Source: Minisyncoccota bacterium | Lineage (GTDB): Bacteria; Patescibacteriota; Minisyncoccia; Phycocordibacterales; JACRKE01 | NCBI GenBank assembly: GCA_041660505.1 | Contig: JBAZWG010000001.1 | Location: forward strand, 307,979 to 371,978 | Direction: 5' to 3' | DNA: 64,000 nucleotides | Shown: positions 1-64,000 of the stretch, piece by piece | How positions within the stretch are numbered: the first letter of the stretch is position 1 | Layout of the letters: each line of letters begins with the position of its first letter | Translations under genes and position numbers: made by a program | Notes under the pieces: generated by a model | Told to the model about the DNA's origin: nothing | Database searches by the model: none | Seen by the model: only the letters and a program-made list of their open reading frames with translations

Positions 1-308
1 AATGTGCCGTCGACAATTGCGTTCAGGCTTTTATGCAACACATAATCGTATAATGTATTGACTCCTTTGTTCGCCGCTCTTTGAAAAATATGAGCGTTCG
101 TACCATTGTAGCCCGGGCAGAGCTTTCTGATCTCGTCTGCATCAATCAGGATTGGCTTTTTGATAAACTTCTCGGCTAGTCGCCGAGCAACTTCGGTTTT
201 ACCCGCGCCCGGAGATCCGGCCATAAAAATCGTTATAAGCTTTACGTCGGTCTGATATTCATCGAGACTTGCGAACCGCCTGACAAGTTCTTTTGAGTGT
301 CGCTTAAT
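1..308 (-). CDS. Partial P-loop NTPase/kinase (zeta-toxin or AAA_33-like). The 3' end lies outside the window.
   Basis: The minus-strand translation reads ...VKLITIFMAGSPGAGKTEVARRLAEKFIKKPILIDADEIRKLCPGYNGTNAHIFQRAANKGVNTLYDYVLHKSLNAIVDGT. This is a Walker A motif (GSPGAGKT) preceded by a hydrophobic beta-strand. The ORF opens after an in-frame stop near 309-311, and the only ATG is inside the P-loop, so the true start is probably non-canonical. Confidence 0.4.
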   Translation of the reverse strand, partial: MKRHSKELVRRFASLDEYQTDVKLITIFMAGSPGAGKTEVARRLAEKFIKKPILIDADEIRKLCPGYNGTNAHIFQRAANKGVNTLYDYVLHKSLNAIVDGT

Positions 309-424
309 CTAGGTAAGAGCTTCCTCTGATTGTGTTTCCTCAATGTTCATTTTGATATTGTACCTCGTATACAAAGCAAACTCAATAAGTGGCGCAATCA
401 TGATTTTTGGGCTATAGTGGAGAG

Positions 425-2209
425 ATGAATATTGAAACCAAAACCTGCCAGAATTGCAAAAAGAGCTTTAATATTGAGCCGGAAGACTTTGAGTTTTACG
501 AAAAAATAAAAGTTCCTCCGCCTACTTTCTGTCCTGACTGCCGACTGAAAAGAAGACTGATCTGGAGAAATGAACGAGCTTTATTTAAAAGAAAGTGTGA
601 CGCCACAGGAAAGGAAATATTCTCCATGTTTCATCCTGACGCCCAAGTCAGAGTCTATGATCGCGATTATTGGTGGTCAGATTCATGGGATGCCACTGAT
701 TATGGCCGAGAATATGACTTTAATAGGCCATTTTTTGAACAATTCAAAGAACTTATCCGTGACGTGCCGTGGTTTAGCCGCTCGGTGAACGATACAGTGA
801 ACAGCGATTATTGTATGAATGCAGGGTGGCTCAAGAATTGCTACCTTCTTTTTTCTGCGGCTTATAACGAGAACTGCAACTATTCAGTAGACTTGGACAA
901 TTCGAGAGAATGTGCGGATTTGTTTTTCTGCAGTTATTGCGAACTTTGTTACACCTCTTGCGGCTGTTCAAATTGCTATAAGGTGTTCTATTCTGTAGAT
1001 TGTCGAAATTGCCAGGAAACATTTTACTCGAAAAATTGCACGAATTGTTCCAATATTTTCGGCTGTGTAAATTTAAACAATAAACAATATTGTATTTTTA
1101 ATCAGCAATATTCTGCCGAAGAATACAAAAATAAGCTGCTTGAATTAAATCCGTTCTCTTATGAAAATCTTGACGACAATGCTGAGAAATTCAAAGAGTT
1201 CGCTTACCGCTTCCCCGTTAGGTCTATGCACGGCAGGCAGAATGTTAATGTATCCGGAGATCATCTAAACAATTCAAAGAACGTCTCGAATTCTTATTAC
1301 TGCGGATCACTCGAAGACTCTCGTTTTTGCCAGTTCCTATTGACACCCCCTGGTTCGAGAGACTGTTACGACTTTACTGTTTTTGGCACAAATTCAGAAT
1401 TGGTATATGAAAACTGCCAATCGGGTATCGATGTTTCAAGACTAAAATTCTGCGCGTATATGTATCCGGCATCTCATGATGCTGAATATTCAATCACGTC
1501 TCCGTCTTCAAGCTATATCTTTGGCTGTGCCGGACTTAAAAGGAAACAATATTGCATCTTAAACAAGCAGTATAGTAAAGAAGAATACGAAGCGCTCGTA
1601 CCGAAGATAATTCAGCAGATGAATAATATGCCGTACATTGACGCGCAAAAGCGTGAATACAGATATGGGGAATTCTTTCCGATGGAACTTTCTCCCTTTG
1701 CCTACAACGAGACATTAATCTATGACTTGTTTCCGCTATCGCCAAACGAAGTGACGAGTAAAGGATATATCTGGCGAGAGCAGACCAAGAAGACTTATTC
1801 TATAACCAAACTGGCAAATGACTTGCCCGACAAAATCACAGATACTGATGATAGTATTGTAAACGAGGTAATTTCTTGTTTACATCAAGGTGATTGTCCT
1901 CATAATTGCGTTTCTGCATTCCGTATAACATCACAAGAACTTGATTTATTGCGAAGATTTAATCTTCCTCTCCCGCGTCTGTGTTTCGCTTGTCGACACA
2001 GTGAAAGACTTTCATACAGAAACCCGCTCAAGCTCTGGCACCGCCAGTGTCAGTGTGGAGGTTTAACCTCCACCAATAGTGTCTACCAAAATACCGTATC
2101 TCATACTCATGGCGTGAACCAATGCCAAAACACCTTTGAAACATCGTACGCTCCCGACCAGCCGGAGATTATCTATTGTGAATCTTGTTATCAGCAGGAA
2201 GTGGCCTAG
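425..2209 (+). CDS. Cysteine-rich protein, paralog 1 of a tandem triplet. It has zinc-ribbon-like N- and C-terminal domains. Family unknown.
   Basis: The track ORF is 407..2209; the start is chosen at MNIETKTCQNCKK by alignment with the paralog starts MNPETKxCQNC. The N-terminus has CxxC...CPxCRxxRR. An internal duplicated module ends FGCxNLNNKQYCIFNQQYSAEEY and again FGCAGLKRKQYCILNKQYSKEEYEAL. The C-terminus ends NTFETSYAPDQPEIIYCESCYQQEVA. Confidence 0.7.
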   Translation: MNIETKTCQNCKKSFNIEPEDFEFYEKIKVPPPTFCPDCRLKRRLIWRNERALFKRKCDATGKEIFSMFHPDAQVRVYDRDYWWSDSWDATDYGREYDFNRPFFEQFKELIRDVPWFSRSVNDTVNSDYCMNAGWLKNCYLLFSAAYNENCNYSVDLDNSRECADLFFCSYCELCYTSCGCSNCYKVFYSVDCRNCQETFYSKNCTNCSNIFGCVNLNNKQYCIFNQQYSAEEYKNKLLELNPFSYENLDDNAEKFKEFAYRFPVRSMHGRQNVNVSGDHLNNSKNVSNSYYCGSLEDSRFCQFLLTPPGSRDCYDFTVFGTNSELVYENCQSGIDVSRLKFCAYMYPASHDAEYSITSPSSSYIFGCAGLKRKQYCILNKQYSKEEYEALVPKIIQQMNNMPYIDAQKREYRYGEFFPMELSPFAYNETLIYDLFPLSPNEVTSKGYIWREQTKKTYSITKLANDLPDKITDTDDSIVNEVISCLHQGDCPHNCVSAFRITSQELDLLRRFNLPLPRLCFACRHSERLSYRNPLKLWHRQCQCGGLTSTNSVYQNTVSHTHGVNQCQNTFETSYAPDQPEIIYCESCYQQEVA

Positions 2210-2261
2210 TTTATAGATAACTTGACTACCTAGCGCAAAGGATATACAATATCGCTATCAC

Positions 2262-2310
2262 TACGAAGGAGACCCTTGTGTGTATCCGTACACATCGGGG
2301 GCTTTTTCTT
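2262..2310 (+). terminator. Candidate rho-independent terminator between convergent genes
   Basis: A GC stem (cccttgtgtgtatccgtacacatcggggg) is followed by ctttttctttt, downstream of the paralog-1 stop and opposite the NYN gene stop. Confidence 0.4.
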
Positions 2311-2311
2311 T

Positions 2312-2803
2312 TCAGACCCTCTTTCGTTGAAACTTATGGTATTGCTCATTCAAAAAAAGCAGGTTTATATTCTTGTTTTTGAGGAGGATAGAGCACTTGC
2401 CTTTATTGGGCGCAACAACTCCGCCGAGCGCTGATTCATTTTGTAAGAATTCCACCAGACAGCCGAAGTCGCCATCGCCGGTAACAAGCACGGCCGAATC
2501 ATACGCTTTAGTATAAAAATCAGAGACGGCCTTAAGCACCAATTCGGCATCGCAGTTCCCTTTCACTAGACCCTCAAATGTTATGGTTTGTTTGAAAATA
2601 AGAACAAAGCCACATATCTGCAAATATTCGTAAAATTTCGCTCGGTCAGGAACGAGTCCTATAAACAGATAGCAATGTGCGGGATTATACTTCTGCCGTA
2701 ACCAACCGCGAAATTTCTTATAATCGATCTCAAATCCCAGCTCTTTTGCTCCGCGATAGAGGTTATTCCCGTCAATATAAATATTTATTCTCTTCACAAC
2801 CAA
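2312..2803 (-). CDS. NYN-domain (LabA/DUF88-like) PIN-fold protein
   Basis: 163 aa. The sequence IYIDGNNLYRGAKELGFEIDYKKF...AVLVTGDGDF is typical of the NYN/LabA nuclease fold. Confidence 0.65.
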   Translation of the reverse strand: MVVKRINIYIDGNNLYRGAKELGFEIDYKKFRGWLRQKYNPAHCYLFIGLVPDRAKFYEYLQICGFVLIFKQTITFEGLVKGNCDAELVLKAVSDFYTKAYDSAVLVTGDGDFGCLVEFLQNESALGGVVAPNKGKCSILLKNKNINLLFLNEQYHKFQRKRV

Positions 2804-2896
2804 ATTCTAACATATTGCGCACAAAGATGTATAAAACAAGAAAACCCGCCGGGTGGACAGATTTTCTTGTCCCCCCTTTGCGGGCTTTAAAATGCG

Positions 2897-3220
2897 CTAT
2901 TCGACACTCACCTTCTCTCCCTCGGCTGTCAGATACGTCCGGGGATAGACTACTACCACCTCCTCCCCTTCGACCGGGTGGATTGCCCAGTCGCCGAGGC
3001 GACCCTCGGACTTGGCCTCGGTATCGGCGGGGAGAATCGTCACCTCTTCGATCTCCCAGAAGAGGGCAAGCAGGCAGAACACCACGCCTGCGACCAGCAG
3101 GCCGCAGGCGCCTGCCGCGATAGCCGGGTAGGCCATCGCGAAGAGGATCGCCCCGTATCCCGCGAGACACGAGATCTCGCAGAAGAGAGCAACTCGAAAA
3201 AAAGTCTTGAAAGAAATCAC
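2897..3220 (-). CDS. Small hypothetical membrane protein inside a GC-rich islet
   Basis: 107-aa ORF with two hydrophobic helices (AGYGAILFAMAYPAIAAGACGLLVAGVVFCLLALFW). Local GC is much higher than the flanks. The overlapping Arg-rich plus-strand ORFs look like GC artefacts. Confidence 0.3.
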   Translation of the reverse strand: MISFKTFFRVALFCEISCLAGYGAILFAMAYPAIAAGACGLLVAGVVFCLLALFWEIEEVTILPADTEAKSEGRLGDWAIHPVEGEEVVVVYPRTYLTAEGEKVSVE

Positions 3221-3351
3221 TGGGATTCCCTCCTGTCAAAAAGCGCTTTGCGTAGTGCTGCGCCGGAGATATTAAAACATATAAAAGAGAGAAAGTCCAG
3301 AGCGAATTATTCTGATGCGTTTGTTTGGATTTTAGGATATAATTACTCAAT

Positions 3352-5106
3352 ATGAACCCGGAAACAAAGGCTTGTCAGAATTGTAAAAAGCACTTCACTA
3401 TAGATTCTAGAGACTTTGAATTTTACGAAAAAATAAGTGTTCCCCAGCCGACTTGGTGCCCTTGGTGCCGGATGATTCGGCGCATGGCCTTCTGGAATGA
3501 GCGTAGCTTCTTTAGGCGCACAGGAGACGATGGCAAACCGGTGCTATCAACTTACCCTCAAGAGTCTCTCTTCAAAATTATAGACGAGGATAAGTGGTGG
3601 TCAGACAGCTTCGATACATTAAGCTATGGCAGGGATTACGATTTTTCTCGACCGTTTTTCGACCAACTTAAAGAATTAGCCTCTACTGTGCCCTTCCCCC
3701 ACCGCGCCGGGATGGAATTGATAGATAGCGAGTATTCCAATAACTCAAACCATCTGAAGAACTGCTACATGTGCTTTAATTCCGCCAAGTGCGAAGACTC
3801 TTTATATTGCGTATTTTCTGGCGCGGTAAAAAATTGCATCGACATACTAAGCGGGTCGGACTGCGAGCTGTGCTATAACCTCGAGACCGGGAGCAGATGT
3901 CATAAAGTCTTCTTTGCCAGCAACACCGACGGCTGTATCAACTCGTGGCTCATGTACAACTGCAACAACTGCAGTGACTGCTTAGGTTGTGTTAATCTGC
4001 ATAAAGCGCAATATCACATCTTCAATAAGCCGTATTCTAAAGAAGAATACTTTAAGAAATTAGGAGGGTTAAATCTTGGCTCGCACCGAGCGCTCGAAGA
4101 ACACAAGAACGTCTGGCATGAGCTAATGCTCAAGTCTCCGAGAAAGTACTATGTCGGGATACAGAATGTGAATTCTATCGGCGATCTTGTCGCCCACTCC
4201 AAAGACGCTAAATATTGTTACGAAGCCTATGGGTTGGAAAGTGTTGCTTATTCCCAAGCACTGGCGCCTACGGTCCGCGATAGTTACGACTTCACCAACT
4301 GGGGCGTTAATGCCGAGAGAGTTTATGAGGCGGTAGATTGCGGCATACACGCATATGATATTAAATTCTCCTTCGGCTGTTCGCCGAACTGTAAAAATAT
4401 ACAATATTCGCTTGGTATTTTCTCCTCATCAGACTGCTTCGGTTGTGTCGCTACTAAAAAGGCACAGTATTGCATCTTGAATAAGCAATATAGTAAAGAA
4501 GAATACGAGGCACTCATACCGAAGATCGTCGAGCACATGAATGCGATGCCATACATTGACGCGCTTGGCCGGAAATATACATACGGCGAATTTTTCCCGC
4601 CCGATATGGCGCCATACGCGGCGAACGAGACTGCTCTGCTCGACTTTACCGATTTAGATGAAGAAAAGTCAGAGGCCTTCGGTCTAATCTGGCGCGAGAC
4701 TAAAACAGCAGAATATAAAACGACTATACAAGCGAAAGATCTGCCGGACAATATCAAAGACGCCGGTGAGAATATTACGAAAGAGATTATCGCCTGTGCC
4801 GGGTGCGAGAGAGCTTACAGAATTATTCCCACAGAGTTCACTTTTTATAAAACATACTCTATTCCTATACCCCGCAAATGCCATAATTGCAGATTTAAAG
4901 ATAGAGTAGCCTTCCGCAATCTGCCCAAGTGGTACCCCGGCAAGTGTAAGTGCGGAGGTCTCGCCTCCGCCAATGGGATGTACCAAAACACCGCAGAACA
5001 CCCACACGGCGCAGAACCCTGCCCCAACACCTTCGAGACGACGTACGCACCCGACCGTCCAGAAATTATTTACTGCGAGAAGTGTTATCAGCAGGAAGTG
5101 GTATAA
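3352..5106 (+). CDS. Cysteine-rich protein, paralog 2 of the tandem triplet
   Basis: 584 aa. It shares MNPETKACQNCKKHFTIDSRDFEFYEKISVPQPTWCPWCRMIRRMAFWNE with the other paralogs, has the internal motif KAQYCILNKQYSKEEYEALIPKIVEHMNAMPYIDA, and ends NTFETTYAPDRPEIIYCEKCYQQEVV. Confidence 0.75.
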   Translation: MNPETKACQNCKKHFTIDSRDFEFYEKISVPQPTWCPWCRMIRRMAFWNERSFFRRTGDDGKPVLSTYPQESLFKIIDEDKWWSDSFDTLSYGRDYDFSRPFFDQLKELASTVPFPHRAGMELIDSEYSNNSNHLKNCYMCFNSAKCEDSLYCVFSGAVKNCIDILSGSDCELCYNLETGSRCHKVFFASNTDGCINSWLMYNCNNCSDCLGCVNLHKAQYHIFNKPYSKEEYFKKLGGLNLGSHRALEEHKNVWHELMLKSPRKYYVGIQNVNSIGDLVAHSKDAKYCYEAYGLESVAYSQALAPTVRDSYDFTNWGVNAERVYEAVDCGIHAYDIKFSFGCSPNCKNIQYSLGIFSSSDCFGCVATKKAQYCILNKQYSKEEYEALIPKIVEHMNAMPYIDALGRKYTYGEFFPPDMAPYAANETALLDFTDLDEEKSEAFGLIWRETKTAEYKTTIQAKDLPDNIKDAGENITKEIIACAGCERAYRIIPTEFTFYKTYSIPIPRKCHNCRFKDRVAFRNLPKWYPGKCKCGGLASANGMYQNTAEHPHGAEPCPNTFETTYAPDRPEIIYCEKCYQQEVV

Positions 5107-5114
5107 TGACTGGC

Positions 5115-5150
5115 AAGGTTCAACCTTGGGCATTCAAAAGGTTGAACCTT
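5115..5150. repeat. Paired palindromic element AAGGTTCAACCTT-N-AAGGTTGAACCTT (family 1)
   Basis: aaggttcaaccttgggcattcaaaaggttgaacctt lies between paralog 2 and paralog 3. It is the same unit found at nine other sites in the window. Confidence 0.8.
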
Positions 5151-5160
5151 AAGACAGACC

Positions 5161-6900
5161 ATGAACCCAGAAACTAAAAGTTGCCAAAACTGCCAAAACC
5201 CGTTCGTCATCGAGCCGGAGGATTTCGGGTTTTACCAAAAGATAAAAGTTCCCCCGCCGACTTGGTGTCCGGAGTGTCGAAATGTACGACGAATGGCGTG
5301 GAGGGAGTATATGACCCTGTATCGCGGCGTTTGTGCGATGTGCCAGAAACAAATCGTAACCATTCATGCCCCGGGCGGGCCATTCACCATCTATTGCCGA
5401 GAATGCTTCAGATCAGACAAATGGAGCCCTCTTGACTATGGTAGAGATTACGACTTCGACTCTCCGTTTTTTACACAATATCGTCGCTTGATGGAAGCAG
5501 TCCCCCGACCGGCGTTAACCGGCTCGAATCTTGTGAACAGCGATTACACTCACGCCTGCGAGAGCATTAAAAACTGCTACTACACTTTCTTTAGTTTCCA
5601 AACCCAAGATTCGGAAAATTGCTATGCGCTATTTCTGTCTCAAAATTGCTTCGACTGCTATGTGACTGACAATTCTAACCAGGCTTATGAATCATTGCAT
5701 TCAAACAGATTGTACAGAGTGAGTTTCGGCTACTTCGCTGATGAATGCCTAGAATCGTCTTTCTTGTATGACTGTGTCGGCTGTTCAGACTGCTTCGGTT
5801 GTATAAATTTGAGGAAACAAAAATACTGCATTTTTAACGAGCAATTTTCCAAGGAAGATTACAAAGAAAGGATAAAATATTGGGATATCGGCAGTTATGC
5901 CAAACTCAAAGAAGCAAAGAAAAAATTCAGGGAACTCTATCTTTCTACGCCCCACCGTTATGCCAACATCCATCATAGCCAAGATGTTACCGGCGATATC
6001 ATTCGAGACGCTAAAAACTGCCACGCGTGTTTTTCTGCACTTGATGGTGTGGAAAATTGCAAATACCTGTATTTGGGCGGCTTAAACTTGAAAGACAGCA
6101 TGGATGTGAGCGGTGTTGGGTTGTCATCTGCGCTCCTATATGAAGTTTTTGGGATTACCGGAAATGCGTTTCGATGCTTTTTTTCTGTAGGCGGCGGTAA
6201 TTCCCAGAATACCTGGTATAGCGATTGGGCTAATAATTCATCGGACATCTTCGGCTGTATCTCTGTTAAGAATGTTAAAAATTGTATTTTAAATAAAAAG
6301 TATTCAAAAGATGAGTATGAGGCAATGATCACGAAGATCAAGAAACAAATGGACGAAGTCCCGTATGTCGACAAAAAGGGCAGAATATATAAGTTCGGCG
6401 AGTTCTTTCCGACTGAACTATCCGCTTATGCGTACAATGAATGTTTCGGGTTCCCGTTCTATCCGAAGACAAAAGAAGCGGTATTGGCCGAAAACTGGCG
6501 ATGGCAAGAATCAGCTGTCAGATCATATAATATCACCAAGGAGCCGCTAGATTTACCGGACAATATTCGAGATACTCCAGATTCTATTTGCAATGAAATT
6601 GTCGGCTGTATCGATTCCGATTGTGGCCATCAGTGCACCACAGCCTTCAGGATAAGCAAAAATGAACTCAATTTTTACAGGAGCATGAATGTCGCCTTGC
6701 CGAGGAAATGCCCGACATGCCGCACAGATGAACGCTTCGCTTGGCGGAACCGATATACTCTCTGGGAAAGACAATGTATGTGCGCGGTTGAGAGTCATGG
6801 TCATGGCAAACAATGCATAAACCGCTTCGAAACTACCTTCTCACCTGAGAAACCGGAGATTATTTACTGCGATCAATGTTATAAAGCAGAATTTATCTAA
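5161..6900 (+). CDS. Cysteine-rich protein, paralog 3 of the tandem triplet
   Basis: 579 aa. It starts MNPETKSCQNCQNPFVIEPEDFGFYQKIKVPPPTWCPECRNVRRMAWRE, carries a second CxxC...CxxC ribbon (CAMCQK...YCRECF), and ends INRFETTFSPEKPEIIYCDQCYKAEFI. Confidence 0.75.
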   Translation: MNPETKSCQNCQNPFVIEPEDFGFYQKIKVPPPTWCPECRNVRRMAWREYMTLYRGVCAMCQKQIVTIHAPGGPFTIYCRECFRSDKWSPLDYGRDYDFDSPFFTQYRRLMEAVPRPALTGSNLVNSDYTHACESIKNCYYTFFSFQTQDSENCYALFLSQNCFDCYVTDNSNQAYESLHSNRLYRVSFGYFADECLESSFLYDCVGCSDCFGCINLRKQKYCIFNEQFSKEDYKERIKYWDIGSYAKLKEAKKKFRELYLSTPHRYANIHHSQDVTGDIIRDAKNCHACFSALDGVENCKYLYLGGLNLKDSMDVSGVGLSSALLYEVFGITGNAFRCFFSVGGGNSQNTWYSDWANNSSDIFGCISVKNVKNCILNKKYSKDEYEAMITKIKKQMDEVPYVDKKGRIYKFGEFFPTELSAYAYNECFGFPFYPKTKEAVLAENWRWQESAVRSYNITKEPLDLPDNIRDTPDSICNEIVGCIDSDCGHQCTTAFRISKNELNFYRSMNVALPRKCPTCRTDERFAWRNRYTLWERQCMCAVESHGHGKQCINRFETTFSPEKPEIIYCDQCYKAEFI

Positions 6901-7024
6901 TATGTTTTGGAAGTTGAAGAAATATCGTTACTTGTTTAACATACTATGGCAATCTATTGTATTTAAGATTAAGATATTTTGGTATAACTTGCTAAAATAA
7001 GATTAAAAGCTAATTATAAATCAT

Positions 7025-7591
7025 ATGGAGACACATCGTTCGAAGGTGCTTAAGTGGATTCTGACTATCGCCATTGTTATCGTGCTTAACCTGTTCTTCA
7101 CCTTCGCCATACGTCTCGGATATAAGGAGCCTTTGCGCGAAGCATTCTGCCCTGTCAACCAGGTCAACGAGCAGATTACTAGTAAAGACAAGTGCGTCAG
7201 TGCCGGCGGACAGTGGAACGAGTACGGTACGATGGTATCTCCGGACGGCTACAGCCAACCGGTTAAGGTGGCGCCGGCCGGGACGGTCGTGCTCACGGGC
7301 TCATGCTGGTTGGAGTACACTTGCCTTAAGAACTTCGATGCAGTGCTATCGGTTTATAACCGCAACGTGTTCGTGATACTTATAATCTTGGGAGTAATCT
7401 CGCTCGGCGTGGGCTATGCAGTCGGCGCGAGCTCGGCCGTATCACTCGGACTTTCGCTCGGCGGCATCTTGGCTCTTATCATCGCCTCGATGCGCTATTG
7501 GTCTGACATGGACGACATCGTGCGAGTCATCGTCCTCGCCATCGCTCTCGTCGCCCTCCTCTGGTTCGGGATTAAGAAATTCAAGGACTAA
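7025..7591 (+). CDS. Hypothetical integral membrane protein
   Basis: 188 aa. It has an N-terminal TM helix (ILTIAIVIVLNLFFTFAI) and C-terminal TM helices. The upstream region is AT-rich and promoter-like. Confidence 0.5.
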   Translation: METHRSKVLKWILTIAIVIVLNLFFTFAIRLGYKEPLREAFCPVNQVNEQITSKDKCVSAGGQWNEYGTMVSPDGYSQPVKVAPAGTVVLTGSCWLEYTCLKNFDAVLSVYNRNVFVILIILGVISLGVGYAVGASSAVSLGLSLGGILALIIASMRYWSDMDDIVRVIVLAIALVALLWFGIKKFKD

Positions 7592-7600
7592 ACGAACGAA

Positions 7601-7636
7601 AAGGTTCAACCTTTTGCTTGCTTAAGGTTGAACCTT
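7601..7636. repeat. Family-1 paired palindrome
   Basis: aaggttcaaccttttgcttgcttaaggttgaacctt sits in the convergent gap before rplE. A degenerate agaaggtttaaccttct follows at 7656-7672. Confidence 0.75.
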
Positions 7637-7669
7637 CCTGTGCTTTATTTTTTTAGAAGGTTTAACCTT

Positions 7670-8203
7670 CTATTTCTTGAACGGGACGCCGATGGCTCTT
7701 AAGAGCGCTTCGGTCTGCTTCTTGTCTTTGCTTGTAGTCGTGAAGGTGACGGCCATACCGAAGGCGTCTTTGATGTCTTCATCGGCTGACTCGGGGAAGA
7801 TGGTGTGTTCTTTAATACCCAGGGTATAGTTGCCCATCGCGTCGATACCTGTAACAGGATAGCCACGGAAGTCGCGGATACGAGGCAATGTGATGTTCAA
7901 AAGTTTATCGAGGAAGCCGTACATGCGGGCACCGCGGAGGGTCACCTTCATACCGACGATATCGCCCTGGCGAGATTTGAATGACGCGATAGCAATCTTG
8001 GCCGGGCGCGGAGACGGCTTCTGGCCGGTAATCTTAGCCAAGCGTTCCGAGACGAGCTCAAGGCGCTTCTTGTCGTGGTTCTTGCCGGTACCAACAGAGA
8101 CCACTACTTTCGTCAGTTTAGGCACAGCCATCACGTTCGTCAGCTTGAACTGCTCCTTGAGCTTGGGGGCTTCTGCTTTGTATTTTTCTTGTACGGATGC
8201 CAT
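7670..8203 (-). CDS. rplE: 50S ribosomal protein L5
   Basis: 177 aa. MASVQEKYKAEAPKLKEQFKLTNVMAVPKLTKVVVSVGTG... is a canonical L5 sequence. Confidence 0.95.
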   Translation of the reverse strand: MASVQEKYKAEAPKLKEQFKLTNVMAVPKLTKVVVSVGTGKNHDKKRLELVSERLAKITGQKPSPRPAKIAIASFKSRQGDIVGMKVTLRGARMYGFLDKLLNITLPRIRDFRGYPVTGIDAMGNYTLGIKEHTIFPESADEDIKDAFGMAVTFTTTSKDKKQTEALLRAIGVPFKK

Positions 8204-8217
8204 ATTTTTTGTCTATC

Positions 8218-8255
8218 TTAAGGTTCAACCTTTTGGATGCCTAAGGTTGAACCTT
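8218..8255. repeat. Family-1 paired palindrome
   Basis: ttaaggttcaaccttttggatgcctaaggttgaacctt lies between rplX and rplE. Confidence 0.8.
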
Positions 8256-8263
8256 GCTAGTCA

Positions 8264-8572
8264 TTATTCAAGTTCTGCTCCAGACTTCTTTGTTACGCGA
8301 GTCTTCTTCTCGCCAATCATCTTCACGCCCGTGCGGGTCGGCTTGTCGCTCTTCGGGTCTACGATCATCACGTTCGAGACGTGCATTGGCGCGGCTTGTT
8401 CCACAATCTGACCTTTCTGCCCTTGCTTGCGTGGCTTCTGGTGAGACTTCTTGATATTGACGCCCTCAACAAGCACCTTGTTGTCGGCAGGAAAGGCACG
8501 GAGTACTTTGGCCACTTTGCCACGATCCTTACCTTTTACCACCATTACTTTGTCGCCTTTTTTGATTTTCAT
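8264..8572 (-). CDS. rplX: 50S ribosomal protein L24
   Basis: MKIKKGDKVMVVKGKDRGKVAKVL... matches the KOW-domain L24 protein. Confidence 0.93.
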   Translation of the reverse strand: MKIKKGDKVMVVKGKDRGKVAKVLRAFPADNKVLVEGVNIKKSHQKPRKQGQKGQIVEQAAPMHVSNVMIVDPKSDKPTRTGVKMIGEKKTRVTKKSGAELE

Positions 8573-8645
8573 GATTTTGTTTTTGACTTTCTCCTCAACA
8601 CTCGGTGTTTAGTGCTCCCAACACCGAGTGTTTTCCCGAAAGTCT

Positions 8646-9026
8646 TTATACCACCTCTGGTGCGAGAGAAATAATCTTCTGATAACCGACCTCACCGAGC
8701 TCGCGCGGGATAGGACCGAATACGCGGCCGCCGATTGGCTCTTTCTTCTTCTTCGTATCTTTGTCGATAATAACCACCGCATTCTCGTCGAAGCGCAGGT
8801 AGGTACCGTCCTTGCGGCGGAAGGCCTTCTTCTGGCGCACCACAATAGCCTTTAAGACATCCTTCTTCTTGATCTGGCGGCGCGGTTCGGCAACCTGGAC
8901 GGACAGGATAACCATCTCGCCAATCTCGGCGTAGTGCTTCTTGGAACCGCCAAGCACCTTGAAGATGCGTCCGATACGGGCTCCGGTGTTGTCTGCGATC
9001 TTTACAATTGAGCGTGGTTGAATCAT
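8646..9026 (-). CDS. rplN: 50S ribosomal protein L14
   Basis: MIQPRSIVKIADNTGARIGRIFKVLGGS... matches L14. Confidence 0.95.
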   Translation of the reverse strand: MIQPRSIVKIADNTGARIGRIFKVLGGSKKHYAEIGEMVILSVQVAEPRRQIKKKDVLKAIVVRQKKAFRRKDGTYLRFDENAVVIIDKDTKKKKEPIGGRVFGPIPRELGEVGYQKIISLAPEVV

Positions 9027-9035
9027 GGTAGTTTT

Positions 9036-9098
9036 TGTACTTGGACGCTTGGCTTCTGGGAACAGGGCACGGAAGCCGAGCGTCCAAGTTCCTTATCT
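9036..9098. repeat. Family-2 hairpin element (TTGGACGCTYGGCTTC ... GAAGCCGAGCGTCCAA)
   Basis: 16-bp perfect inverted arms at 9041-9056 and 9072-9087, with loop tgggaacagggcacg. It lies between the rpsQ stop and the rplN start. Confidence 0.8.
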
Positions 9099-9359
9099 TA
9101 TCTTTTCGACAATAGTGAAGCGCTTCTCCTTTGACATCGGACGGCATGGCATCATGCGGACGACATCCCCTGCGGCGTACTCATTCTTCTCGTCATGTGC
9201 CTTAAACTTCTTATCGTGCACGATAAACTTGCCGTACTTCGGGTGTTTCTTATAGGTTGAGACGAGCACGACCGCAGTCTTGTCCATTTTGTGCGACAAG
9301 ATTTTACCTTGTAAGCCCTTGCCTATTTTCTGACCTGTTTTTTGTGTTTTTGTTTCCAT
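9093..9359 (-). CDS. rpsQ: 30S ribosomal protein S17
   Basis: METKTQKTGQKIGKGLQGKILSHKMDKTAVVLVSTYKKHPKYGKFIV... matches S17. The track ORF extends to 9386 through the family-1 repeat (MNLKEDKII prefix). The start is placed at the ATG at 9357-9359. Confidence 0.9.
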   Translation of the reverse strand: METKTQKTGQKIGKGLQGKILSHKMDKTAVVLVSTYKKHPKYGKFIVHDKKFKAHDEKNEYAAGDVVRMMPCRPMSKEKRFTIVEKIR

Positions 9360-9377
9360 AATAATTTTGTCTTCTTT

Positions 9378-9412
9378 AAGGTTCAACCTTTTGGATGCCT
9401 AGGGTTGAACCT
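9378..9412. repeat. Family-1 paired palindrome
   Basis: aaggttcaaccttttggatgcctagggttgaacctt lies between rpmC and rpsQ. Confidence 0.8.
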
Positions 9413-9422
9413 TTTCCAGTCT

Positions 9423-9629
9423 TTACTTTTTCTCGTTCAATTTAGTCAGAATTCGGGCGATATCGCGCTTCATAACACTTGATGCCTTCACGTTCTTCAC
9501 TCGCGCGCCGGAGACACCGAAGCGGAAGTTCTTTAACGCCTCGCGTTTCTCGCCGAGCATTTTCTTCAAGGCATCGGTGCCTGAGTCTTGAACTTCTTTG
9601 CGATGAGTTGTAGTGTGTTTCGTTGCCAT
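9423..9629 (-). CDS. rpmC: 50S ribosomal protein L29
   Basis: MATKHTTTHRKEVQDSGTDALKKMLGEKREALKNFRFGVSGARVKN... matches L29. The track ORF extends N-terminally through the family-2 hairpin. The start is placed at the ATG at 9627-9629. Confidence 0.85.
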   Translation of the reverse strand: MATKHTTTHRKEVQDSGTDALKKMLGEKREALKNFRFGVSGARVKNVKASSVMKRDIARILTKLNEKK

Positions 9630-9643
9630 ATTTTTTGTATTTT

Positions 9644-9702
9644 GTACTTGGACGCTCGGCTTCTGGGAACAGGGCACGGAAGCCGAGCGTCCAAGTTCCT
9701 TA
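9644..9702. repeat. Family-2 hairpin element
   Basis: Arms at 9648-9663 and 9679-9694 carry the same loop as the 9036 copy. It lies between the rplP stop and the rpmC start. Confidence 0.8.
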
Positions 9703-10116
9703 TCTTGCTATAATCCTTGTCTTAACGCCGAGCTTCGTGCCTGCTTTGCGGAGCGCCTCGCGCGCCGTTGCCTCATCGGTACCGTCGATCTCAAAGAGAA
9801 TACGACCCGGGTCCACCTGGACGCAGTAGCCTTGCGGATCGCCCTTGCCCTTACCCATCTTCACTTCTGCCGGCTTGGCGGTGAATGGTCGGTCGGGGAA
9901 GACGCGAATCCAGAGCTTACCCGTCTTCTTCAAGCATCGCATGATTGCTTTGCGGGATGCTTCAATCTCGTTCGAGCGGATGCGGTCGTGACCCTCGGTC
10001 TTGAGTCCGAATGAACCGAAGGCGAGCGTGGTACCGCGCGTCTCCATGCGCACTTTGCCTGTGTTTTTGCGGCCGGTCTGCCACTTTCTGAATTTTACTT
10101 TTTTCGGGAGTAACAT
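9700..10116 (-). CDS. rplP: 50S ribosomal protein L16
   Basis: [40 protein letters not shown]... matches L16. The track ORF start at 10143 lies in the family-1 repeat; the ATG at 10114-10116 is preferred. Confidence 0.92.
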
Positions 10117-10134
10117 AAATTTTTTGTCTTCTTT

Positions 10135-10170
10135 AAGGTTCAACCTTTTGGATGCCTAAGGTTGAACCTT
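10135..10170. repeat. Family-1 paired palindrome
   Basis: aaggttcaaccttttggatgcctaaggttgaacctt lies between rpsC and rplP. Confidence 0.8.
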
Positions 10171-10179
10171 TTCCAGTCT

Positions 10180-10872
10180 TTATTTCTTTGCTTCGTTCTG
10201 CGTCTGCGACTTCTTGGCGGCTTCGAAGATTTCTCCGCGATAAATCCATACTTTGATACCAATGTCGCCATATGACATGTGCGCCTTTTCGCGAGCGAAG
10301 TCGATATCGGCGCGGAGTGTCTGAAGCGGGAGACGTCCTTTCATCAGCGCTTCTCGGCGGCTCATATCAGCACCGCCCAAACGGCCGGACAGTACGACGC
10401 GCACGCCTTGCACGTCGCGGTTGGCGGACACTTTCTCGATTGCTTGCTTCATAACGCGACGGAATGTCAGGCGCTTCTCCAAGCTCTCGGCAATCTGCAT
10501 TGCGACGACTGCCGCATGCTTCTCCGGTACGCGGACCTCTTCAATCTCGAGACGCACATCCTTTGGTACCTCGATCTTCCAGCGTTTGAGCTGGGCCATG
10601 ATGTCGGTGCGGAGTTTGGTTACCCCTTCCCCACTTCTGCCGATAATCATACCCGGGCGGGCGGTCTTGATGATGATTTTATAGCTGTTGGCACCGCGCT
10701 CGAATTCAATACCGTCCAGAGAGTACGGGCGCAATTTCTTTTGTAAATATTCACGAAGAAGCACGTCGGCCTTCAAGAACGAACGGAATTTGCCGGCCTC
10801 GCCATACCAGCGCGAGCGCCAGTCTCGCAGAATTACCAATCTATGTGCATATGGATGGACTTTGTGTGACAT
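10180..10872 (-). CDS. rpsC: 30S ribosomal protein S3
   Basis: 230 aa. MSHKVHPYAHRLVILRDWRSRWYGEAGKFRSFL...KH domain...GIKVWIYRGE matches S3. Confidence 0.95.
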   Translation of the reverse strand: MSHKVHPYAHRLVILRDWRSRWYGEAGKFRSFLKADVLLREYLQKKLRPYSLDGIEFERGANSYKIIIKTARPGMIIGRSGEGVTKLRTDIMAQLKRWKIEVPKDVRLEIEEVRVPEKHAAVVAMQIAESLEKRLTFRRVMKQAIEKVSANRDVQGVRVVLSGRLGGADMSRREALMKGRLPLQTLRADIDFAREKAHMSYGDIGIKVWIYRGEIFEAAKKSQTQNEAKK

Positions 10873-10874
10873 AA

Positions 10875-11270
10875 TTATTTTTGAACTTGGACGCTTGGCT
10901 TCCGGGCCTTGTTTTGAGAAGCCGAGCGTCCAAGTTCCTTACCTTCATCGAGCGTAAGCGAGATGTGGCTGGTGCGCTTGTGGATCGGGTAGGCTCGGCC
11001 GAAGGCGCGGGGCATTGAGCGCTTCATTGTGACACCGGCGTTAACCGTTACATTCTTCACCATCAAGCTGTCTTTGTTCAATTTAAAATTATTCTCTGCG
11101 TTGGCAACAGCGGACATAAGCAATTTCTTCATTGGAGCCGCACCGCGCTTAACCATAAGGTCGAGCTGGGCCAAAGCGTCACTCACCTGCCTGCCGCGAA
11201 TAGCGTCGGCAATGAGACGGACTTTGCGGGGTGATTGTCTATAAGATTGTAATGATGCTTTGACTTCCAT
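10875..11270 (-). CDS. rplV: 50S ribosomal protein L22, with a repeat-encoded C-terminal extension
   Basis: MEVKASLQSYRQSPRKVRLIADAIRGRQVSDALAQLDLM... matches L22. The last ~19 aa (LGRSASQNKARKPSVQVQK) are encoded by the family-2 hairpin. The stop abuts the rpsC ATG. Confidence 0.9.
   Translation of the reverse strand: MEVKASLQSYRQSPRKVRLIADAIRGRQVSDALAQLDLMVKRGAAPMKKLLMSAVANAENNFKLNKDSLMVKNVTVNAGVTMKRSMPRAFGRAYPIHKRTSHISLTLDEGKELGRSASQNKARKPSVQVQK
10882..10942. repeat. Family-2 hairpin element, translated as the C-terminal tail of rplV
   Basis: Arms at 10887-10902 and 10919-10934 carry a different loop (cgggccttgttttgaga). No stop codon separates the conserved L22 body from the element. 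Confidence 0.75.
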
Positions 11271-11301
11271 ATTCTTAAATTCTCAAATTCTCTAATTCTG
11301 T

Positions 11302-11655
11302 TTATTTCTTCGCTCCCGTGGCTGCAGTCGTCGCCTCTTTGGCAGACTTAGCGGCGTTAAGCTCAGCCTCCTTCTTTTTGGCTTCAAGCTCCTTCTGCAT
11401 CTTACCACCATGGCGAAGGAATTTGCGGGTAACCGAGAATTCGCCCAATCGATGCCCCACCATGTCTTCGGTCACAAGGACCTCGATATGTGCACGGCCG
11501 TTGTGGACGCCAAACTTGAATCCGACCATCTCCGGCGCGATCTGGCAGGCGCGCGACCAAGTCTTAATAACCCCGGCTTGATCCGGCTTCTTACCCTCAA
11601 TCTTTTTCATGAGTCGCGGGTCGACGTATGGGCCTTTCTTGAGTGATCGTGACAT
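11302..11655 (-). CDS. rpsS: 30S ribosomal protein S19
   Basis: [57 protein letters not shown]... matches S19, with a Lys/Ala-rich C-terminal tail. Confidence 0.93.
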
Positions 11656-11731
11656 TGTTTTGAAAATAATGTCCCCAAAGGGACAATGCGCTATACTACC
11701 AGAAAACAGCCCCCTCTGTCAACGAAAATAT

Positions 11732-11762
11732 CCCATGTCCGAGGTCTCGCCTCGGACATGGG
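11732..11762. repeat. REP-like hairpin (family 3) immediately after the transposase stop
   Basis: cccatgtccgaggtctcgcctcggacatggg has a 13-bp stem and a 5-nt loop. Confidence 0.85.
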
Positions 11763-11763
11763 A

Positions 11764-12564
11764 TTATTCCTTAAATCCGAGCTCGGCTATGGCTGGGTCC
11801 TCCCCCTCAACCAGTTCTTCAGCATCTTCGAACAAGAAGTCTCGGTGCTCTTTTTTATCTTCGAAGATCTCCCAAAATAACTCGGGCGTAAGTAGTGAAG
11901 GAAAGTTTTTCGCTCCCAAATAGTCAGCACAGCTCGACCAGCGATAATTCTTCAAAAAAGCCTCTATTCTTCTATTGTCCGAGGCGAGACCTCGGACATC
12001 GTGTATTGGCATGAGATCGACGGGATTAAGGTGTATATATCGCGCCAATACCGGAAGATACTGCTCATTGGTCACTTCCTTGCTCTTGAATAGTCCTTGG
12101 TAAAGTGCGCCTGTGCGCTTGTGCTTTTTATTAAAAAACATCGTATGCCCTGTCAGAACTTTTTGCATGAACTTACTCAATCCCGTATCGGTCTTCGGCG
12201 AAAGTAGGAGGTGGATATGGTTCGGCATCAGCGCATAGGCCACAATGTCTACGAGCTTCTCCCGTTTATCGGGCTTTTCTGTCTTGTCCGAGGTCTCGCC
12301 TCGGACATTAGAATTTGAGGGGGTTTTACCTGCGTCGCCCTTCAGTTTACCTTCGTTGCGGATCTTTTCTATCGGTGCGGTGTCGTTACAGACATACAAA
12401 TAATGAATAAACCGCCTGTAGTCGCGATTGTCCAGAAAAATATCGCGCTTCTCCGTCCCCCGATTATAGATATGATAATAAGCTCCCGCCTCAAATGGTA
12501 TTCGTTCCATATAGCCTAGTATACCACGGATAATGGCGGAGGTTGAACCTCCGCCATATAACAA
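11764..12564 (-). mobile_element. tnpA: IS200/IS605-type HuH tyrosine transposase (REP-associated RAYT-like), inserted between rpsS and rplB
   Basis: It contains an HuH motif (ALMPNHIHLLL) and a downstream tyrosine region (ARYIHLNP). The likely real start is MERIPFEAGAYYHIYNRG at 12510. Two copies of the GTCCGAGG-N5-CCTCGGAC hairpin lie in-frame inside it, at 11976-11999 and 12285-12307, encoding VRGLASD and VRGETSD. A ggcggaggttgaacctccgcc hairpin at 12533-12553 sits just upstream. Confidence 0.75.
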
Positions 12565-12611
12565 AAAACACCATTCTTATTGAATAGTGTTTTTTAGTTT
12601 TGATTTTCTTT

Positions 12612-13451
12612 TTATCGAGCTTTGCGGCCGGGGCGTCTACTGACGACGAAGACGTTTGAATACTTCTTGGGTGTGCGGGTTTTGTGGCCTCCGGTGACCT
12701 TTCCAGTGCGGGTCTTTGGGCGCTTGGTGCCACGGCCTTGGCGGCCTTCTCCACCACCATATGGATGATCTACCGGGTTCATGGCCGTACCACGGACCTT
12801 CGGACGTCTACCGAGCCAGCGTGATTTGCCTGCCTTGCCTAATTGAACGAGTTGGTTCTCATCATTCGATACTGCGCCAATCGTGGCGTAACTGTTCTCG
12901 TTGACTTTGCGGACTTCGCCGGATGGGAGTTTGATACTCGTAAATCCTGCGTCGGATGCAAGCACTTCACAAAAATTACCGGCCGAGCGGGCGATCTTGG
13001 CGCCGCCACGGGGGTGAATTTCGATATTATAGACAAATGTTCCGGCCATCAGTTTCTTGAGCGGCAGTCTGTTGCCGGTTGCGACCGGTGCATTCTCGGA
13101 CACAATAAAGCTGTCGCCTACTTTCATGTTCTTCGGTGCCAAAATATAGCGACGTTCACCATCTTTATAGAGTACGAGCGCAATGAAGCCTGTGCGGTTC
13201 GGGTCATATTCAACAGACTCGACAGTCGCCGGAATATCAAATTTGTTGTACATGAAATCCACAAGGCGATACATGCGCTTGTGTCCGCCACCTTTGTGGA
13301 ACGAAGTAACACGACCCTTATTATTACGGCCAACATCGCGCTTACCACCCAAGGTAAGAGCCTTATGTGGTTCATTACGCGTAATAAACTCCCGGTAATT
13401 GATGCCGGTCATATTGCGTCTGGATTTGGATGTGGGAGAGTAGTGTTTCAT
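12612..13451 (-). CDS. rplB: 50S ribosomal protein L2
   Basis: 279 aa. It carries the ...GGGHKRMYR... and ...HPYGGGEGR... motifs of L2. Confidence 0.96.
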   Translation of the reverse strand: MKHYSPTSKSRRNMTGINYREFITRNEPHKALTLGGKRDVGRNNKGRVTSFHKGGGHKRMYRLVDFMYNKFDIPATVESVEYDPNRTGFIALVLYKDGERRYILAPKNMKVGDSFIVSENAPVATGNRLPLKKLMAGTFVYNIEIHPRGGAKIARSAGNFCEVLASDAGFTSIKLPSGEVRKVNENSYATIGAVSNDENQLVQLGKAGKSRWLGRRPKVRGTAMNPVDHPYGGGEGRQGRGTKRPKTRTGKVTGGHKTRTPKKYSNVFVVSRRPGRKAR

Positions 13452-13460
13452 ATTGGTTTT

Positions 13461-13499
13461 CCGAGGCGAGACCTCCGCCTTTGCCGGAGGTCTCGCCTC
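13461..13499. repeat. GC-rich hairpin related to family 3 (GAGGCGAGACCTCCG / CGGAGGTCTCGCCTC)
   Basis: 15-bp perfect inverted arms around loop cctttgc, between rplW and rplB. Confidence 0.8.
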
Positions 13500-13507
13500 T
13501 TCTATCG

Positions 13508-13804
13508 TTATGCAATTTCAATCTTATCGCCCTTTTTTAAATAGATTACCGCTTTCTTCACGCCTCCCTTGAAGCCGGCTTTACCGCGGACGACGACCGC
13601 CTTGCGCGGATTGGTCGTGATAGCCACCTTCTTCGGTGTGACACCGAACAGTTTCTTAACGGCATTAACCACTTCTGCCTTGTTGGCGCGCGCGTCAATC
13701 TCGAAGGTATATGTAGGAGTGTCCACGCGCTCGGCAAGCATCGTCGCCTTCTCTGTTATGCGCGGTCTTCGTAATACCGTAAATTGTGCGTGTAAATTTT
13801 TCAT
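13508..13804 (-). CDS. rplW: 50S ribosomal protein L23
   Basis: MKNLHAQFTVLRRPRITEKATMLAERVDTPTYTFEIDARANKAEVVNAVKKLFGV... matches L23. Confidence 0.92.
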   Translation of the reverse strand: MKNLHAQFTVLRRPRITEKATMLAERVDTPTYTFEIDARANKAEVVNAVKKLFGVTPKKVAITTNPRKAVVVRGKAGFKGGVKKAVIYLKKGDKIEIA

Positions 13805-13805
13805 A

Positions 13806-14468
13806 TTATGCGCGGTTGGCCAGCTTCTTTAAACTTTTTTCCGGATTCTCGATTACGATATATTTATACTGCAGTGCATCGACCGGGTTAATGTTGCGTG
13901 CCTCATCAATCTTGGCCGACTGGATATTGCGGAAGCTCTTGAAGAGTTCGGTATTGGCCTCGCCCATAAGGACAAGGGCGCGCGAACCATTCTTGTACGC
14001 GATCTTCTCGTAGCCGGAAATTTTCGAAAATGCAACAAGACTCTCGGCTGCTTTCTTGGTCTTGGGTGCGGCGCCAAAGTTGAAGCTGTCAACGAAAAGC
14101 AATTCGCCCTCCTTCATCTTTTGCGACAAGATAGCGAACAAGGCCTTGGTCTTCATCTGCTTGTTGACCTTGCGAACGTAGTTGCGCTCCTTTAATGGTC
14201 CGTGTGTGACTCCACCGTGGCGCCATAATGGCGAACGGATAGAGCCATGGCGTGCGCGGCCTGTCCCCTTCTGCTTCCACGGCTTGATACCGCCACCGGC
14301 CACTTCGGCGCGATCTTTGGCATCCGCCCACGGCTCACGAGCTGACGATTGCATCGAAGTAATCACTTGGTGCACCATGTCGCTATTCCACGGCGTCGAG
14401 AATACCGAACGTGGGAGTGTTACCTTGCCCGTCTCTTTGCCCTCTTGATTGTAGACTTTTGCTTCCAT
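13806..14468 (-). CDS. rplD: 50S ribosomal protein L4
   Basis: 220 aa. ...PWKQKGTGRARHGSIRSPLWRHGGVTHGP... matches L4. Confidence 0.94.
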   Translation of the reverse strand: MEAKVYNQEGKETGKVTLPRSVFSTPWNSDMVHQVITSMQSSAREPWADAKDRAEVAGGGIKPWKQKGTGRARHGSIRSPLWRHGGVTHGPLKERNYVRKVNKQMKTKALFAILSQKMKEGELLFVDSFNFGAAPKTKKAAESLVAFSKISGYEKIAYKNGSRALVLMGEANTELFKSFRNIQSAKIDEARNINPVDALQYKYIVIENPEKSLKKLANRA

Positions 14469-14498
14469 ATGTATTTTCTAAAAACTACAAACTAAAAA

Positions 14499-15110
14499 CT
14501 AGTTCTTGCTTCGTATTTCCAACAGTGTTCCCCGACGTCCCGGAACTGCGCCTTCGATAAATAATTTGCCTGCTTCTGAATCAACCCTGACGATTTTGAG
14601 ATTGCGAACGGTGACGCGGTCACTGCCCATGCGGCCGCCCATTTTCTTGCCGCGGAAGACGCGTTGGATACCGCCGGCACCGAGTGAGCCCGGGGCATGT
14701 TCCGAGTGCTTCTGACCATGCGAGCGCGGACCGCCATGGAAGCCGTGACGTTTGATAACACCTTGGAATCCTTTACCCTTAGACGTGCCCGAGACGTGTA
14801 CAACATCGCCCTCTTTGAACTGTGTTAGATCAAGGGCTGAACCGCGAGCAAGATCCGGAACGGTGCGCTTGAAGCGGAACTCTTTAATGGCTTTGGGCTT
14901 GCCTAACTCCTTAACATGTCCGGCAACGGACTTGGAAATATGCTTTCTTGTGCCATAAGCAACCTGCGCGGCATCATATCCATCCTTGGCTTTTGTCTTT
15001 ACTTGAGTGACGACATTGGCGGCGGCGTTAATAACCGTGACCGGATGCACCGTGCCTTTGTCATCGAAGATCTGACTCATGTATTCTTTTGTACCCAAAA
15101 TGAACTTCAT
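14499..15110 (-). CDS. rplC: 50S ribosomal protein L3
   Basis: 203 aa. MKFILGTKEYMSQIFDDKGTVHPVTVI...SGTSKGKGFQGVIKRHGF... matches L3. Confidence 0.95.
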   Translation of the reverse strand: MKFILGTKEYMSQIFDDKGTVHPVTVINAAANVVTQVKTKAKDGYDAAQVAYGTRKHISKSVAGHVKELGKPKAIKEFRFKRTVPDLARGSALDLTQFKEGDVVHVSGTSKGKGFQGVIKRHGFHGGPRSHGQKHSEHAPGSLGAGGIQRVFRGKKMGGRMGSDRVTVRNLKIVRVDSEAGKLFIEGAVPGRRGTLLEIRSKN

Positions 15111-15133
15111 AACGGAATTTTAGAATTTAGGAA

Positions 15134-15481
15134 TTACAGCATCTTTACGTCAATATTCACACCGGCTGGCAAACTTAAATTCGTGAGCGACTCGACAATC
15201 TTGGCCGATGGCGACAGGATGTCGATCAAGCGCTTGTGCGTACGCATCTCGAACTGTTCGCGGGAATTTTTGTCGATGAAGGCACCTCTATTGACCGTAT
15301 ACTTCTTGATATCGGTCGGGAGCGGAGTCGGACCTTCTACTGCCGCCTCGTTCCTCATCGCGGTATCTATAATCTGGCGAACACTCTGATCCAGGATCTT
15401 GTGTTCGTAAGCAGACACGCGAATGCGGAGCTTCGTCGGCTTGTCCTTGGCTGATTCAATTTTCTTGGTTTTTGTTGCCAT
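15134..15481 (-). CDS. rpsJ: 30S ribosomal protein S10
   Basis: ...[40 protein letters not shown]... matches S10. Confidence 0.94.
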
Positions 15482-15487
15482 AGTGTA

Positions 15488-15527
15488 ATCGGAGGTCCGA
15501 CCTCCCTCTGGAGGTCGGACCTCCGAT
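15488..15527. repeat. GC-rich double palindrome (CGGAGGTCCGACCTCC arms)
   Basis: atcggaggtccgacctcc-ctct-ggaggtcggacctccgat lies between tuf and rpsJ. It is related to the CGGAGGTC family. Confidence 0.8.
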
Positions 15528-15531
15528 TTCT

Positions 15532-16722
15532 TTACGCGTTGATTTTCGTTACAACTCCTGCACCCACCGTCTTGCCACCTTCACGGATAGCGAAGCGTTG
15601 CTTCTCTTCCAAAGCTACCGGGGCCACGAGCTTGACTGTGATGTTGACCGTATCACCAGGCATAACCATCTCTGTGCCGGCCGGCAATGTCACGTCGCCC
15701 GTCACGTCCGTCGTGCGGACGTAGAACTGCGGCTTGTAACCATTGAAAAACGGCGTGTGACGGCCTCCTTCTTCTTTCTTCAAAACGTAAATTTCTGCGG
15801 TGAAATCGGTGTGAGGAGTGACTGAACCAGTCTTACATAGGACCTGACCGCGGGTAACATCTTCTTTCTTGGTACCGCGGAGGAGAATACCGGCATTGTC
15901 GCCAGCGATACCCTCGTCAAGCTGTTTGTTGAACATTTCGATACCGGTAACGGTCGTCTTGGAAGTCGGGTGAATGCCGACAATTTCTACTTCTTCACCT
16001 ACCTTAATCTTCCCGCGTTCTACACGGCCGGTGACCACAGTACCGCGGCCTTCAATAGAGAACACGTCTTCGATAGGCATGAGGAATGGCTTGGCGACAT
16101 CGCGAACAGGCTCAGGAATATAAGTATCCAAGGCGTCTGTGAGCTCAAGAACTTTCTTGACCCACTCATCATTTACATCCTTGCCTTCCAGCGCCTTAAG
16201 GCCGGAGCCGCGGATAATCGGACAATCCTTATCGAAGCCCTGCTTGGCCAATAGGTCGCGTACCTCCTCTTCAACGAGGTCGATAAGCTCTTTGTCGTCA
16301 ACCATGTCGCATTTGTTCAAGAAGACAAGTACCTTTGGCACACCAATCTGCTTGGCCAAAAGAATGTGCTCGCGAGTCTGTGGCATCACGCCATCGGTTG
16401 CGGCAACAACGAGAATAGCCCCATCCATCTGGGCGGCACCGGTGATCATGTTCTTGATATAGTCGGCGTGTCCCGGAGCGTCGATGTGCGCGTAGTGGCG
16501 TTTATCTGTGGCGTATTCGTTGTGAGAAAGGGCGATAGTAATACCGCGCGCCTTTTCTTCCGGCGCAGAGTCAATCTGGTCTACCGACTTCATGCGCACA
16601 GTCTTACCCGCCAAGTTGAGCGAGTGGAGGATGGCCGCGGTCAAAGTGGTCTTGCCGTGGTCAACGTGACCGATGGTGCCGACATTTACGTGCGGCTTGG
16701 AACGATCAAATGCTTCTGCCAT
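15532..16722 (-). CDS. tuf: Elongation factor Tu
   Basis: 396 aa. It has [18 protein letters not shown] and NKCD, the canonical GTPase motifs of EF-Tu. Confidence 0.98.
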
Positions 16723-16807
16723 ATTTTTTAAATAAGATTATTAATACTAATTTTTTATAACGTCAGGAATCGCGCTCTACGAGGACGCAATACCTATTTA
16801 AAACAAA

Positions 16808-16845
16808 GCCACGCACATAATCATGCGTGGCTTGTATAGTAGCAG
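16808..16845 (-). terminator. Rho-independent terminator after the 1284-aa surface protein gene
   Basis: On the minus strand, gccacgca-tgattatgt-gcgtggc is followed by tttgtttt. Confidence 0.6.
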
Positions 16846-16867
16846 ATTCTAGGGCTATCCGTCAATA

Positions 16868-19800
16868 CTACTTGAGCGAGGCTTTCAAGGCTTGCAGAGC
16901 CTTAAGAATACTGGCAAGTTGTAGATTCATACTCTTCGTATTTAACGATGCTGCCGCCGCCGTAACCGTAAAGTTAGCGGTAGCCCTTCCACCATCAGGG
17001 TTTGTGACAACAACTTCCTTGCTTCCGGCTGCGGTAATGTTGCTACCGAGTACTTGAGCAACCATCCAAGTGCTAGATCGTGCCCTTCCACTGCCATCCG
17101 ACGATAGAACTTGATTTACCGGCACTCCACCAAAGGTGACGGTGGAATTGAGGGCAAAGTTGGTTCCATTAATAGTTAGCCAGAAATATGAGGGGTTTGA
17201 GCCGGCAACGAGTGTTGCCGGAGAGAGCGAGGTGATGGTGGGAGTAGTGGCGGCAGGCGTGACAACCGTGAATACTGATGGTAGTCTCACATAGCCACCT
17301 GCGGACTGATAGACTATTAAACCATAACTGCCGGGTAGGAAATTGGTTGGTATATCCCAAGTCACACTATTGCCAGTAATATTTTGGGCAATATAGATAT
17401 TGCTTGGCCCCTCTGTCGCTAACGTAATAGGGCCTGTAGAACCGGCGGGTACTCTTGTAAAACCAACTGTTACCCTAGAGCCTGGATTTATTATGCTACC
17501 TGATGCTGGTGTGACTGTGATACCGCTTACCGAGGTGGTGGGGATGGGGGTAGCGGAGACCACTGTGTAATCCACTGTCACTGTATTCCCTATCTGTGCG
17601 CCTGACCTCTGCAATTTCCACTGTCGACTGATTGCTCCGAGATTACTCGTACCTTCAGTGAGGAATGTCACGGTGTAGCTTCCATCGCTATTTCGCACCA
17701 CCGTACTGCAGTTTGAATTACTCTGCAAAGAGATAGAACTGCACACCTGACCTCCGTTAAACTCCGGTCCTCTGTATAGATTAACATCGTTACCCCACAC
17801 CGCCGTACCTGTGTTTTTCACAGTGATAGTCGGTCGGAATGTACTGTTTTGAACCACATTTTTGTTCGCCGGAACTCCACCTACTGTGAGAGTCGCTTGA
17901 TAGGTAGGTTCAGCGACAACTGGGGCTCCATACTGCACATCGGCCTGGTAGTACCAACCTGACACCTGCGTGTCACCGTTATATGCGACTACGACATAGT
18001 GATATTTTGTTCCAAGTACCAGAGTCCTGCCGTTACTACCTGTATCTACACAAGATGGCGCATTCGGGCTGAAGCCGATGGCACAGTCAGTGCTAACGTC
18101 AGACCAGAAATCCTTACGGTCAGAGAGACTCCCGTCTGTCGGGCTAACGACATAGCGCAAGAAAGCGTATCTGTTGTAATTTGGGTGCTTAGGCCAAGTG
18201 AAGGTTATCTTGCCGGCGGTTGTGTCTGCGACTGCTGTGGCGGTGGTCGGTACGGTCTGGGTAGCATCGATAATAATATTCCTTATAGAGGAACATGTGG
18301 TCAAATTCTTTTTACATACGCGTATCTGTAGATTTCCAACAGGAGTATCGCCGCCAGTACCCAGATTCAATGCACCAAGACCTAATTGGATATCGGCCAC
18401 AGAAGTGTTCCAATTTGTAGCACTTGCAGCTTTATATTGAACCGTGGCTAATTCAGTTGAAGAAATTTCGAGAAATGACCACGTTAGTGACACTGATTGA
18501 CCCATAGTGACATGAGCACCCTCAATAGGATTATTTATGGTAATAGACCCCATGATTGTTGGTGTCGTTCCATACACCACATCGGCTTGATATGAGTATT
18601 CACTTGTAGGAACTTGGCTTATGTAGCCGTTCCATGCATATACTTTGTATCGATATTTTGTTCCAAGCACTAGACCTGATTTGTCGACACAAGACGGTGA
18701 GTTACGATCGAAAGAGTTTGAACTGGTTGTGCTTGAACATTCACCAGTGTCTGACCATAAATATTTTTCCACGGCAGATTCCGTACCAGCTGAATTTACC
18801 GTCCTGCGAGAAACAACATATCTATTGTATGTCGGGTGCTTCGGCCAAGTGAATGTAACCTTACCGGCGGTTGTGTCTGCGACCGCGGAAGCCGTTAGGG
18901 TTGTTGGGTTGTTGATTGTAATACCGTCTGTTTTTGCCGTTGCGATTATTAAGCCTTCGGGATGGACCGTGGCATCAGCGAGGGCGATACTAAGCAGATA
19001 TTCACCTGCTGGGATTGCATTAGTATTCGGTAAAGTCCAGCTCATTGTCCCGGCTGATGCGATTGGATGAGCACTCAAACCGACGTCTTGCTGTGGTAGC
19101 CCGGTGTCGCTACCTACTGGATACAGCGATACCACCACAAATAGATTATGATTTGTCGGCAAATTTGTAGTCGTCCAATTTACTGCGTAAGTAGCACCTT
19201 TCTGTAAACGGTTGCCACCGCTCGGTCCAGTAATTGTGATTGTCGGGGAAACCGGCGCTGTCGCAGTCAGGCGGGTCCCTGTACCGTATACAGTCCCTGC
19301 GGAACGCAATTGAATCAAACCTGCATCTGCGCTGTCGATCTTTCCGTCATCGTTTACATCACACGACCTACTGGCCGGACATGAGAATCCGGGTTTATTT
19401 ATGGAAAGGTTGTACATAAACGACACATCCGTGCTGGTGAATGCGCCGTCGCCGTTCACATCAAATGTTGAATCGGGAACATTAATGACTCCATTGTCCA
19501 ATCTGGCTCCCTGACCAAACTTAGCTTGCGAAAGCCTCGATGCCATGAGTGCCGTATCGCTGTCGTCCACTTTTCCATCTCCATTCAAATCACACTTCTC
19601 TATCGTACAGACAGATGTTTTGCCGAGAGTGAAGTTGATTATATTCTGCTGATCTGAAGAATCTACTCTGCCGTTTGCATTTATATCGAGAGCACTGTCG
19701 AGAAGTTTGATGTCTCCGGTGTTTGTCGGGACAAAACGTGCACCGGTACCAAATATCATGTTGGTGCCCATAGTTCTGTAAACCATAAGCTGTGAGTCAA

Positions 19801-20722
19801 CTATGTCAACAACACCGTCTTTGTTTAGATCGCACTTATTGGGCGTGCAAGCAGACTGCGTGCCGGCAATATAATTCTCTAAGGTTTGTACATCACTAGG
19901 AGAGACTCTTCCGTCGTTGTTTAGATCCAAATTAGCATCCGGCACGAGAATCTGTGCCACAGGCAGAACAGGCGTCTTTCCCGCTATATAATTTTGAATT
20001 ACCTTCAGGTCAATTTGGTCTACTCTAGTATCACCGTTTAAATCACAAGAGAGAATTGGGCATGTCTCTTGTCCATTAATAACTTTCTTCATGAGGTCAA
20101 TACTGCGCTGGTCTGCATGCCCTGTACCGGCTAGGTCATAATTCTGAAGAAGGTAGAACTGCGGTACGGCGATACTGCCTGCAGATGTCTCGATGGTAAC
20201 CTGACATGCCGGCGGGGTACCGCCTGCCGTATTCGCGCGCGGACAATCCGGAGTCTCGTGCAATTCCGGAATGACGAATTGGAGTCTTGTGCCATTACCG
20301 GTCGAGGAGACGTTCTCTACCCGCTTGCCGCCTATGACTACCGTGTCGGTAGCGTCGAAGTTGCGTCCGGTGATTACCACTGTCATGCCCGGCTCGCCCA
20401 TATAAGGCGTTATTGCAAAAACGGTTGGTTTGGAAGTCAGTAATCCTTGCAATGACTGGATGGCACTATAGAGTGCGGAGCTGATGAGGTTTTCGTAGTT
20501 TATTCTCTGGGTGTTTGTAATCTCGGGCGAATTGCGGACAAGATCGAGTAGATCATAGCCAGTAGTAATACTATTACAGGCCGACCGCATGCCGGCAGAC
20601 GGATTGTTGGCCAGAATAGTTGTGCATTGGCTCCGCGCATCGGCAGACACGCTGTGCGGGAATACGGTAACAGACACGAAAACAAGACCTGCCAGAAGGA
20701 GGCCTCCTAAAAGTTTTTTCAT
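16868..20722 (-). CDS. Giant secreted surface protein with IPT/TIG-like, Ig/FN3-like and about seven dockerin-like Ca-binding repeats
   Basis: The true start MKKLLGGLLLAGLVFVSVTV is a signal peptide with its ATG at 20720-20722. The track ORF runs to 20905 through the upstream gene. It carries repeats of the form CDLNGDTRVDQIDLKVIQNYIAGK and CDLNKDGVVDIVDSQL. It ends ...QLASILKALQALKASLK. Confidence 0.8.
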   Translation of the reverse strand: MKKLLGGLLLAGLVFVSVTVFPHSVSADARSQCTTILANNPSAGMRSACNSITTGYDLLDLVRNSPEITNTQRINYENLISSALYSAIQSLQGLLTSKPTVFAITPYMGEPGMTVVITGRNFDATDTVVIGGKRVENVSSTGNGTRLQFVIPELHETPDCPRANTAGGTPPACQVTIETSAGSIAVPQFYLLQNYDLAGTGHADQRSIDLMKKVINGQETCPILSCDLNGDTRVDQIDLKVIQNYIAGKTPVLPVAQILVPDANLDLNNDGRVSPSDVQTLENYIAGTQSACTPNKCDLNKDGVVDIVDSQLMVYRTMGTNMIFGTGARFVPTNTGDIKLLDSALDINANGRVDSSDQQNIINFTLGKTSVCTIEKCDLNGDGKVDDSDTALMASRLSQAKFGQGARLDNGVINVPDSTFDVNGDGAFTSTDVSFMYNLSINKPGFSCPASRSCDVNDDGKIDSADAGLIQLRSAGTVYGTGTRLTATAPVSPTITITGPSGGNRLQKGATYAVNWTTTNLPTNHNLFVVVSLYPVGSDTGLPQQDVGLSAHPIASAGTMSWTLPNTNAIPAGEYLLSIALADATVHPEGLIIATAKTDGITINNPTTLTASAVADTTAGKVTFTWPKHPTYNRYVVSRRTVNSAGTESAVEKYLWSDTGECSSTTSSNSFDRNSPSCVDKSGLVLGTKYRYKVYAWNGYISQVPTSEYSYQADVVYGTTPTIMGSITINNPIEGAHVTMGQSVSLTWSFLEISSTELATVQYKAASATNWNTSVADIQLGLGALNLGTGGDTPVGNLQIRVCKKNLTTCSSIRNIIIDATQTVPTTATAVADTTAGKITFTWPKHPNYNRYAFLRYVVSPTDGSLSDRKDFWSDVSTDCAIGFSPNAPSCVDTGSNGRTLVLGTKYHYVVVAYNGDTQVSGWYYQADVQYGAPVVAEPTYQATLTVGGVPANKNVVQNSTFRPTITVKNTGTAVWGNDVNLYRGPEFNGGQVCSSISLQSNSNCSTVVRNSDGSYTVTFLTEGTSNLGAISRQWKLQRSGAQIGNTVTVDYTVVSATPIPTTSVSGITVTPASGSIINPGSRVTVGFTRVPAGSTGPITLATEGPSNIYIAQNITGNSVTWDIPTNFLPGSYGLIVYQSAGGYVRLPSVFTVVTPAATTPTITSLSPATLVAGSNPSYFWLTINGTNFALNSTVTFGGVPVNQVLSSDGSGRARSSTWMVAQVLGSNITAAGSKEVVVTNPDGGRATANFTVTAAAASLNTKSMNLQLASILKALQALKASLK

Positions 20723-20825
20723 AATATATTGTTGCCTCGATGGGCTAATTAATTGCACTAAATATAATAATAAAGAGACGAGGTAAGTGTACCTCGTCTC
20801 TTTAGATGTGACAAGTTGATAAAAA

Positions 20826-21239
20826 TTACAGCGTTGTTTCGATAATTTCAACAAATTCTTCGATATCTCGGTATCGCTTCGTGAGCACATCGTACAGAAT
20901 GTCATAATTCACTTTTACATAATCATGCGCTATCACATTTCGAAATCCGACCATTTTCACCAATCTTTCCGATAGGTCATGCGGAATAACGTTATTCTCA
21001 TCGAGAACATAGAATGTTTCGCTCAAGGTGGTCGGCTTCCTTAATCTCTTGTAAGCAACTACCGCCTCGGCAAGATCGATCGTACTCTGGGCCATGAGAT
21101 ACAAATACCGCTCCACGGCTCCGCGTATCGTTTCATCAGCTACAATTTCTTCTTGTGATAACGTTCGATATCGGGCAATGGCTGTCAGATACTTACGCAC
21201 AAAGCCGATCATATTTTCAAGCACTATTTTATTCGACAT
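20826..21239 (-). CDS. HEPN-domain toxin (HepT/DUF86-like)
   Basis: 137 aa. It has the R-x4-HxY motif (GFRNVIAHDYV) and overlaps the upstream MNT gene by 11 nt. Confidence 0.75.
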   Translation of the reverse strand: MSNKIVLENMIGFVRKYLTAIARYRTLSQEEIVADETIRGAVERYLYLMAQSTIDLAEAVVAYKRLRKPTTLSETFYVLDENNVIPHDLSERLVKMVGFRNVIAHDYVKVNYDILYDVLTKRYRDIEEFVEIIETTL

Positions 21240-21633
21240 ATACTTTTTTTGTTAAGCCATGGCGCAATAGTATCTTCCGAAAATCAAAATATTCATTTAA
21301 AATCTTTGGTTCTGTAAGTACACGGAACGGTTCACGCTCAAAGATAATCTCTCCTTCGGCAATAGCCGCATACTTGAGTTCTGGAGAAATAGCATCGTTC
21401 AAGATCACAAGGTCAACGGCGTCGACTTTTAGAATGTAAGATAGGTCGGCTAAGAGCTTGAGTTTGAGGTCGCTCCGTTCTAGCGAAGACAGTTTATCGA
21501 ACTGGACGGCGAAGTCATAATCGCTCATCGGCCCCGCGTCGCCGCGCGCGCGCGAGCCGAAGAAGTACGCAACAACTACTTGCGGGCAGGCGCTAAAGAC
21601 CTCTGTTATCTTACGTTTGGTGGCAGTATCCAT
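21229..21633 (-). CDS. Minimal nucleotidyltransferase (MntA-like antitoxin)
   Basis: It has VVAYFFGSRARGDAGPMSDYDFAV (GS-x9-DxD). The start is placed at MDTATK at 21633. Confidence 0.75.
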   Translation of the reverse strand: MDTATKRKITEVFSACPQVVVAYFFGSRARGDAGPMSDYDFAVQFDKLSSLERSDLKLKLLADLSYILKVDAVDLVILNDAISPELKYAAIAEGEIIFEREPFRVLTEPKILNEYFDFRKILLRHGLTKKVYVE

Positions 21634-21704
21634 AGTGTTAGTCCTAAAACAGACAAGGCCATTGTACCTTGTCTGTTTTGTTATCACAAGTTTATACTAC
21701 TTTC

Positions 21705-24575
21705 TTACTTCACCATTGCCTTGAGCGCCCGCAGCGCAGAGATGATACTCGCGAGTTGCGAGGATGCGGTGGCCGTACTAGATGGCGTAGCGCCTGCCTT
21801 GTTAGACCAGCCAGTGAGTGCTGTATCATTTTGCCAAGCGGAGACCGCATAGTAATAGGTAGTGCCATTGGTCAGACCCGTATCGGTATAGCTTGTCGCT
21901 CCGCCTTCTACCCAGATTACTTGAATAGGGTCAGTCCCCCAGCGCATCGTTGACACCGTACTTCGGTATAGCGAGTATTTCGTTGCGTTAGGATAAGTGC
22001 TCCAAGAAAGCGAGATTCTACCATTACCAACAGTCGGCACGTTCACAACCGGCGTACCGGATATTGCAGAATCGGCGAACGGGGCGGGCGCAAGAACAGT
22101 AAGAGCCGATTGTGCCGAAGCAACCGTTGTGGCAAGTGTACCCATACAATAGCCGAAACAGGCATTGCTTGGCGTGTACAATACTGCGCGTAACGATGTT
22201 TGCCCGGCAGACAGATTACACAAAGTTTCCACATCTGCAAGACACTGTCCGTTCAATGCAGGCACTTGCCAAGTACGCGTTCCGCTCGTAGACAATCCGT
22301 CACCGATAGATTGATGAAATGGCTGATTGCCAACCAAGAGCCTTACAGCACTGTCTGCTGGCGCATTGGTTGATTGCCAAGAAATAGTTACTGTATCGCC
22401 CGGACAAACGGACGTACTACTTAAGTTCGTAATTGCAATAGACGGTGTCGCAGCGGTTGGGGCCGTCATGCTCGCGATATTACTTGCAGAGTTCTGTGTC
22501 GAACGGTCTGGCCCAAGCGGGAATAATTTATAATAATATGTGCCTGTCCAACCGGCCGCACGATGATCGGTGAATGATGTGGCGGAGGGAGACAAACCGA
22601 ATGCCAGCGCCTTGGTGGCAGTGTTGTTGAGCGGAACCGAAGAATCTGATGAAATATAAAGGTCGTAACCCTGTGCGCCTGAAGCTGGCGACCATGCTAC
22701 CAGAACACTCGTACCATCACTTTGCACAGATGCATGCAGGTCGGTAACATAAGCGGGACGAACGGGCGTACCGGACGTGACGTTAAAGGTTACGCTCCAT
22801 GTGCCCGAGTTCGTATAACTGATAGAATTTACTGTAATGTTTACCGGCGTGAATCCGGAAGCCACGCCGATATTCTTCGTCTGTCCTTCATAGAGATAGT
22901 CTGAATCCGCGAGTAATGTACCCGCACTGGTATAGAACTTAAACTTCACTTCAATCGGTCCATCACCGCCCATAGAATCCGCACTGTCTGCGTAGAGAAC
23001 CAGGCCATTATTGAGGAGGAGCGAGTCCCAGCTATGCAGTGTCTTCGTACCCTCACCGGTAAAGGTTGGGGTAACTGTAAATGTTTTACAGAAGTCGGTA
23101 GGATTAGTGCTTGAGAAGTCAATTCGAGCGCACACAGTATTAGGACCGGGAAGTGTCAAGCCAGAGGTGGCGGTACGTTGCGTAGTCGCACCGGGCGCAA
23201 TAGTCGGAATCGTGTCGGTTGATCCATTCAAGGTAAAGCTCGTCGGCACAGACGCAGTTGTCCCGTTATTCTTTATGGTTGCCGTCCAGGTAGCAGTCAC
23301 CCCGCCCAAAATCGGGTTGGCACTGGCCGTAATGTCAATGACACTAAGACCCGAGCTCGATGTGCCGCCGGTGATAGTAAACGGTGCATCGCTCTTATCT
23401 TCCACAGTGCCCGTGCCATCGCTCTTGTAGCCGATGATATAAATCTTGAAGATTGCACCGTTGCCCAAGTCACTCGCGGAGATAAACTGCGAAGGAACCC
23501 ACGAAAGGCTCCCTTGTCCTCCTATGCCTCCCACAGAGATATCGCGTCCAATCCAGGCGTAGGATGCATCATTGCGATAGAGCGCAATGGATACGCTGGA
23601 AAGATTGTTTGGTGCGTATGTAATCGTCTGATTGCCGGACAACGAGAAAGACTCACCGCCATTCGGAGAGATTACCTTAATACTTGCAGGCTGATTGTTG
23701 ATAACTACACCAGCAGGGCCATTAACATAGTCGCCCGCGGTCCCTTCTACTGGACTGGATGAATTGCACCACAACGAGACACTATAGGTATTTGGAGTTA
23801 TGTGTAAGGTTCGACTTCCGGAGGATCCGACATTGTCGTATTGCACATATTCAGCATTTTGATTGCTGTTTACACTCATTGAACAGTTAGCGGCATTGGA
23901 TGACCACGTCGCAGATACATCACGGCCGGCTGCAGGGACACTCGTGATCGCATTGTGCGAACCGTCAAGACTCAAAGTTGCGTGGATCGTCCCGGTTGAA
24001 ACCAATCTAAACGGATTATTACTGCGATCGGTTTCGCCGGTCACCGTATTCACAAGGCGGACATAATAGCCATCGCCGGGAGTTGGTAGGTTACCATAGG
24101 TATCCAAATCGCCAGACCAGTGGATTGAGGCCTTGCCTGACTCGATAATCTTGCCGAGGGTTATAAAATTGCCGTTCACTCGCTTCTCAAGATAAGCGTT
24201 TACTTGTGAAATTGCCGGGTTGATACCATTGTCCGGATCATACGGTGTCCATAATATGGTGTGGGTGTCACCGAGTTGCCACTGTTCACCGCCGTTTGGC
24301 ACGGTCAGCCTAAGCGACGAACTCTGTCTCCAACCTCCGCCTCCTTGCCCTTGTGCAATGAGCTGATTAACTAATACCTGGAGTGCCAGCGCCTGCTTTA
24401 ACAAATTAACTTGGGCCTGGAGTTCTGCAACGGTGCCACCGGGCATACTGTACACTTCATTTATTAATGCTTGTACCTGCGCTTGCAACTCTGCTGCCGT
24501 CGCCGCGTGAACTGCCGGCGCGCCGGACACGAAAACAAGACCTGCCAAAAGGAGGCCTCCTAAAAGTTTTTTCAT
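21705..24575 (-). CDS. Giant secreted surface protein (paralog of the 16868 gene), rich in Ig/FN3-like beta domains
   Basis: True start MKKLLGGLLLAGLVFVSGAPAVHA at 24575. The signal peptide and 5' UTR are near-identical to the 20722 gene. An N-terminal coiled-coil region is present (AELQAQVQALINEV...). It ends SSQLASIISALRALKAMVK. Confidence 0.8.
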   Translation of the reverse strand: MKKLLGGLLLAGLVFVSGAPAVHAATAAELQAQVQALINEVYSMPGGTVAELQAQVNLLKQALALQVLVNQLIAQGQGGGGWRQSSSLRLTVPNGGEQWQLGDTHTILWTPYDPDNGINPAISQVNAYLEKRVNGNFITLGKIIESGKASIHWSGDLDTYGNLPTPGDGYYVRLVNTVTGETDRSNNPFRLVSTGTIHATLSLDGSHNAITSVPAAGRDVSATWSSNAANCSMSVNSNQNAEYVQYDNVGSSGSRTLHITPNTYSVSLWCNSSSPVEGTAGDYVNGPAGVVINNQPASIKVISPNGGESFSLSGNQTITYAPNNLSSVSIALYRNDASYAWIGRDISVGGIGGQGSLSWVPSQFISASDLGNGAIFKIYIIGYKSDGTGTVEDKSDAPFTITGGTSSSGLSVIDITASANPILGGVTATWTATIKNNGTTASVPTSFTLNGSTDTIPTIAPGATTQRTATSGLTLPGPNTVCARIDFSSTNPTDFCKTFTVTPTFTGEGTKTLHSWDSLLLNNGLVLYADSADSMGGDGPIEVKFKFYTSAGTLLADSDYLYEGQTKNIGVASGFTPVNITVNSISYTNSGTWSVTFNVTSGTPVRPAYVTDLHASVQSDGTSVLVAWSPASGAQGYDLYISSDSSVPLNNTATKALAFGLSPSATSFTDHRAAGWTGTYYYKLFPLGPDRSTQNSASNIASMTAPTAATPSIAITNLSSTSVCPGDTVTISWQSTNAPADSAVRLLVGNQPFHQSIGDGLSTSGTRTWQVPALNGQCLADVETLCNLSAGQTSLRAVLYTPSNACFGYCMGTLATTVASAQSALTVLAPAPFADSAISGTPVVNVPTVGNGRISLSWSTYPNATKYSLYRSTVSTMRWGTDPIQVIWVEGGATSYTDTGLTNGTTYYYAVSAWQNDTALTGWSNKAGATPSSTATASSQLASIISALRALKAMVK

Positions 24576-24621
24576 GATATGTTGTTGCCCTGAAGGGTAA
24601 TTAATTGACAATGTGCTTATA

Positions 24622-24649
24622 ATATCACCCCCCCCCCGGCGAGTCACAA
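24622..24649 (-). promoter_or_regulatory. Candidate promoter with a G10 homopolymer in the -35/-10 spacer (phase-variation candidate)
   Basis: The minus strand reads ttgtga-ctcgccgggggggggg-tgatattataag, about 50 nt upstream of the MKKLL start. The C10 run lies at plus-strand coordinates 24628-24637. Confidence 0.5.
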
Positions 24650-24784
24650 GGGGACAAATGCGAATTTCAGATCATTTTAAAGACAAAACTGCTGGTTTTA
24701 TCTCCCGCACATATCTCTCATATACCGGAATGATCGAGCAATGACAAATATTTCTCGGCATTCTCTCTGTGTATAATATTGATT

Positions 24785-25174
24785 TTATAGTGTTTGTAAA
24801 TACTGACGCCTTAATGCCAGCAACTTCTTTGATTCCCAATAAAGATCATACACGTACACGGCAAAACGGTCGAACCACCCGGGCTCGCGTTCATAGAGCA
24901 ATATCCCATCCTCTATAGCTCCTCGTTGATATATCGGCGACATTTGGGCTAGTTGTGCAACTTCGACATCTATAGCCATCTTTTGAGAGATTGCCGCCGC
25001 AATCTGACCGACTTCAATTGTGCTAAGTTCAGATTTTACAGCAATACCGATATCAATATCACTTAATCTATTCGCATCCCCTCTCGCTTGCGAACCGAAG
25101 AGAATCGCCGCCTGTAAATCATACTGCGGGGCTATTTCGGCGATAGTTTTCCGTAATAATTCCGTATCTATCAT
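24785..25174 (-). CDS. Minimal nucleotidyltransferase (MntA-like), with no intact HEPN partner
   Basis: It has AAILFGSQARGDANRLSDIDIGIAV. Downstream, 24660-24784 holds only a short remnant ORF. Confidence 0.7.
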   Translation of the reverse strand: MIDTELLRKTIAEIAPQYDLQAAILFGSQARGDANRLSDIDIGIAVKSELSTIEVGQIAAAISQKMAIDVEVAQLAQMSPIYQRGAIEDGILLYEREPGWFDRFAVYVYDLYWESKKLLALRRQYLQTL

Positions 25175-25219
25175 ATCTACCAGTATATTGCCTTTCTAGC
25201 CTTGGCGCAAGAAGAAATT

Positions 25220-26494
25220 CTAGTAGCTATAATACGCCGATGTCGTAAACGTATTGATCGGGCTGTAGACCGGTGTGCCGGTGCTAAGTGATGCGACTAG
25301 GCGGTATTGATACACAGTACCCGGCTGGAGATATGTGACCGGCGCGCTCACAGGTATTATGCCGGCCTGGAAGGTATTGTTGGTCTTGTTCGTGCGCATG
25401 ACGGTGTTTGCATTGGTCACATCGGTGCCATATTCGAACCATGTCCAGACGGTGTCACCGCTTGTGTTGGTGAGATTGACGGTGCCGTTAACAGTCGCGC
25501 TGTTTGGCGTGATGTTTGTTGCTTGGGTTGTCGCTGTAGAGCTAATCGCGCTCGTCACGACATTATTGTAGCCGTAGTTATATCCATACGCGTTGGTCGG
25601 TGTAGTTACAACAACCGGTGCCGACACCACAGAAACTTGCGAACAGTCGCTCGTAACACACGCGTAAACTACGTAGGTATGCGTACTGTTGGGAACCAAG
25701 TTACTAACCTGCAACGTTTTATTGGATGTAACTGATATCACACTAGACTGATTGTTCGGCAAGACCTCTACAACCTTGAACGAATAGATACCCGTCGTGT
25801 TATACCAAGTCAGCACAACGGAATTCGGCATAAGGGATGACGCCGTAAGGCTAAATGGTGCGCCAGCCGTTACCACTGACACGCCGTTATATCCGGTCGT
25901 CCCATTATCTACTTGGAAATAGAGCGTATTACTGCCGGTGCCGTCTGGCTTACGCAAGCGAACACCGTAGTTCCCCGGTGTGACCGGTGATGCGCAGGCG
26001 TTCTGATCTATCGAAGGATTGGAGCAAGGATATTTGATCGTCGTTGGGAAGATGAAGCCGAAGCCCGGGTCGACTACGTCGACAGTAACATAAGACTGCC
26101 CCGGCGGGATAATTTCTATCCTGTCATTCACGGTGATGTTACTGCCCTGGAAGTTGACTCGGACGCCGGCCATACCTGATGACGGCGAGAGCATTGAGAG
26201 ATACGGCGCCGGCAAAGAAATGACCGGCGGTGTCATCGGCGGGTAATTCGTGGTGCCAGACTGGGAGTTGGTATAGCTCGCGTTATTGACTTGAAGTTGT
26301 AACTGGAGCGCCTGTTGGAGGAGCTGAATCTTCTGGGTCAATTGTTCATTGGTGTCGCTAGGTAGTGACTGCACAAGATTCAAAATATACTGCACCTGCG
26401 CCTTCTGGCTGTCCATTGTAGGGTTATACATCTGGGCCGAGGCCGTAAGAGGCAAGAGCATCGCGCACAAAATATAAAGGGTGTATTTTTTCAT
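25220..26494 (-). CDS. Secreted protein with an N-terminal coiled coil and an IPT/TIG-like domain
   Basis: It has the signal peptide MKKYTLYILCAMLLPLTASA, then QVQYILNLVQSLPSDTNEQLTQKIQLLQQALQLQLQ and LSPSSGMAGVRVNFQGSNITVNDRIEI. Confidence 0.7.
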   Translation of the reverse strand: MKKYTLYILCAMLLPLTASAQMYNPTMDSQKAQVQYILNLVQSLPSDTNEQLTQKIQLLQQALQLQLQVNNASYTNSQSGTTNYPPMTPPVISLPAPYLSMLSPSSGMAGVRVNFQGSNITVNDRIEIIPPGQSYVTVDVVDPGFGFIFPTTIKYPCSNPSIDQNACASPVTPGNYGVRLRKPDGTGSNTLYFQVDNGTTGYNGVSVVTAGAPFSLTASSLMPNSVVLTWYNTTGIYSFKVVEVLPNNQSSVISVTSNKTLQVSNLVPNSTHTYVVYACVTSDCSQVSVVSAPVVVTTPTNAYGYNYGYNNVVTSAISSTATTQATNITPNSATVNGTVNLTNTSGDTVWTWFEYGTDVTNANTVMRTNKTNNTFQAGIIPVSAPVTYLQPGTVYQYRLVASLSTGTPVYSPINTFTTSAYYSY

Positions 26495-26573
26495 ACACAT
26501 AGTTTAGCGCTTTTGAGTACGCTCTGCAACCAGTTTCCCCTCTCCTTCGGGGAGGGGCGCAGGGGGAGGGGCT

Positions 26574-28721
26574 TTACTTCCTCGCTTCGATAATCTGGGC
26601 TTCGATATTCTTGGAGACAATCTGATATTCGCAGAATTCCATGGTGAAGCTGGCGCGGCCCTCGGTCATACTGCGGAGCTGAGTGACGTAGCCGAACATT
26701 TCCGATAGTGGCACTTTGGCATTGACCACTTTGTTCTGTCCGCGATTTTCCATACCTTCTATTTGGGCGCGGCGGGATGACAGGTTACCGGTCACGTCAC
26801 CCATAAACTTCTCGGGCGTCACCACCTCCACCTTCATTATCGGCTCGAGGATAACCGGGCCGGCGCGTTTGGCCGCTTCTTGGAAGGCGATGGAGCCCGC
26901 CATTTTGAACGCCATTTCGGACGAGTCCACGTCGTGAGATGAACCGAAGGTGAGCTCGACGGATACATCCACAACCGGGAAGCCGGCAAGAATACCGCGG
27001 CCAAGAGCTTCGCGCACGCCTTTCTCAACGGCCGGGATAAATTCATTCGGAATGACACCGCCCTTGATACTGTTGATGAACTCGAAGTGGTCCTCGCGCG
27101 TCGTATTCTTCGAGACTTTTTTATCAGGGTCAACAGCCTCAAGCGGTTTGACGGTAAGCACGCAGTGGCCGTACTGACCGCGACCGCCGGACTGCTTGAT
27201 GTGCTTGCCTTCCGCCTCGGCGCTCTTCGTGATGGTCTCCTTGTACGCCACCTGCGGTTTGCCGACGTTCGCCTCCACATTAAATTCGCGCTTCATGCGG
27301 TCAATGATAATTTCGAGGTGGAGCTCACCCATGCCGGAGATAATCGTCTCCATTGTCTCTTCATCGGTCGAGATTCTAAATGTTGGGTCTTCGTCCGAGA
27401 GGCGCTTCATGGCCAAGCCCATCTTCTCTTGGTCGGCCTTGGTCTTGGGCTCAATGCGCATAGACACGACCGACTCCGGGATCTTGATAGACTCGAGCAC
27501 GATAGGATGTGCCTCATCACAGAGCGTGTGGCCAGTCTTGGCTTCTTTAAGCCCTACCGCCGCCGCGATTTCACCGGCGAAGACTTTCTTAACCTCTTCG
27601 CGTTCATTCGCATGCATGCGGAGGATACGGCCAAGGCGTTCGCGCGAACCGGTACTGGCGTTATAAACATAAGAGCCAGACTCGATTGTGCCGGAGTAGA
27701 CGCGGAAGAAGGTGAGCTGGCCAACAAACGGATCTGATTGTAATTTGAAGGCAAGAGCCGAGAAAGGCTGGTCGTCAGAAGCCGGGCGAGTAATCTCCTC
27801 ACCCGTGTTCGGGTCAGTCCCCTTCGTGACCGGGATGTCTAGCGGCGATGGCAAGTAGTCAACGACAGCATCGAGCACAAGTTGGACGCCTTTGTTCTTA
27901 AGAGCCGAACCGCAGAGCACAGGGACTATCTTGTTGTCGATTACCGCTTTGCGGAGAATTTTCTTGAGGCGCGCGATATCGATCTCTTTACCTTCCAGAT
28001 ATTCATTCATCGCGGTGTCATCTTCGGCCACAATCTTCTCGATGAGTTCGTGATGGAATTTCTTGGCTGTCTCGAGCAAGTTTTCCGGAATTTCCGCCTC
28101 TTTTACCACACTGCCTTTGTCTCCTTCGAAGTAGAACGCCTTCATTTGGAGCAGGTCAATAACGCCTTCATGCTTATCCTCTTCGCCAATTGGGATTTGC
28201 ATTCTTACTGCGTCCTTCGTAAGCCGGTCTAATATTGTGGCGTAAGAATGTTCGAAGTTACCTCCCGTGCGATCGAGTTTGTTAATGAAGCAGATGCGCG
28301 GCACGTTGCCCTCGTCGGCATAACGCCAGTTGGTCTCGGATTGGGGCTCTACGCCGGCCACGCCGTCAAATACTACGACAGCGCCGTCCAAGACGCGCAA
28401 AGAACGACGCACTTCGATAGTGAAGTCAATGTGCCCCGGGGTGTCAATAATATTGAAGCGGAGCTTTTTACTGACGTCCTTCTTATCGGCAACGTAAGTC
28501 GGTGTCCAGAAGGCCGTGGTTGCAGCCGAGGTAATAGTAATACCGCGCTCGCGCTCTTGCTCCATCCAGTCCATGACGGTGTCGCCCTCGTGTACCTCGC
28601 CGATCTTGTGTGATACGCCGGTGTAGAAAAGGATGCGCTCCGAAGTGGTCGTCTTGCCCGCATCAATGTGGGCGATGACGCCGAAGTTACGTACTCTGTC
28701 CAAAGGATAATCTCGATTCAT
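26574..28721 (-). CDS. fusA: Elongation factor G
   Basis: 715 aa. It has [10 protein letters not shown] and DTPGHIDF, the canonical sequences of EF-G. Confidence 0.97.
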
Positions 28722-28848
28722 GAAAATAATTTCGAATTTCTAATTTTTAATTTCGAATGAAACAAAAAAGCACGAGTGCTTGTGTCGCCATACAATACAG
28801 TAAAATTGGGAAATAATCAACCCGCGCGAGTCCGCATTCCGAGGTTCG

Positions 28849-28879
28849 AAAGTGGTCAACACCCGATGTTGACCACTTT
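28849..28879. repeat. GGTCAACA-N-TGTTGACC hairpin (family 4)
   Basis: aaagtggtcaacacccgatgttgaccacttt is followed by ttgatt on the plus strand. A second copy is at 62727-62759. Confidence 0.7.
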
Positions 28880-28880
28880 T

Positions 28881-29024
28881 TGATTAACCAACCAAACTTC
28901 TTTTCTCCTCTTCGAATGCTTTCAGCTTGCTTAATTCTTTACTACTCCAGCGGCAGGAATGGCCGGTTTTGTTCGGCTTGCACAGTGCACAACTGCGCTT
29001 TTTATTTTTCAATCTTTTGCGCAT
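28881..29024 (-). CDS. Small basic Cys/His-containing ORF (47 aa), function unknown
   Basis: MRKRLKNKKRSCALCKPNKTGHSCRWSSKELSKLKAFEEEKRSLVG. It is below the 60-aa cutoff of the track and was found by manual translation. It lies between rpsG and fusA, where nothing is expected. Confidence 0.25.
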
Positions 29025-29177
29025 GATTAAATTTTACTTGATTTTTTATGTGTTCCATCATATACTTATCTCGTGCTTGGAGGGCTTCAGCCCTGTCACG
29101 GCTATCCATGCTGTAGCCAGGCACGCTAAAGGACATCGTTCAGAATATGGCGGTGTTTTTTAGTTTCTGGTACTTCT

Positions 29178-29693
29178 TTAATCATTCTCAGGGTCACCAC
29201 CATGCAGTATCCTACGTTTCGCCTCTTTGTTAATTTTCCAGAATGGAATGATGCTCCAGAAATACTTTTCTCCGCCAGCTACTTCTTTGACAATTACTTT
29301 GACGCGGACGTTATCCAAAACCGCGATGAATTCATAGAACGAAACATCTTTAAGAACATGCTCCCAGCGATTATTCGTCTTTTGTGATTCGAACCGTTTA
29401 GTATGGAATATGCCTTGTACCGTCCGCGAGAGTCTTAAGACTTCAGGTGCCAAATGTAATAATTTAAGCCGTGCATACTGGTCATGGTGCGGCCGCGCTT
29501 GTTGATCCGATTTGAATTTTAAATGTCGAATCCCCTTAGCATTGAATGCGATGTCTCCGGAAAAATACGGACAGCGCACAGATTTAATAGTTTCATAAAA
29601 TGCTTCTGCTCTATCGCGATGTGCCAGGAAGTCAGCTTCATCTTTCAAATTAAACTTTCCCATGTAGCCGTCATTATAGCGCAGTCGAAACAA
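29178..29693 (-). CDS. Hypothetical protein inserted between rpsG and fusA
   Basis: 171-aa ORF (MFRLRYNDGYMGKFNLKDEADFLAHRDRAEAFYETIK...). No family was recognised. Confidence 0.45.
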   Translation of the reverse strand: MFRLRYNDGYMGKFNLKDEADFLAHRDRAEAFYETIKSVRCPYFSGDIAFNAKGIRHLKFKSDQQARPHHDQYARLKLLHLAPEVLRLSRTVQGIFHTKRFESQKTNNRWEHVLKDVSFYEFIAVLDNVRVKVIVKEVAGGEKYFWSIIPFWKINKEAKRRILHGGDPEND

Positions 29694-29724
29694 ATCAGTT
29701 GTACCCGGAATGGGGACAACGCAA

Positions 29725-29760
29725 AAGGTTCGACCTTTTACTTGCTTAAGGTCGAACCTT
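29725..29760. repeat. Family-1 paired palindrome (tcgacc variant)
   Basis: aaggttcgaccttttacttgcttaaggtcgaacctt. Confidence 0.7.
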
Positions 29761-29785
29761 GGAAATACAAATTCGGGAAATCAAA

Positions 29786-30256
29786 CTACCAGGCGAAGTG
29801 GGCGAAGGCTCTGTTTGCCTCTGCCATCTTGTGAGTATTCTCGCGCTTCTTGACGCCCTCGCCTTCGTTCTTATTGGCGGACATTATTTCTTCTACCAGG
29901 CGCTTGTGCATAGGCTTGCCCTTTTTGGCGAAGGCGGCGTTGATGAGCCAGCGGAAGGCGAGTGACTGGCGGCGCTCCGGGCGCACTTCGCGAGGTACTT
30001 GGTAGGTCGCACCACCAATTCGACGTGAGCGGACCTCCATAAGCGGGGCGACGTTCTTGATGGCGTTCTCGAAGAGCTCGAGCGGAGCCTCGGTCTTGCC
30101 GGCGGTTTTAAGCTCGTCCAACATGCCGTAAACGATCTTCCTCGCTGCATTCTTCTTGCCGCGCTCCATTATATAGTTGGTGAACTTAGAAACCACTTCA
30201 GAATTATATTTGAAGTCTGGTGTAACTTTATTTCGGTTTTTTACTTTTCTGCGCAT
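29786..30256 (-). CDS. rpsG: 30S ribosomal protein S7
   Basis: 156 aa. ...KFTNYIMERGKKNAARKIVYGMLDELK... matches S7. Confidence 0.95.
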   Translation of the reverse strand: MRRKVKNRNKVTPDFKYNSEVVSKFTNYIMERGKKNAARKIVYGMLDELKTAGKTEAPLELFENAIKNVAPLMEVRSRRIGGATYQVPREVRPERRQSLAFRWLINAAFAKKGKPMHKRLVEEIMSANKNEGEGVKKRENTHKMAEANRAFAHFAW

Positions 30257-30273
30257 AATTTTTGTCTGTCTTT

Positions 30274-30309
30274 AAGGTTCAACCTTTTGGATGCCTAAGG
30301 TTGAACCTT
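30274..30309. repeat. Family-1 paired palindrome
   Basis: aaggttcaaccttttggatgcctaaggttgaacctt lies between rpsL and rpsG. Confidence 0.8.
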
Positions 30310-30326
30310 GGCCAGTCTTTATTTCT

Positions 30327-30749
30327 TTATTTCTTTCCTGCCTTCGGAGCCTTTGCACCGTACTTGCTGCGACCTTGGCCGCGCTTCTCTACCCCACCGG
30401 CGTCCAAGCGTCCACGCACAATATGGTAGCGCACACCGACAAGGTCCTTCACACGGCCGCCGCGAATCATCACGACAGAGTGCTCTTGCAGGTTGTGGCC
30501 GATGCCCGGGATGTAGGCGGTGACTTCCATACCGTTCGTCAAGCGTACGCGAGCAACTTTACGGAGAGCGGAGTTCGGCTTCTTCGGCGTTGTGGTCTTT
30601 ACCAATGTACAAACACCGCGCTTGAAGGGCGACGGGTAATAAATCGGCTTGTTTTTGATCGTGTTGAACCCGCGCGAAAGAGCGATCGTGCGGATCTTGC
30701 GCTTCTGAACTTTGCGCGGCTTGCGGACAAGTTGATTGATGGTTGACAT
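30327..30749 (-). CDS. rpsL: 30S ribosomal protein S12
   Basis: [70 protein letters not shown]... matches S12. Confidence 0.96.
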
Positions 30750-30832
30750 GTAAGTGAGTATGATAGCAGAAATTTGCCTATAATGTCAATTTGCCGTAGG
30801 CTTAACTAGGTTTTGGCGGGGAAAGGAAGGAT

Positions 30833-31216
30833 ATGATAATAATAAAGCCTGTGAGGCGGAAGCGGCGCCTCGATGACATCTTGGGAGAAATCCTAGCGTT
30901 CGAGAGCGACCTCGAACGCGACTTCAAGAATACAGCGGCGGCCATTGGCTCGCCGAACTTCGTTTATCACCTTCAGAAGACTCATGCGAATTGCTTCAGT
31001 CTTTTGGATTTGGTGAACACCAAGTTTCATAGACCAGCCGATTTGCCTCCAAGTGCAAAGAAGGAGAATTTGCTACCTCTTTGCGATTGGACAGTTCTAC
31101 TCCTCGAGCGGGTCATCGACACCTGCAAGAAGAGAAAGGACTCGCAAGTCCCATGGTCCTTGGAGCCAGGAGTCGAGAGACTCAAGGCTATCAGGGCGAA
31201 CATTTCCGTCATTTGA
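30833..31216 (+). CDS. Hypothetical small protein (cassette A)
   Basis: 127 aa. A ggcggggaaaggaagg RBS-like sequence precedes it, and a TATAAT at 30781-30786 lies about 50 nt upstream of the ATG. A conserved 3' box plus hairpin follows. Confidence 0.45.
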   Translation: MIIIKPVRRKRRLDDILGEILAFESDLERDFKNTAAAIGSPNFVYHLQKTHANCFSLLDLVNTKFHRPADLPPSAKKENLLPLCDWTVLLLERVIDTCKKRKDSQVPWSLEPGVERLKAIRANISVI

Positions 31217-31373
31217 ACGGCCGCGCGTGAATCCCGCCACACGCCGGCCCATTGCGACCCCTCCGCTCGACACAGAGCAGTGAGGGGTCGCTTCTTTTCC
31301 ACAGAAATTTGCCTTAAACGTCAAGATGTGTTACTCTAATTACAGTTTGATTGGCGGGAAAGGAAGAGAAGAA

Positions 31374-31700
31374 ATGAAATTCTTGACTAGAGGTGTGTTT
31401 CTCAAGGTCGAGGAGCTTGTCCATGCTCTTCGCGCTAAGAGCACACTCGAGGTGCACACCATGAGGTGGCACCTTTTCGTTTACCTCGGGGCCGGTGAAG
31501 CCGAGAAATTCGGGATCACTCGTCCCGAAAACACGGCCACGGATCTGAAAGTTGCCAGGGATTGGACCGAGGCAACCTTGAAGAGACTCTCGGCACTGAC
31601 CGGGTCGTGCTTTTTCGAGGAGCAACTCTCTCTCCTCGAGAGACCTCTGCCCCAGACGGCCAGTAAGGTCTCGGACGAGTTCGAGGAAATCACTGGCTGA
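31374..31700 (+). CDS. Hypothetical small protein (cassette B)
   Basis: The start MKFLTRG is preceded by ggcgggaaaggaag. The same 5' box (agaaatttgcct) and 3' box (cgtgaaycccgccacacgccggccca) as cassette A flank it. The ORF is unrelated to cassette A. Confidence 0.45.
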   Translation: MKFLTRGVFLKVEELVHALRAKSTLEVHTMRWHLFVYLGAGEAEKFGITRPENTATDLKVARDWTEATLKRLSALTGSCFFEEQLSLLERPLPQTASKVSDEFEEITG

Positions 31701-31801
31701 TCAGCCCGACCAACGGCCTGCGTGAACCCCGCCACACGCCGGCCCAATACAAAGCCTCCCTCGCATGGTGCGTCGGAGGCTTTGAACTTTCTATGAGATA
31801 C

Positions 31802-32431
31802 TTAAGCGCCAAGAATCAGCTTAATCAAAAAGTATTCGAAATTCACAAGCCATGTTACGCCGGACGAGTTCAAGAAAACAATGAGAATAAAAACCAAAAA
31901 GAGCTGATTGCGCGTCATAAACTCTTCTATATATCTTAAGTGATACGGCAAGAGGGCGAAGAGAAGCTTAGAGCCGTCCAGAGGCGCAACCGGCAAAAGA
32001 TTAAATATACCTAATGAAATATTAACAAATATGATTGTGAACAGTAATGTCTGCGCGGGAAGACTAAAATAACCAAAGAAGAAGCGCGAGATAAGCCCGA
32101 AGACAATAGCCAAGAAAAGATTAGATAAAGGCCCGGCGGCGGCAACTATTGCCGGCCCCCACTTCCCTGCCTTTAGATTATACGGATTATACGGCACCGG
32201 CTTGGCCCAGCCGAAGGGGAATCCGGCAAGCGAGGTTATTATCGGCACTAGAATTGACCCGACAGGATCAAGATGTTTAAGAGGGTTCAATGTCAGCCGA
32301 CCGGCGTATTTGGCCGTCGGGTCGCCGAGTATGTAAGCCACATAACCATGCGACACCTCGTGCACGATAACCGACATAATGAGTACGGCGAGCGAGAAAA
32401 TTATAGTGAGTAGGCCAGTATCTTGCGGCAT
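31802..32431 (-). CDS. Site-2 protease family (M50) zinc metalloprotease
   Basis: 209 aa and polytopic. It has HEVSHGYVA (HExxH) in the first TM region. Confidence 0.75.
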   Translation of the reverse strand: MPQDTGLLTIIFSLAVLIMSVIVHEVSHGYVAYILGDPTAKYAGRLTLNPLKHLDPVGSILVPIITSLAGFPFGWAKPVPYNPYNLKAGKWGPAIVAAAGPLSNLFLAIVFGLISRFFFGYFSLPAQTLLFTIIFVNISLGIFNLLPVAPLDGSKLLFALLPYHLRYIEEFMTRNQLFLVFILIVFLNSSGVTWLVNFEYFLIKLILGA

Positions 32432-32461
32432 AGTGATTTATATGATAACATAATGGCTCTT

Positions 32462-32665
32462 ATGGCAAAAGCATGTCCACTATGTGCGCGAACGTCAGCC
32501 TCGGGCGGAGGATACTCCAACCGTGTTCGTGCTACCAAATTTAACCCGACCGGCACGGTAGCCAAGAAGGTTAACCTCCAATGGGCCAAGATCAAAGACG
32601 GCAGTAGAATGAAGATCTGCACCCGCTGTATCAAGGGCAACAAGAATCTCACCGCTACGCGGTAG
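32462..32665 (+). CDS. rpmB: Probable 50S ribosomal protein L28 (zinc-ribbon form)
   Basis: MAKACPLCARTSASGGGYSNRVRATKFNPTGTVAKKVNLQWAKIKDGSRMKICTRCIK. It is small and basic with CxxC...CxxC and an SN..TK..NP core. The track ORF starts at TTG 32423. Confidence 0.5.
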   Translation: MAKACPLCARTSASGGGYSNRVRATKFNPTGTVAKKVNLQWAKIKDGSRMKICTRCIKGNKNLTATR

Positions 32666-32701
32666 TTGAAAGTTTTAAAGTTTAAAGTTGAAAGTTCGGG
32701 A

Positions 32702-34735
32702 TTACTTCCGAGCTTTTTTAGTTGCGGCTGCGCCTTCTACTGACAGCACTTTACTTGTCATTGTGTTCATGCCGTTTACAAATTGTGATGATGAGATAAG
32801 GGATGGTGAGCTCGTAGATACCGGCTCGAGACGAATCTCGTACTTGAGCGTGAAATCTTTTTTTGTAGAGATGTACGCGTAATCAGTTTTAGTAAATACG
32901 TCCTTCGGAATCTTGCTTATGACCGGCACATCGTCTCCCCATGGCGCGAAGTCGAAGCCGGCTTTAACGGTGGGCTTCTTCGCTGTCTGCGGATGTTCGA
33001 GACGAATCTGATTCGGCGTCTTCATCAGCTCGCTTAGCGACATTGGGAATTCGCCGGCCACAGTCTTGTAACTCCCGAGTGCATAGAAAATACTTGAGAC
33101 ATTAGTTTCTTGCTTGTGTTCGTAATATTGGTCCAGGGTCATCCCCGAGAGCGATGCATAGGCTTCGACTGCGGAGATAACATTACCGGGTGCGACTAAA
33201 CTGATCGGCGTATTAATATCAGAAAGAGTCAGTGATGATTCGGTAACCATCATTTTATCTTTCGTGGCAGGGTCACTTTCGTCATAAGCGATTTTGGAGA
33301 GCGCATGCACCTTGACTGGGAAGGCTGTCTGCGGGTCGATCCAAACCTGCATCGCCACATTCGGGTCTGTATCTAATTTAACATCGTATTTATATGTGCG
33401 CGTATCTCCAATATTCTCATTTGCGAGATAGGTGGCAGAAGCATGCGTATTCTGCATGGTTTCTATGGCACTTAATACTTGTGGCGCGCTCGAGGCCATA
33501 CTGCCGAGCGAGAAACCGAACTCGTCCGCCGTGGTTTTATCAAACTTAACCCACTTGCCTTCAACCTTCGAAAGATCGAAGAGCCCGAGCGACGGAAGTT
33601 TATTGAGTTGAGCATAAAACGTTTCTCCTATTTTCATGAAACTGGCTTCTGAAGTGAAGGAAACTCCCCCCACGGTGCCGGTGAGCGTACCGTGAAGTTG
33701 GCCATTCTTATTAAGCACCGAACTTGAATCGGTTATATCGGCAGAACCGGATATATCCGCGTGAATGGTCATATCAGCCGGCATTCCGTAACCTGACATA
33801 CCTGTAACGGCAGGAGTTGTAGAACCGGTGACGAGTGCCTTGGGTGGCCGAGGGACAGAATTATCATAAGGCTCTGTCTTAACATCGATAGAGGCGGAGT
33901 AACCGAATGTATTAATAGAAGAAAACTTACCGAGCATCGCCCCGAAGAGCTGATCCTTGGGATACCTCTCGAAGAACGAAGAAACGAATGGCAGTTTGCT
34001 AATCTGGTCAGACAAAGCCGGCGGCAACCACGAACCGGTCATAGCGAACGATACGCCCGAGCCGATACTGGCCAGCACAACAAGCACAAGGACAACCATC
34101 GCGAGCTTATAAAAGATTCCGTGCTTTTTCTTTGGCATTACGCTAATCACAGCACCTGGCGGAGTCTTTGGTGCAGGTGCAGGTATTGGAATCGCTTTCG
34201 GCACCACCTCCGCTTGCGGGACAGATGGGTGCATCAAGTCCATCGGCATTGTTGGAATACCCGTAAGTGTGGTACTCAAACTCTGGGCCAGATTTTCATG
34301 AGCTGCGGGTGTCGGAAGAGTCATTCCGCGAGGAGCGGCTACTGGTGCGGGTATCGGCGCATAAGCAACTGCGGGTGTTGAGGACGCAAATTCAATTTTA
34401 GTATCTTGTTTTATCGCGGCAGACAGATCGTTCATCAAGTCTTGATCCGCCGGATGCGTCATAAGAGGAACGTCAATAGGAGCAACTGGCGCCGGCGGTG
34501 TTACGGGCTTTGGTGCCACCGGTTCCGCTTTAGCGGTCGGGATGGGCATTGCTGGTTTCGTCACAAGCCTATCTTTTTTAATTTCGGCTATTGCATTCTC
34601 TATTGCTTGTACCGAGTAACCAACCTTGATCAAGTCGGCCTTAGTTACATCTTCTTTACCGTTTGTAACTTCGCCTTTTAGATATTCCCAAATGACTCCG
34701 CCTTTTGTAATGGTATCCATACATCTATTATACAA
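32702..34735 (-). CDS. Hypothetical single-pass membrane protein with a Pro-rich linker and a large extracytoplasmic domain
   Basis: 677 aa. It has a Pro/Ala-rich segment, then the TM helix FYKLAMVVLVLVVLASIGSG, then about 440 aa of Ser/Thr-rich domain. It lies upstream of comEC. Confidence 0.55.
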   Translation of the reverse strand: MYNRCMDTITKGGVIWEYLKGEVTNGKEDVTKADLIKVGYSVQAIENAIAEIKKDRLVTKPAMPIPTAKAEPVAPKPVTPPAPVAPIDVPLMTHPADQDLMNDLSAAIKQDTKIEFASSTPAVAYAPIPAPVAAPRGMTLPTPAAHENLAQSLSTTLTGIPTMPMDLMHPSVPQAEVVPKAIPIPAPAPKTPPGAVISVMPKKKHGIFYKLAMVVLVLVVLASIGSGVSFAMTGSWLPPALSDQISKLPFVSSFFERYPKDQLFGAMLGKFSSINTFGYSASIDVKTEPYDNSVPRPPKALVTGSTTPAVTGMSGYGMPADMTIHADISGSADITDSSSVLNKNGQLHGTLTGTVGGVSFTSEASFMKIGETFYAQLNKLPSLGLFDLSKVEGKWVKFDKTTADEFGFSLGSMASSAPQVLSAIETMQNTHASATYLANENIGDTRTYKYDVKLDTDPNVAMQVWIDPQTAFPVKVHALSKIAYDESDPATKDKMMVTESSLTLSDINTPISLVAPGNVISAVEAYASLSGMTLDQYYEHKQETNVSSIFYALGSYKTVAGEFPMSLSELMKTPNQIRLEHPQTAKKPTVKAGFDFAPWGDDVPVISKIPKDVFTKTDYAYISTKKDFTLKYEIRLEPVSTSSPSLISSSQFVNGMNTMTSKVLSVEGAAATKKARK

Positions 34736-34776
34736 TGCGCGGATATATAATGATATTGAAAACAGTGGAAAAGTTT

Positions 34777-35658
34777 TTATTTCTTTTGCGCGATAGTATT
34801 ACCGTCGGAGACGAAGGTTATTGTACCCTGCTCATCCGTGCGTAAGTACGGGACGCCGAATTTCGCGAGCTTATCCAACGTTTCTTTATTCGGATGACCG
34901 TATTTATTGTCTTTACCGACAGAAATAATAGCGAATGAGGGTTTAACATATCCAAGCAGTGCTTCGCCGGTTGCGGTCTTAGAACCGTGATGACCCAATT
35001 TTAAAATATCGGCCTTAAGATTATCGCCGTCTAGCGATGCGAGATAATTTTCGACCGCTTGCGGTTCGTCGGCGGTCATAAGCACGCGAGTTTTGCCGTA
35101 AATCAATTCTGACACAATGGATTTATCATTAGTGTCACCGCCTTCTATGTATCTGTCGGGGAATAATATTCGCAACGTTGCTCCCCCGCCGAGGTCAACT
35201 ACTTGCCCGCGTTTGGCGATAACGACCGGTATCTCCTCTGTCTTGGCAATTCGTTCAACGAGTTGTTCTTGTTTATTAAGAGAATTGCCGGGCGACACCA
35301 TCAAGGCGCCGACATCATCGCGCGACAGCACGCTTGGCATACCGCCGGAATGGTCTAAGTCGGGGTGCGTCTCCATCACGAAGTCGATACGGCGATCATA
35401 GAATGGCAATTCATTGCCAAGCCTGCGCAAGACGATACTACCCGGGCCGGCATCGATGAGCGCATGATTCCCCACCGGTGACTCAATATATATAGAGTCG
35501 CCTTGGCCGACGTCTAGGAACGAGATAGTCAGTTTGCCTTGTCTTAACTCGTGGGATAATACATAAGCAAAGAAAAATACCGATACGCAAAGCCCGAGAA
35601 GAAAAGCTAGTTTAGCGTAGTGCTTTTTTGTGAAGAATTTCAGGTAATTTCCTTTCAT
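34777..35658 (-). CDS. comEC: ComEC/Rec2 C-terminal metallo-beta-lactamase domain (3' part of a split comEC)
   Basis: It has ...ISFLDVGQGDSIYIE...HPDLDHSGG...LKLGHHGSKT. It overlaps the upstream ORF by 47 nt in another frame. Confidence 0.75.
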   Translation of the reverse strand: MKGNYLKFFTKKHYAKLAFLLGLCVSVFFFAYVLSHELRQGKLTISFLDVGQGDSIYIESPVGNHALIDAGPGSIVLRRLGNELPFYDRRIDFVMETHPDLDHSGGMPSVLSRDDVGALMVSPGNSLNKQEQLVERIAKTEEIPVVIAKRGQVVDLGGGATLRILFPDRYIEGGDTNDKSIVSELIYGKTRVLMTADEPQAVENYLASLDGDNLKADILKLGHHGSKTATGEALLGYVKPSFAIISVGKDNKYGHPNKETLDKLAKFGVPYLRTDEQGTITFVSDGNTIAQKK

Positions 35659-37072
35659 ACAATATCAAGCATAGCATGGCCAGATACCAGATAAGCATTA
35701 ATGCCGTAGGCAATGAAGCGATTTGCAAATACGCGAACGGCAGATGAGCGGCGAGCGACACAACTCGTAAAACGTACAAAAGCAAAATGTGAGTCGGCAC
35801 GAGCGCAATGAATGCGACCGGATATGCAATGAAGCCGAGCACGATCATTATTGCGCCCAAGAGCATTAATGTCGGGACGACAGGCAGGATAAGAATATTG
35901 GCGAGAAGCGAGATGAGAGACACTATCCCCGTCTTATATATAATGAGTGGCATTATCATAGCCTCGGCCGCAATTGTGCCCGTAAGAATTTCTTTGACTC
36001 CGTAGAGCGCTGGTGCGCGTACGAGCAAACGACCAACAACCGGCGAGAGCCAGATAATGCCGGCGGCAGCGAGGAAAGAGAGTTGGAATGAGAAATCATA
36101 AAGAGGCGTAAGCGGATTCCAAAGAGACATTAGCAGTGCCGTGACCACAAGTGCCGTGCCGGCATCATATGTCCTGCCTTCTTTTTGCGCGAGCAAAAGT
36201 ATCACAGACATCACTGCCGCACGCACAGCCGAGGCAGAAAGCCCGGTCATAATGACGAACAAAACAATCATTACCCCGCTTAGGCCGAGGCCGATAGCCG
36301 TGGGTATACCGAAATATAAAATGACTGCTCCGATAGCATTCGCAATTATCGTAATGTTGTAACCCGATATGGCGACCACATGCGAGACGCCTGTCTGATT
36401 GAATTCGGCAAGTACCTCTTTGCCTATCGTCGTACGCGCACCGATCAAGATGCCGGCGACGAGCGACGACTCCGGCTCCGGCAGAAGTTCTGATATTTTA
36501 TTTAGGAATGTATGCTTGATTCCGTAAAGAAAAGAAAATGCAGAATTGCCTGCACCGCTCTTTATTTTCGATACGCTCGCATATTTAAACTCATACTGAA
36601 TACCGCGGAGTTTTAAGTATTCCTTCCAATAATCCGTCACGTTGGTCGCCTCAACTGCAGTTAAATTACCTTTTATGGAGATCAGATCACCGTAAGTAAA
36701 TTCCTGCGGGCCGTTTAATGTCACCACGGCCTCTTTATTTTTAAACATAGAGTCGTCAGTAAACTTAAGCGTTAGCCGCATACCGGTGTCTTGCTCTACC
36801 GGTTCGTCATTAACTACTGCCTGTATATTCACACTTTGCGCCGGTAGAAGTGCGGGTTGATTCACCTGCCAGAATTCATAACGAAAGATACCGAGACTTG
36901 TGGCGATTAGAAATACTGCGGTAATAAGCACTGCTCGTTCGCGCGATACGAACGGTAATATGAGCGCAAGCAGAAGCAAGAAAATCCCCACAGACCAGCC
37001 GAGCGCGAGAAAATAGGCAACAAAAATACCTGCGACGAATCCGACGCAGGCAGTGTAAACGTAAACACGCAT
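35612..37072 (-). CDS. comEC: ComEC/Rec2 N-terminal membrane channel domain (5' part of a split comEC)
   Basis: 486 aa and polytopic (DUF4131 plus a competence-like domain). An A6 tract at 35624-35629 lies 10 nt before its stop. Confidence 0.75.
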   Translation of the reverse strand: MRVYVYTACVGFVAGIFVAYFLALGWSVGIFLLLLALILPFVSRERAVLITAVFLIATSLGIFRYEFWQVNQPALLPAQSVNIQAVVNDEPVEQDTGMRLTLKFTDDSMFKNKEAVVTLNGPQEFTYGDLISIKGNLTAVEATNVTDYWKEYLKLRGIQYEFKYASVSKIKSGAGNSAFSFLYGIKHTFLNKISELLPEPESSLVAGILIGARTTIGKEVLAEFNQTGVSHVVAISGYNITIIANAIGAVILYFGIPTAIGLGLSGVMIVLFVIMTGLSASAVRAAVMSVILLLAQKEGRTYDAGTALVVTALLMSLWNPLTPLYDFSFQLSFLAAAGIIWLSPVVGRLLVRAPALYGVKEILTGTIAAEAMIMPLIIYKTGIVSLISLLANILILPVVPTLMLLGAIMIVLGFIAYPVAFIALVPTHILLLYVLRVVSLAAHLPFAYLQIASLPTALMLIWYLAMLCLILYERKLPEILHKKALR

Positions 37073-37075
37073 AGC

Positions 37076-37519
37076 CTACGCCTTATGATTATCAATAGCC
37101 TCGTTCGAGAGCCGGTCGGCTTCTTTATTCTTTTCGCGCGGGACGTGGGTAAAGGTAATGTGCGGAAAGTGGCTGGCAATCGTCATCACGCGGTCGAACT
37201 GTTCACGCAAGACCGGATGCTTCACGCGATAGAGCCCATTCAACTGCCGCACAGCGAGCTCGGAGTCCATCCGCACATCCAGGTGCGTATCCTTCGCCGC
37301 AGCGCCTACGATCTTCTTAGCTTCAGTCAGCCCCAGAATAATAGCCTGATATTCGGCAAAATTATTCGTCTGGTTACCAAGATATTCTGTGCATTCTTTA
37401 AGTACCTTCCCGTCAGCATCAGTAATATAAGCCCCCGCCCCGGCAACGGCTTTATCTTTCACTTGATTATTCCGCGAAGCCCCGTCGGTATAGATAATTA
37501 ACTTTTGCACGACCATCAA
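37076..37519 (-). CDS. rnhA: Ribonuclease HI
   Basis: It has IYTDGASRNN...AGAGAY...NNFAEYQAIILGL...HVPREKNKEAD. Confidence 0.85.
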   Translation of the reverse strand: MMVVQKLIIYTDGASRNNQVKDKAVAGAGAYITDADGKVLKECTEYLGNQTNNFAEYQAIILGLTEAKKIVGAAAKDTHLDVRMDSELAVRQLNGLYRVKHPVLREQFDRVMTIASHFPHITFTHVPREKNKEADRLSNEAIDNHKA

Positions 37520-37521
37520 AC

Positions 37522-37932
37522 TTATTGTATCCTCGAAGAATCGTAGGCCGTGCGTACCTCAGTGCGGAGCCATGTTTTAGCATCTGTGTAACTAGCGAAA
37601 ACCGCCTCCTTTTGTGCGGTGCGCAACAGTTCACCGACTGGGCCATCAGGAAGTTCACCCTTAAAATCAACCACACAGTTATAGCCAGAAGTATGATCGG
37701 CACCCTTAACAATACGATATTCAACGTTTACTCCTTTAAGGATTGGATGAATTTCTGCGGCAGCATCATCAACGAACTCAGGCGCCACTCCGCCTTCCTT
37801 CGCCTTTTGTCGAGTAAGTTCTGCAAATCGCTCCGAAGAACCCGTGGGCAGTCTGTTTGCCTGCAAGGAATCCTGAATCTCAATGTCTTGCGCTTTTTCC
37901 TCTTCGTGGGTACCTGGTACTGATTCGCTCAT
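37522..37932 (-). CDS. Hypothetical protein
   Basis: 136-aa ORF, 3 nt upstream of rnhA. No family was recognised. Confidence 0.45.
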   Translation of the reverse strand: MSESVPGTHEEEKAQDIEIQDSLQANRLPTGSSERFAELTRQKAKEGGVAPEFVDDAAAEIHPILKGVNVEYRIVKGADHTSGYNCVVDFKGELPDGPVGELLRTAQKEAVFASYTDAKTWLRTEVRTAYDSSRIQ

Positions 37933-37999
37933 TTTATTGTTGTTTACTAAATAATGTTGTCATTATATCCTTCACGCGACATTTTGCAATCCACGCCCC

Positions 38000-39682
38000 T
38001 TATTCCACAAGACCGCCTTGTGCATAGGCCCAATCTACAATTCTAAGCCGTAACTCGTGCGGGTATTTGAAGGTGGATTTTTCTAGCGTTACTTGTAGAT
38101 CAAGCTTCGTATCTAGTTTGATATTTTTGAACTCGTCATAGGTGAAGAACTTAATAGCGCCTATACTACTGCGTGACTTTTTGAGAATTAATTCTGTATG
38201 TATCCCTTCTTTGCCGAAGAATCTTACTTCGCTCACCTCGACATTCTTTAAACTGAATACCGGCTTCTCGTTACCAACACCGAACGGCGCGAATTGATCT
38301 ACCTCTCTGTACATTTCCCAGGTTATGTCATTAACGTCAATCTCTATATATTCTGATTTTTCTATTTGAGCCTTATTATAGAGAGTTGAACTCTCTAAGT
38401 TAAGCTTCTTGTAAGCAGATATCAGTGCCGGTGCAAACAATTCTATTTTATCTTCGTAGATTGAGAAGCCGCCGGCGAGTTCGTGCCCGCCGAAGTCTAA
38501 GAATATTTCATTGGAAATTTCTTTCGTTTCTGTCATCAGCTCTACTATATTTACCGAACCGTCGGAACGGCACGAGCCTTTCAGATGTGTTGAAGTGTGT
38601 TTGCCCCAGACGAACGCTGGCTTCTCATATTTCTCTGCGAGCATATTGGCGGCGAGGCCTACTATCCCCGGCTTCCAGTCTCTATGGCCTATCACTATAA
38701 CGGGTAAATCGGTGTGTAAATGCATGAGCGCCTCGGCTTCTTGGATGATAATTTGCACTTCACTCTTCCTGTCTGCATTGTGATCCAGTAATTTTTGCAC
38801 GAGCTCCGCCGCCTCGCCGCCATCTTCGGTCGTGAGCAATTTGAAGGCATCATAGGGGTCGCCCATCCTACTCGCCGCGTTTATGTGCGGGCCGATGGTG
38901 AAGCCGACGTCATCTTCTGTTAGATTTTCCGGCCTAACATTTTTCTTTTTTAACAATTGCAAAATACCGACCCTAGGAGTTTTACGTAATACTTTGAGCC
39001 CGTAATAAGCCAAGACTCTATTCTCGCCGGTCAGAGAAACCATATCGGCAATAGTTGCAAGACCGGCCAGATCAAGCAACCATTTCTCCCAGCCTTTCGG
39101 TAGCTCGAACTTCCCCTCTTTCATCAAAGCCTGCACTAACTTAAACGCCGTGCCCGCACCGCAAATATTTTTATTTTTATACTTGTCACCTTTCTTTTGT
39201 GCGTTTATTATTGCGTAAGCTTTCGGTAGTTTATCCTGAACAATATGGTGATCTGTAATTATTACATCAATGCCAAATTTACTCGCCTCGTCAACCGCTT
39301 CTGTATCTGTGATACCGCAATCTACCGTGATAATTAATGAAGCGTGTTGTTTCTGGAGTTTGCGCACCGCTTCTACTGTCATGCCGTACCCCTCTGTATA
39401 TCTATGCGGAATATAGGCGCTGATTTTCTTGTACCCGATTTTTTTGAAAAATTCGTAAAGTAATGCCGTGCCCGGAATGCCATCGCAATCATAGTCGCCG
39501 AAGATGACTATCTGTTCTTGATTCGAAATTGCATGGAGAATTATTGCGACCGCTTTCTTCATCCCCGAAAACAGGAATGGATCGTGCAAGTCGCGCACAT
39601 AGTCCGGATGCAAGAATATTTCTGCCGCCTTTTTTGTTGTTATGCCGCGTGCTTTGAGCAGCTGTTGCGTAAGGCTGGCCAT
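38000..39682 (-). CDS. recJ: Single-stranded-DNA-specific exonuclease RecJ (DHH/DHHA1)
   Basis: 560 aa. It has the DHH-family motifs ...IFGDYDCDGI... and ITDHH. Confidence 0.85.
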   Translation of the reverse strand: MASLTQQLLKARGITTKKAAEIFLHPDYVRDLHDPFLFSGMKKAVAIILHAISNQEQIVIFGDYDCDGIPGTALLYEFFKKIGYKKISAYIPHRYTEGYGMTVEAVRKLQKQHASLIITVDCGITDTEAVDEASKFGIDVIITDHHIVQDKLPKAYAIINAQKKGDKYKNKNICGAGTAFKLVQALMKEGKFELPKGWEKWLLDLAGLATIADMVSLTGENRVLAYYGLKVLRKTPRVGILQLLKKKNVRPENLTEDDVGFTIGPHINAASRMGDPYDAFKLLTTEDGGEAAELVQKLLDHNADRKSEVQIIIQEAEALMHLHTDLPVIVIGHRDWKPGIVGLAANMLAEKYEKPAFVWGKHTSTHLKGSCRSDGSVNIVELMTETKEISNEIFLDFGGHELAGGFSIYEDKIELFAPALISAYKKLNLESSTLYNKAQIEKSEYIEIDVNDITWEMYREVDQFAPFGVGNEKPVFSLKNVEVSEVRFFGKEGIHTELILKKSRSSIGAIKFFTYDEFKNIKLDTKLDLQVTLEKSTFKYPHELRLRIVDWAYAQGGLVE

Positions 39683-39702
39683 ATGAGCTATGATTGTAGC
39701 AT

Positions 39703-40113
39703 ATGGATTGTATCTTCTGTAAAATCATCCGGGGCGAGATACCGTGCGAGAAAGTCTATGAAGATGAGTTCGTTTTATCGTTCTTGGATATCAACCCGGT
39801 AATGCCTGGACATACGTTGGTAATTACCAAAGAACATCATGCCAATATTTTGGAAGTAGCCGAAGGCACGCTCGAGCGCCTCGCAACCCGCGTGCAGAAA
39901 GTGGCGCGCGGAGTTAAAGACGGCACATTAGCGGACGGCATCTTCGTCTCAACCTTATCCGGCGAAGCCGCCGGCCAAAGCGTCTTCCACATCCACTTCC
40001 ACATAATCCCCCGTTATGAAAATGACGGCCTGGTAAACTGGCCGTACAAACCGTACGCCCCGGGCGAGAGAGAAGAAGTTGCCAAGAAAATTAAGACTGC
40101 TTTGAGTTCTTAA
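39703..40113 (+). CDS. HIT-family (histidine triad) hydrolase
   Basis: It has MDCIFCKIIRGEIP...VFHIHFHIIPR (HxHxHxx). Confidence 0.85.
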   Translation: MDCIFCKIIRGEIPCEKVYEDEFVLSFLDINPVMPGHTLVITKEHHANILEVAEGTLERLATRVQKVARGVKDGTLADGIFVSTLSGEAAGQSVFHIHFHIIPRYENDGLVNWPYKPYAPGEREEVAKKIKTALSS

Positions 40114-41221
40114 GGGCTTCGATGGCCGGCAGGGTGCCTTTGGCCAAGAAGTCTATCATGGCGCCGCCGCCTATTGAGACGAAGGTGAATTTGTCTAAGA
40201 GGCCGAGCTTTTTTATCGAGGCAATGGTGTCGCCACCGCCGACTATCGTTCCCGCCTTTGACTCCGCCAAGATTTTCGCCATGCTTTCCGTGCCTTCTTT
40301 ATAGCCTTTTTCATAGACCCCTAACGGCCCGTTCCATAGCACAAACCTCGCTTTCGCGATTTCTTTACCGAGCATTTGTATCGTGTCTAGTCCGACATCG
40401 AGCATATTCTCGTTCGTTTGTACCAAATCCGGATTTTTGGTTAAAGACTGTCCATCGCGATCTACAACAACATCTGCCGGCAACAAAACATTTTTATATC
40501 CCAAAATTTTCTTGGCTTCTTTAAGATCGCCGTCGACCAATGAAAGCCCTGTTTCATAGCCTTTTACTCTAAATAAAGTGTTGGCAAGCGAACCGCCGAC
40601 GAACACCGTGTCGGCCTTACCGGCGAACTGGTGCACTAAAGGAATTTTCGTATCTGCCTTGGCCCCGCCGAAGATGCAGAGGAATGGATGCGTCGGTTCG
40701 AAGGCGCCGGAGAGCTGGACGACCTCTTCGGCAAATTCAAGCCCGGCATAACTTGGTAAATATTCCGTAACGCCGACAACGGAGGCGTATGAACGATGAG
40801 CGTCCGGAAATGATTCGTTAACAAAAAAATCTGCGCAAGATGCAAGTTCTTTTGCAAAGATAGGATCGTTCTGCTCCTCGCGCGGATCGGTACGGATATT
40901 CTTGAGCACAACCCCTTCTCCGGGCAGAAGTGCGTCAACTTTTTCGTTAACAATCTTCGGATCAAGTGAGTCAACATATAAGAATCCGAAATATCGCGCG
41001 ATAGGTTCTGTACTCTCTTCCCCGTCGTGCCCGATGTGGCCGACCAGAATTATCTTCACCTTGTTCTCTTTAAGATATTCGATGGTCGGCTTAATGCGGT
41101 TGAGCCGAAAGTCTTCTGTTACTTCTCCATCGGTTATGGGCACGTCCATGCCGGCGACAACCAAGGCTCTTTTGCCCTCCAGGCTCGGTATGCTCCCAAT
41201 TTGTGGCAGATTGTTATGCAT
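40091..41221 (-). CDS. pgk: Phosphoglycerate kinase
   Basis: 376 aa. It has ...ESFPDAHRSYASVVGV... and GGGA/GGGDT. It lies directly upstream of tpiA. Confidence 0.8.
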   Translation of the reverse strand: MHNNLPQIGSIPSLEGKRALVVAGMDVPITDGEVTEDFRLNRIKPTIEYLKENKVKIILVGHIGHDGEESTEPIARYFGFLYVDSLDPKIVNEKVDALLPGEGVVLKNIRTDPREEQNDPIFAKELASCADFFVNESFPDAHRSYASVVGVTEYLPSYAGLEFAEEVVQLSGAFEPTHPFLCIFGGAKADTKIPLVHQFAGKADTVFVGGSLANTLFRVKGYETGLSLVDGDLKEAKKILGYKNVLLPADVVVDRDGQSLTKNPDLVQTNENMLDVGLDTIQMLGKEIAKARFVLWNGPLGVYEKGYKEGTESMAKILAESKAGTIVGGGDTIASIKKLGLLDKFTFVSIGGGAMIDFLAKGTLPAIEALKNSKQS

Positions 41222-41987
41222 GTGCGGCGTTACTTGCTATACGAATAATTTCAGAAAAGTTCTTGGGGTTCAAACTCTCTCGGCCGACAAGCAGACCGTC
41301 TACATGAGAAATAGAGAGTAGTGCGGTGGCGCCTTTCATATCGACAGATCCGCCGTAGAGCGTGCGCACTTTATTACCCGTCTTACTCAAGACGCTCGCC
41401 AGCACTTTGCGGATATAAAGCATCATCTGTTCAATCTCCTCCGGCTCGGCGGCGCGGGCCGCGTCTTTGCCTATCGCCCAGACCGGCTCGTAGGCTATGA
41501 CGATGCGGCCGGAATCTTTCTTCTGTACACCCTTAAGCCCAGCCGTTAGCTGGTCTTGAACGGCAGAGAGATAAAAGCCATGTTCATCACGCTGTTTCTC
41601 ACCGACGCAAAGAATAATAGTGAAGCCCAAAGCAAGAGCCATTTTAACTTTCTTATTAATCATTTCGTCGGTATCACCCGCCGCGCGCCGTTCCGAATGG
41701 CCAATAATGAGATATGAAGCGCCGGCACCACGTAACATAAGCGGAGAAATTTGACCCGTATAGGCGCCGACCTTCTCGAAGTAGGCGTCCTGCGCACCAA
41801 GCTTGAGCTTGTCCGAGCGAAACATTCTATTAATTTCAGAAAGATATATGTCCGGCGGACAGAGAACGGTCATAACATTTTTAGCAGTCAGAGCCTCTTT
41901 CTTTATGCTATTCACTATCCCCTTAGCCACCTTAAGCGACTCGGGATTCATCTTCCAATTCCCTATTATTAATTTTTTATATTCCAT
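41214..41987 (-). CDS. tpiA: Triosephosphate isomerase
   Basis: It has IIGNWKMN...IAYEPVWAIG...GGSV. Confidence 0.9.
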   Translation of the reverse strand: MEYKKLIIGNWKMNPESLKVAKGIVNSIKKEALTAKNVMTVLCPPDIYLSEINRMFRSDKLKLGAQDAYFEKVGAYTGQISPLMLRGAGASYLIIGHSERRAAGDTDEMINKKVKMALALGFTIILCVGEKQRDEHGFYLSAVQDQLTAGLKGVQKKDSGRIVIAYEPVWAIGKDAARAAEPEEIEQMMLYIRKVLASVLSKTGNKVRTLYGGSVDMKGATALLSISHVDGLLVGRESLNPKNFSEIIRIASNAAHA

Positions 41988-41996
41988 GTCGTAATA

Positions 41997-43469
41997 CTAC
42001 TGTATTTCGCGCCACTTTAACAGTGCGTAGTTGGAGGAGACCAGCGGGAAAGATGGAGGCGGACTATAAAACAAGTTCTGATCATAGACATAAGTGCGCG
42101 TTTGGTAGCCGGTACCGTCGGCGTAGGCAAAGCCGGGACGGTCGAATGAAGTCATTGAACCGTAGAGATATAGGGACGCACGCGTATCATAGGGCGAGCA
42201 CTTATCATCATCCCCTTCTTTTTTATCAAATTTGAAACGTTGGACTGACCCGTCCTTCGCAATAAGCGCCGCATCGATGCGCAAGTTATCATCGCTCTGC
42301 CAACCGATATTGATGTTATTCTGGCCGAAAATTCCGATAACATCGGTACCGTCATAGTTGGTATATCGGATGCCGTGATTTATCGTTATATTTTTCTCTT
42401 GCCCGCTGAAACTTCCGGCAGCGAGCGTTACTCGCGTGTTGTTAACCTGTCCATCAATCCACAAGTCATCTTCAACGAAGATTATGCCGTTGGCGGGATA
42501 ATTGTTGGTACTCAATTTAGTTTCCGTATCTATTGCGCCCAATTCCCAGCCACTCTGCCCGCCGTTCGACGGACAGCTACCTCTGGGGACAAGTTTGTCT
42601 ACGTTATACACGTCGAAAGTACCGTTGATCTTAAGCACAATATGGTAACCGGCAGAATTCCCACCAGCTTTTGATAAGTGGAAGCCGCTTGAGGTTAATG
42701 ACTTTGTTTTCAAATCAAGCATAGTTGCCGTCAAGCTGGCGAAGCTTACCGCCGGAACAGTATAAAATGGCGGGAACTGTCGGCCGGCCAGGAAGACATC
42801 CGGCCGTGACGGAATAGACTGCACCGGCGGAACAGGGTCCACGGGAGAAACGTTGGTATTTACTCCTATCCTCTCCGTGTGTCCGTCGTCATCATAGGTA
42901 TCAATTGCGGCACTGACGATATTGTGGGCGACACCGTTGAATTGGATGCCGTGATTGCTGTGGACGAGACCATATGACTGTGCTCCGGTGCCCATCACCA
43001 TGCTCGAGTCGGTAAGAATTGCATACTTTGCGAACGAAGCCAGAGCGAGCGTTGCTTGAACCTTGCGCGTAATGCTCGAATCTTCTGCAACAGAACCGAT
43101 AGAAGTTATCACGACAGTCGTGGCACCTAGAGGCGGCGGCGTGATGGTTAAGGAATAACTTCCGATAGTATTCCCCAGTTTATCTTGATAAGTGTGCACA
43201 TAAGGCCCGACATGACCGGTGCCATCTTGATAATCGTTCTGGAAATGGGCAAGGTGCCAGCGATAGTATTCAATACCCGCCTCGGCAATATGGAATGCTT
43301 GTTCGCGTAAAACAGCCTTGCGAGTTGCATTCAGTGACGCTACTCCCCACAAAGCCAAGGCGCCAAGAAGAACGCTGCCTACGGTAGCAAAGACAAGGAC
43401 TTGGACGAGGAGAGCACCTCCGGAAGTTTTTAGTTTGTAGTTTTTAGTTTTTAGTAAAAACAAGATCAT
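41997..43469 (-). CDS. PilX-like type IV pilus assembly protein (N-terminal PilX domain)
   Basis: The N-terminus SGGALLVQVLVFATVGSVLLGALALWGVASLNATRKAVLREQAFHIAEAGIEYY matches the PilX_N pattern. Confidence 0.6.
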   Translation of the reverse strand: MILFLLKTKNYKLKTSGGALLVQVLVFATVGSVLLGALALWGVASLNATRKAVLREQAFHIAEAGIEYYRWHLAHFQNDYQDGTGHVGPYVHTYQDKLGNTIGSYSLTITPPPLGATTVVITSIGSVAEDSSITRKVQATLALASFAKYAILTDSSMVMGTGAQSYGLVHSNHGIQFNGVAHNIVSAAIDTYDDDGHTERIGVNTNVSPVDPVPPVQSIPSRPDVFLAGRQFPPFYTVPAVSFASLTATMLDLKTKSLTSSGFHLSKAGGNSAGYHIVLKINGTFDVYNVDKLVPRGSCPSNGGQSGWELGAIDTETKLSTNNYPANGIIFVEDDLWIDGQVNNTRVTLAAGSFSGQEKNITINHGIRYTNYDGTDVIGIFGQNNINIGWQSDDNLRIDAALIAKDGSVQRFKFDKKEGDDDKCSPYDTRASLYLYGSMTSFDRPGFAYADGTGYQTRTYVYDQNLFYSPPPSFPLVSSNYALLKWREIQ

Positions 43470-44077
43470 AGATTATCTTTCAAATTACGAATCGTCACTT
43501 GAGTACCGTCGACTATCGGAGCCGGTGAACGGTTCGGGTCAGGATCGACGCTCACGTTAACTTTTACCAAGCGCACTTGATCTATCGGTACAGGCTGGGT
43601 AAACGGCGCGCTATTACCGGTATAGGTGTCCGGATAATATGAAAATATTGCACTGCCGTTTGTGACGGTGTGCACCAGCTCTATAATTTTCTCGTTCGCA
43701 AGATTATATGTCGGCGGAGAGCCCAGTGTCGGCGAGATTATCCCCCTCTTTAATATATTGCCGCTCATATAATATCTGACCTTCTCGTGCGTACCATCGC
43801 CGTTTACATCGGAGAAAAAAGTAATGGCCGAACTTGATGCGACTATAAACAAGTAATCGCCGGCATCGGAGGGTTCGGCGGTTCGCAACTCTGCCGTGAA
43901 TTGCTTGAGTCCGCGACGCAATTCGTCTGATGCGATAAGCCGTTCTTGGTTGTAGGCGTTCAACGAGAAAACATCCCTGCTGAATGAGCTTACGGCAATA
44001 GCCAAGATTGCAAGAATAGCGATTGAAACCAGAAGCTCGGTCAACACAAATCCTTTATTATCATGTAGCCTCTCCAT
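43466..44077 (-). CDS. Type IV prepilin-like protein (minor pilin/pseudopilin)
   Basis: It has the class III signal MERLHDNKG|FVLTELLVSIAILAILAIAV, with Gly-Phe cleavage and Glu at +5. Confidence 0.75.
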   Translation of the reverse strand: MERLHDNKGFVLTELLVSIAILAILAIAVSSFSRDVFSLNAYNQERLIASDELRRGLKQFTAELRTAEPSDAGDYLFIVASSSAITFFSDVNGDGTHEKVRYYMSGNILKRGIISPTLGSPPTYNLANEKIIELVHTVTNGSAIFSYYPDTYTGNSAPFTQPVPIDQVRLVKVNVSVDPDPNRSPAPIVDGTQVTIRNLKDNL

Positions 44078-44080
44078 AAA

Positions 44081-45865
44081 TTATTGATGCGTAATATAAA
44101 CCAGGCGCTGCTGCCAGTCATCACTTACTAATATGTCATTTGCTATGGCCGTTGTATAGCCCGGAGCACTAATGGTGGCGGTGTAATAATTAGGAGAGCT
44201 ATATTTGGTCAGACCTTGGAACAACACTTCCCCCGACGGCGTGCAGGCAGTGGTGTACTGAAATTGCACGTCTGTTACGGACGGCGTCAAAGTAGACGAC
44301 GCGGTTTGTAAGAGTACTTTATACCTGAAGTAGCGATTGTTCGCGAGCTCACTGCCGATGGAATTTTGTGCCAGCGTGTAATACGTGCTTGCAGTACCGT
44401 CCGGGCCGATATAGTTCCAGGTGGTATTGTCGGTGTTGGCGGCAATTTGCATGCGCACCGCATTCGCCCCGACACCTGCCGGCACATCGACGGGGTTCCA
44501 TTTTACATTATAGAGCGACGCGACTATGCCAAGGTCGAAGCTAGATGATGTTAACCAACCGGACGGTGCGTAGGTCGAAAAAGTTTTGAGCAGACTGATT
44601 TGCCCAGCTGGCGTGATAGATATGTTGCCGTCAGAGTCATAAAATTTAGTTTGGTCGGTATAGTTCGCCTGCCCTGCTCCGCCGGACCAGTCTGTCTGTT
44701 CCAATACTCCAACGCCAGTCGACTTAGAAAGATTAACACTGTTCCCCGTCAGCGTGACGGTCGCGCCGGAAACAGGAAGTTTAGTGGCCGTGTCTTTTAT
44801 ATCCAAGAGCAACGCCGCCGCTTGTCTGGTATAAACTGTGAGGTTTATCGTCGCCGTCGAGGCAGGGGCGATAGCTATCGGCATTATCGGCAAAGCGCCG
44901 CCCAAATCATATGTTGTGCTGGATGATGTTATCGTGTAGTTGTCCCATTCGAGATTCGGGACAGTAATACTCCCTGTCGCACCGGTATTCTGTCGAACAA
45001 AGTATTTATAAACCGGCAAACCACTCTTGGTGCCTATTGTTTTATTGCCTCGGAGCATGAATGGGAAGTTCGGTTGTGGAACGCAAGATGTATTAACACT
45101 CTGGAATACTGGCGAGGCGGTCCGGTCTATATAAAACGAGAGACCGGTAGTCTGCCCTGCCGAGACTGTCGCATCGCGCACGGTTGGTGTCGGATTATCG
45201 CTTGTCACTTTATACGTTTTATCTGTGGAATAATTATCTTTAGTCGTGCTTAGCGCGTACGAAAGACTTGACGGTTTGACGTCATAAATAGTAAGCACCC
45301 CCTGCGCGTTAGTAACATCGAAGAAATTCAGATTGGGTGATACTGCGGTGTTGACGATCGTTACTTGCGCGCCTTGCACCGGCTGGGCAGAAGCATCGCG
45401 GACAGTAATCTTTAACGCACCGTTGTTGGTGGTGGTCTCAAGATTCTTCGGTGCTATCGTGGTTGTGAGCGCGATTGGCGTAAATTTTTTACACATACTG
45501 CAATCGACTGATATCTGCGCGAGCTTGTAATCTGCCTCGGCAGGGTCCGTCGGAAAGATACCATCCGACGGGTCATCGACATTACGGATGGTCGTCGTCA
45601 CCCGAAAGGTGTTGCCATCGCGAACGGTAGTAGTCGACTCCGTAACGACACCAGCCGGGATGCCGCCGATAATGCCGACGCTCTGATAAGGCAGATTGTG
45701 CAAAATTTCTATCTGCTCGTTCGCAAGCTCGATAGCATCAAGCTTGTCCCCCGCTCCGCGAGTAACGATCATCACGCTCGCGTAAGACTGATACATGGCG
45801 ATAGAGACGATAGCAAGCAATGCCGCCCCAACGACAATCTCAACCAGTGAAAATCCGCGCTTCAT
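44081..45865 (-). CDS. Large (594 aa) prepilin-type protein
   Basis: It has MKRG|FSLVEIVVGAALLAIVSIAM, a prepilin N-terminus, followed by a large beta-rich domain. Confidence 0.7.
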   Translation of the reverse strand: MKRGFSLVEIVVGAALLAIVSIAMYQSYASVMIVTRGAGDKLDAIELANEQIEILHNLPYQSVGIIGGIPAGVVTESTTTVRDGNTFRVTTTIRNVDDPSDGIFPTDPAEADYKLAQISVDCSMCKKFTPIALTTTIAPKNLETTTNNGALKITVRDASAQPVQGAQVTIVNTAVSPNLNFFDVTNAQGVLTIYDVKPSSLSYALSTTKDNYSTDKTYKVTSDNPTPTVRDATVSAGQTTGLSFYIDRTASPVFQSVNTSCVPQPNFPFMLRGNKTIGTKSGLPVYKYFVRQNTGATGSITVPNLEWDNYTITSSSTTYDLGGALPIMPIAIAPASTATINLTVYTRQAAALLLDIKDTATKLPVSGATVTLTGNSVNLSKSTGVGVLEQTDWSGGAGQANYTDQTKFYDSDGNISITPAGQISLLKTFSTYAPSGWLTSSSFDLGIVASLYNVKWNPVDVPAGVGANAVRMQIAANTDNTTWNYIGPDGTASTYYTLAQNSIGSELANNRYFRYKVLLQTASSTLTPSVTDVQFQYTTACTPSGEVLFQGLTKYSSPNYYTATISAPGYTTAIANDILVSDDWQQRLVYITHQ

Positions 45866-45867
45866 AG

Positions 45868-47085
45868 CTAGCTTATCGAGTTACCAATAGAATAGATGGG
45901 TTGAATGATAGAAATGGCGAAAAATCCGACGGCACCTCCGATAAGGAGCATCATGAGAGGCTCGATGATCGTCGACATATCTTTGGTCGCTGAGTCTACC
46001 TCCTCTTCATAAAAAACTGCGGTCTTCATCAGCATTCCGGCCAAGTCTCCTGTCTCCTCTCCCACTTCTATCATCTCACCCACAAGTATCGGGTAGAGCT
46101 TCTCGTTGGCTTGGAAGACGGCAGAAAGCGGCTTGCCTTTTTGAACAGCGCTGACAGCTTCATCCAAAACTTGCTTATATAAGTCGTTCTGCATTACGCC
46201 CTTGGTTGTCTCCAAGGCTTGCACCATATCCACACCGGAGGAGATAAGCGACGAGAGCGTGCGTGCGGTCTGTGCGGCGTTGGATTGTTTTATTATATTA
46301 CCAATAACCGGCGCATGCAGGGATATAAAGGTAACTGCACGCTTACCAAACACCGTCTTAAAGAACCAAGTAAGCAGTGCGACAGTGGCGATAAGCACGA
46401 ATAGCGCGATAAAATAATGATTGACCAGAAAAGAGCTCGTCCCGATAATGAGCTGGGTCTGCCACGGCAGGGCCACATGCATCGAGGTGAACGTCTTGGT
46501 CAATGTCGGCACGACGAATATCATCATCAGGACACTGATAATAATCATTATACCGATAATGACTGCGGGGTATATCATCGCCCCCTTGACCTTGCGCTGG
46601 ATGGTGTAAGTCTTCGTCATCTGTTCGGCGAGCATCTTAAGAGAGCTTGGGAGATTACCCGACTGCTCCCCCGCTTTAACCATCGCCGAGAAAACCGGCG
46701 GGAATATCTTGCTCTCCTTCGCCAACGCATCACTCAAGCTCCCGCCGGCGTCTATCTCGGCAGTAATCTCTTTGGCCACTTTCTTTAATTTTTGATTGCT
46801 TGTCTGACGATCCAGAATTTTAAGCGCGCGCGAAAGCGATAAGCCGGCCGTGAGCATCGAGCTTAAGTTGTTGGCGAAGGTGATCTTGTGCTTAAGAGGC
46901 ACCGAGACAACCATCTCGTTCAAGCCTTTGAAATAGTCGGCAAAAGCCTTGGTCTCGGCAGTCGCCGAGACGATAGAAAGTCCCTCCTTACGCAACTCGT
47001 GCGCCAGCTCGAACTTATCCCGCGCCTCGCGGACGCCAGTCGCACTCGCGCCACTAGCATTTTTCGCAGTGTACTTGAACTTCAT
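45868..47085 (-). CDS. pilC: Type IV pilus assembly platform protein PilC (GspF family)
   Basis: 405 aa. It has two T2SSF repeats and 3 TM helices. Confidence 0.85.
   Translation of the reverse strand: MKFKYTAKNASGASATGVREARDKFELAHELRKEGLSIVSATAETKAFADYFKGLNEMVVSVPLKHKITFANNLSSMLTAGLSLSRALKILDRQTSNQKLKKVAKEITAEIDAGGSLSDALAKESKIFPPVFSAMVKAGEQSGNLPSSLKMLAEQMTKTYTIQRKVKGAMIYPAVIIGIMIIISVLMMIFVVPTLTKTFTSMHVALPWQTQLIIGTSSFLVNHYFIALFVLIATVALLTWFFKTVFGKRAVTFISLHAPVIGNIIKQSNAAQTARTLSSLISSGVDMVQALETTKGVMQNDLYKQVLDEAVSAVQKGKPLSAVFQANEKLYPILVGEMIEVGEETGDLAGMLMKTAVFYEEEVDSATKDMSTIIEPLMMLLIGGAVGFFAISIIQPIYSIGNSIS
47045..47085. repeat. 41-bp direct repeat, copy 1 (the pilC 5' end)
   Basis: ctcgcgccactagcatttttcgcagtgtacttgaacttcat is repeated at 48317-48357 with 3 mismatches. 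Confidence 0.85.
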
Positions 47086-47106
47086 ATGTTTATAGTATAG
47101 CGCACC

Positions 47107-48228
47107 TTAGCCAGAGATAAAATCAGAAAAGTTTTCTTTATTCACAGTTATATAGCTACCTTGGTATGTCTCGATAAAGTTCTTTGGTGGACGGGCGTGC
47201 TTCTCTCCCCATTTGAATTCATAACCATGGATTGCTCCATCATACTCTTCAACATAATCAACTTCCCCACTACGGCGGTCTCTCCAAAAGAAATGATTTC
47301 GATACATCATGGAGTTTCCCAGGGACTTCATTCTTTCAACGATGCAAAAGTTCTCCCAAAGTGCCCCAATATCATCTCTTACCGGAAGCTGATTGAAACG
47401 ACTAATAATAGCGTTACGCATTCCAAGATCGTAGAAGTATATCTTGTTTTTTTTGCCGATTTCATTTCTTGGATTCCGTGATAGAGGATAGAGCGTGAAA
47501 ATAACAAAAGACTTCTCGAGCAAATCAAGATATCGAGAAATAGTGACTCTGCCTGTTTCAAGTTTCGTCGCTAATTCATTCAATGAAACTTCGTTCCCCA
47601 CTTGCAGCGCTAATAATTGCAATAGATTTGTGAGTAGCTTTGGTTTTTTTACTTGTTCAAATTCGAGTACATCTCGGAAAAGGTAGTTGGAGGATATATT
47701 TTGCAGAAATAGTTCTGCGTCATGCCACCCGCGCTGAGTGAGCTCGGGATAACTTCCATAACGCAACATTGAGTCCAAGACGTTTGCCATCTCCCATGGC
47801 TCCTTCATTGCCGCAATTTCCCCATACGAAAATGGATAGAGATGGAATTCAACCGATCTGCCTGTTAGCGGTTCGCTAATCTTATTTGCCAAATCAAATG
47901 ATGACGACCCTGTAGCCAGTAGTTGTAGTTCAGGAAATGTATCTTTGAGCAACTTCAGTGCTAAACCAATGTTTTCTACTCTTTGAGCTTCATCGAGAAC
48001 AAAAAATGTGCCCTCCCCAAGGTATGCCCGCAATTGCGCAGCATTCTGTGATTCAAGCGCTTGACGCGTTTCCAGATTCTCGCAATTAATATACTTCCCC
48101 TTGCGGTCTTTCAGAATCTCTTTTGCCAGCGTGGTTTTGCCAACCTGACGAGGGCCATAAAGTATCGCTATTTTACCCTGCTCTAGCCAATGTTCAATTT
48201 GGGCCTTAATAGTACGTTTTATGAACAT
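47107..48228 (-). CDS. AAA+ ATPase of the DUF4143/COG1373 type
   Basis: 373 aa. It has Walker A (ILYGPRQVGKTTLA) and Walker B (FFVLDEAQ). It is flanked by a duplicated pilC start segment. Confidence 0.7.
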   Translation of the reverse strand: MFIKRTIKAQIEHWLEQGKIAILYGPRQVGKTTLAKEILKDRKGKYINCENLETRQALESQNAAQLRAYLGEGTFFVLDEAQRVENIGLALKLLKDTFPELQLLATGSSSFDLANKISEPLTGRSVEFHLYPFSYGEIAAMKEPWEMANVLDSMLRYGSYPELTQRGWHDAELFLQNISSNYLFRDVLEFEQVKKPKLLTNLLQLLALQVGNEVSLNELATKLETGRVTISRYLDLLEKSFVIFTLYPLSRNPRNEIGKKNKIYFYDLGMRNAIISRFNQLPVRDDIGALWENFCIVERMKSLGNSMMYRNHFFWRDRRSGEVDYVEEYDGAIHGYEFKWGEKHARPPKNFIETYQGSYITVNKENFSDFISG

Positions 48229-48316
48229 AATGTATGTATATATTACAATATAATCAGTTAATATGTAACTTACATGTACATTATATACACACAGAGATGA
48301 ATGTCAAGTGTGTGCT

Positions 48317-48357
48317 TTCGCGCCACTAGCATTTTTCGCAGTGTAATGAAACTTCAT
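48317..48357. repeat. 41-bp direct repeat, copy 2 (a duplicated pilC start fragment encoding MKFHYTAKNASGAKAH*)
   Basis: ttcgcgccactagcatttttcgcagtgtaatgaaacttcat. Confidence 0.85.
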
Positions 48358-48361
48358 TATA

Positions 48362-51300
48362 CTAATCTTTCATACAGGTATAAAGAGTACCCGCAGAACC
48401 TGAACCACCACTTCCGAATGGAAACCCGACGCGCGTGTAGCCAGCAGGACAACCACTATTATAAATATTTACGACAGTCTTGCATGCCCGCGAACCTCCA
48501 GACAACGGAGCTCCAGTACTACTTATCAATGCCGAGCCACACCAAGATCCAACTGGGGCAGCATTACTGTCGACATAATCCTTGGTTGTGACTGTGGAGC
48601 CGGTGTCACCAGAAACCGTGCTTCGAGATGAAATCTTCCCCGCGGTGCCAATGTCAGTATTAGCAACAATACCGCCCAAAACAGTCACGCTACCGTTAAG
48701 ATAAGATGCTCCGCTTACTCTCATTATTCCGTTAACTTCAAGCTTGTAAGACGGTGTTGTGTTCCCGATACCGACATTCCCCTGATACGTCGTAATCGTT
48801 TCTGTGTTATTAGAATAGAGATGCAATTTACTGCCAGCTCCTGAATTATAACCGATGTACATGTCTTTATCGATAGCGCTGTTCGTATTTTGCAGTACGC
48901 GCATGTTGGCATATTGATCGGCCGAGGAAAGATCGATTCCTTGCGCCGCACCAGTACCGCTTATAACAAGCTTAGCTGTAGTTGGTGAGTTTGTACCAAT
49001 GCCTACATTCCCCGTACTTGTCACGAGAGCTGGTCCTTGGTCGGAGGAGAAATACCCTCCGTAACCACCTACCCCAGTCGCTTTGGCGTAAATTCCATAT
49101 GTAGCTCCATTACTGATAACACCGTAGGAACCGGTATTTAGAACTCGAATTCCAACGGTGCCACTGCTGGATACTTCTAGCTTGGCATTAGAAAGTGTTT
49201 GTGTGCCAATACCGACATTGCCACCAAAATATGATTGACCATTGCCGTAGAAATCGTACCCGCCGCTACCCCCACCTTGCCCCATAACACCGTTGCCCGT
49301 ACCGATACCTACTCCAAATACCCCGCTTACATTACTCATCGCATACACACCGTAGCTGTTACCACCCCTTACATCAAGCTTCGCAACTGGTCCGGGTGTC
49401 CCAATTCCAATATTTGTACCATCGTCATAGATGTTAGAATTAGCAATAGCGCTGGCAGAGCTGAATTTGGAAATGTATCCAGCAGAACCGCTTCCTGTTA
49501 CAGTTCCTCCTCCACCGCCACCTGCCGGCGTCTGCCATGTGGCAAGACCCGCCGCATCGGAAGTCAAAACTTTGCCCGCGCCCGGGGTGCCACCAGTAAT
49601 CTTGACTTGTCCTGCAACCTCAAGCTTCGCACCAGGTGTAATTGTGCCTATACCGACATTTCCGGTCGAGCCTTGCATTGTCGCAAAACTTTTACCTGCA
49701 CCAGAAGCGTTAGCCGAACGGAAAATGATGTTGCCGGTTGCGCTCGGTGCGTTCACATAAGTGTTTGTCCCATCTGTAAGCATCGAATAGTCTACACCGC
49801 TTCTCCACCATGCAGAGTAGGAGCTCGGATATGATGGATGCGTACCCATAAAAGTGTTGCCGGCTGCACTAACATTACCCGTAGCCGTAATGTTACTACT
49901 TGAATTGATTGCACCGGAGACATCGAGTTTTGCGCCCGGTGAAGCGGTGCCGATACCGACATTTCCTCCCGTATCTGCTATCACCGTAGTGCCGCGCAGA
50001 TAATTAATACCGTTGCCGAGATAATTGAAAGATGTTAAACCTGCCGTGGAATCTTTACCAGCCGGTAGTCTGACCTCGCCATAAGCAACTTCAAACTTTG
50101 CGTTTGGTGTCTGTGTGCCTATACCAACACCGCTTCCGTTGTCAAATATTATAGAATTGGTGAGTGCGCTTGTGCCCCATTTCGACAAGAAGTTGGTCGT
50201 GAGAGATCCGACTTTCGGATCAGTTTCTGACACGACACTGGCCCATGATGTCCTACAATCAGCATTTATACATAAACCGGTGCCGTTTATCGAACCGCCA
50301 ACATTAAGTTTATGGGTTGAGAAGGGTGCGGATACTGCCGCATTGCCAGTGTTCGTATCTAACCTAAATCCATAATTCCCGCTTGTGTCGGTCAACCCTA
50401 CTTGTGTAGTACCGAGCATACCTATATATGCTTGATCTGTAGTGTTGTTATTGAAGTAAAGCCCGGCCGCAGTACTGGCTCCTTTGCGTATACGCGACCA
50501 ACCATAAACATCAAGCTTCGCCGTAGAGGGAGTTGTGCCGATGCCAATATTGTCGAGATAATAAGCTCCGCCGCTAATTGATACGAATGGTGATGAACCA
50601 GCAGGCCCTGTTGGGCCTGTCGCACCAGTCGGCCCGGTTGACCCTGCAGGACCGGTGGCACCTTGGGGACCGGTCGGCCCGGATGCCCATGTACCGTCTC
50701 CGCGAAGGAAGGTCGCCGCCGTAGCACCTGCGGGAAGTTTGGCGACAGTTACGGCGTTTGGAGCGATCTTAGCAGTAGTCACGCCACTATCTGCGAGAGA
50801 GAGCGCTGTCGCCACAGAAGACCCGTTTCCTGTGATTGGTGAGTTAGCAAACACAGTCGCAACTGGTGCTGACCAGCTACCGTCATAACCGAGAAATGTT
50901 CCTGCATTCTTTACGCCGGCCAGCTTTGCGATAGTAACGCTACCGTCTGCTATTTGCGCAGTTCCCACTCCGCTGTTTGCGATTCCGATTGTACCGGTTG
51001 TTGTAATAGTTCCGCCCGATAATCCTGTGCCGGCGGTTATACTTGTCACTCCGCTTGAAGCCGGCGTCTGCCAAGTCGCAAGTCCTGCGCCGTTGGATGT
51101 AAGCACCTTATTATTCCCCGGAGTACCGCCGTCAATTTTAATCTGTCCGGCAATTTCAACAATTCCGCTATTGTTATTCGTGATATTATTCCCCGATGTC
51201 GTCCATTGAGTTGTTGGAGTTGCCCAAGTACTATCACCTCGGAGAAAAGTTGTGTTGTTTGCTGTGCCACTGCCTAGGCGGGCAGTGGCCATAGTACCTG

Positions 51301-52090
51301 TTGTAATCTTGCTGGCGGGCAGTGCACCGACATAATATGGGACGAGAACACCGTTTCCGACTATTGTAGTTCCGTCGACAGCGACACTTGCGTATGGCCA
51401 AGCAGTGCGACAGTCGGTACCGAGGCACATTCTCGATGTAGATGCCGTACCTTTAACTTCGAAGCTGCCGGTCGTTGTGGCATTACCGGCTAGCATTGTA
51501 TTGCCCGTAAACCACGAGTCACCGGAGACCAGGAACTTTTTACCGCCGTTATTACTGGTGCCGATACTCACATTGCCGGTAGTATTGTCAGAGTACAAGC
51601 CGGCAACAGGTCCGAGCATGACCACTGACCCATCTTCACTCACCGCACTGTCTGTCAGGCTTGTGCTTAGTGCGTCCCATTTGGCTAATTTATTCTGCGT
51701 CCCAGACCCGCCGACCGAGCCGGCGCCAACGGTTGAGAAACACGTACTGGCAGAACCCAAACAGATCTTGTTTGCGAGAATATCTCCGAAGACATCAAGC
51801 TTGAGATTCTGATTTATCTGTAGATCGGCAGCCGCATCGCGGGGTGCGTATACACTCGGCAGGCCTATAGTAGAAAGTCCGTTGTCAACCGACAAGCCGA
51901 CAGGAACACCGGAGTCTGTTCCCACGCGGAGTCCGCCCTGCTTGGTCTGATCTGACGCGCCGCTAGAAATAGGTGCGTCTTTATCCGCGCCCGGCGGAGT
52001 TTGAGTAGGGCCAGTCCAAGCGAGCGCGGACGGAATTAGAGAATTAAAGAATATAAGAATTATTGGGAAAATTTTTAGGGCTTTAGTCAT
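48362..52090 (-). CDS. Giant secreted fibre-like protein with collagen-like G-X-Y repeats and phage tail-fibre-like Gly-rich repeats
   Basis: 1242 aa. It has the signal MTKALKIFPIILIFFNSLIPSALA-WTGPTQTPPG, the collagen-like tract GPTGPQGATGPAGSTGPTGATGPTGPAGS, and many GNVGIGTxxPxAKL(E/D)V units. It ends in a Cys-containing globular tail. Confidence 0.75.
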   Translation of the reverse strand: MTKALKIFPIILIFFNSLIPSALAWTGPTQTPPGADKDAPISSGASDQTKQGGLRVGTDSGVPVGLSVDNGLSTIGLPSVYAPRDAAADLQINQNLKLDVFGDILANKICLGSASTCFSTVGAGSVGGSGTQNKLAKWDALSTSLTDSAVSEDGSVVMLGPVAGLYSDNTTGNVSIGTSNNGGKKFLVSGDSWFTGNTMLAGNATTTGSFEVKGTASTSRMCLGTDCRTAWPYASVAVDGTTIVGNGVLVPYYVGALPASKITTGTMATARLGSGTANNTTFLRGDSTWATPTTQWTTSGNNITNNNSGIVEIAGQIKIDGGTPGNNKVLTSNGAGLATWQTPASSGVTSITAGTGLSGGTITTTGTIGIANSGVGTAQIADGSVTIAKLAGVKNAGTFLGYDGSWSAPVATVFANSPITGNGSSVATALSLADSGVTTAKIAPNAVTVAKLPAGATAATFLRGDGTWASGPTGPQGATGPAGSTGPTGATGPTGPAGSSPFVSISGGAYYLDNIGIGTTPSTAKLDVYGWSRIRKGASTAAGLYFNNNTTDQAYIGMLGTTQVGLTDTSGNYGFRLDTNTGNAAVSAPFSTHKLNVGGSINGTGLCINADCRTSWASVVSETDPKVGSLTTNFLSKWGTSALTNSIIFDNGSGVGIGTQTPNAKFEVAYGEVRLPAGKDSTAGLTSFNYLGNGINYLRGTTVIADTGGNVGIGTASPGAKLDVSGAINSSSNITATGNVSAAGNTFMGTHPSYPSSYSAWWRSGVDYSMLTDGTNTYVNAPSATGNIIFRSANASGAGKSFATMQGSTGNVGIGTITPGAKLEVAGQVKITGGTPGAGKVLTSDAAGLATWQTPAGGGGGGTVTGSGSAGYISKFSSASAIANSNIYDDGTNIGIGTPGPVAKLDVRGGNSYGVYAMSNVSGVFGVGIGTGNGVMGQGGGSGGYDFYGNGQSYFGGNVGIGTQTLSNAKLEVSSSGTVGIRVLNTGSYGVISNGATYGIYAKATGVGGYGGYFSSDQGPALVTSTGNVGIGTNSPTTAKLVISGTGAAQGIDLSSADQYANMRVLQNTNSAIDKDMYIGYNSGAGSKLHLYSNNTETITTYQGNVGIGNTTPSYKLEVNGIMRVSGASYLNGSVTVLGGIVANTDIGTAGKISSRSTVSGDTGSTVTTKDYVDSNAAPVGSWCGSALISSTGAPLSGGSRACKTVVNIYNSGCPAGYTRVGFPFGSGGSGSAGTLYTCMKD

Positions 52091-52160
52091 GAATTTATAT
52101 ATTATTGTAATTACTCTATTATATTCCTAAATTCTAAAATTCTTTAATTCTGTCTGTGTA

Positions 52161-53972
52161 TTACTCATTCGCTACACGCAAGACTTCCTCTATGCTCGTT
52201 ACGCCTTGTGCGGCTTTAAATATGCCATCTTCGAACATCGTAAGCATGCCGGCCGCACGGGCAGTGCGCTCCAAGTCGGCATCGCTCGCGTTCTTGATGA
52301 TTAATTCTTTAATCGCCGGTGTCATCTTCATAATCTCGTGAATACCGACACGACTCTTATAGCCATCCGGGCAGTCTGGCGATGGCTTGGGGCGACAGAA
52401 TTGGATTTTTGAAAAGTCATCGGTCGGGCCGACTATTTTCTCTTCTCGTAATTTTTGCAGTACGACATCGAGATTAATATGCTTCTTTAGTGACTCTATC
52501 TCGCCCGCCGTCAGCGTGTATTTCTCGTTGACGTGGTGCAAACGCCGCACCAAGCGCTGAGCGATGACCACGTTAAGGGTTGAGACGAGCAAGAACGGCT
52601 CCACCCCCATATCAATAAGCCTCGGCACCGCACCGGCAGCCGAGTTGGTGTGCAAAGTAGAAAGCACAAGATGGCCGGTCAACGCCGCATTGATGGCAAG
52701 AGATGCTGTCTCTTTGTCGCGAATCTCCCCCACCATTATAATATTCGGATCTTGGCGCATCAGGGCACGCAAACCGGCACCGAAGGTCAGGCCGATGTCG
52801 GGCTTAACCTGCGTCTGATTAACACGACCCATCTGATATTCGATCGGATCCTCTATTGTAGAAATATTTACGTCCGGTGTATTTAGCGTGTCTATCATCG
52901 TATAGAGCGTCGTCGTCTTGCCCGAGCCGGTCGGGCCGGTGGCCAGGATTATCCCCGTCGTTTGTCTCATTGCGTCGTGAATAGCTTCGAGCCCGGCGCC
53001 ATGGAAGCCGAGCACCTCGAGAGTGAATCCCTTTGCTGTATCGGGAAGCAAGCGCATCACCACCTTCTCGCCGAAGTATGTCGGCAAGAGCGAAACGCGG
53101 AATGACACCTTCTGCCCAGTCTCGGCATTGTCGATTTTAAATCGTCCGTCTTGAGGCAAGCGCTTTTCATCTAGGCGCAGGTGCGAAAGCACTTTGATGC
53201 GCGCCACGATGCCGGAAGCGGCGGCGATTGGCAATATCATTGCGTCATGCAAGATACCGTCGATGCGATAGCGGATTACGAGCTGGCCCTCGAAAGGTTC
53301 GATATGAATATCCGACGCCTGCTGGAGAATGGCGTGCTCGAGCAAAGCGTCCACAATGCGCACCACCGGCACATCTTCTGCCAGCTTAGCCAGATCAGGA
53401 TCAACTTCAGGGCCAGAGGTGAGTCCTCTGACATTTTCAGCGGCCGAGGTGAGTCCTCCGGTTTCAGCGGAGGTCTCTCCTCGGCCACCTATCTTCCTCG
53501 CCTCTGAACTTATAATACTGCCAAACTCGTCGCGCAAGCTTTTCTGATATTGGATAAGACCTCCTTTTATAGATTCTGTGTCTGTGAGCCGCGGTAAAAT
53601 GCGCACACCCGTGCGCTTGGCGATGAACTCGATAGCCTCCACGTCTTGCGGATCAAGCATCGCTACCTCGATATTGTTGTCTTTATCTCTCGCGTAAGCG
53701 AGCACATTGTGTTTGCGCGCAATCGGTTCCGGGATTATTGCAAGCAGTTTCGGGTCTATCTTCTGACCCTTTAAAGATATGAATGGAATGCCGAAGAGGT
53801 ACGCCTGCACACGGCGGAATTCGTCTTCGGTAATCTTACCTTCAGAAACTAAAACGTCGCCGACCGTTCTATCCTTCTCCTTTGCAAGTTTATCTGCCGC
53901 GTCGAAGTCGGCACCAGAGATCAAGCCGGCATCGAGCACGAATTGCTTGAGCTGTTTGGTGTCGAGTTGCAT
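52161..53972 (-). CDS. pilB: Type IV pilus assembly ATPase PilB (GspE family), with an in-frame repeat-derived insertion in the linker
   Basis: It has an N-terminal GSPII_E_N domain and Walker A GPTGSGKTTTL. The start is placed at MQLDTKQL (53972), because the track start 53993 lies in a family-1 repeat. Nucleotides 53413-53486 encode RGETSAETGGLTSAAENVRGLTSG. Confidence 0.85.
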   Translation of the reverse strand: MQLDTKQLKQFVLDAGLISGADFDAADKLAKEKDRTVGDVLVSEGKITEDEFRRVQAYLFGIPFISLKGQKIDPKLLAIIPEPIARKHNVLAYARDKDNNIEVAMLDPQDVEAIEFIAKRTGVRILPRLTDTESIKGGLIQYQKSLRDEFGSIISSEARKIGGRGETSAETGGLTSAAENVRGLTSGPEVDPDLAKLAEDVPVVRIVDALLEHAILQQASDIHIEPFEGQLVIRYRIDGILHDAMILPIAAASGIVARIKVLSHLRLDEKRLPQDGRFKIDNAETGQKVSFRVSLLPTYFGEKVVMRLLPDTAKGFTLEVLGFHGAGLEAIHDAMRQTTGIILATGPTGSGKTTTLYTMIDTLNTPDVNISTIEDPIEYQMGRVNQTQVKPDIGLTFGAGLRALMRQDPNIIMVGEIRDKETASLAINAALTGHLVLSTLHTNSAAGAVPRLIDMGVEPFLLVSTLNVVIAQRLVRRLHHVNEKYTLTAGEIESLKKHINLDVVLQKLREEKIVGPTDDFSKIQFCRPKPSPDCPDGYKSRVGIHEIMKMTPAIKELIIKNASDADLERTARAAGMLTMFEDGIFKAAQGVTSIEEVLRVANE

Positions 53973-53983
53973 GAGATCGACAC

Positions 53984-54024
53984 CGAGGTTCAACCTTTTT
54001 GATGCCTAAGGTTGAACCTCGGTG
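53984..54024. repeat. Family-1 paired palindrome, extended variant (ccgaggttcaacc...ggttgaacctcgg)
   Basis: accgaggttcaacctttttgatgcctaaggttgaacctcggtgg. Confidence 0.8.
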
Positions 54025-54027
54025 GCA

Positions 54028-54504
54028 TTATTTGATAAGTACGATACGTTTCGCGCTAAATGAAGTGCTCGTGATATCCGCTCCGGCCTCCGCCGACACA
54101 TTCATCCCCGCCTTCAAGTCAGCCAGTTTGATATTCTTCTCTAGAAACGGATTGAACTGCTCCCCCGCCTTCGGCACCGCTTGCAGATTTAGCTCTCTGC
54201 TTATCAGAACAGTTGCGCCGGAGACCTCAACTGTATAGGCCGTCGAAGCTACCTTCCCCGCCGTCGGGTCATAAGGAGGCTGTACGTCGAGCGTTAGTGA
54301 GTTGCCGGAAACCGCTATTATTTTACCCGAGACACTGGTAATACGAGTCGGTGCTGGCGGGATGACCCCAGATTGCTGTAAGTTCGCGCGCACCTCTTGC
54401 CGGGCATTGCCAGCCCCGTTTTCGTAGCCCATGGTATATCCCGCGACTCCGCCGAGTATCAACCCGACAATAACTCCTATTATTATTTCTTTTGTTGTAT
54501 TCAT
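54028..54504 (-). CDS. Hypothetical membrane-anchored protein
   Basis: 158 aa. It has the N-terminal TM helix IIIGVIVGLILGGVAGY. It lies between the second fibre gene and pilB. Confidence 0.5.
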   Translation of the reverse strand: MNTTKEIIIGVIVGLILGGVAGYTMGYENGAGNARQEVRANLQQSGVIPPAPTRITSVSGKIIAVSGNSLTLDVQPPYDPTAGKVASTAYTVEVSGATVLISRELNLQAVPKAGEQFNPFLEKNIKLADLKAGMNVSAEAGADITSTSFSAKRIVLIK

Positions 54505-54513
54505 GATTATTAT

Positions 54514-57500
54514 TTATCGCTTGATGCAAGAAAATGCATAAGTTCTGGCCTCGTTGGCAAGCTGGGCATTATCTTTAATATTAAAGCTGATGGCTCCGGT
54601 AGTAACAATCTTCCAACCTGCTTCACACCCCTTCCCCGACATCGGTGCGATAAACGATGTCATGAAATCCCCGCTCGCAACCTTGGCCGCAATAACTGAA
54701 TCAGGAATTTCACATGAAGTGGGTGTGCAGTATGTCTGCGGTTGTATAAATGCTGAAACCCCATACCCTGCAATCGAACCGGCAGGAAGTGAGTTGTAGT
54801 TAGCTATTGTTGCACCGGTGCCTGCAGGACCTTGCGGTCCGGCAGGACCAGCCGGGCCCATTGGCCCAACTGTACCGCCAGTTCCTCCTCCAGTGATCCC
54901 TAAATCGGTTAGCGACTTCCAGCTCGCCGTACCATCACCAAATGAAGCAAGGATTTTTGATGTTTGTCCGGTACTCAAACCTTCCGTACCATCAGCAATA
55001 CGCACCTTGCCGCCGACTTCGAGCATGAGTTGAGGGGCGGTTTGCGCTTGTGCGGTTCCGATAAGAGAACTTACGGAAGCTGTTTGTTTTTGTGATTGCT
55101 GTTCATCTCCTCCAAATAGCGACGAGAACCATGAGCCGACCGAAGCCAACAATCCCTTCTTCTCGACATTGGCAATTGTTTTGCTTGCCGAAGCATTGAT
55201 TGAGAATATATTACTCTCGCTAGCCGGAACAAGAGGATAACACACCCCCTTATACAGAAGGGTATCTAGACTGGTAGACACTCCCGGCACAAAACTAAAG
55301 ATTGTGCCTGCGTCCAGTTGACCGCGACCCAATCCCATTGACCCCGGATTGTTGGTATATCCGGCAAAACATTTTGCATGGAGACCTGCAACCGCCGCAT
55401 ACCCATAGACTGAAGTGTTTGGCGCGACGACAGCGGGACCTTCTTGTGTAACAGGCGTATTGGTGTATGAGTGAACCGATGTGTACCAATCTTCAAACTT
55501 AGTATCATTTGGGGCGTGACAAATAGCGAGGGCTTTATGAGGTATTAAATCCCCGCCCGTATCTCGCATTTGGTCGAGAGTGGTCCAACCGGATGGACAC
55601 GTTGCCCGCTCTTCTTGAACTCCACTGGCCCCTTTAACAACAACCATGCCCACGCCTCCGGGGACGTCCGCCCAAGTTGTAAGTCGGTGATTATTCGGTT
55701 CACAAATAGCATGCAGGTTACTGATATGCGCAGTGAAACTATCGAGTTTAGTCATTCCGGATGGGCACGCACTGGTAGAACTCATAAAGCCGAGGCCGGA
55801 TGGAAGTGTCATCGTCTTTGGAGTCGGTGGTGCGTCAGTTGCCGTCATAGGTGGTAACACTGCCGGCGGGACCCCAGCCACTCCTGGCGACTTGCCGGTG
55901 GCAGATATAAGAACCTTGGCCCTAGCAATCACAGCCGTTCCATCTTTATCGCTTGCGGAGAAGTCTCCCCCGACACCACCAGGGCCACCACCTCTTCCAA
56001 CGACACCAGCACCGCCAAGATTGTTATAACCCATGACACCGTAAGTATTGCCATGTCCCACTATGCCATAGTTTCCAGTACTTTCACCGCGTATAGCAGC
56101 GCCCTTATCCGCAGACACCTCCAAGCGTGCGTCCTTCGGCTTTCTGACACCAACACCGATCCTTCCGTCTACATAGAGGTTGGCTGGGTCGGTCGGCGCG
56201 TCTGCCACTTCCGCTCCATAAGCGCCATGGGCTTTCCTTACGGCTTCGGCTTTTGTTATGCCGATACTTATATAGACACACATGGCATAATCGTCTTGCG
56301 TTATGCGATTGTCACCGTCTACATCAAGCTCTGCGAATTCCACAGTAGTTGGAGTATACGTGCCAAGCAGGTAGTTAGTTACTTTTTGCTGACTTGTCGC
56401 CGCTCCTCCTCTGCAATTCCCCCCACCGCCACCTCCTCCGCCAAGTTCACTTAAGCTCTTCCAACTAGCATTCCCCGTCGCGTCAGATGCGAGTACTTTT
56501 TTATCGCCTTCGTTAATACCTGTAAATTTGAGCGGACCGCTTGTTACAAGAGCCATGGAACCGGGATATCCAGTGAAAGAACCAGCGGTTGAACCATTCC
56601 CACTGCTTACGCCTGAAATTGCGATGGAACCCTGTCCTGTTACCGTCGCATCAACGCCTCTGGCGTCCACACCGTTCGTTTCTGTAATAATTCCGGTAGC
56701 ACTGCGAACATTACCGGTGTGTCTGATAGAAATACCAAGCGGTGATTTTACTCTGACTGAAGTGCCGATTTCTATCGCCCCCGGGTTTCCGGGAAAACTG
56801 TCGTATTGTCTCACCATCGAATCTCCAAGGACGCTACCGCCAACCCACTTAGGAAGATACCCTGGTGTACCACCGCCCGTAACGCCTGGTGGTGGCGGGG
56901 GGCAGTTGGTGCCTACACACTGTATTTTCGGTACGCAGATAGGCCTCCTTGTCGTCTGGTCGAAACCTTGAATCACTTTATCGACACCGCAATCGCCTAT
57001 CGCAGTTAAGATGGTCGGTGTGTCCGCACTGATAGTGCCACTTGTTGTAATTTTGTTAGGATCGGCGCCGTTGCCAGTGAAGACGATACCGTTGCCTTTA
57101 TTAAGTTCGCTGATGCCCGTATCGATAAAATCTCGCGTAACAAGATCAGACCATTTATTGATACAGTGCTGGTCGTCCGGCAAGCAGAGGCCAAGTGTCT
57201 TTATATTGCCTGCGACGTTGAAGAGCTGGGTGAAGAAGTTATTGTTATTATTGCCGACACCAGGATGGACAACTCCGTTATTGTCAGTAAATTCATAAAA
57301 TAACGAATCACCGAGGTTTGTAGCACCGAACCATCTGGCAAGCCTGCCTGGTGTGCCTTGGCCGGTTAGGCCACTACCCCCTGGCGTAATGATAATACAG
57401 TCAGCTGTCTGACCTGTTGCGATTTGCTCGGGGGTACAGATATTGGTGTTCGTAATATGATTGCTAATCTGCGTCCAGTCATATTGAGTAAAGCTATTCG

Positions 57501-57822
57501 TGATGTTAGTTCCACCGCCACCGCCAGAAGGCCAATTGGGACCCGTAACACAATTTCCGATATGGTCCGCTCTGGTAACATCAAAAAAACAAAATTGACC
57601 ACCAACCACTTTACTTGGCGTCAAAACACCGAATGGGTCGGTATTCATGTTCCCCACAATAACTCGCCCTTGTTTAACTTGTCCGGCAGGGCTAACATTA
57701 AGGGGTGCATCACAGCCCGAGTCGCCAGAAAGACAGCCCGGTGGCGTACGTAGTGGGCCAGTCCATGCCAAGACGACAATTGGGGCGACTAGTAGTATAA
57801 ATAGAGCGAAAGTTTTTTTCAT
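54514..57822 (-). CDS. Giant secreted fibre-like protein, paralog of the 48362 gene, with collagen-like repeats
   Basis: 1102 aa. Its N-terminus MKKTFALFILLVAPIVVLA-WTGPLRTPPG matches the other fibre protein. It has the collagen-like tract GPMGPAGPAGPQGPAGTG and a Cys-containing C-terminal domain. Confidence 0.75.
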   Translation of the reverse strand: MKKTFALFILLVAPIVVLAWTGPLRTPPGCLSGDSGCDAPLNVSPAGQVKQGRVIVGNMNTDPFGVLTPSKVVGGQFCFFDVTRADHIGNCVTGPNWPSGGGGGTNITNSFTQYDWTQISNHITNTNICTPEQIATGQTADCIIITPGGSGLTGQGTPGRLARWFGATNLGDSLFYEFTDNNGVVHPGVGNNNNNFFTQLFNVAGNIKTLGLCLPDDQHCINKWSDLVTRDFIDTGISELNKGNGIVFTGNGADPNKITTSGTISADTPTILTAIGDCGVDKVIQGFDQTTRRPICVPKIQCVGTNCPPPPPGVTGGGTPGYLPKWVGGSVLGDSMVRQYDSFPGNPGAIEIGTSVRVKSPLGISIRHTGNVRSATGIITETNGVDARGVDATVTGQGSIAISGVSSGNGSTAGSFTGYPGSMALVTSGPLKFTGINEGDKKVLASDATGNASWKSLSELGGGGGGGGNCRGGAATSQQKVTNYLLGTYTPTTVEFAELDVDGDNRITQDDYAMCVYISIGITKAEAVRKAHGAYGAEVADAPTDPANLYVDGRIGVGVRKPKDARLEVSADKGAAIRGESTGNYGIVGHGNTYGVMGYNNLGGAGVVGRGGGPGGVGGDFSASDKDGTAVIARAKVLISATGKSPGVAGVPPAVLPPMTATDAPPTPKTMTLPSGLGFMSSTSACPSGMTKLDSFTAHISNLHAICEPNNHRLTTWADVPGGVGMVVVKGASGVQEERATCPSGWTTLDQMRDTGGDLIPHKALAICHAPNDTKFEDWYTSVHSYTNTPVTQEGPAVVAPNTSVYGYAAVAGLHAKCFAGYTNNPGSMGLGRGQLDAGTIFSFVPGVSTSLDTLLYKGVCYPLVPASESNIFSINASASKTIANVEKKGLLASVGSWFSSLFGGDEQQSQKQTASVSSLIGTAQAQTAPQLMLEVGGKVRIADGTEGLSTGQTSKILASFGDGTASWKSLTDLGITGGGTGGTVGPMGPAGPAGPQGPAGTGATIANYNSLPAGSIAGYGVSAFIQPQTYCTPTSCEIPDSVIAAKVASGDFMTSFIAPMSGKGCEAGWKIVTTGAISFNIKDNAQLANEARTYAFSCIKR

Positions 57823-57829
57823 AAAAAAA

Positions 57830-58144
57830 TTATTTATTATTTTTTAAAAGATTTTGTACTTGTTTAAGACTTAGGACGGGGTGGCTACTGGTATCGATAT
57901 TAGAAGTTAATAGTTTTTTGCTCTCGGTTTCGCTTAAAATCGGCCCTTGTGTTTTGTTTTTAATATTGGTTCCTGCTTCCGGTGCGAAAGTAAGCTCATT
58001 ATCTACCGCTTTTGGCGGGTTAAGGTATACATAAAGCCCGGTACTGCCGAGAAGCAGTAAGACGGTGATGCTTAATGCGACAAGCGGCCATCTTTTGTGA
58101 GTTGGCACCGACGGTTCATAAAGTTGTTCGAGTTCTTGACGCAT
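57830..58144 (-). CDS. Hypothetical small membrane-anchored protein
   Basis: The start is placed at MRQELEQLYEP..., which has a TM helix (LVALSITVLLLLGSTGLYVYL). The track ORF is 57830..58213. Confidence 0.4.
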   Translation of the reverse strand: MRQELEQLYEPSVPTHKRWPLVALSITVLLLLGSTGLYVYLNPPKAVDNELTFAPEAGTNIKNKTQGPILSETESKKLLTSNIDTSSHPVLSLKQVQNLLKNNK

Positions 58145-58145
58145 T

Positions 58146-58394
58146 TTATTTACGATTTCGAGAATTAAACATCGCATCCATATTGTTGCGATATTTGGCG
58201 ATAGTCTGCTCAAGCTGGGCCGCAGAGGCAGGGCTCCCCGGCTGATATGTCATCGTATTAGACGCGGGCACAGTATTCGCAGGCGCCGATTGTTTTAAAA
58301 GAACCATGGCGAAGATGCCAATTGTGCCAAGCACAAGTAAAACCAACGCACACACGATAAAAATAATTTTCGCTCGCGTACTCACGCTATTCAT
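58146..58394 (-). CDS. Hypothetical small membrane-anchored protein
   Basis: 82 aa. It has the TM helix IIFIVCALVLLVLGTIGIFAMVLL. Confidence 0.4.
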   Translation of the reverse strand: MNSVSTRAKIIFIVCALVLLVLGTIGIFAMVLLKQSAPANTVPASNTMTYQPGSPASAAQLEQTIAKYRNNMDAMFNSRNRK

Positions 58395-58510
58395 TATACT
58401 AGAGGTGCGCTGTTTAAAACAGGTATTTGACTGTTGATAACTTTGTATGGTAGTATATTATGTCTGTCCGTCGGTATCCGAACGGACATTTCTTTTATAA
58501 AATAATGAAT

Positions 58511-58552
58511 ACCGAGGTTCAACCTTGAGCATCTTAAAGGTTGAACCTCGGT
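58511..58552. repeat. Family-1 paired palindrome, extended variant
   Basis: accgaggttcaaccttgagcatcttaaaggttgaacctcggt lies directly upstream of nusA. Confidence 0.8.
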
Positions 58553-58563
58553 ACCCACAAATT

Positions 58564-59718
58564 ATGTTCGACATGAAAGCAATGACGGGTGCGCTAACAC
58601 AGCTCGAAGAAGAGCGCGGCATCCCTAAGGAGAAGATTATAGAGGCTATCGAGCTGGCCCTAGCCGCCGCGTACAAGAAAGATTACGGCAAGAAGAACCA
58701 GATAATCCGCGCGCACTTCGATATCACGACCGGCGCCCTGCAATTCGAGCAGGTCAAGAAAGTGGTGGATGAGTCGGTGCTAAAAGGCGAAGATGAAGAA
58801 GACGAGGAAGAGACGGAGGGTGATTCGCCAGCCGGCGAAAAGAAAGTCCGCTTCAATGAAGACCATCACATCATGCTCGCCGATGCGAAAATTATGAAGA
58901 AAGACGCCCAAGTTGGCGATGAATTGGTCTTCCCCTTGGACGACAAAGAAGACTTCGGCCGTATTGCCGCCCAGACAGCCAAGCAAGTCATCATTCAGCG
59001 TATTCGTGAAGCAGAGAGAGTCTCTATATTAGGAGAGTATGCCACCAAGGCCGGCGACATAGTCCAAGGCAAGGTCCAACAGATGGAGCGTGGCAACGTC
59101 TTCGTCGACCTCGGCCGAGCCGTCGGCATCCTCCCCTATGACGAGCAGATACCGGGCGAGCATTATCGCCAAGGCGAAAGAATAAAAGCATATCTTGTTC
59201 GCGTCGAGGAAGGCCCGCGCGGTGTTACCCTTCGCCTTTCTCGCTCGCATCCGCAATTTATTACTAAACTTTTCGAAATGGAGGCGCCAGAGATCGCAAG
59301 CGGTACCGTGCTTATTACAAACGTCGCCCGTGAAGCCGGTTCCCGCTCCAAGATTGCCGTTAAGGCGACAGACCCGCACATTGACCCTGTCGGCTCGTGC
59401 GTCGGCCAGCGCGGCGTCCGCGTCTCAACGGTCATCAGCGAACTCGGTGGCGAGAAGCTAGACATTATAGAGTGGTCGCCGATACCGGAGCAGTTCATCA
59501 GCAACGCCCTCTCCCCCGCAACTGCATCGAGCATTCAATTATTCCCAGAGACTAATGAGGCGAAAGTAGAAGTCGCCGCCGACCAGTTCTCCCTTGCTAT
59601 CGGCCGCGGAGGCCAGAACGTGCGCCTCGCCGCCAAGCTTACCGGCTGGAAGATAGACATCAGCTCGCCGGATATGCCGAAGCCGGAAGCCGTCGAAGCG
59701 CCTGCAGTTGCAGAATAA
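58564..59718 (+). CDS. nusA: Transcription termination/antitermination factor NusA
   Basis: It has an N-terminal domain, an S1 domain ([20 protein letters not shown]) and two KH domains (...[23 protein letters not shown]). The track ORF starts at 58525 inside the repeat. Confidence 0.88.
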
Positions 59719-59800
59719 AAAAACGGAATTTAAGAATTTTGGAATTAAAGAATATTCTGAAATTCTCAAATTCCTTAATTCTAAAATTCTGTCAAAAGCC

Positions 59801-59986
59801 ATGAATCAAAAAACTCCCGTTGGTCCAATAATTGGTTCCGGCATAGTTGTATTGGTGCTCGTCTTCGGCGCGGCGAGTCTCATAAGCAAAGTCTTCGCCG
59901 AGCGTGCGCACCCGACCGTTTTGCCCACCATCACAGAATACCAGCGCATAGATGAGACAGCCTCCACCTCACCGGCGAGACGGTAG
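59801..59986 (+). CDS. Hypothetical small membrane protein
   Basis: MNQKTPVGPIIGSGIVVLVLVFGAASLISKVFAE... has one TM helix. Confidence 0.3.
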   Translation: MNQKTPVGPIIGSGIVVLVLVFGAASLISKVFAERAHPTVLPTITEYQRIDETASTSPARR

Positions 59987-60027
59987 CAATTCTGGAACAG
60001 GGTGACGATTTGTGGTAAGATCGGGAC

Positions 60028-60897
60028 ATGAAAGCGCCGGATGAAACCTTACAAAAATTAAGAGAATATTTTGAAAAGCGTGATGACGTTGTTTTAGCTT
60101 ACCTCTTCGGTTCGCAGGCAAAGGGGACAGCGACACCTCATCGGTCGGACTATGACATCGCCGTTTATTTCGCGACCCCGTCCGGGACATTCGAATATGA
60201 AGCTGAAACTGGTGAATACCAGACCGAGAGTGCGATCTGGAGCGACTTGGAATCAATTACACATGAAGATATTGATCTTGTGGTTCTTAATCGGGCGCCT
60301 GCCTCTGTGGTCTTTTCCGCTATAAACGGGACCGAGGTTCTTGCAGAAAAAGATCGCGACCTTTTTATGAAGTTACTTCTCAAGAGCAGTGCCGATGCTG
60401 AAGACTACGCCGAGATGGTGCGCGATTACGCCGAGATAGCCGCAAGGTCCAGATCGCTAAGCCCGCAAGACATTCTCCGTTTAGAAAAAATCATGACATT
60501 CATGGGCAACGAAATGATCTTGCTCGAACAATATGGCGCAATCAGCCAGATCGAATTTCAACAGGATCCGCGGGCTAGGCGAGTGCTTGAACGCTCCGTC
60601 GAAATGCTCGTCAACGCAGGGCTTGATATTGCCAAAATATTGCTCGCTTCCGGCCGAAGAAACATTCCGGACAAGTATGCCGAAGTAATGAAGAATCTTG
60701 GATATCTGGATAATTTTGACAATGACACCGCCTTGTGGCTGTCACGTTCCGCAACGCTCCGCAACATTGTCGCGCATGAATATCTCGATCTTGAATATAC
60801 AAAGATAACCACCTTCCTGACGGGGAAAGAAAAGTATTTTACTTACTTAATGCAATACGCGAAAGAGGCGGTCCGAAAACAGAGAGAAGAAAAGTAG
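60028..60897 (+). CDS. Fused nucleotidyltransferase (MNT)-HEPN protein
   Basis: The N-terminus has LAYLFGSQAKGTATPHRSDYDIAV (NTase). The C-terminus has LRNIVAHEYLDLEY (the HEPN R-x4-HxY motif). Confidence 0.75.
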   Translation: MKAPDETLQKLREYFEKRDDVVLAYLFGSQAKGTATPHRSDYDIAVYFATPSGTFEYEAETGEYQTESAIWSDLESITHEDIDLVVLNRAPASVVFSAINGTEVLAEKDRDLFMKLLLKSSADAEDYAEMVRDYAEIAARSRSLSPQDILRLEKIMTFMGNEMILLEQYGAISQIEFQQDPRARRVLERSVEMLVNAGLDIAKILLASGRRNIPDKYAEVMKNLGYLDNFDNDTALWLSRSATLRNIVAHEYLDLEYTKITTFLTGKEKYFTYLMQYAKEAVRKQREEK

Positions 60898-60908
60898 CGC
60901 GTAGCCAT

Positions 60909-60936
60909 TTGCAAATTTGGCGGGGGGGGGTAGAAT
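60909..60936 (+). promoter_or_regulatory. Candidate sigma70-like promoter with a G9 homopolymer in the spacer (phase-variation candidate)
   Basis: TTGCAA-atttggcggggggggg-TAGAAT has a 16-nt spacer, about 30 nt upstream of the MKKYLAG start. Confidence 0.5.
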
Positions 60937-60964
60937 GGATGTATTAATGCGTAATAAATTTTCT

Positions 60965-62695
60965 ATGAAAAAATATTTGGCGGGTCTGTTAATGACAGGC
61001 CTTGTTTTTGTTGCCGGTGCCGGTCTGGCGCAAGCCTCGACGTTAACTGACATGCAGGCACAAGTATCTAACATTTTGACTCAAGTCCAACAGTTACCGA
61101 GCGACACGATTGCCCAACTTCAGCTCAAAGTTTCGCTTCTCACTGGCGCGCTTGGACTCCAGCGACAGGTGAACACGTTGATCCAACATGAATCTTCCAC
61201 GATCAGCGCACAGACAGCGCAACAATCCGTTGATTGGAGATCACAGAATGCTTCACAAAATATCCCCATACTTTCATCTTTATCACCTACTTCAGGGGTA
61301 GTTGGAACAAGTGTCGCCATACAAGGGGAAAATATTGCCGTGTATGATCGTATTATTCTTCTTGGCGGACAAGCCGGATTGTCTTATGGAGTAGCGAGAT
61401 ACCGAGGTGAAGCGACTATATACAGGGGTGTTGCGGGCGGAATGGGTCAAGGTGCAAGTGGATCATTTTTTTACTTCATTATACCGACACAAGGTACTAT
61501 CGGGGGTTGTACCGGCTGTGCACCCGCACCGATAGTTACTCTTCCGGCTGGTGTATATGATGTGAGGGTTGAAAAGTCGGGATATACCGGCTCCGGGCCA
61601 ACAAGCAATTCTATGCAATTTCAGCTAATTGATACCGTAGCACCGACACCAAATGTGGTTATCTCGCCAGCCAATCCTTCAATTTCTATTTCATCCCCTG
61701 TCGCCGGCCAGACTTATTACAACGGTGAGAAAGATGTTATCTCAAACATTCAGTGGTCAACGTCGAACTTCGGTGGCATGAGTGTTTCTATTGTGTTAGA
61801 TGGACCGGCAATTCATAAAGTTCTCGCCGACACTATTCCAAACACGGGAAACTATACTTGGCATTCAGACACAACACTACCTAGTGGAAATTACACGATT
61901 CGCATCATAGGCGTTGTGCCGGGGTCAGAAAAGGGTCCGTTCGGTGAGGCCACAACTGCATTCTACTTAAACACCTATGTGCCCGCACCAACAATTTCTG
62001 TTATTTCGCCAACAACTGGAAATGTATTAAGTAATGGTGAAAAAGCTGTCATTACGCATGTCCAATGGACGACATCTAATTTCAATGGGTTAAACGTCAG
62101 TATTGTTTTGGAAGGAAGTGGTAACGGAATCTATAAAACCATCGCGAACACTGTTCCAAACACTGGCACTTACGCGTGGGCAACAGACTCGACAGTTCCC
62201 AGTGGCATTTATAGACTACGCCTCATGGGTGTAGTTCCCAACTCGGAGAAAGGCCCATTCGGCGAGGCCTACAGCGGATATTTTACAATCACCACACAAA
62301 CAGCGAGTATCCAGCCAACCCCGCTAGTTAACTATGATTTCAATGTTTCTATGGATGGTACTCCTAACTATGGCGGAATAATAGAAGTCGAAGCAGGAAA
62401 AAGTATTCATAAACAAGTTCGGTTTACAGTCGCCGGCAATCGTTCGCAGATAGTTGTTCCGACAGACAGCATACACACTACCTATATAAACGAAACAATG
62501 CCTAGGATTTCGTGGGACAGGAGCGAGTACAGCACGACTGAAGGAGGTGATATCGGAACGCTTACAATATCGACCGCGGGGGTCATTCCGGGACTTTCAG
62601 TAAGTGTTACGCATTCATTTAACGGGCGAGTATCAGGATCTAAGCAGATTTGGTATACACTTCGAGTGAAGAGTCCGTCTGCCACGATCCAATAG
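60965..62695 (+). CDS. Secreted protein with an N-terminal coiled coil and IPT/TIG- and Ig-like repeats
   Basis: It has the signal MKKYLAGLLMTGLVFVAGAGLAQA, then TDMQAQVSNILTQVQQLPSDTIAQLQLKV, then LSPTSGVVGTSVAIQGENIAVYDRI, and repeated ~110-aa Ig-like units (SNGEKxVIxxxQWTTSNF). Confidence 0.75.
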   Translation: MKKYLAGLLMTGLVFVAGAGLAQASTLTDMQAQVSNILTQVQQLPSDTIAQLQLKVSLLTGALGLQRQVNTLIQHESSTISAQTAQQSVDWRSQNASQNIPILSSLSPTSGVVGTSVAIQGENIAVYDRIILLGGQAGLSYGVARYRGEATIYRGVAGGMGQGASGSFFYFIIPTQGTIGGCTGCAPAPIVTLPAGVYDVRVEKSGYTGSGPTSNSMQFQLIDTVAPTPNVVISPANPSISISSPVAGQTYYNGEKDVISNIQWSTSNFGGMSVSIVLDGPAIHKVLADTIPNTGNYTWHSDTTLPSGNYTIRIIGVVPGSEKGPFGEATTAFYLNTYVPAPTISVISPTTGNVLSNGEKAVITHVQWTTSNFNGLNVSIVLEGSGNGIYKTIANTVPNTGTYAWATDSTVPSGIYRLRLMGVVPNSEKGPFGEAYSGYFTITTQTASIQPTPLVNYDFNVSMDGTPNYGGIIEVEAGKSIHKQVRFTVAGNRSQIVVPTDSIHTTYINETMPRISWDRSEYSTTEGGDIGTLTISTAGVIPGLSVSVTHSFNGRVSGSKQIWYTLRVKSPSATIQ

Positions 62696-62726
62696 GGCGG
62701 TTTGCTACCCTATTAATGGTTGTGGT

Positions 62727-62783
62727 AAATCTGGTCAACATCGGATGTTGACCAGATTTCAGTCCCCTCTCCTTCGGAGAGGG
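62727..62783. repeat. Two adjacent hairpins: a GGTCAACA-N-TGTTGACC element (family 4) and a CCCCTCTCC-TTCG-GAGAGGG element
   Basis: aaatctggtcaacatcggatgttgaccagattt is followed by cccctctccttcggagaggg. They lie in a convergent intergenic region and are probably bidirectional terminators. Related copies lie at 28849-28879 and 26537-26557. Confidence 0.65.
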
Positions 62784-63902
62784 TTAGGGTGAGGTGGTAT
62801 TGGATGTCAGCGCGAAGTTATTTTTCGCGTAATTGTACAAATTGCGAATGTCTGTGCCTACGTCCGGTGAACCTAACGCTATTATTGCTATTGGATGAGA
62901 GACACCGTTGTTTTGCAGATTAAACAATGCCACCATCGTCTCCTCCGCTGCGATAGTTTTACCGATTTTGCCACCAATGAAGGCCGGGTCGCCGGCGAAG
63001 ATGTTGAAGTTCTGCAGATCACCGAAGTCTGGCGCATCATAGGCGGTCGTCTTAAGTGTACCAGCCGATAATTTCAAAACAAAGCTTCTATTCGTATACA
63101 AGAATTTAGAAAGCTGGAAGAGATCTTCTGCGCTCGAAGTGTTGCCAGAGTCTCCACCGAACGGGTCGGTGAAGTGAGTGTGCGTCATGCCAATAGCCAA
63201 TGCCTTTCTGTTCATATTATTCACGAAGCTATTACCTGGCATTAGGTGTGCGAGCGCGACTGCCGCCTCATTCGATGACTCTTGCAAGAGCGGATAGAGA
63301 AGCTCGTAAGTGGTGTACTCCCTGCCGGCTTCAAGACGCGGGATAGAAGTCGTCGCCAGCATCTCTTTTGTGATTTCTACTTTTTTATCAAGATTTATAT
63401 ATTCTGCGGCGGTAAGCGCGGTTACAAGCTTTACTACAGAGGCTATCGGCACGACTTCTGTTTTCCCTTTCTCGGTAAAGACGAAGTTGTTGGTCAGATC
63501 GGCGACGAGGTACTGTCGCGCCTTCACCTGCGGCGGGCGGAAAGCGTAGCTTGAGTTATCGCCAGAGAACGACGCTTCATACACCAAAACCGGCATATTC
63601 ACTTTTACCAAGTCATAAACTTTCTTGGCGTCATCAGTGTTGAGACGGATACAACCGCCGGAATAGGTCGAGGCGACCGGCGTGCCGTCCTCATGATACG
63701 GCCAGCCGTGGATGAAGAAGTTGCCTTGGAAGACCATGCTCCATGGCTGATAAACACTGCCGAATGTCGAGAAATGATTCTTCTCTTTCGTTTCTATTTT
63801 ATAAATCCCTGCCGGCGTCTCCCACCAAGAACCGGGCTTGCCTTTGGTCAAAATTGGCACTTCCAGAACAGCTACGCCGTCTTGATAGACGTCGAGCTTC
63901 AT
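62784..63902 (-). CDS. Fused L,D-transpeptidase (YkuD) / D-alanyl-D-alanine carboxypeptidase (S11) cell-wall enzyme
   Basis: The N-terminus has ...FIHGWPYHEDGTPVASTYSGGCIRLN (the LDT catalytic Cys). The C-terminus has ...IASVVKLVT (SxxK) and SSNEAA (SxN). Confidence 0.7.
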   Translation of the reverse strand: MKLDVYQDGVAVLEVPILTKGKPGSWWETPAGIYKIETKEKNHFSTFGSVYQPWSMVFQGNFFIHGWPYHEDGTPVASTYSGGCIRLNTDDAKKVYDLVKVNMPVLVYEASFSGDNSSYAFRPPQVKARQYLVADLTNNFVFTEKGKTEVVPIASVVKLVTALTAAEYINLDKKVEITKEMLATTSIPRLEAGREYTTYELLYPLLQESSNEAAVALAHLMPGNSFVNNMNRKALAIGMTHTHFTDPFGGDSGNTSSAEDLFQLSKFLYTNRSFVLKLSAGTLKTTAYDAPDFGDLQNFNIFAGDPAFIGGKIGKTIAAEETMVALFNLQNNGVSHPIAIIALGSPDVGTDIRNLYNYAKNNFALTSNTTSP

Positions 63903-64000
63903 TGTCGTTAAATTCGCCTCAATAAAGCTGGTCTTGGCGTCTACGAAAGCTTTACGCGCATCGTCGAAATATTTGGCATTGCCAAGCGCAGAATATGAGC

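Follow-up and report, generated by a model that had tools for sequence, protein, structure and literature searches.

Toxin-antitoxin genes directly upstream of modular surface-protein genes in the fusA-tuf interval of a Paceibacterota bacterium

HepT and MntA form a type VII toxin-antitoxin system, toxin-antitoxin modules are mobile selfish genes, and a run of G's inside a promoter is a classic mark of random on/off switching. Szekeres reportedly found in 2007 that toxin-antitoxin modules stabilise cassette arrays; we know of no demonstration of post-segregational killing by HepT/MntA. The GSX10DXD motif of MntA and the RX4HXY motif of HepT were defined in PMC7641770, and HEPN toxin-antitoxin modules have been discussed as conflict systems (PMC13000451). 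Here we describe a 64-kb stretch of DNA (the window) from an ultrasmall, groundwater-type Paceibacterota (CPR/Patescibacteria) bacterium, in which fusA and tuf are separated by 9,851 bp with every gene on the minus strand. Read from fusA towards tuf, this interval encodes two secreted proteins of 426 and 956 aa with a solo MntA between them, followed by an MntA-HepT pair and then a 1284-aa dockerin protein, and a plus-strand cassette adjoining nusA holds a fused MntA-HepT gene and a 576-aa secreted protein (Table 1). The gene order and coordinates claimed for the interval in a first-pass annotation are borne out by ORF, Pfam and NCBIfam matches.

Table 1. Features of the fusA-tuf interval and of the nusA cassette, in window coordinates
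Feature	Position	Strand	Evidence or detail
tuf (EF-Tu)	15532..16722	-	3' boundary of interval; Pfam GTP_EFTU, D2, D3 domains
Terminator-like hairpin (12 bp, then T-run)	16806..16833	-	between 1284-aa gene and tuf; spacer folding z=-3.0
1284-aa Sec-signal surface protein	16868..20722	-	four Dockerin_1 stretches, Pfam 6e-31
Direct repeat copy 1, 72 nt (~22 nt 5'UTR + first 17 codons)	20673..20744	-	92% identity
15-bp hairpin, then TTATTATATT	20771..20804	-	between HepT and 1284-aa gene; dG -27 kcal/mol, z=-6.1
HepT (HEPN RNase toxin, 137 aa)	20826..21239	-	PF01934 3e-29; NCBIfam HepT_toxin 115.6 bits, cutoff 60
MntA (MNT adenylyltransferase antitoxin, 134 aa)	21229..21633	-	PF18765 4e-19; NCBIfam MntA_antitoxin 78.3 bits
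956-aa surface protein (P0128 / WC764_01790)	21705..24575	-	conserved N-terminal module, then CARDB/Fn3/Ig-like domains
Direct repeat copy 2, 72 nt	24526..24597	-	repeat search
Sigma70-like promoter, 956-aa gene	24619..24647	-	GTGACT, 17-nt spacer, TATTAT, extended -10 TG
G10 tract (C10 on + strand)	24628..24637	-	within spacer of 956-aa gene promoter; candidate slipped-strand switch
Solo MntA (129 aa)	24785..25174	-	PF18765 6e-16; NCBIfam MntA 74.1 bits
426-aa surface protein (P0127)	25220..26500	-	divergent N-terminal module, IPT-like domain, Fn3
fusA (EF-G)	26574..28721	-	5' boundary of interval; Pfam EF-G domains
Fused MntA-HepT (289 aa)	60028..60897	+	NCBIfam MntA 71.3 bits, HepT 55.7 bits
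Sigma70-like promoter, 576-aa gene	60908..60936	+	TTTGCA, 17-nt spacer, TAGAAT; begins 11 nt past the fused-gene stop codon
G9 tract	60922..60930	+	within spacer of 576-aa gene promoter
576-aa surface protein (P0121 / WC764_01960)	60965..62695	+	canonical N-terminal module

The sequence comes from a metagenome-assembled genome whose exact EF-Tu protein is absent from the gene index, and we considered whether the fusA-tuf interval could stem from a fusion of unrelated contigs. This is very unlikely because a separate Logan contig of 10,406 bp crosses both junctions, covering the fusA 3' end, the entire interval and the tuf 5' end at 100% identity to window positions 16695-27100. The nusA cassette is also recovered in a second Logan contig, and the GC content of the interval (0.46-0.51) is continuous with its flanks, so that the assembly error envisaged in the first-pass annotation retains next to no probability. 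The Logan gene call likewise gives 1284 aa for the largest protein, and the window EF-Tu is 83-85% identical to Kaiserbacteria/Paceibacteria EF-Tu.

The interval had been described as an invasion of the chromosome's most conserved region, on the premise that fusA and tuf are normally adjacent. That premise fails in this lineage, where the median gap is 809 nt (range 128-5251 nt) across 19 Patescibacteria relatives as compared with 112 nt across 29 other bacteria, and the invasion is overstated. The gaps in the relatives contain pilin-like proteins, orphan giant proteins and a Phd/YefM-like small ORF. One further locus (L021), in which fusA is not within 6.3 kb, has a large secreted protein 5' of tuf. 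Since the junction is generally open in Patescibacteria, it is a hot spot, throughout the lineage, at which accessory and surface genes collect, as opposed to the site of a unique invasion. Separately, a Y1_Tnp gene is inserted between rplB and rpsS, and a 161-aa ORF lies between rpsG and fusA.

The identities of the toxin-antitoxin genes are established by family matches and motifs. The NCBIfam equivalog cutoff of 60 bits is passed by MntA (78, 74 and 71 bits) and by HepT (116 bits). In the split pair, whose genes overlap by 11 nt, MntA carries GSX10DXD and HepT carries RNVIAHDY; the fused protein, which has more than 220 homologues and contains zero cysteine, carries GSX11DXD and RNIVAHEY. 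HepT is presumably active as a toxin. The solo MntA retains an intact GSX10DXD without a HepT partner, and the proposal that its HEPN gene had decayed found no support, as the 209-nt spacer behind it contains a sigma70-like promoter and no detectable HEPN remnant (best tblastn E=0.04). A BLASTP search of every window ORF of 50 aa or more recovered only three MNT genes, all three of them directly 5' of one of four related secreted genes and on the same strand, an outcome for which we estimate a chance probability of (4/61)^3, or about 3e-4, among ~62 genes.

The surface-protein family has in common a conserved 5' block consisting of a promoter, a ~45-nt 5'UTR, a signal peptide ending AHA|A and a two-helix N-terminal module (consensus TLxxMQAQVSxILTQVQQLPSxTIxELQLKVSLLTGALxLQxQVNxLI), beyond which the bodies are unrelated assemblies of Ig-like, Fn3, CARDB and dockerin domains. 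A profile of this module found only 20 proteins among 1.84 billion representatives, always at residues 1-77 of carriers ranging from 196 to 1601 aa. We count the family definition as established, and the family is tiny and lineage-restricted. The description of the secreted proteins as paralogous applies mainly to the first ~77 aa, which form the N-terminal module, and to a few domains of Ig/Fn3-like type; the 1284-aa protein, which also has Ig-like and choice-of-anchor-Z domains (NCBIfam CoaZ_rpt 1.5e-12), shares with the 956-aa protein only the UTR and signal peptide, besides weak C-terminal domain similarity. The near-identity previously noted between the 5' ends of these two largest genes was confirmed but is short (72-83 nt, 92% identity). 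It forms a direct repeat of about 22-45 nt of UTR plus signal-peptide codons, extended by BLASTN to 83 nt at 91.6%, whose copies bracket the 956-aa gene body and the MntA-HepT pair. Direct repeats of 167 nt (88.6% identity) similarly bracket toxin-antitoxin genes in L083, a locus from another assembly.

The G10 and G9 tracts, both located in the -35/-10 spacers of promoter-like sites, are the sole long homopolymers of the window (G/C >=7, A/T >=9), where by our estimate about 0.4 G/C runs of >=9 are expected by chance. At three homologous promoters outside the window the tracts are G11, G11 and G9, with promoter spacers of this type ranging from 16 to 19 nt, and across 563 kb of other CPR loci further G/C runs of >=8 occur only at a giant secreted gene in L020. 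These promoters are defined as sigma70 consensus matches only, the CPR promoter consensus not being established. Poly-G is absent from the 426-aa and 1284-aa family genes of the window and from L081, L090 and L091. The position of G9-G11 tracts within promoter spacers points to slipped-strand phase variation, in which tract length would switch and these putative promoters would be used; in independent assemblies of the same sample the G9 and G10 lengths are unchanged, with an identical G9 in Logan contig L092. The tracts, absent from the first-pass annotation, are the most informative feature that we observed.

We tentatively favor an explanation in which the fusA-tuf interval holds contingency cassettes in tandem, switchable and flanked by toxin-antitoxin genes. 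Each cassette gene encodes a Sec-exported modular surface protein, and full-block family members would be transcribed from their own sigma70-like promoter with G9-G11 in the spacer, such that slipped-strand mispairing at the tract would alter spacer length and stochastically switch or tune expression. Directly 5' of each cassette lies a toxin-antitoxin gene, usually HepT/MntA (split, fused or antitoxin-only) and sometimes of another family.

This adjacency recurs in other genomes and is not a coincidence of one genome. At least four further loci in other assemblies have a toxin-antitoxin module directly 5' of family members, which supports the recurrent module that had been proposed. When homologues were located by surface-protein sequence, independent of the toxin-antitoxin genes, all three with readable upstream context were preceded immediately, in the same orientation, by a small module of two genes. 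L083 carries MntA-HepT before a 238-aa member and then BrnT-BrnA before a 649-aa member, while HTH-DUF3800 lies directly 5' of a 581-aa member in L081/L082/L087. Among independent close homologues of the fused MntA-HepT, two of six (L090 and L091) are directly 5' of a family member, a small and partly biased sample in that both were found via the toxin-antitoxin gene itself. In L090 (Vogelbacteria), a 39-nt spacer separates the fused gene from a 554-aa member, and nusA and a 61-aa ORF adjoin the pair, which matches the window except that the pair is inverted as a unit; in L091 the fused gene overlaps or abuts the family member (~15 nt). Four of seven examined fused homologues have no large secreted gene behind them (L084, L089, L093-96 and L097); in a fifth (L100-L109) the next gene is an RRM gene, and the fused gene sits just 3' of variable secreted proteins.

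The same loci bear on whether the toxin-antitoxin genes are selfish passengers without a functional link, their adjacency reflecting permissive insertion or recombination sites. We regard this as possible but unlikely. In a streamlined, operon-dense CPR genome such genes would persist only at permissive sites, for example promoter-proximal surface-gene boundaries, and three to four unrelated module types do occupy one position (MntA-HepT, fused, BrnT-BrnA and HTH-DUF3800). The solo antitoxin, and a frameshifted MNT next to another homologue, are both typical signs of decaying toxin-antitoxin modules; in the window and L083, promoters and terminators are not shared between toxin-antitoxin and surface genes; the same ribosomal operons hold the other insertions described above; and the fused homologue P0016 is 3', not 5', of strain-variable secreted proteins. 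However, the same-strand, directly 5' position is constant in the window, L083, L081, L090 and L091, and the L090 pair, which belongs to another candidate group of phylum rank, has stayed together although its orientation to nusA is reversed. MNT/HEPN relatives were not detected in CPR loci around tuf (tblastn E<=1e-4), so toxin-antitoxin genes are not simply everywhere in these genomes. Almost no spacer precedes the surface gene in L090 and L091, so that it probably shares a transcript with the toxin-antitoxin gene, an arrangement that fits functional coupling better than linkage alone.

Whether such coupling amounts to regulation, as the first-pass annotation suggested, is a different matter, and we consider it improbable that toxin-antitoxin state gates surface-protein production, be it through a toxin-antitoxin promoter supplying basal or stress-responsive transcription or through HepT RNase acting on the surface-mRNA 5'UTR. 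The short spacers of L090 and L091 contain no promoter-like site, the fused gene and the 576-aa gene of the window have no detected terminator between them, and a 5'UTR segment (CATTGTCAATTAAyT..CCC..GGGC) is conserved in paralogues and orthologues. Against this, poly-G-type surface genes have their own promoter-like sites, as BrnT in L083 has its own strong promoter, and at two junctions terminator-like hairpins part the toxin-antitoxin from the surface genes. The strong hairpin and U-tract behind HepT, matched in stability by 0/200 shuffles and aligning with the position of the poly-G tract in the paralogous promoter, is likely the terminator of the MntA-HepT unit; a small hairpin in L083 (2850-2868) separates HepT from the poly-G promoter. 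Small UTR hairpins were no stabler than shuffled controls (z about -0.3), the window contains no Rfam family match, and unrelated toxins (BrnT and the DUF3800 protein) fill the same position, which speaks against HEPN-specific biochemistry.

Slightly more doubtful still is a defence-island logic, whereby HepT/MntA would be abortive-infection systems co-inherited and co-exchanged with surface proteins recognised by phage or host. HEPN modules are treated as conflict systems, the MNT proteins match the PADLOC candidate defence family PDC-S09 (E=5e-12 to 2e-8), and a PDC-S01 candidate defence ATPase (47107-48228, E=2e-138) belongs to the pilus/surface cluster nearby. HepT, however, has no PADLOC match, the cassettes contain no phage-related gene or sensor, relatives of the module and of the fused gene are absent from 2.9 million viral contigs, and nothing links these surface proteins to phage adsorption.

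Collectively, these data are most consistent with the contingency-cassette explanation, in which the toxin-antitoxin genes most likely act in anti-deletion or hitch-hiking linkage and not in surface-gene regulation. Lying, within arrays, between directly repeated 5' blocks, they would be deleted by recombination of the repeats, and could thus serve as addiction or anti-deletion locks as well as hitch-hikers that keep the cassettes linked and retained, although the solo MntA cannot work as an addiction module. The stabilising role raised by the first-pass annotation is in this respect plausible, and PMC7167474, citing Szekeres 2007, describes toxin-antitoxin modules as stabilising cassette arrays.

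Read together, the ORF listing, Pfam and NCBIfam bore out the gene order that the first-pass annotation had proposed, both between tuf and fusA and for the plus-strand cassette beside nusA. A joining of unrelated contigs was considered as an explanation, and an independently assembled Logan contig of 10,406 bp proved 100% identical to window positions 16695-27100, crossing both the fusA and the tuf junction, while a second Logan contig reproduced the nusA cassette. Comparing the cassette proteins by BLASTP with every ORF of at least 50 aa, we found three MNT-bearing genes in the window and no more, all three directly 5' of one of four related secreted-protein genes on the same strand, an adjacency whose chance probability we estimate at about 3e-4 for roughly 62 genes. 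The MNT copies share only 31-36% identity and therefore do not stem from a recent tandem duplication. GC content is 0.46-0.51 across the interval and continuous with the flanks, so a foreign origin by composition was dropped. The EF-Tu of the window is 83-85% identical to its best-matching Patescibacteria MAGs (83% for a Kaiserbacteria MAG), and a look-up of its exact sequence returned no record.

Genes of the fusA-tuf interval and of the cassette beside nusA
Feature	Position	Strand	Evidence or remark
tuf	15532-16722	-	EF-Tu domains
1284-aa secreted protein	16868-20722	-	four Dockerin_1 stretches, E=6e-31
HepT	20826-21239	-	HepT_toxin, 115.6 bits (cutoff 60)
MntA (134 aa)	21229-21633	-	78.3 bits; 11-nt overlap with HepT
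956-aa secreted protein	21705-24575	-	N-terminal module
solo MntA	24785-25174	-	74.1 bits
426-aa secreted protein	25220-26500	-	N-terminal module, divergent
fusA	26574-28721	-	EF-G domains
fused MntA-HepT (289 aa)	60028-60897	+	5' of 576-aa gene
576-aa secreted protein	60965-62695	+	downstream of fused MntA-HepT

Given this arrangement, we asked what the MNT (MntA, antitoxin) and HEPN (HepT, toxin) genes themselves encode. Against the NCBIfam equivalogs NF047752 and NF047751 (cutoff 60 bits), the MntA matches scored 78.3, 74.1 and 71.3 bits and HepT 115.6 bits, with the HEPN half of the fused protein just under the cutoff at 55.7 bits. GSX10DXD is present in the 134-aa MntA (GSRARGDAGPMSDYD) and in the solo MntA (GSQARGDANRLSDID), and the fused protein carries GSX11DXD; RX4HXY, which combines the RNase site with the acceptor Tyr, reads RNVIAHDY in HepT and RNIVAHEY in the fused protein. 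GSX10DXD in MNT and RX4HXY in HEPN are the signatures of Class I HepT/MntA systems (PMC7641770). The 134-aa MntA gene lies upstream of the HepT gene as a two-gene unit, but no such unit exists at the solo MntA, downstream of which we found no HEPN remnant. The decayed HEPN partner suggested for this copy was therefore abandoned; the solo MntA fits toxin-antitoxin decay and cannot itself act as an addiction module. In the fused protein, MntA matches residues 16-129 and HepT residues 166-266, and the translation, read directly, contains no cysteine, so the redox switch of Shewanella FhepTA is not applicable. Its gene is neighbored by nusA, a 61-aa ORF and a cell-wall enzyme, with no integrase or transposase nearby. 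The fused family comprises more than 220 proteins, several of them CPR-labelled (Vogelbacteria, Sungbacteria, Liptonbacteria) and some from other phyla, and viral contigs yielded no relatives of either the fused protein or the N-terminal module of the secreted proteins.

Closer inspection of the secreted proteins shows that they are held together by their 5' block rather than by their bodies. Alignment A1, which covers the N-terminal module, gives a common signal peptide, MKKYxxGLLxTGLVFVSG..AHA↓A, followed by a helical module of about 50 residues, TLxxMQAQVSxILTQVQQLPSxTIxELQLKVSLLTGALxLQxQVNxLI, behind which come unrelated mixes of IPT-like, Fn3, CARDB, Ig-like and dockerin domains. What the 1284-aa gene shares with the 956-aa gene is limited to the UTR and signal peptide (72-83 nt, 92% identity). 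Judged by these alignments, the description of the surface proteins as paralogous holds for the 5' block and a few domains but not over their full length. When 1.84 billion representative proteins were searched with a profile of the module, just 20 matched (14 at E<=1e-10); in every case the module forms the very N-terminus, and the proteins span 196-1601 aa. The genome of the window has one more member, WC764_03195, at a different site. The scarcity of matches, the invariant N-terminal position and the spread of protein lengths therefore indicate a very small, lineage-restricted family, which at the sequence level is a conserved head with interchangeable bodies. A separate protein-homologue profile search with A1 returned nothing at E<=1e-3, and a related-loci search with alignment A2 recovered three metagenome loci, two of them already known. 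AlphaFold2 modeling of the first 210 residues from a six-sequence alignment had low confidence (pLDDT 43) and suggests two helices after the signal peptide, at residues 24-43 and 49-83. The C-termini of the 1284-aa and 956-aa proteins (16868-16960 and 21705-21780, minus strand) also share an amphipathic helix motif, ..LQLASILKALQALKASLK and ..SQLASIISALRALKAMVK, a motif similar to the N-terminal helical module and possibly another "handle".

Other parts of the window hold further repeated or secreted genes. Two giant secreted proteins of 1242 and 1102 aa (48362-52090 and 54514-57822, minus strand) share the N-terminus ..AWTGP(T/L)(Q/R)TPPG, adjoin genes with pilin-like N-termini, have no toxin-antitoxin gene alongside and belong to a surface family other than the module family. 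An AAA_14/DUF4143 ATPase (47107-48228, minus strand), embedded in a type IV pilus-like gene cluster, is a full-length match to the PADLOC candidate defense family PDC-S01 (E=2e-138). Three tandem paralogues of 579-594 aa (425-2209, 3352-5106 and 5161-6900, plus strand) have a zinc-ribbon-like N-terminus, CQNCKKxFxIEPEDFEFYEKIKVPPPTWCPxCR; the one scanned, 425-2209, had no Pfam match, and an NYN-domain gene (2312-2803) lies among the three.

We then examined the promoter regions of the family. Upstream of the 956-aa gene we read cTTGTGACTcgcc-G10-tgaTATTAT and upstream of the 576-aa gene TTTGCAaatttggc-G9-TAGAAT, and a consensus scan placed each tract within the -35/-10 spacer of a promoter-like site (GTGACT-17-TATTAT holding the G10, TTTGCA-17-TAGAAT holding the G9). 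In a regex scan of the 64 kb for G/C runs of at least 7 or A/T runs of at least 9, these two tracts were the sole homopolymers, with about 0.4 G/C runs of at least 9 expected by chance on our own estimate. Family promoters in other genomes have the same design: locus L083, from a groundwater metagenome, has TTTGCAattttcgc-G11-TACAAT and a second -G11-ACAAT, with a promoter-like site TTGCAA-18-TACAAT holding the G11, and locus L088 has CTTGCCtttcctggc-G9-TATACT with a site TTGCCT-17-TATACT. Tract lengths thus run G9, G10, G11, G11 and G9 between loci and genomes, within spacers of 16-19 nt, and both Logan contigs, assembled from the same sample, agree with the window on tract length. Across 563 kb of other CPR loci, G/C runs of at least 8 occur at family genes or at the giant secreted gene of L020 (Candidatus Taylorbacteria) and nowhere else. 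That gene (5389-9708) encodes a 1439-aa secreted Big_7/PG-binding protein straight after rplB in the S10 operon, and its 5' end (5271-5413) bears three G/C tracts, C9, G8 and G9, of which the G8 immediately precedes TGATATAAT and the G9 falls among the initial codons, the ATG frame being open at G8 or G11 only. From these tracts, L020 appears to be a further, unrelated contingency locus of the simple-sequence kind, here within a ribosomal operon. Homopolymer switching in promoter spacers occurs in the porA poly-G and opc poly-C tracts of Neisseria meningitidis and in the vlp poly-A tracts of Mycoplasma hyorhinis. General background is given in PMC5084427 and PMC5320596, and our literature search found no report of simple-sequence phase variation in CPR bacteria. 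A tract that stays at one promoter position in paralogues and orthologues alike but drifts in length is a signature of slipped-strand phase variation, and with their poly-G promoters the cassettes look like phase-variable contingency loci.

To see how widely the arrangement recurs, homologues were gathered first by the surface protein's own sequence, with the upstream region inspected afterwards, and a reverse search was run from the fused MntA-HepT; L088, whose contig ends too near upstream, was left out of the upstream count. By its gene content L083 is a second tandem array, in which MntA (95 aa) and HepT (119 aa) precede a 238-aa module protein and BrnT-BrnA precedes a 649-aa module protein. 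At L081, L082 and L087 an HTH (68 aa)-DUF3800 (263 aa) pair stands 5' of a 581-aa member. In the Vogelbacteria locus L090 a 554-aa module protein comes 39 nt downstream of the fused gene; nusA and a 61-aa ORF are its neighbors, as they are in the window, but the pair is inverted as a unit. At L091 a module gene directly adjoins the fused gene, upstream of which lies one more variable surface protein. Beside four other fused homologues (L084, L089, L093-L096 and L097) there is no module neighbor, and the homologous protein P0016 lies 33 nt 3' of strain-variable secreted Laminin_G proteins in ten assemblies. Together, the recurrences and the exceptions indicate that the association is real and orientation-specific, neither universal nor limited to one toxin family; toxin-antitoxin genes 5' of family genes in independent genomes support the recurrent module that was first supposed.

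Several of these loci have features of separate interest. At L081 (598-1606) the HTH_XRE and DUF3800 genes are in toxin-antitoxin position, and the DUF3800 protein weakly matches PADLOC PDC-M04A (E=3e-4). A diversity-generating retroelement (bAvd, RVT_1 and a VWA-domain target; L097 6319-8476) lies 3 kb from the fused homologue P0010. Directly 3' of the fused homologue P0007, at L093 2330-2760 and also in L094-L096, is a second MNT gene (LFGSS..DIDLAVV), which is apparently frameshifted, with an A8 run near its 5' end.

The regulation of surface genes by the toxin-antitoxin pair, also entertained in the first-pass annotation, found no favor in the transcription signals. A 15-bp hairpin with a U-tract (20771-20804; dG -27 kcal/mol, z=-6.1) separates HepT from the 1284-aa gene and stands where the paralogous promoter has its poly-G tract, a 12-bp terminator-like hairpin lies between the 1284-aa gene and tuf, and in L083 a small hairpin follows HepT while BrnT has its own promoter (11/12 match). 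With terminator-like hairpins and promoters of their own, the toxin-antitoxin and surface genes of the poly-G-type cassettes look like separate transcription units, and co-transcription looks likely from gene spacing at L090 and L091 only. Separate units, together with interchangeable toxin families, argue against a HEPN-specific regulatory role. A conserved 5'UTR stem-loop was likewise dropped as an RNA element, the small hairpins there being equivalent to shuffled sequences (z about -0.3); Rfam found no family in the entire window, and Tandem Repeats Finder reported only a trivial 7-mer near fusA within 15-29 kb.

What role remains for the toxin-antitoxin genes may lie in the repeats that bound them. 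Direct repeats at 24526-24597 and 20673-20744 flank MntA-HepT, and in L083 repeats of 167 nt with 88.6% identity flank BrnT-BrnA; recombination between such repeated 5' blocks would delete a surface-gene body along with the toxin-antitoxin pair. Toxin-antitoxin cassettes limit deletions in Vibrio integron arrays, according to the statement in PMC7167474 that cites Szekeres et al. 2007. Because repeat-bounded toxin-antitoxin genes match this logic, we favor, by inference, an anti-deletion or hitch-hiking role, within which a stabilizing function is plausible. The main rival is that toxin-antitoxin genes accumulate at permissive sites purely selfishly. The fixed 5' position, kept across genomes and toxin families, makes these loci a clean natural case in which stabilization of variable arrays could be set against hitch-hiking.

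In 29 non-CPR genomes retrieved, the fusA-tuf gap has a median of 112 nt, whereas in 19 Patescibacteria relatives the median is 809 nt (range 128-5251 nt) and in several further relatives the 6-10 kb around tuf contain no fusA; the premise that fusA and tuf are normally adjacent thus fails here, where the junction is not normally closed. The gaps of relatives contain a Phd/YefM-like small ORF, DUF5663 proteins, orphan proteins of 1134-1547 aa and two type IV pilin-like proteins, and just 5' of tuf in L021 lies a secreted PKD/Ig protein of 1510 aa. None of the tuf-region relatives carries an MNT/HEPN-module cassette, so that the 9,851-bp array is the largest, lineage-specific filling of a general hot spot. 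Junctions of fusA-tuf and of ribosomal operons, which serve as phylogenetic markers, are on this showing recurrent insertion hot spots in the CPR. Smaller genes at such junctions include a conserved ORF of about 80-180 aa just 5' of tuf (L012:9494-9889, L013, L015, L018, L022, L027 and L064), which lies between fusA and tuf in many Parcubacteria, begins (M..)F(D/G)..I.L.K.TGDRI(V/I)(V/I)FD and in L012 has a weak, below-cutoff match to Phd/YefM antitoxins (E=3e-4); in L003, L007 and L010, which are closer relatives, a DUF5663-like ORF of about 95 aa takes its place in the gap. In the window, a 248-aa IS200-like Y1 transposase or RAYT-type gene (11764-12510, minus strand; Y1_Tnp, 6e-10) sits between rplB and rpsS within the S10 ribosomal-protein operon, and a 161-aa ORF (29178-29663, minus strand) with a weak, below-cutoff LPD3 match (E=7e-4) lies between rpsG and fusA in the str operon.

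These observations can be assembled into a broader proposal, which we offer as speculative and on balance improbable: that Paceibacteria carry an undescribed contingency-locus system of exchangeable cassettes. Each cassette would comprise a toxin-antitoxin lock, a poly-G-switched promoter, a conserved export signal with a two-helix handle and a swappable adhesin body, and would preferentially occupy the translation-gene superoperon (between fusA and tuf, after rplB, beside nusA). Homology arms would be supplied by the ultra-conserved genes on either side, allowing cassettes to be exchanged between diverged lineages by transformation and then retained by addiction. For CPR/Patescibacteria, a life of attachment to host cells is assumed; if true, the proposal would provide the first mechanism of phase variation and antigenic repertoire for CPR episymbionts and a new functional niche for toxin-antitoxin modules. 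Should the poly-G promoters switch, they would constitute a simple, testable surface phase variation in an uncultured, non-pathogen lineage, and the compact signature (TTTGCA, about 8 nt, G9-11, TAnAAT, conserved leader) could be used for metagenome mining.

When set against known systems, the promoters most resemble the porA/opc/vlp type, in that a surface-protein gene has a 9-11-nt homopolymer between its -35 and -10 elements, tract lengths differ among paralogues and orthologues, and variable bodies follow a conserved 5'UTR and signal peptide, as they do in the vlp family. They differ in that the host is an environmental CPR bacterium in which switching is a candidate property, in that the signal peptides are of SPase-I rather than lipoprotein type, and in that a toxin-antitoxin module stands beside each window cassette. 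The two-gene unit follows Type VII HepT/MntA (Shewanella oneidensis SO_3166/SO_3165, PMC7641770) in its MNT gene upstream of and overlapping the HEPN gene, in GSX10DXD and RX4HXY with the AMP-receiving Tyr kept and, by sequence match, in equivalog scores over the cutoff; unlike that system, every window copy is placed immediately upstream of a gene from a single surface-protein family, one of the copies consists of the antitoxin alone, and the toxicity of HepT and its neutralization by MntA-dependent oligo-AMPylation are putative. The fused protein shares with FhepTA of Shewanella mobile elements (PMC13000451) a single polypeptide with MNT N-terminal, a linker and HEPN C-terminal and the Tyr beside RX4H, but the redox switch through two HEPN cysteines cannot operate in the window protein, which has the GSX11DXD motif and is encoded on no recognizable mobile element. 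Like the Vibrio integron arrays of Szekeres et al. 2007, as cited in PMC7167474, the window has toxin-antitoxin genes among same-strand cassettes between recombinable repeats; in contrast to them, its arrays are short (2-3 cassettes) and the sole repeats are the genes' own 5' blocks. No integrase was found among the window ORFs listed and partly scanned and no attC-like repeats were seen, and an integron-like architecture was dropped. Collectively, the components are all of known kinds, namely HepT/MntA, simple-sequence phase variation and toxin-antitoxin-stabilized arrays, and what is new is their combination, their CPR setting and their place in the translation-gene cluster.

Follow-up and report, generated by a model that had tools for sequence, protein, structure and literature searches.

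Do the two long runs of guanine that precede two putative surface-protein genes of an uncultured bacterium act as promoter spacers whose length changes by slippage, or do they have some other origin or role? The source organism is an ultra-small, groundwater-type member of Candidatus Paceibacterota (Candidate Phyla Radiation, CPR) represented by a metagenome-assembled genome, and the stretch of DNA analysed here, referred to as the window, covers 64 kb of a contig of 719,008 bp. An earlier sequence-only reading had placed a G10 run on the minus strand at 24628-24637 and a G9 run at 60922-60930, and both are present as described, the former as C10 on the plus strand and the latter as G9 on the plus strand. 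It had also held that such runs are absent elsewhere, which a count of all homopolymers bears out, the next-longest G/C run in the 64 kb being 6. Against two tracts observed, the number of G/C runs of at least 9 expected in 64 kb is 0.19 under a first-order Markov model and 0.29 with independent bases, in agreement with the claim that the pair is unlikely to be due to chance. The description of the window as AT-rich does not hold at a measured G+C content of 48.6%. Both tracts lie less than 55 nt upstream of an ATG, and at both loci it is the coding strand that reads G.

Position of the tracts within predicted promoters

The elements predicted around the two tracts, together with the genes that follow them, are listed below.

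Locus 1
24642-24649, minus strand: candidate -35, either TTGTGA at 24649-24644 (19-nt spacer) or GTGACT at 24647-24642 (17-nt spacer); the TTG is conserved in the alignment
24628-24637, minus strand: G10 homopolymer (C10 on the plus strand) in the predicted promoter spacer of the 956-aa gene; the same G10 is found in Logan contig L001
24619-24627, minus strand: TGa plus TATTAT, a candidate extended -10 from a promoter scan; the layout Gn-TGn-TATnAT recurs in L020
21705-24575, minus strand: gene of a 956-aa predicted secreted protein (NCBI WC764_01790) with signal peptide, helical N-terminal module and Ig-like/fn3/CARDB-like domains
Locus 2
60909-60914, plus strand: candidate -35 hexamer TTGCAA (alternative TTTGCA, 60908-60913), identical in both L005 cassettes
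60922-60930, plus strand: G9 homopolymer filling the 3' part of a 16-nt spacer; the same G9 is found in Logan contig L002
60931-60936, plus strand: candidate -10 hexamer TAGAAT, directly abutting the tract; predicted transcription start near 60943
60965-62695, plus strand: gene of a 576-aa predicted secreted protein (NCBI WC764_01960) with signal peptide, helical hairpin and three predicted beta-sandwich domains

On the minus strand, locus 1 reads cccc-TTGTGA-ctcgcc-GGGGGGGGGG-tga-TATTAT-aagcac, with 52 nt from the tract to the ATG (24575), TATTAT at 24624-24619 and a predicted transcription start near 24612. The TTGTGA hexamer is as the sequence-only reading had quoted it, at 24649-24644. The spacer, which had been put at about 20 nt, measures 19 nt from this hexamer, so that a loss of 2 G, not of about 3, would give a 17-nt spacer. 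The promoter scan also reads the locus as GTGACT-17-TATTAT preceded by TG at the present G10. As this combination of a 17-nt spacer with an extended -10 is readable at the assembled length, locus 1 need not be OFF; its state is ambiguous, the predicted spacer being 19 or 17 nt according to the choice of -35. A consensus promoter stronger than this one (TTTACA-16-TATTAT, 10/12 positions) lies 130 nt further upstream at 24800-24773.

Locus 2 reads cca-TTTGCAA-atttggc-GGGGGGGGG-TAGAAT-gg on the plus strand, with 34 nt between tract and ATG (60965). TTGCAA, the 16-nt spacer and TAGAAT are all as originally quoted, and an alternative reading pairs TTTGCA with a 17-nt spacer. The locus 2 promoter is predicted to be ON at the assembled length, while the assignment of opposite ON and OFF states to the two loci is not secure, given the second reading of locus 1.

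As the sequence-only reading had noticed, the tracts also produce spurious GGG extensions of open reading frames, since long ORFs cross both of them as Gly codons: 21705-24647 at locus 1 (980 aa, GTG start) and 60917-62695 at locus 2 (592 aa, TTG start). The NCBI annotation takes the MKK starts and arrives at 956 and 576 aa, the latter correcting the 577 aa given earlier, and the Logan gene call for locus 2 begins at an in-frame ATG at 60935, 4 nt past the G9 and within the predicted promoter. For annotation, this means that such tracts create over-long ORFs with poly-Gly N-termini and that one caller's start codon falls inside the promoter.

The start regions of about 20 window genes give some context for these assignments. 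In several genes the ATG is preceded at 6-10 nt by a TAnnnT box, which makes a sigma-70-like -10 plausible in this organism and suggests leaderless mRNAs or mRNAs with very short leaders. No Shine-Dalgarno sequence is visible in these regions, be it before EF-Tu, EF-G, ribosomal-protein or other genes, so that a ribosome-binding role of the G run is unlikely. A more specific form of this idea, in which the tract mimics a Shine-Dalgarno sequence for the ATG at 60935, was rejected: the other cassettes do not conserve this ATG, and Shine-Dalgarno sequences are missing from the genome. Searches against Rfam returned no match at locus 1 or locus 2.

A rare N-terminal module and its gene neighbourhood

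The two proteins had been called paralogous, and this holds for residues 1-75, which are 49% identical, but not beyond them. At the DNA level the loci match over no more than 56 nt, within the part that codes for the signal peptide. The shared residues comprise a signal peptide ending in AxA (VHA/AT and AQA/ST, with no Cys in either) and a helical region rich in LQ.QV..L. Beyond these residues, the 956- and 576-aa proteins give sub-threshold matches to fn3, CARDB, Kre9_KNH and PEGA, and homologues carry PF10342 and PF01471. An AlphaFold model of the 576-aa protein displays three all-beta domains after a helical hairpin; at a pLDDT of 52 it can be read for secondary structure only and is too poor for a fold search. 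The genes downstream of the tracts thus look like genes for secreted, surface-type products, in line with the original description of them as surface-protein genes, a location to which the AxA signal peptides and the predicted beta-sandwich domains point.

A third, more distant member of the family adjoins locus 1 and is specified as follows.

25220-26500, minus strand: gene of a 426-aa protein with an fn3 match; N-terminal module 37-39% identical; no G tract upstream

The large protein's residues 85-400 have common homologues among Parcubacteria-type proteins, in many architectures. By contrast, the N-terminal module is rare, with 18 cluster representatives among 1.84 billion in an exhaustive profile search. 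The N-terminal alignment profile found no match at E <= 0.01 in a set of 5.8 billion proteins, and a protein-pattern scan of GTDB genomes for the module revealed no relative. Where it occurs, the module is joined to many architectures, from 196 to 1601 aa. A C-terminal helix motif, SSQLAS..S.L.A....., is common to the 956-aa protein (21705-21770), P0062 and P0065, so that in some family members both ends are conserved and the middles are variable.

Locus 1 belongs to an island between fusA/EF-G (26574-28721) and tuf/EF-Tu (15532-16722), all on the minus strand and within a run of ribosomal-protein genes. The island holds the 426-aa family member, a nucleotidyltransferase (NTase) gene, the 956-aa gene, an MNT/HepT pair and a gene for a 1345-aa dockerin protein. 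The P0062 gene in L020 occupies the same position as locus 1, with EF-Tu and S10 after it. Most family genes come directly after toxin-antitoxin genes, among them MNT/HepT (as separate genes or fused), BrnT/CopG and PIN types.

Toxin-antitoxin genes, window: 20826-21687, 24785-25174, 60028-60897
Toxin-antitoxin genes, relatives: L005:466-1119, L005:2257-2839, L020:786-1435, L021:586-1461

The NTases of the window are 33-43% identical to each other and hence not recent duplicates. For this reason, and because the DNA likeness amounts to 56 nt, a recent duplication of toxin-antitoxin gene plus promoter was rejected as the origin of the two loci.

Several further features of the window were recorded. 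Between the S3 and L2 ribosomal-protein genes lies an ORF (11764-12564, minus strand) whose product has a Y1 transposase domain of the IS200-like type. Between the EF-G stop and the 426-aa family gene there is an inverted repeat, CCCCTCCCC...GAGGGG, C-rich and then G-rich (26535-26578, minus strand), which may form a terminator-like hairpin, though it has no T run. Genes at 35612-37072, 38000-39682 and 52161-53993 code for a ComEC-like competence protein, RecJ and a PilB/T2SSE ATPase, a set of DNA-uptake and pilus genes that CPR genomes usually have. Pfam gave no match for several large ORFs, of 1242, 1102, 677 and about 600 aa.

Upstream cassettes among relatives

The comparison covered the upstream DNA of 11 distinct genes carrying the N-terminal module. 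In six of them a run of G8-G11 occupies the same promoter position, 34-52 nt before the ATG and with G on the coding strand.

win1 (window locus 1): -35 TTGTGA; 6 bases before the tract; G10; TGa-TATTAT; spacer 19 nt (17 from GTGACT)
win2 (window locus 2): -35 TTGCAA; 7 bases before the tract; G9; TAGAAT; spacer 16 nt
P0060 (L005:1165-1175): -35 TTGCAA; 7 bases before the tract; G11; TACAAT; spacer 18 nt
P0056 (L005:2942-2952): TTGCAA; 7 bases before the tract; G11; ACAATT, read as G10 plus GACAAT; spacer 17 nt
P0054 (L006:268-276): -35 TTGCCT; 8 bases before the tract; G9; TATACT; spacer 17 nt
P0062 (L020:1456-1463): -35 TTGCCT; 4 bases before the tract; G8; TGc-TATCAT; spacer 15 nt

The remaining five (P0055, the L012 gene, P0005, P0064 and the third member in the window) lack a tract, which is therefore not essential to the cassette. 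In silico, all six cassettes, which come from at least three sources, have TTGnnn on one side of the tract and TAnnnT on the other. An alignment of five cassettes has the TTG of the -35, the tract and positions A2 and T6 of the -10 (TAnnnT) as invariant, while other positions diverge. The earlier statement that the tracts occupy homologous promoter positions is thereby extended from two genes to six related cassettes with the same layout. This conservation of TTGnnn and TAnnnT supports the prediction that the tracts sit inside a sigma-70-type promoter. Moreover, the six tracts account for every G/C run of at least 7 in 97.8 kb of non-redundant clade DNA.

Tract lengths in the six homologous promoters differ (8, 9, 9, 10, 11 and 11). 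The assembled spacers are 16, 17, 17, 18, 15 and 19/17 nt, four cassettes falling at 16-18 nt, and by a crude sigma-70 consensus score the observed length is within 1 nt of the best in five of the six. With most spacers at 16-18 nt, most cassettes are predicted to be active, and these near-optimal lengths fit promoters that are mostly ON as well as a fixed promoter.

Material for a comparison at single loci is limited to duplicate assemblies, since exact-protein look-ups with both surface proteins and both upstream toxin-antitoxin genes led to one other assembly only, Logan SRR18595301. In three duplicate pairs, which probably stem from the same samples, tract length is identical (window/L001 10/10, window/L002 9/9, L006/L007 9/9). 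The classic phase-variation geometry proposed by the sequence-only reading is accordingly sustained in part: the tracts do lie between conserved promoter hexamers and do differ in length among cassettes, but at no single locus did these three pairs, of probably shared origin, differ in tract length.

Outside the family, the DNA pattern TTTGCAANTTTNGC+G7 has four matches in GTDB genomes, none of them to a gene with the N-terminal module. Three of these continue as G10, G11 and G9 followed by TA.. and have the same geometry of TTGCAA, 7 nt, Gn and -10 (L016:4141-4161, L018:7349-7369 and L019:4509-4529); they belong to MAGs of Oscillibacter, Saccharibacteria and Muribaculaceae. The Oscillibacter tract precedes a protein that, judged by eye, resembles a small helix-turn-helix regulator.

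Within the family, a small CCC(C)-loop-GGG(G) hairpin is conserved in the predicted 5' leaders of win1 (about 24589-24598, minus strand) and of both L005 genes (L005:~1216-1226 and ~2989-3000), and so is the motif CATTGTCAA(T/A)TAA. A conserved 5'-UTR hairpin was considered and rejected, as it would consist of three invariant G-C pairs only, with no covariation.

Proposed slippage and its alternatives, and comparison with known systems

On balance, we lean towards the explanation that the tracts work as slippage-tuned promoter spacers, that is, towards phase variation by tract length. Each tract would be the variable part of a sigma-70-type promoter spacer, and the promoter would be one component, beside a short leader, a signal peptide and a helical stalk, of a conserved 5' cassette common to a small, clade-specific family of Paceibacterota surface proteins. 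Slipped-strand mispairing at replication would add or remove a base in the G8-G11 runs, and each slip would shift the distance between -35 and -10 by 1 bp, with a stepwise change in promoter strength that could be graded or ON/OFF. As a result, cells of one population may display differing sets of family surface proteins. We infer that the hexamers work as a promoter, that slippage of the tracts is frequent in this organism and that expression depends on their length. Read-through transcription is possible as well, because both genes follow co-directional genes, and it could add to, blunt or mask promoter switching.

Alternatively, the G run could be a static, inherited promoter element (a spacer, a regulator site or a structural element) held by selection and with no meaningful switching, the length differences between genes reflecting slow evolutionary drift. 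This seems unlikely to us, yet it deserves to be taken seriously. Equal lengths in all three duplicate assemblies are what it would predict, as are a tract that is always G on the coding strand and the G11 shared by both L005 paralogues, whose near-identical flanks fit descent. The four spacers at 16-18 nt and the five lengths within 1 nt of the predicted best also suit it, since purifying selection on an ordinary fixed promoter is expected to give 16-18-nt spacers too. However, a plain spacer needs no homopolymer, and six cassettes keep one despite differing spacer flanks and lengths, two of them having spacers, of 15 and 19 nt, that fall beyond the active range. The lack of any other G/C run of at least 7 in the 97.8 kb argues that such runs are otherwise purged. 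In bacteria where it has been measured, moreover, G/C runs of at least 8 are intrinsically unstable (PMC7864442, PMC3639595), which is difficult to reconcile with a static element.

A different possibility is that the tract is transcribed, from an upstream promoter or by read-through from the toxin-antitoxin or ribosomal genes, and that the G run serves in the mRNA leader, for instance as a target for a C/U-rich small RNA or as a translation signal. Such an arrangement has a precedent in a variable G-repeat of an mRNA leader (PMC8295292), and it gains from the short gaps that separate both genes from co-directional genes upstream, from the stronger consensus promoter at locus 1 and from the Logan choice of the ATG just past the G9. 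It is nonetheless improbable, as the hexamers that flank the tract are conserved and nothing upstream of them is, the ATG after the tract has no counterpart in the other cassettes, and both the missing Shine-Dalgarno sequences and the blank Rfam results speak against it. Nor was a complementary C-rich small-RNA candidate seen in the window, C/G runs of 6 being left aside. The tracts could also stem from an artefact of sequencing or assembly, such as the poly-G of two-colour Illumina chemistry or homopolymer error in long reads; poly-G is a known artefact class, and the exact length of long homopolymers is error-prone. Still, the tracts are internal to the 719-kb contig, a separate, Illumina-type Logan assembly matches them base for base, and they recur at the homologous promoter position in relatives from JGI, ENA and NCBI metagenomes, so that this explanation is hardly credible.

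If slippage does tune these promoters, we advance tentatively, and would not yet count on, the broader proposal that a narrow Paceibacterota clade within the CPR owns a portable cassette of poly-G-spacer promoter, signal peptide and helical stalk, which it places on many Ig-like arrays, often behind toxin-antitoxin genes and even within the fusA-tuf run, and which would give ultra-small, probably episymbiotic cells a combinatorially phase-variable coat. To our knowledge, nearly all cases of phase variation driven by homopolymers come from host-adapted pathogens, and a full-text literature search found no description of it in Patescibacteria/CPR. The mechanism itself is classic; its occurrence in the CPR and the portable cassette would be new, if real. 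In that case the Candidate Phyla Radiation would have its first described contingency-locus system, one that belongs to a non-pathogen. The genomes of CPR bacteria are minimal, and the cells are believed to live on the surface of hosts, to which they attach; stochastic switching of adhesin-like proteins would bear on host choice, phage evasion and population diversity with few regulators.

Known systems share parts of this design. The vlp genes of Mycoplasma hyorhinis form a multigene family in a tiny genome, in which a conserved 5' block (a promoter with a poly-A homopolymer plus a signal peptide) is combined with divergent surface-exposed C-terminal parts, allowing combinatorial display (for references see PMC11868660). 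A conserved 5' block of promoter and signal peptide joined to divergent C-terminal regions is found here too. The Vlp proteins, however, are lipoproteins with a lipobox Cys and their tract is poly-A, whereas the proteins described here have AxA signal peptides without Cys, a helical stalk and poly-G; lacking the lipobox Cys, they are an analogue of Vlp in design and not members of that family. In Helicobacter pylori, a variable G-repeat upstream of the tlpB coding region lies in the transcribed leader and pairs with the small RNA RepG (PMC8295292). The common element is a G homopolymer upstream of the coding region, but here the tract stands between conserved predicted promoter hexamers and no small RNA is known.

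In Treponema pallidum, putative surface proteins, namely tp0126 and the tpr paralogues, have promoter poly-G tracts of 7-12; that of tp0126 lies between -35 and -10, where the optimum distance is 17 nt, and tpr tracts of 7-11 vary within an isolate (PMC7864442). In that species, too, the tracts led to ORF calls that were too long and concealed the true signal peptide (PMC7864442), so that paralogous putative surface proteins, promoter poly-G and over-long ORFs are all features in common with the genes analysed here. Differences are seen in tprE/G/J/L, where the tract is upstream of the start site in a different geometry and a CRP-like regulator is involved, and in the kind of variation, which has been demonstrated within isolates of T. 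pallidum and is seen here only between genes. A further counterpart is porA of Neisseria meningitidis, in which poly-G of about 9-11 is part of the spacer between -35 and -10 in the sigma-70 promoter of a major surface protein and its length sets expression in graded steps that are not strictly ON/OFF (PMC3639595). The bacterium studied here is an environmental member of the CPR rather than a host-adapted pathogen, its system is known from sequence alone, the tract abuts the -10 directly and several paralogues share the design. What it would have in common with porA is the central element, poly-G as part of the spacer in a sigma-70-type promoter, predicted in the present case, of a surface protein.

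What the first reader, a model, noticed from the sequence alone, without database searches (positions are those of the whole stretch)
41997..57822. Type IV pilus locus with two embedded giant collagen-like, tail-fibre-like secreted proteins
The gene order on the minus strand is:
- a 1102-aa fibre protein;
- a 158-aa membrane protein;
- pilB;
- a 1242-aa fibre protein;
- the inserted ATPase;
- pilC;
- a 594-aa prepilin-like protein;
- a 203-aa prepilin-like protein;
- a PilX-like protein.

The two giant proteins are paralogous at the N-terminus (signal peptide, then AWTGPxxTPPG). Both contain collagen-like Gly-X-Y tracts. The 1242-aa one also has many repeats of the form GNVGIGTxxPxxKL(D/E)V, which resemble phage tail-fibre repeats. 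The 1102-aa one instead has poly-Gly segments and a Cys-containing C-terminal domain. Fibre or adhesin genes interleaved between pilB and pilC are atypical. The usual pilM/N/O/Q genes and a major pilin are not in the window. For an organism likely to live attached to a host cell, this could be a composite attachment organelle in which a pilus-like machine displays or secretes tail-fibre-like adhesins.
Basis: partly seen in the sequence, partly recalled or inferred. Interest (0 to 1): 0.65.

Follow-up and report, generated by a model that had tools for sequence, protein, structure and literature searches.

The report
Tail-fibre-like adhesins wired into pilus operon
An ultrasmall (CPR/Patescibacteria) bacterium encodes two giant, phage-tail-fibre-like secreted proteins inside its type IV pilus operon, and they belong to a previously undescribed protein family that sits next to pilus genes in many such bacteria, pointing to a combined pilus-plus-fibre system for grabbing host cells.

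Summary
On the minus strand of a Paceibacteria (CPR) chromosome lies one tightly packed run: two small membrane proteins, fibB (1102 aa), a 158-aa membrane protein, pilB, fibA (1242 aa), an AAA_14/DUF4143 ATPase, pilC, three pseudopilin-like genes, tpiA and pgk.

Both giants start with a Sec signal peptide followed by a roughly 40-aa N-terminal module (AW-x-GP-x3-PP…P[LI]N[VA][SG]-x3-Q-x-K-x-G). A profile of fibA's stalk module matches solved Bdellovibrio MAT fibres (8OND, E=4.5e-10).

In 33 of 39 related genomes pilB and pilC are adjacent. The interleaving therefore arose by insertion, but the closest relative (PilB 70% identical) also has fibres on both sides of pilB.

The N-module family is linked to pilus genes well beyond this locus. 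pilB follows within 7 kb in 7 of 17 informative metagenome loci, and 5 of 9 homologues found by sequence lie in pilus clusters. No viral contig carries the module.

The ATPase is a separate later insertion of a defence-candidate gene (PDC-S01). It has its own promoter and a 40-nt duplication of the pilC start.

Best reading: surface adhesive fibres co-expressed with pili for host capture. Physical mounting on the pilus, or export by it, is unproven. I class this as a new variant of a known kind.

The parts
58146..58394 (-). 82-aa small single-pass membrane protein. It is the first gene of the run, 1 nt before the next gene.
   Evidence: The ORF and its translation show a basic N-tail, one hydrophobic helix and a polar tail.
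57830..58144 (-). 104-aa small membrane protein with a repeat-bearing tail (orf127 read from Met24). It is the counterpart of the small membrane protein that precedes N-module fibre genes elsewhere.
   Evidence: Translation is. Proteins of the same architecture (N-tail, one TM helix, tail with 2-4 short repeats such as LSxxExxxLL) lie directly upstream of N-module genes in L084, L107, L116, L119, L125, L142, L151, L155, L160, L166 and L167.
54514..57822 (-). fibB, 1102 aa: a Sec-exported mosaic fibre protein. Its parts are the N-module, a dockerin-like Ca-binding motif, poly-Gly runs, a short collagen tract and a Cys knob.
   Evidence: The 5.8-billion-protein search returned only two homologues besides itself: P0117 (33% identity over 71% of the length, upstream of pilB in L081) and P0118. 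There is no Pfam, NCBIfam or PHROG hit.
57649..57768 (-). fibB N-module (residues 19-58), directly after the signal peptide: LAWTGPLRTPPGCLSGDSGCDAPLNVSPAGQVKQGRVIVG.
   Evidence: Alignments A1, A2 and A5. An HMM built from the module scores fibB at 5.4e-20.
54823..54876 (-). fibB collagen-like tract of 6 Gly-X-Y triplets (residues 983-1000).
54517..54729 (-). fibB C-terminal 4-Cys knob (residues 1032-1102), ending …GCEAGWKIV…AFSCIKR. It is shared with a different fibre gene (p787) in L081, not with the orthologue P0117, which indicates tip swapping.
   Evidence: p787 residues 671-785 align with fibB 991-1101 at 32.5% identity, while P0117 aligns only up to fibB residue 970. Similar C-terminal endings occur in family members.
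54028..54504 (-). 158-aa single-pass membrane protein between fibB and pilB. Its function is unknown.
   Evidence: No family hit. One weak relative (23% identity) follows N-module giants in L095, and a 164-aa membrane protein occupies the same place in L129.
52161..53993 (-). pilB, the type IV pilus extension ATPase. The true start is probably the ATG at 53972, because relatives align from residue 8.
   Evidence: T2SSE 1.7e-120 and MshEN 3.8e-15. It is 57-63% identical to Paceibacteria PilB and 70% to the L081 PilB.
48362..52090 (-). fibA, 1242 aa: a Sec-exported fibre protein of the MAT / tail-fibre type. Its parts are the N-module, FLRGDGTW and VLTSDxxGxATW motifs, a collagen tract, GNVGIGT capping-loop repeats and a Cys knob.
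   Evidence: PHROG 9942 tail fibre scores 3.2e-7. The stalk profile hits PDB 8OND (Bd2133) at 4.5e-10.
51917..52021 (-). fibA N-module (residues 24-58): AWTGPTQTPPGADKDAPISSGASDQTKQGGLRVGT. This is the form without the Cys pair.
   Evidence: The N-module HMM scores it at 1.4e-14.
50591..50680 (-). fibA collagen-like tract of 10 Gly-X-Y triplets (residues 471-500).
49535..49663 (-). fibA stalk module GNVGIGTITPGAKLEVAGQVKITGGTPGAGKVLTSDAAGLATW (residues 810-852). It is 65-93% identical to copies in Bacteroidota, Bdellovibrionota and CPR proteins.
   Evidence: The profile matches solved MAT fibres and MyRF.
48365..48541 (-). fibA C-terminal 4-Cys knob (residues 1184-1242), ending …SGCPAGYTRVG…LYTCMKD.
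   Evidence: Similar endings occur in family members, for example L127 QCPSGYNKV…SFTCYK.
48318..48357 (-). Remnant copy of the first 40 nt of pilC (93% identical), starting 4 nt after the fibA stop codon. It is the duplication left by the ATPase-cassette insertion.
   Evidence: Direct repeat D1, 47046-47085 and 48318-48357. Sequence read.
48280..48307 (-). Perfect sigma-70 consensus promoter (TTGACA-16-TATAAT) at the 5' edge of the inserted cassette.
   Evidence: 12 of 12 matches, the best of 36 sites in the region.
47107..48228 (-). AAA_14/DUF4143 ATPase, matching PADLOC defence candidate PDC-S01. It is an independently inserted accessory gene, not part of the pilus or fibre system.
   Evidence: Pfam hits. 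PDC-S01 at 1.8e-138 over the full length. Flanking 40-nt duplication. GC3 of 0.40 against 0.60-0.64 for pilB and pilC.
45868..47085 (-). pilC, the pilus platform protein.
   Evidence: T2SSF 1.5e-61 in two copies. It follows pilB directly in 33 of 39 related loci.
44081..45865 (-). 594-aa modular pseudopilin: a prepilin N-terminus with grafted beta-sandwich domains.
   Evidence: N_methyl 1.2e-4 and CarboxypepD_reg 6.9e-7. TIGR02532. Conserved after pilC in relatives at 30-46% identity.
43466..44077 (-). 203-aa minor pseudopilin.
   Evidence: N_methyl 8.2e-5. TIGR02532 at 1.1e-5, with weak GspJ and ComGE/GF hits.
41997..43469 (-). 490-aa conserved locus member with an N-terminal hydrophobic segment. 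The 'PilX-like' label is unverified.
   Evidence: No profile hit. Conserved in this position in relatives at 26-46% identity.
40091..41987 (-). tpiA and pgk. They follow the pilus genes with gaps of 9 and -8 nt and form the conserved tail of the gene run.
   Evidence: Translations, synteny and spacing.

Best explanation
**What the locus is.** It is the conserved Paceibacteria type IV pilus core operon: pilB, pilC, three pseudopilin-like genes, tpiA and pgk, divergent from nusA. Genes for cell-surface adhesive fibres have become built into it.

**What the fibres are (inferred).**
- fibA and fibB are exported by the Sec pathway and most likely form trimeric fibres like phage tail fibres or Bdellovibrio MAT fibres.
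- Each has a conserved, CPR-specific N-terminal module of about 40 aa at the cell-proximal end. It may dock on the small repeat-tail membrane protein encoded just upstream.
- The shaft combines beta-helix capping-loop repeats with a short collagen tract.
- The distal ends are variable and swappable, and finish in a small disulfide-bonded knob that would bind the host cell surface.

**How it works (inferred).** The fibre genes sit in one tightly spaced, same-strand run with the pilus genes. Fibres and pili would therefore be made together: the pilus reaches and pulls, and the fibres lock onto a specific host.

**How the arrangement arose.**
- Fibre genes colonised the flanks of pilB. A small-TM-protein-plus-N-module cassette upstream of pilB is widespread. 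The copy between pilB and pilC is confined to this lineage.
- Later, a defence-candidate ATPase cassette with its own promoter landed in the first 40 nt of pilC.

**Shown versus inferred.**
- Shown: gene content, homology of the stalk to solved MAT fibres, the family-wide synteny with pilus genes, and the insertion footprint.
- Inferred: trimerisation, surface display, adhesion, co-transcription, and the anchoring role of the N-module and the small membrane protein.
For: **Pilus core and its conservation.**

**Packing of the run.** Same-strand gaps range from -8 to 133 nt, with no convincing terminator: terminator-like sites number 21 against 19.1 expected.

**Fibre nature.**
- The profile of the 43-aa stalk module hits solved Bdellovibrio MAT fibres: 8OND 4.5e-10, 8OML 2e-5, 8OL4 9e-4, and MyRF.
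- This module matches the capping-loop motif V-G-G/N-pi-x-x-P-x-x-x-L that PMC10769870 defines. That paper also shows MAT fibres on the predator surface binding prey glycans.
- N-module relatives P0003, P0155 and P0236 end in Peptidase_S74.

**Mosaic tips and fast divergence.**
- The fibB tip matches p787, not its orthologue P0117.
- fibB and P0117 are 31-33% identical, while the neighbouring PilB proteins are 70% identical.

**Link to pili.**
- The closest relative, L081, has three N-module fibres and a fourth fibB-like fragment flanking pilB.
- L084 and L168 have a fibre directly upstream of pilB in the same nusA-pilB slot.
- P0015 heads a pilM-pilB-pilT-pilC cluster.
- P0155 lies between pilD and small downstream genes of a pilB-pilT-pilC-pilin cluster.
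- Among N-module loci pulled from metagenomes by the peptide pattern alone, 7 of 17 dereplicated clusters with at least 3 kb of downstream sequence have pilB within 7 kb on the same strand. These include PilB types only 28-36% identical to this one. Three more lie next to a pilin, pilC or pilD.
- My own estimate of the chance expectation is about 1-3% for a random gene in a genome of about 1 Mb.

**Not phage.** None of 12 pattern matches in 2.9 million viral contigs was confirmed.
Against: - There is no direct evidence of expression, trimerisation, surface display or binding.
- Both structure predictions were unusable, with mean pLDDT of 28.7 and 50.4.
- About half of the N-module genes are not near pilus genes. 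A second recurrent site is FtsH-DUF7544-small protein-fibre.
- In most close relatives the locus has no fibre gene.
- The same nusA-pilB slot holds unrelated giant surface proteins in other genomes, including NHL propeller, Big_7 and InlB-repeat proteins.
- This genome also has giant secreted-protein genes between fusA and tuf. Insertion into conserved operons is therefore not special to the pilus locus.
- The fibre genes have lower GC3 than pilB and pilC (0.44 against 0.60-0.64). That fits accessory or weakly expressed genes.
- An AT-rich 70-nt gap with a TATAAT-like box precedes fibA, so separate transcription is possible.
Confidence: 0.55

Rival explanations
1. Hot-spot hitch-hiking only. 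The flanks of pilB are a permissive variable region where accessory genes accumulate. The fibre genes are ordinary variable surface proteins with no functional tie to the pilus.
For: - pilB and pilC are adjacent in 33 of 39 relatives. The six other insertions between them hold unrelated cargo, such as a methylase-like pair in L033 and ABC-transporter genes in L042.
- The nusA-pilB gap varies from 0.2 to 10 kb and carries unrelated giant proteins.
- Defence and toxin genes sit in the same regions: PDC-S01 here, AbiEii in L081 and a RelE-like gene in L033.
- This window also has insertions inside the str and S10 operons.
- The fibre genes have low GC3.
Against: - The N-module family was retrieved by sequence alone, yet it lies beside pilus genes in at least four different cluster layouts and next to PilB clades as low as 28-36% identical.
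- A positional hot-spot in one lineage does not predict this.
- Before the ATPase insertion, the fibA stop codon and the pilC ATG were 4 nt apart, which indicates operon integration.
Confidence: 0.2
2. Composite organelle. The fibres are physically mounted on the pilus, for example at its tip with the minor pilins as PilY1 is. Alternatively, the pilus machine pushes them through the cell envelope, as a type II secretion pseudopilus pushes its substrates.
For: - There is conserved synteny with pilB, pilC, pilD and pilin genes.
- The conserved N-module could be a docking or recognition element.
- PilY1-type tip adhesins are likewise Sec-exported non-pilins encoded among minor pilin genes (general knowledge; PMC8833165 abstract).
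- The MAT authors themselves raise a possible interplay with type IV pili.
Against: - There is no prepilin signal, and Pfam detected no PilY1/PilC-type domain.
- About half of the family lies away from pilus genes.
- No structural or interaction evidence could be obtained.
Confidence: 0.15
3. The fibres are structural envelope or S-layer-like components, or contact-dependent weapons, rather than host-binding adhesins.
For: - They are large, secreted, repeat-rich proteins with no recognisable binding domain.
- The same small C-terminal Cys knob recurs across the family, which is not obviously a variable receptor-binding tip.
Against: - The stalk is homologous to MAT and tail fibres, whose known role is target recognition.
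- The distal regions are mosaic and diverge fast.
- No toxin or enzyme domain was detected.
Confidence: 0.07
4. The giants are remnants of a prophage or tailocin.
For: - Weak similarity to PHROG tail fibre (3.2e-7) and to S74 tail fibres of cyanophages and a Thermus phage, at 25-34% identity.
Against: - No other phage structural gene was found in the scanned ORFs of the 64-kb window.
- The surrounding gene order is conserved chromosomal synteny.
- The N-module is absent from IMG/VR viral contigs.
- The proteins carry Sec signal peptides.
Confidence: 0.02

Closest known systems
Bdellovibrio bacteriovorus MAT (mosaic adhesive trimer) fibre superfamily (Caulton et al. 2024, PMC10769870; PDB 8OND, 8OML, 8OL4, 8ON4, 8OJN)
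   Same: - Both have a signal peptide followed at once by a family-conserved N-terminal element.
- Both have a long stalk with repeated capping-loop motifs. The GNVGIGTxxPxxKL repeat here corresponds to V-G-G/N-pi-x-x-P-x-x-x-L, and the profile hit to Bd2133 is E=4.5e-10.
- Both have mosaic, swappable C-terminal tips.
- Both families include members with and without S74.
- Both belong to organisms that must seize another bacterium and that also use type IV pili.
   Different: - The N-terminal element is unrelated. Here it is a module of about 40 aa, Pro-rich and often disulfide-looped. In MATs (and in the Bacteroidota hits) it is a beta-rich domain of about 130 aa.
- The fibres here carry collagen-like tracts and a small Cys knob.
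- The host organism is a CPR bacterium, presumably without an outer membrane.
- The genes lie in conserved synteny with pilus genes and a small membrane protein, which the MAT paper passages I read do not mention.
- Trimer formation and surface display are untested here.
Phage tail fibres and tailspikes with a Peptidase_S74 intramolecular chaperone (phage T5 L-shaped fibre, K1F endosialidase)
   Same: - The stalk repeat type is shared, along with the FLRGDGTW and VLTSDxxGxATW motifs.
- Relatives P0003, P0155 and P0236 end in S74.
- There is weak direct similarity to cyanophage and Thermus phage fibres.
   Different: - The genes are cellular and carry Sec signal peptides.
- fibA and fibB themselves have no S74 domain.
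- There are no phage neighbours.
- The N-module is not found in viral contigs.
PilY1 / PilC1 pilus-tip adhesins of type IVa pili
   Same: - Both are large, Sec-exported, non-pilin proteins.
- Both are encoded within pilus gene clusters beside minor pilins and are thought to mediate adhesion.
   Different: - There is no sequence or domain similarity; no PilY1 beta-propeller was detected.
- The architecture here is fibrous and repeat-based.
- Attachment to the pilus is not shown.
'Tail fiber domain-containing proteins' of Bacteroidota (NCBI annotation name)
   Same: - Their 43-aa stalk modules are nearly identical to the one in fibA, and they carry collagen tracts. P0002 and P0007 are the best full-length hits to fibA.
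   Different: - They have a different N-terminal domain.
- Their neighbours are Por_Secre_tail (type IX secretion) genes, not pilus genes.

Membership tests
Type IV pilus / type II secretion-like filament system | Extension ATPase of the GspE/PilB family | tested here: met
   T2SSE 1.7e-120 and MshEN 3.8e-15 on 52161-53993.
Type IV pilus / type II secretion-like filament system | Polytopic platform protein of the GspF/PilC family | tested here: met
   T2SSF 1.5e-61, two domains, on 45868-47085.
Type IV pilus / type II secretion-like filament system | Proteins with a prepilin (class III) signal and N-methylation motif | tested here: met
   N_methyl and TIGR02532 on the 594- and 203-aa proteins.
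Type IV pilus / type II secretion-like filament system | Major pilin, prepilin peptidase, and alignment or retraction parts (PilD, PilM/N/O, PilT) present in this locus | tested here: not met
   None was found in the window. They may lie elsewhere in the roughly 719-kb genome, which I could not examine.
MAT (mosaic adhesive trimer) fibre superfamily | N-terminal signal peptide | tested here: met
   Read directly from the sequence: a basic n-region, a hydrophobic core, then ALA|W in fibA and VLA|W in fibB. No dedicated predictor was run.
MAT (mosaic adhesive trimer) fibre superfamily | Beta-helical stalk with repeated capping-loop motif V-G-G/N-pi-x-x-P-x-x-x-L | tested here: met
   fibA has 4 strict and about 6 loose copies. 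The module profile hits 8OND at 4.5e-10 and four other MAT chains. fibB has only degenerate copies.
MAT (mosaic adhesive trimer) fibre superfamily | The conserved beta-rich N-terminal domain of about 130 aa shared by all 21 Bdellovibrio MATs | tested here: not met
   fibA and fibB carry a different module of about 40 aa. The predatory-bacterium and Bacteroidota hits whose N-termini I read (P0004, P0072, P0002, P0006, P0007) start with a distinct Y/F-x-Y-Q/S-G… domain.
MAT (mosaic adhesive trimer) fibre superfamily | C-terminal S74 chaperone-protease or an alternative adhesive tip domain | tested here: inconclusive
   fibA and fibB have no S74. Both end in a small 4-Cys knob of unknown fold. 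The structure prediction of the fibB C-terminal part failed; fibA's tip was not modelled. Relatives with the same N-module do end in S74.
MAT (mosaic adhesive trimer) fibre superfamily | Trimeric assembly and display on the cell surface | not testable with these tools
   Only single-chain prediction was available. Multimer modelling or experiment is needed.
Phage tail fibre (as part of a virion or prophage) | Encoded among phage structural or baseplate genes | tested here: not met
   The synteny is chromosomal and the ORFs scanned include no phage genes. The N-module is absent from viral contigs.
Collagen-like protein (Pfam Collagen PF01391) | Extended Gly-X-Y repeat region recognised by the profile | tested here: not met
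   The tracts have only 10 and 6 triplets. There is no Pfam Collagen hit at E<=0.01. Collagen-like is therefore a local feature, not the architecture.
PilY1/PilC-type pilus tip adhesin | C-terminal PilY1 beta-propeller domain | tested here: not met
   No such Pfam hit on either giant.
PilX (minor pilin) for the 490-aa protein | PilX N-terminal domain or a prepilin motif | tested here: not met
   No Pfam or NCBIfam hit, even at E<=10 on the N-terminal 142 aa.
PADLOC defence candidate PDC-S01 (AAA_14/DUF4143 ATPase) | Full-length match to the PDC-S01 model | tested here: met
   E=1.8e-138 over residues 1-371 of 373. A defence function is itself only a candidate annotation.

The most novel reading that the evidence does not exclude
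Across the CPR, a dedicated cassette feeds phage-tail-fibre-like trimers to the type IV pilus apparatus. The cassette consists of a small repeat-tail membrane protein and one or more fibres bearing the N-module. The fibres would be mounted on the pilus, or exported and positioned by it. The result would be a hybrid pilus-plus-tail-fibre organelle that determines which host cell an episymbiont can attach to, with tip swapping as the mechanism of host-range change.
Probability: 0.15. Interest if true: 0.85.

Novelty: new variant of a known kind. Interest (0 to 1): 0.62.

Why it matters
How CPR/Patescibacteria recognise and hold on to their host cells is a central open question. Type IV pili are known to be required in cultivated Saccharibacteria (PMC9894109, PMC12206443, PMC11665869), but the determinants of specificity are unknown.

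This locus and its relatives define a sequence-searchable family: a signal peptide, a roughly 40-aa N-module, a stalk of the MAT or tail-fibre type, and a variable distal part. The family is genetically coupled to pilus genes in many CPR lineages and evolves much faster than the pilus motor.

That gives concrete candidates for host-range determinants. It also gives a short peptide pattern (GCDAP[LI]N[VA][SG]) to find them in any metagenome, and a direct parallel to the fibres that Bdellovibrio uses on prey.

No paper in the searchable library links MAT or tail-fibre proteins with CPR pili.

Tried and rejected
**Searches and predictions that gave nothing usable**
- Pfam, NCBIfam and PHROG scans of the giants gave no hit, apart from one weak PHROG tail-fibre match for fibA.
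- Whole-protein searches of the PDB returned only low-complexity noise. Only the 43-aa module profile worked.
- AlphaFold2 of fibB residues 641-1102 with a 3-sequence alignment gave mean pLDDT 28.7. The N-module with 11 sequences gave pLDDT 50.4. Neither was usable, so no fold search was run.
- The broad N-module alignment A1 was too variable for the metagenome scan (error). As a protein-search query it returned only 10 short fragments.
- The representative-library search with A5 was swamped by stalk repeats, with 35,954 hits. It therefore measures the size of the stalk-repeat superfamily, not of the N-module family.

**Ideas tested and dropped**
- The CPxGW/Y C-terminal regions might be phage tail-collar domains. 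No Pfam Collar hit appeared even at E<=10.
- The 490-aa protein might be PilX. There is no support.
- The locus might be a prophage.
- The ATPase might be part of the pilus system. It is a separately inserted PDC-S01 cassette with a target duplication.

**Things I could not do**
- I could not fetch the rest of the L081 contig to see where pilC lies there.
- I could not assign a lineage to the divergent PilB loci L107, L142 and L155. They are about 38% identical to everything I held.

Full report
**1. What is in the window**

The 64-kb window is a chromosomal stretch of a Patescibacteria/CPR bacterium of the class Paceibacteria. Its PilB is 57-63% identical to PilB of MAGs labelled Yonath-, Zambryski-, Nomura- and Kaiserbacteria. 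Both giant proteins are found, at 100% identity, only on a single 719-kb JGI contig.

The genes around the finding are housekeeping genes:
- nusA lies upstream and is divergent.
- tpiA, pgk, recJ and comEC lie downstream.
- The str and S10 ribosomal operons lie further along.

The window holds no tRNA gene and no Rfam match.

Pfam confirms the following:
- pilB: T2SSE plus MshEN.
- pilC: T2SSF.
- Prepilin motifs in the 594- and 203-aa proteins.
- AAA_14 plus DUF4143 in the inserted ATPase.

The run is tightly packed, with gaps from -8 to 133 nt. Two small single-pass membrane proteins (58146-58394 and 57830-58144) precede fibB, and tpiA and pgk follow the last pilus gene.

**2. The two giants**

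fibB (54514-57822) and fibA (48362-52090) share several elements:
- a Sec-type signal peptide ending ALA|W or VLA|W;
- an N-terminal module directly after it;
- 'G-x-KVL(T/A)S-x-x-x-G-x-A-(T/S)-W' motifs;
- one short Gly-X-Y tract each (10 and 6 triplets);
- a C-terminal knob with four cysteines.

fibA additionally has FLRGDGTW motifs and GNVGIGTxxPxxKL(D/E)V repeats, 4 strict and about 6 loose. No curated profile library recognises either protein, apart from one PHROG tail-fibre hit for fibA at 3.2e-7.

The 43-aa stalk module of fibA is GNVGIGTITPGAKLEVAGQVKITGGTPGAGKVLTSDAAGLATW. It is 65-93% identical to copies in proteins of Bacteroidota, Bdellovibrionota and CPR. A profile of this module hits the solved Bdellovibrio bacteriovorus MAT fibres and MyRF:
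- 8OND (Bd2133), E=4.5e-10
- 8OML, E=2e-5
- 8OL4, E=9e-4
- 8ON4, E=3.5e-3

This module matches the 'capping loop' motif V-G-G/N-pi-x-x-P-x-x-x-L that Caulton et al. describe for trimeric beta-helical MAT fibres. They showed that those fibres are displayed on the predator surface, carry mosaic tips, and in one case bind prey glycans (PMC10769870).

Direct similarity to real phage fibres is weak, at 25-34% identity to S74-bearing fibres of cyanophages and a Thermus phage.

**3. A defining N-terminal module**

Right after the signal peptide both giants carry A-W-x-G-P-x3-P-P-…-P-[LIV]-N-[VA]-[SG]-x3-Q-x-K-x-G. fibB has the commoner form with a Cys pair (PPxCxxGxxGCDAPLNV), and fibA has a form without it.

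This module differs from the beta-rich N-domain of about 130 aa in Bdellovibrio MATs, and from the related domain in the Bacteroidota hits.

Other proteins that carry it:
- P0003, P0015, P0117 and P0118;
- three L081 fibres;
- short proteins in L029, L030 and L033;
- many fragments.

A scan of 2.9 million viral contigs with the peptide pattern found no confirmed copy.

**4. Is the interleaving conserved?**

In 39 Paceibacteria pilB loci the core order is nusA (divergent), then pilB, pilC, the 594-, 203- and 490-aa homologues, tpiA and pgk. pilB and pilC are no more than 190 bp apart in 33 of the 39. The six exceptions hold unrelated cargo. A fibre gene between pilB and pilC is therefore a derived state.

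The closest relative available is L081, with PilB 70% identical. Its order is:
- a partial fibB-like fibre (p787);
- AAA_14;
- an AbiE pair;
- P0117, the fibB orthologue;
- a 684-aa N-module fibre;
- pilB;
- a small 23S-IVP gene;
- a 2112-aa fibA-like N-module fibre.

Fibres therefore lie on both sides of pilB there too.

fibB and P0117 are only 31-33% identical although their PilB neighbours are 70% identical. The C-terminal tip of fibB matches p787 rather than P0117. Both points fit fast-evolving, mosaic distal ends.

**5. Family-wide link to pilus genes**

*Homologues found purely by sequence.* Of the nine with usable context, five are pilus-linked.

| Protein (locus) | Context |
|---|---|
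| P0003 (L084) | nusA, three small ORFs, fibre (S74), pilB, pilC … tpiA, pgk |
| P0247 (L168) | nusA, 421 aa, 110 aa, fibre, pilB, tpiA, pgk |
| P0015 | fibre, 611 aa, pilM … pilB, response regulator, pilT, pilC |
| P0155 (L166) | pilB, RR, pilT, pilC, pilin, pilin, Wzy_C, pilD, 178 aa, fibre (S74) |
| P0117 (L081) | as described in section 4 |
| P0118, P0159, P0236, P0180 | not next to pilus genes; two of them share another site, FtsH, DUF7544, small protein, fibre |

*Independent sample from metagenomes.* The peptide pattern GCDAP[LI][NH][VAI][SG] retrieved 157 confirmed loci from JGI metagenomes, of which 80 were fetched.
- After dereplication these fall into 55 clusters.
- 7 of the 17 clusters with at least 3 kb of downstream sequence have pilB within 7 kb on the same strand.
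- These include PilB types only 28-36% identical to the window's.
- Three of the 'negatives' lie beside a prepilin, pilC or pilD gene, and one more has the layout of a positive locus but is cut short.

My own estimate of the chance expectation is 1-3% for a genome of about 1 Mb with one or two pilB genes.

*Other features of the family.*
- Most members are small (190-650 aa), so the giants here are the long end of the range.
- A small membrane protein of about 95-180 aa usually precedes the fibre gene. It has an N-tail, one TM helix and a tail with short repeats. The window's 104-aa protein has this architecture.
- Secreted proteins with GYAWS/NIGW repeats often accompany the fibre genes.

**6. 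The inserted ATPase**

The AAA_14/DUF4143 gene matches PADLOC defence candidate PDC-S01 over its full length (E=1.8e-138). A perfect TTGACA-16-TATAAT promoter precedes it, and its GC3 is the lowest of the larger genes in the run (0.40).

A 40-nt direct repeat brackets the cassette. One copy is the first 40 nt of pilC. The other (93% identical) starts 4 nt after the fibA stop codon.

The cassette therefore landed in the 5' end of pilC. Before that, fibA and pilC were 4 nt apart. The ATPase is an independent accessory insertion, not part of the pilus or fibre system.

Similar ATPases lie beside N-module genes in L081 and L110. I cannot tell whether that is more than coincidence.

**7. Most likely mechanism**

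*Shown:*
- a conserved pilus core operon;
- two Sec-signal-bearing proteins, one of which has a stalk homologous to solved adhesive trimeric fibres;
- a CPR-specific N-module family in recurrent synteny with pilus genes and a small membrane protein;
- mosaic, fast-diverging distal parts.

*Inferred:*
- The proteins form trimeric surface fibres.
- The N-module anchors them, on the small membrane protein, on the wall, or on the pilus.
- The distal parts bind the host.
- Fibres and pili are expressed together, so that pilus retraction brings the fibres into contact with the host.

I give this reading 0.55. The stronger claim, that the pilus machine mounts or exports the fibres, gets 0.15.

The main rival is hitch-hiking in a variable hot-spot (0.2). 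The evidence for it is as follows:
- Fibres are absent from most related loci.
- Unrelated giants such as NHL propeller and Big_7 proteins occupy the same slot.
- Defence and toxin genes lie in these regions.
- This genome also has insertions within fusA-tuf and the S10 operon.
- The fibre genes have low GC3.

A hot-spot in one lineage does not explain the association across different pilus-cluster layouts.

**8. Comparison with what is known, and novelty**

- The stalk places fibA in the MAT / S74 tail-fibre superfamily. That superfamily is very large: 35,954 clusters at 50% identity matched a profile containing one stalk repeat.
- The defining N-domain of the Bdellovibrio MATs is not present, so I do not file the proteins as MAT members in the strict sense.
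- They are not PilY1 and not a phage part. They are 'collagen-like' only in a short tract.
- Type IV pili in CPR are well known and are needed for host association in Saccharibacteria (PMC9894109, PMC12206443, PMC11665869).
- I found no paper linking tail-fibre or MAT-like proteins to CPR pilus loci.

Verdict: a new variant of a known kind. It has a clear, testable bearing on how episymbionts choose their hosts.

**9. Limits**

- Both structure predictions failed.
- No expression or localisation data were available.
- The lineage of several metagenome loci is unknown.
- The rest of the source genome and of the L081 contig could not be examined.
- The enrichment estimate rests on 26 informative cases and a rough chance expectation, not on a formal permutation test.

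Noticed in passing
window 46950-48450 (repeat copies at 47046-47085 and 48318-48357): A 40-nt direct repeat (93% identical) brackets the AAA_14/DUF4143 gene and its perfect sigma-70 promoter. One copy is the start of pilC. The other follows the fibA stop codon by 4 nt and would encode a 17-aa remnant, MKFHYTAKNASGAKAHT. This long target duplication suggests that PDC-S01 cassettes move by an unknown mechanism.
   Followed up: partly
window 11764-12564 (-): A 266-aa IS200-like Y1 transposase gene sits inside the S10 ribosomal-protein operon, between the L2 gene (12612-13451) and the S3 gene (10180-10872).
   Followed up: no
window 16868-26500 (-), also 60917-62695 (+): About 10 kb of secreted-protein genes separates fusA (26574-28721) from tuf (15532-16722): a 426-aa fn3 protein, a 980-aa protein and a 1345-aa protein with four dockerin domains. 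They share a different N-terminus (MKKLLGGLLLAGLVFVS followed by a Q/L-rich helical stretch), which also occurs in the 592-aa protein at 60917-62695. Giant surface-protein genes inside conserved operons seem to be a habit of this genome.
   Followed up: partly
window 407-2209, 3352-5106, 5161-6900 (+): Three paralogous proteins of about 580-600 aa with an N-terminal double CxxC motif (KxCQNCKKxFxIExxDFxFYEKIxVPxPTxCPxCR). None has a Pfam hit.
   Followed up: no
window 60028-60897 (+) and 21229-21687 (-): A 289-aa fusion of a Pol-beta-type nucleotidyltransferase with a HepT-like RNase (toxin and antitoxin in one chain), and a separate 152-aa nucleotidyltransferase. Both have weak PADLOC PDC-S09 hits.
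   Followed up: no
window 62784-63902 (-): A 372-aa protein that combines a YkuD L,D-transpeptidase domain with a Peptidase_S11 D-Ala-D-Ala carboxypeptidase domain. This is an uncommon fusion of two cell-wall enzymes.
   Followed up: no
L029 7322-8686; L030 8765-9937; L084 8445-9554; L095 14647-16095; L125 5374-6744; L129 6312-10292; L154 1994-3763: Secreted proteins built of GYAWS/NIGW(I/V)SF repeats repeatedly sit next to N-module fibre genes and pilB in related loci. No such protein is in the window, and no family name was found for them.
   Followed up: partly
L170 and L171, 4547-5998: A diversity-generating retroelement (bAvd plus reverse transcriptase) lies about 4 kb upstream of an N-module fibre pair at the FtsH-DUF7544 site. 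I did not determine whether it targets the fibres.
   Followed up: no
L168 10158-13907: In this relative pilB is followed directly by tpiA and pgk, with no pilC or pseudopilin genes, yet a 1694-aa N-module fibre still sits immediately upstream of pilB.
   Followed up: no
window 48362-52090 and 54514-57822: The public JGI gene models for both giants (P0001, 1085 aa; P0116, 1044 aa) begin at internal Met codons. They omit the signal peptide and the conserved N-module, which would hide the family from annotation-based searches.
   Followed up: yes
window 40091-58394: Third-position GC separates the core genes (pilB 0.60, pilC 0.64, pp594 0.56) from the fibre and accessory genes (fibA 0.44, fibB 0.44, the 104-aa membrane protein 0.37, the ATPase 0.40).
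   Followed up: partly
L110 4453-7402: Two N-module genes with nearly identical 5' halves flank an AAA_14/DUF4143 gene that is 44% identical to the window's. This is the third independent case of this ATPase lying beside N-module genes, after the window and L081.
   Followed up: no
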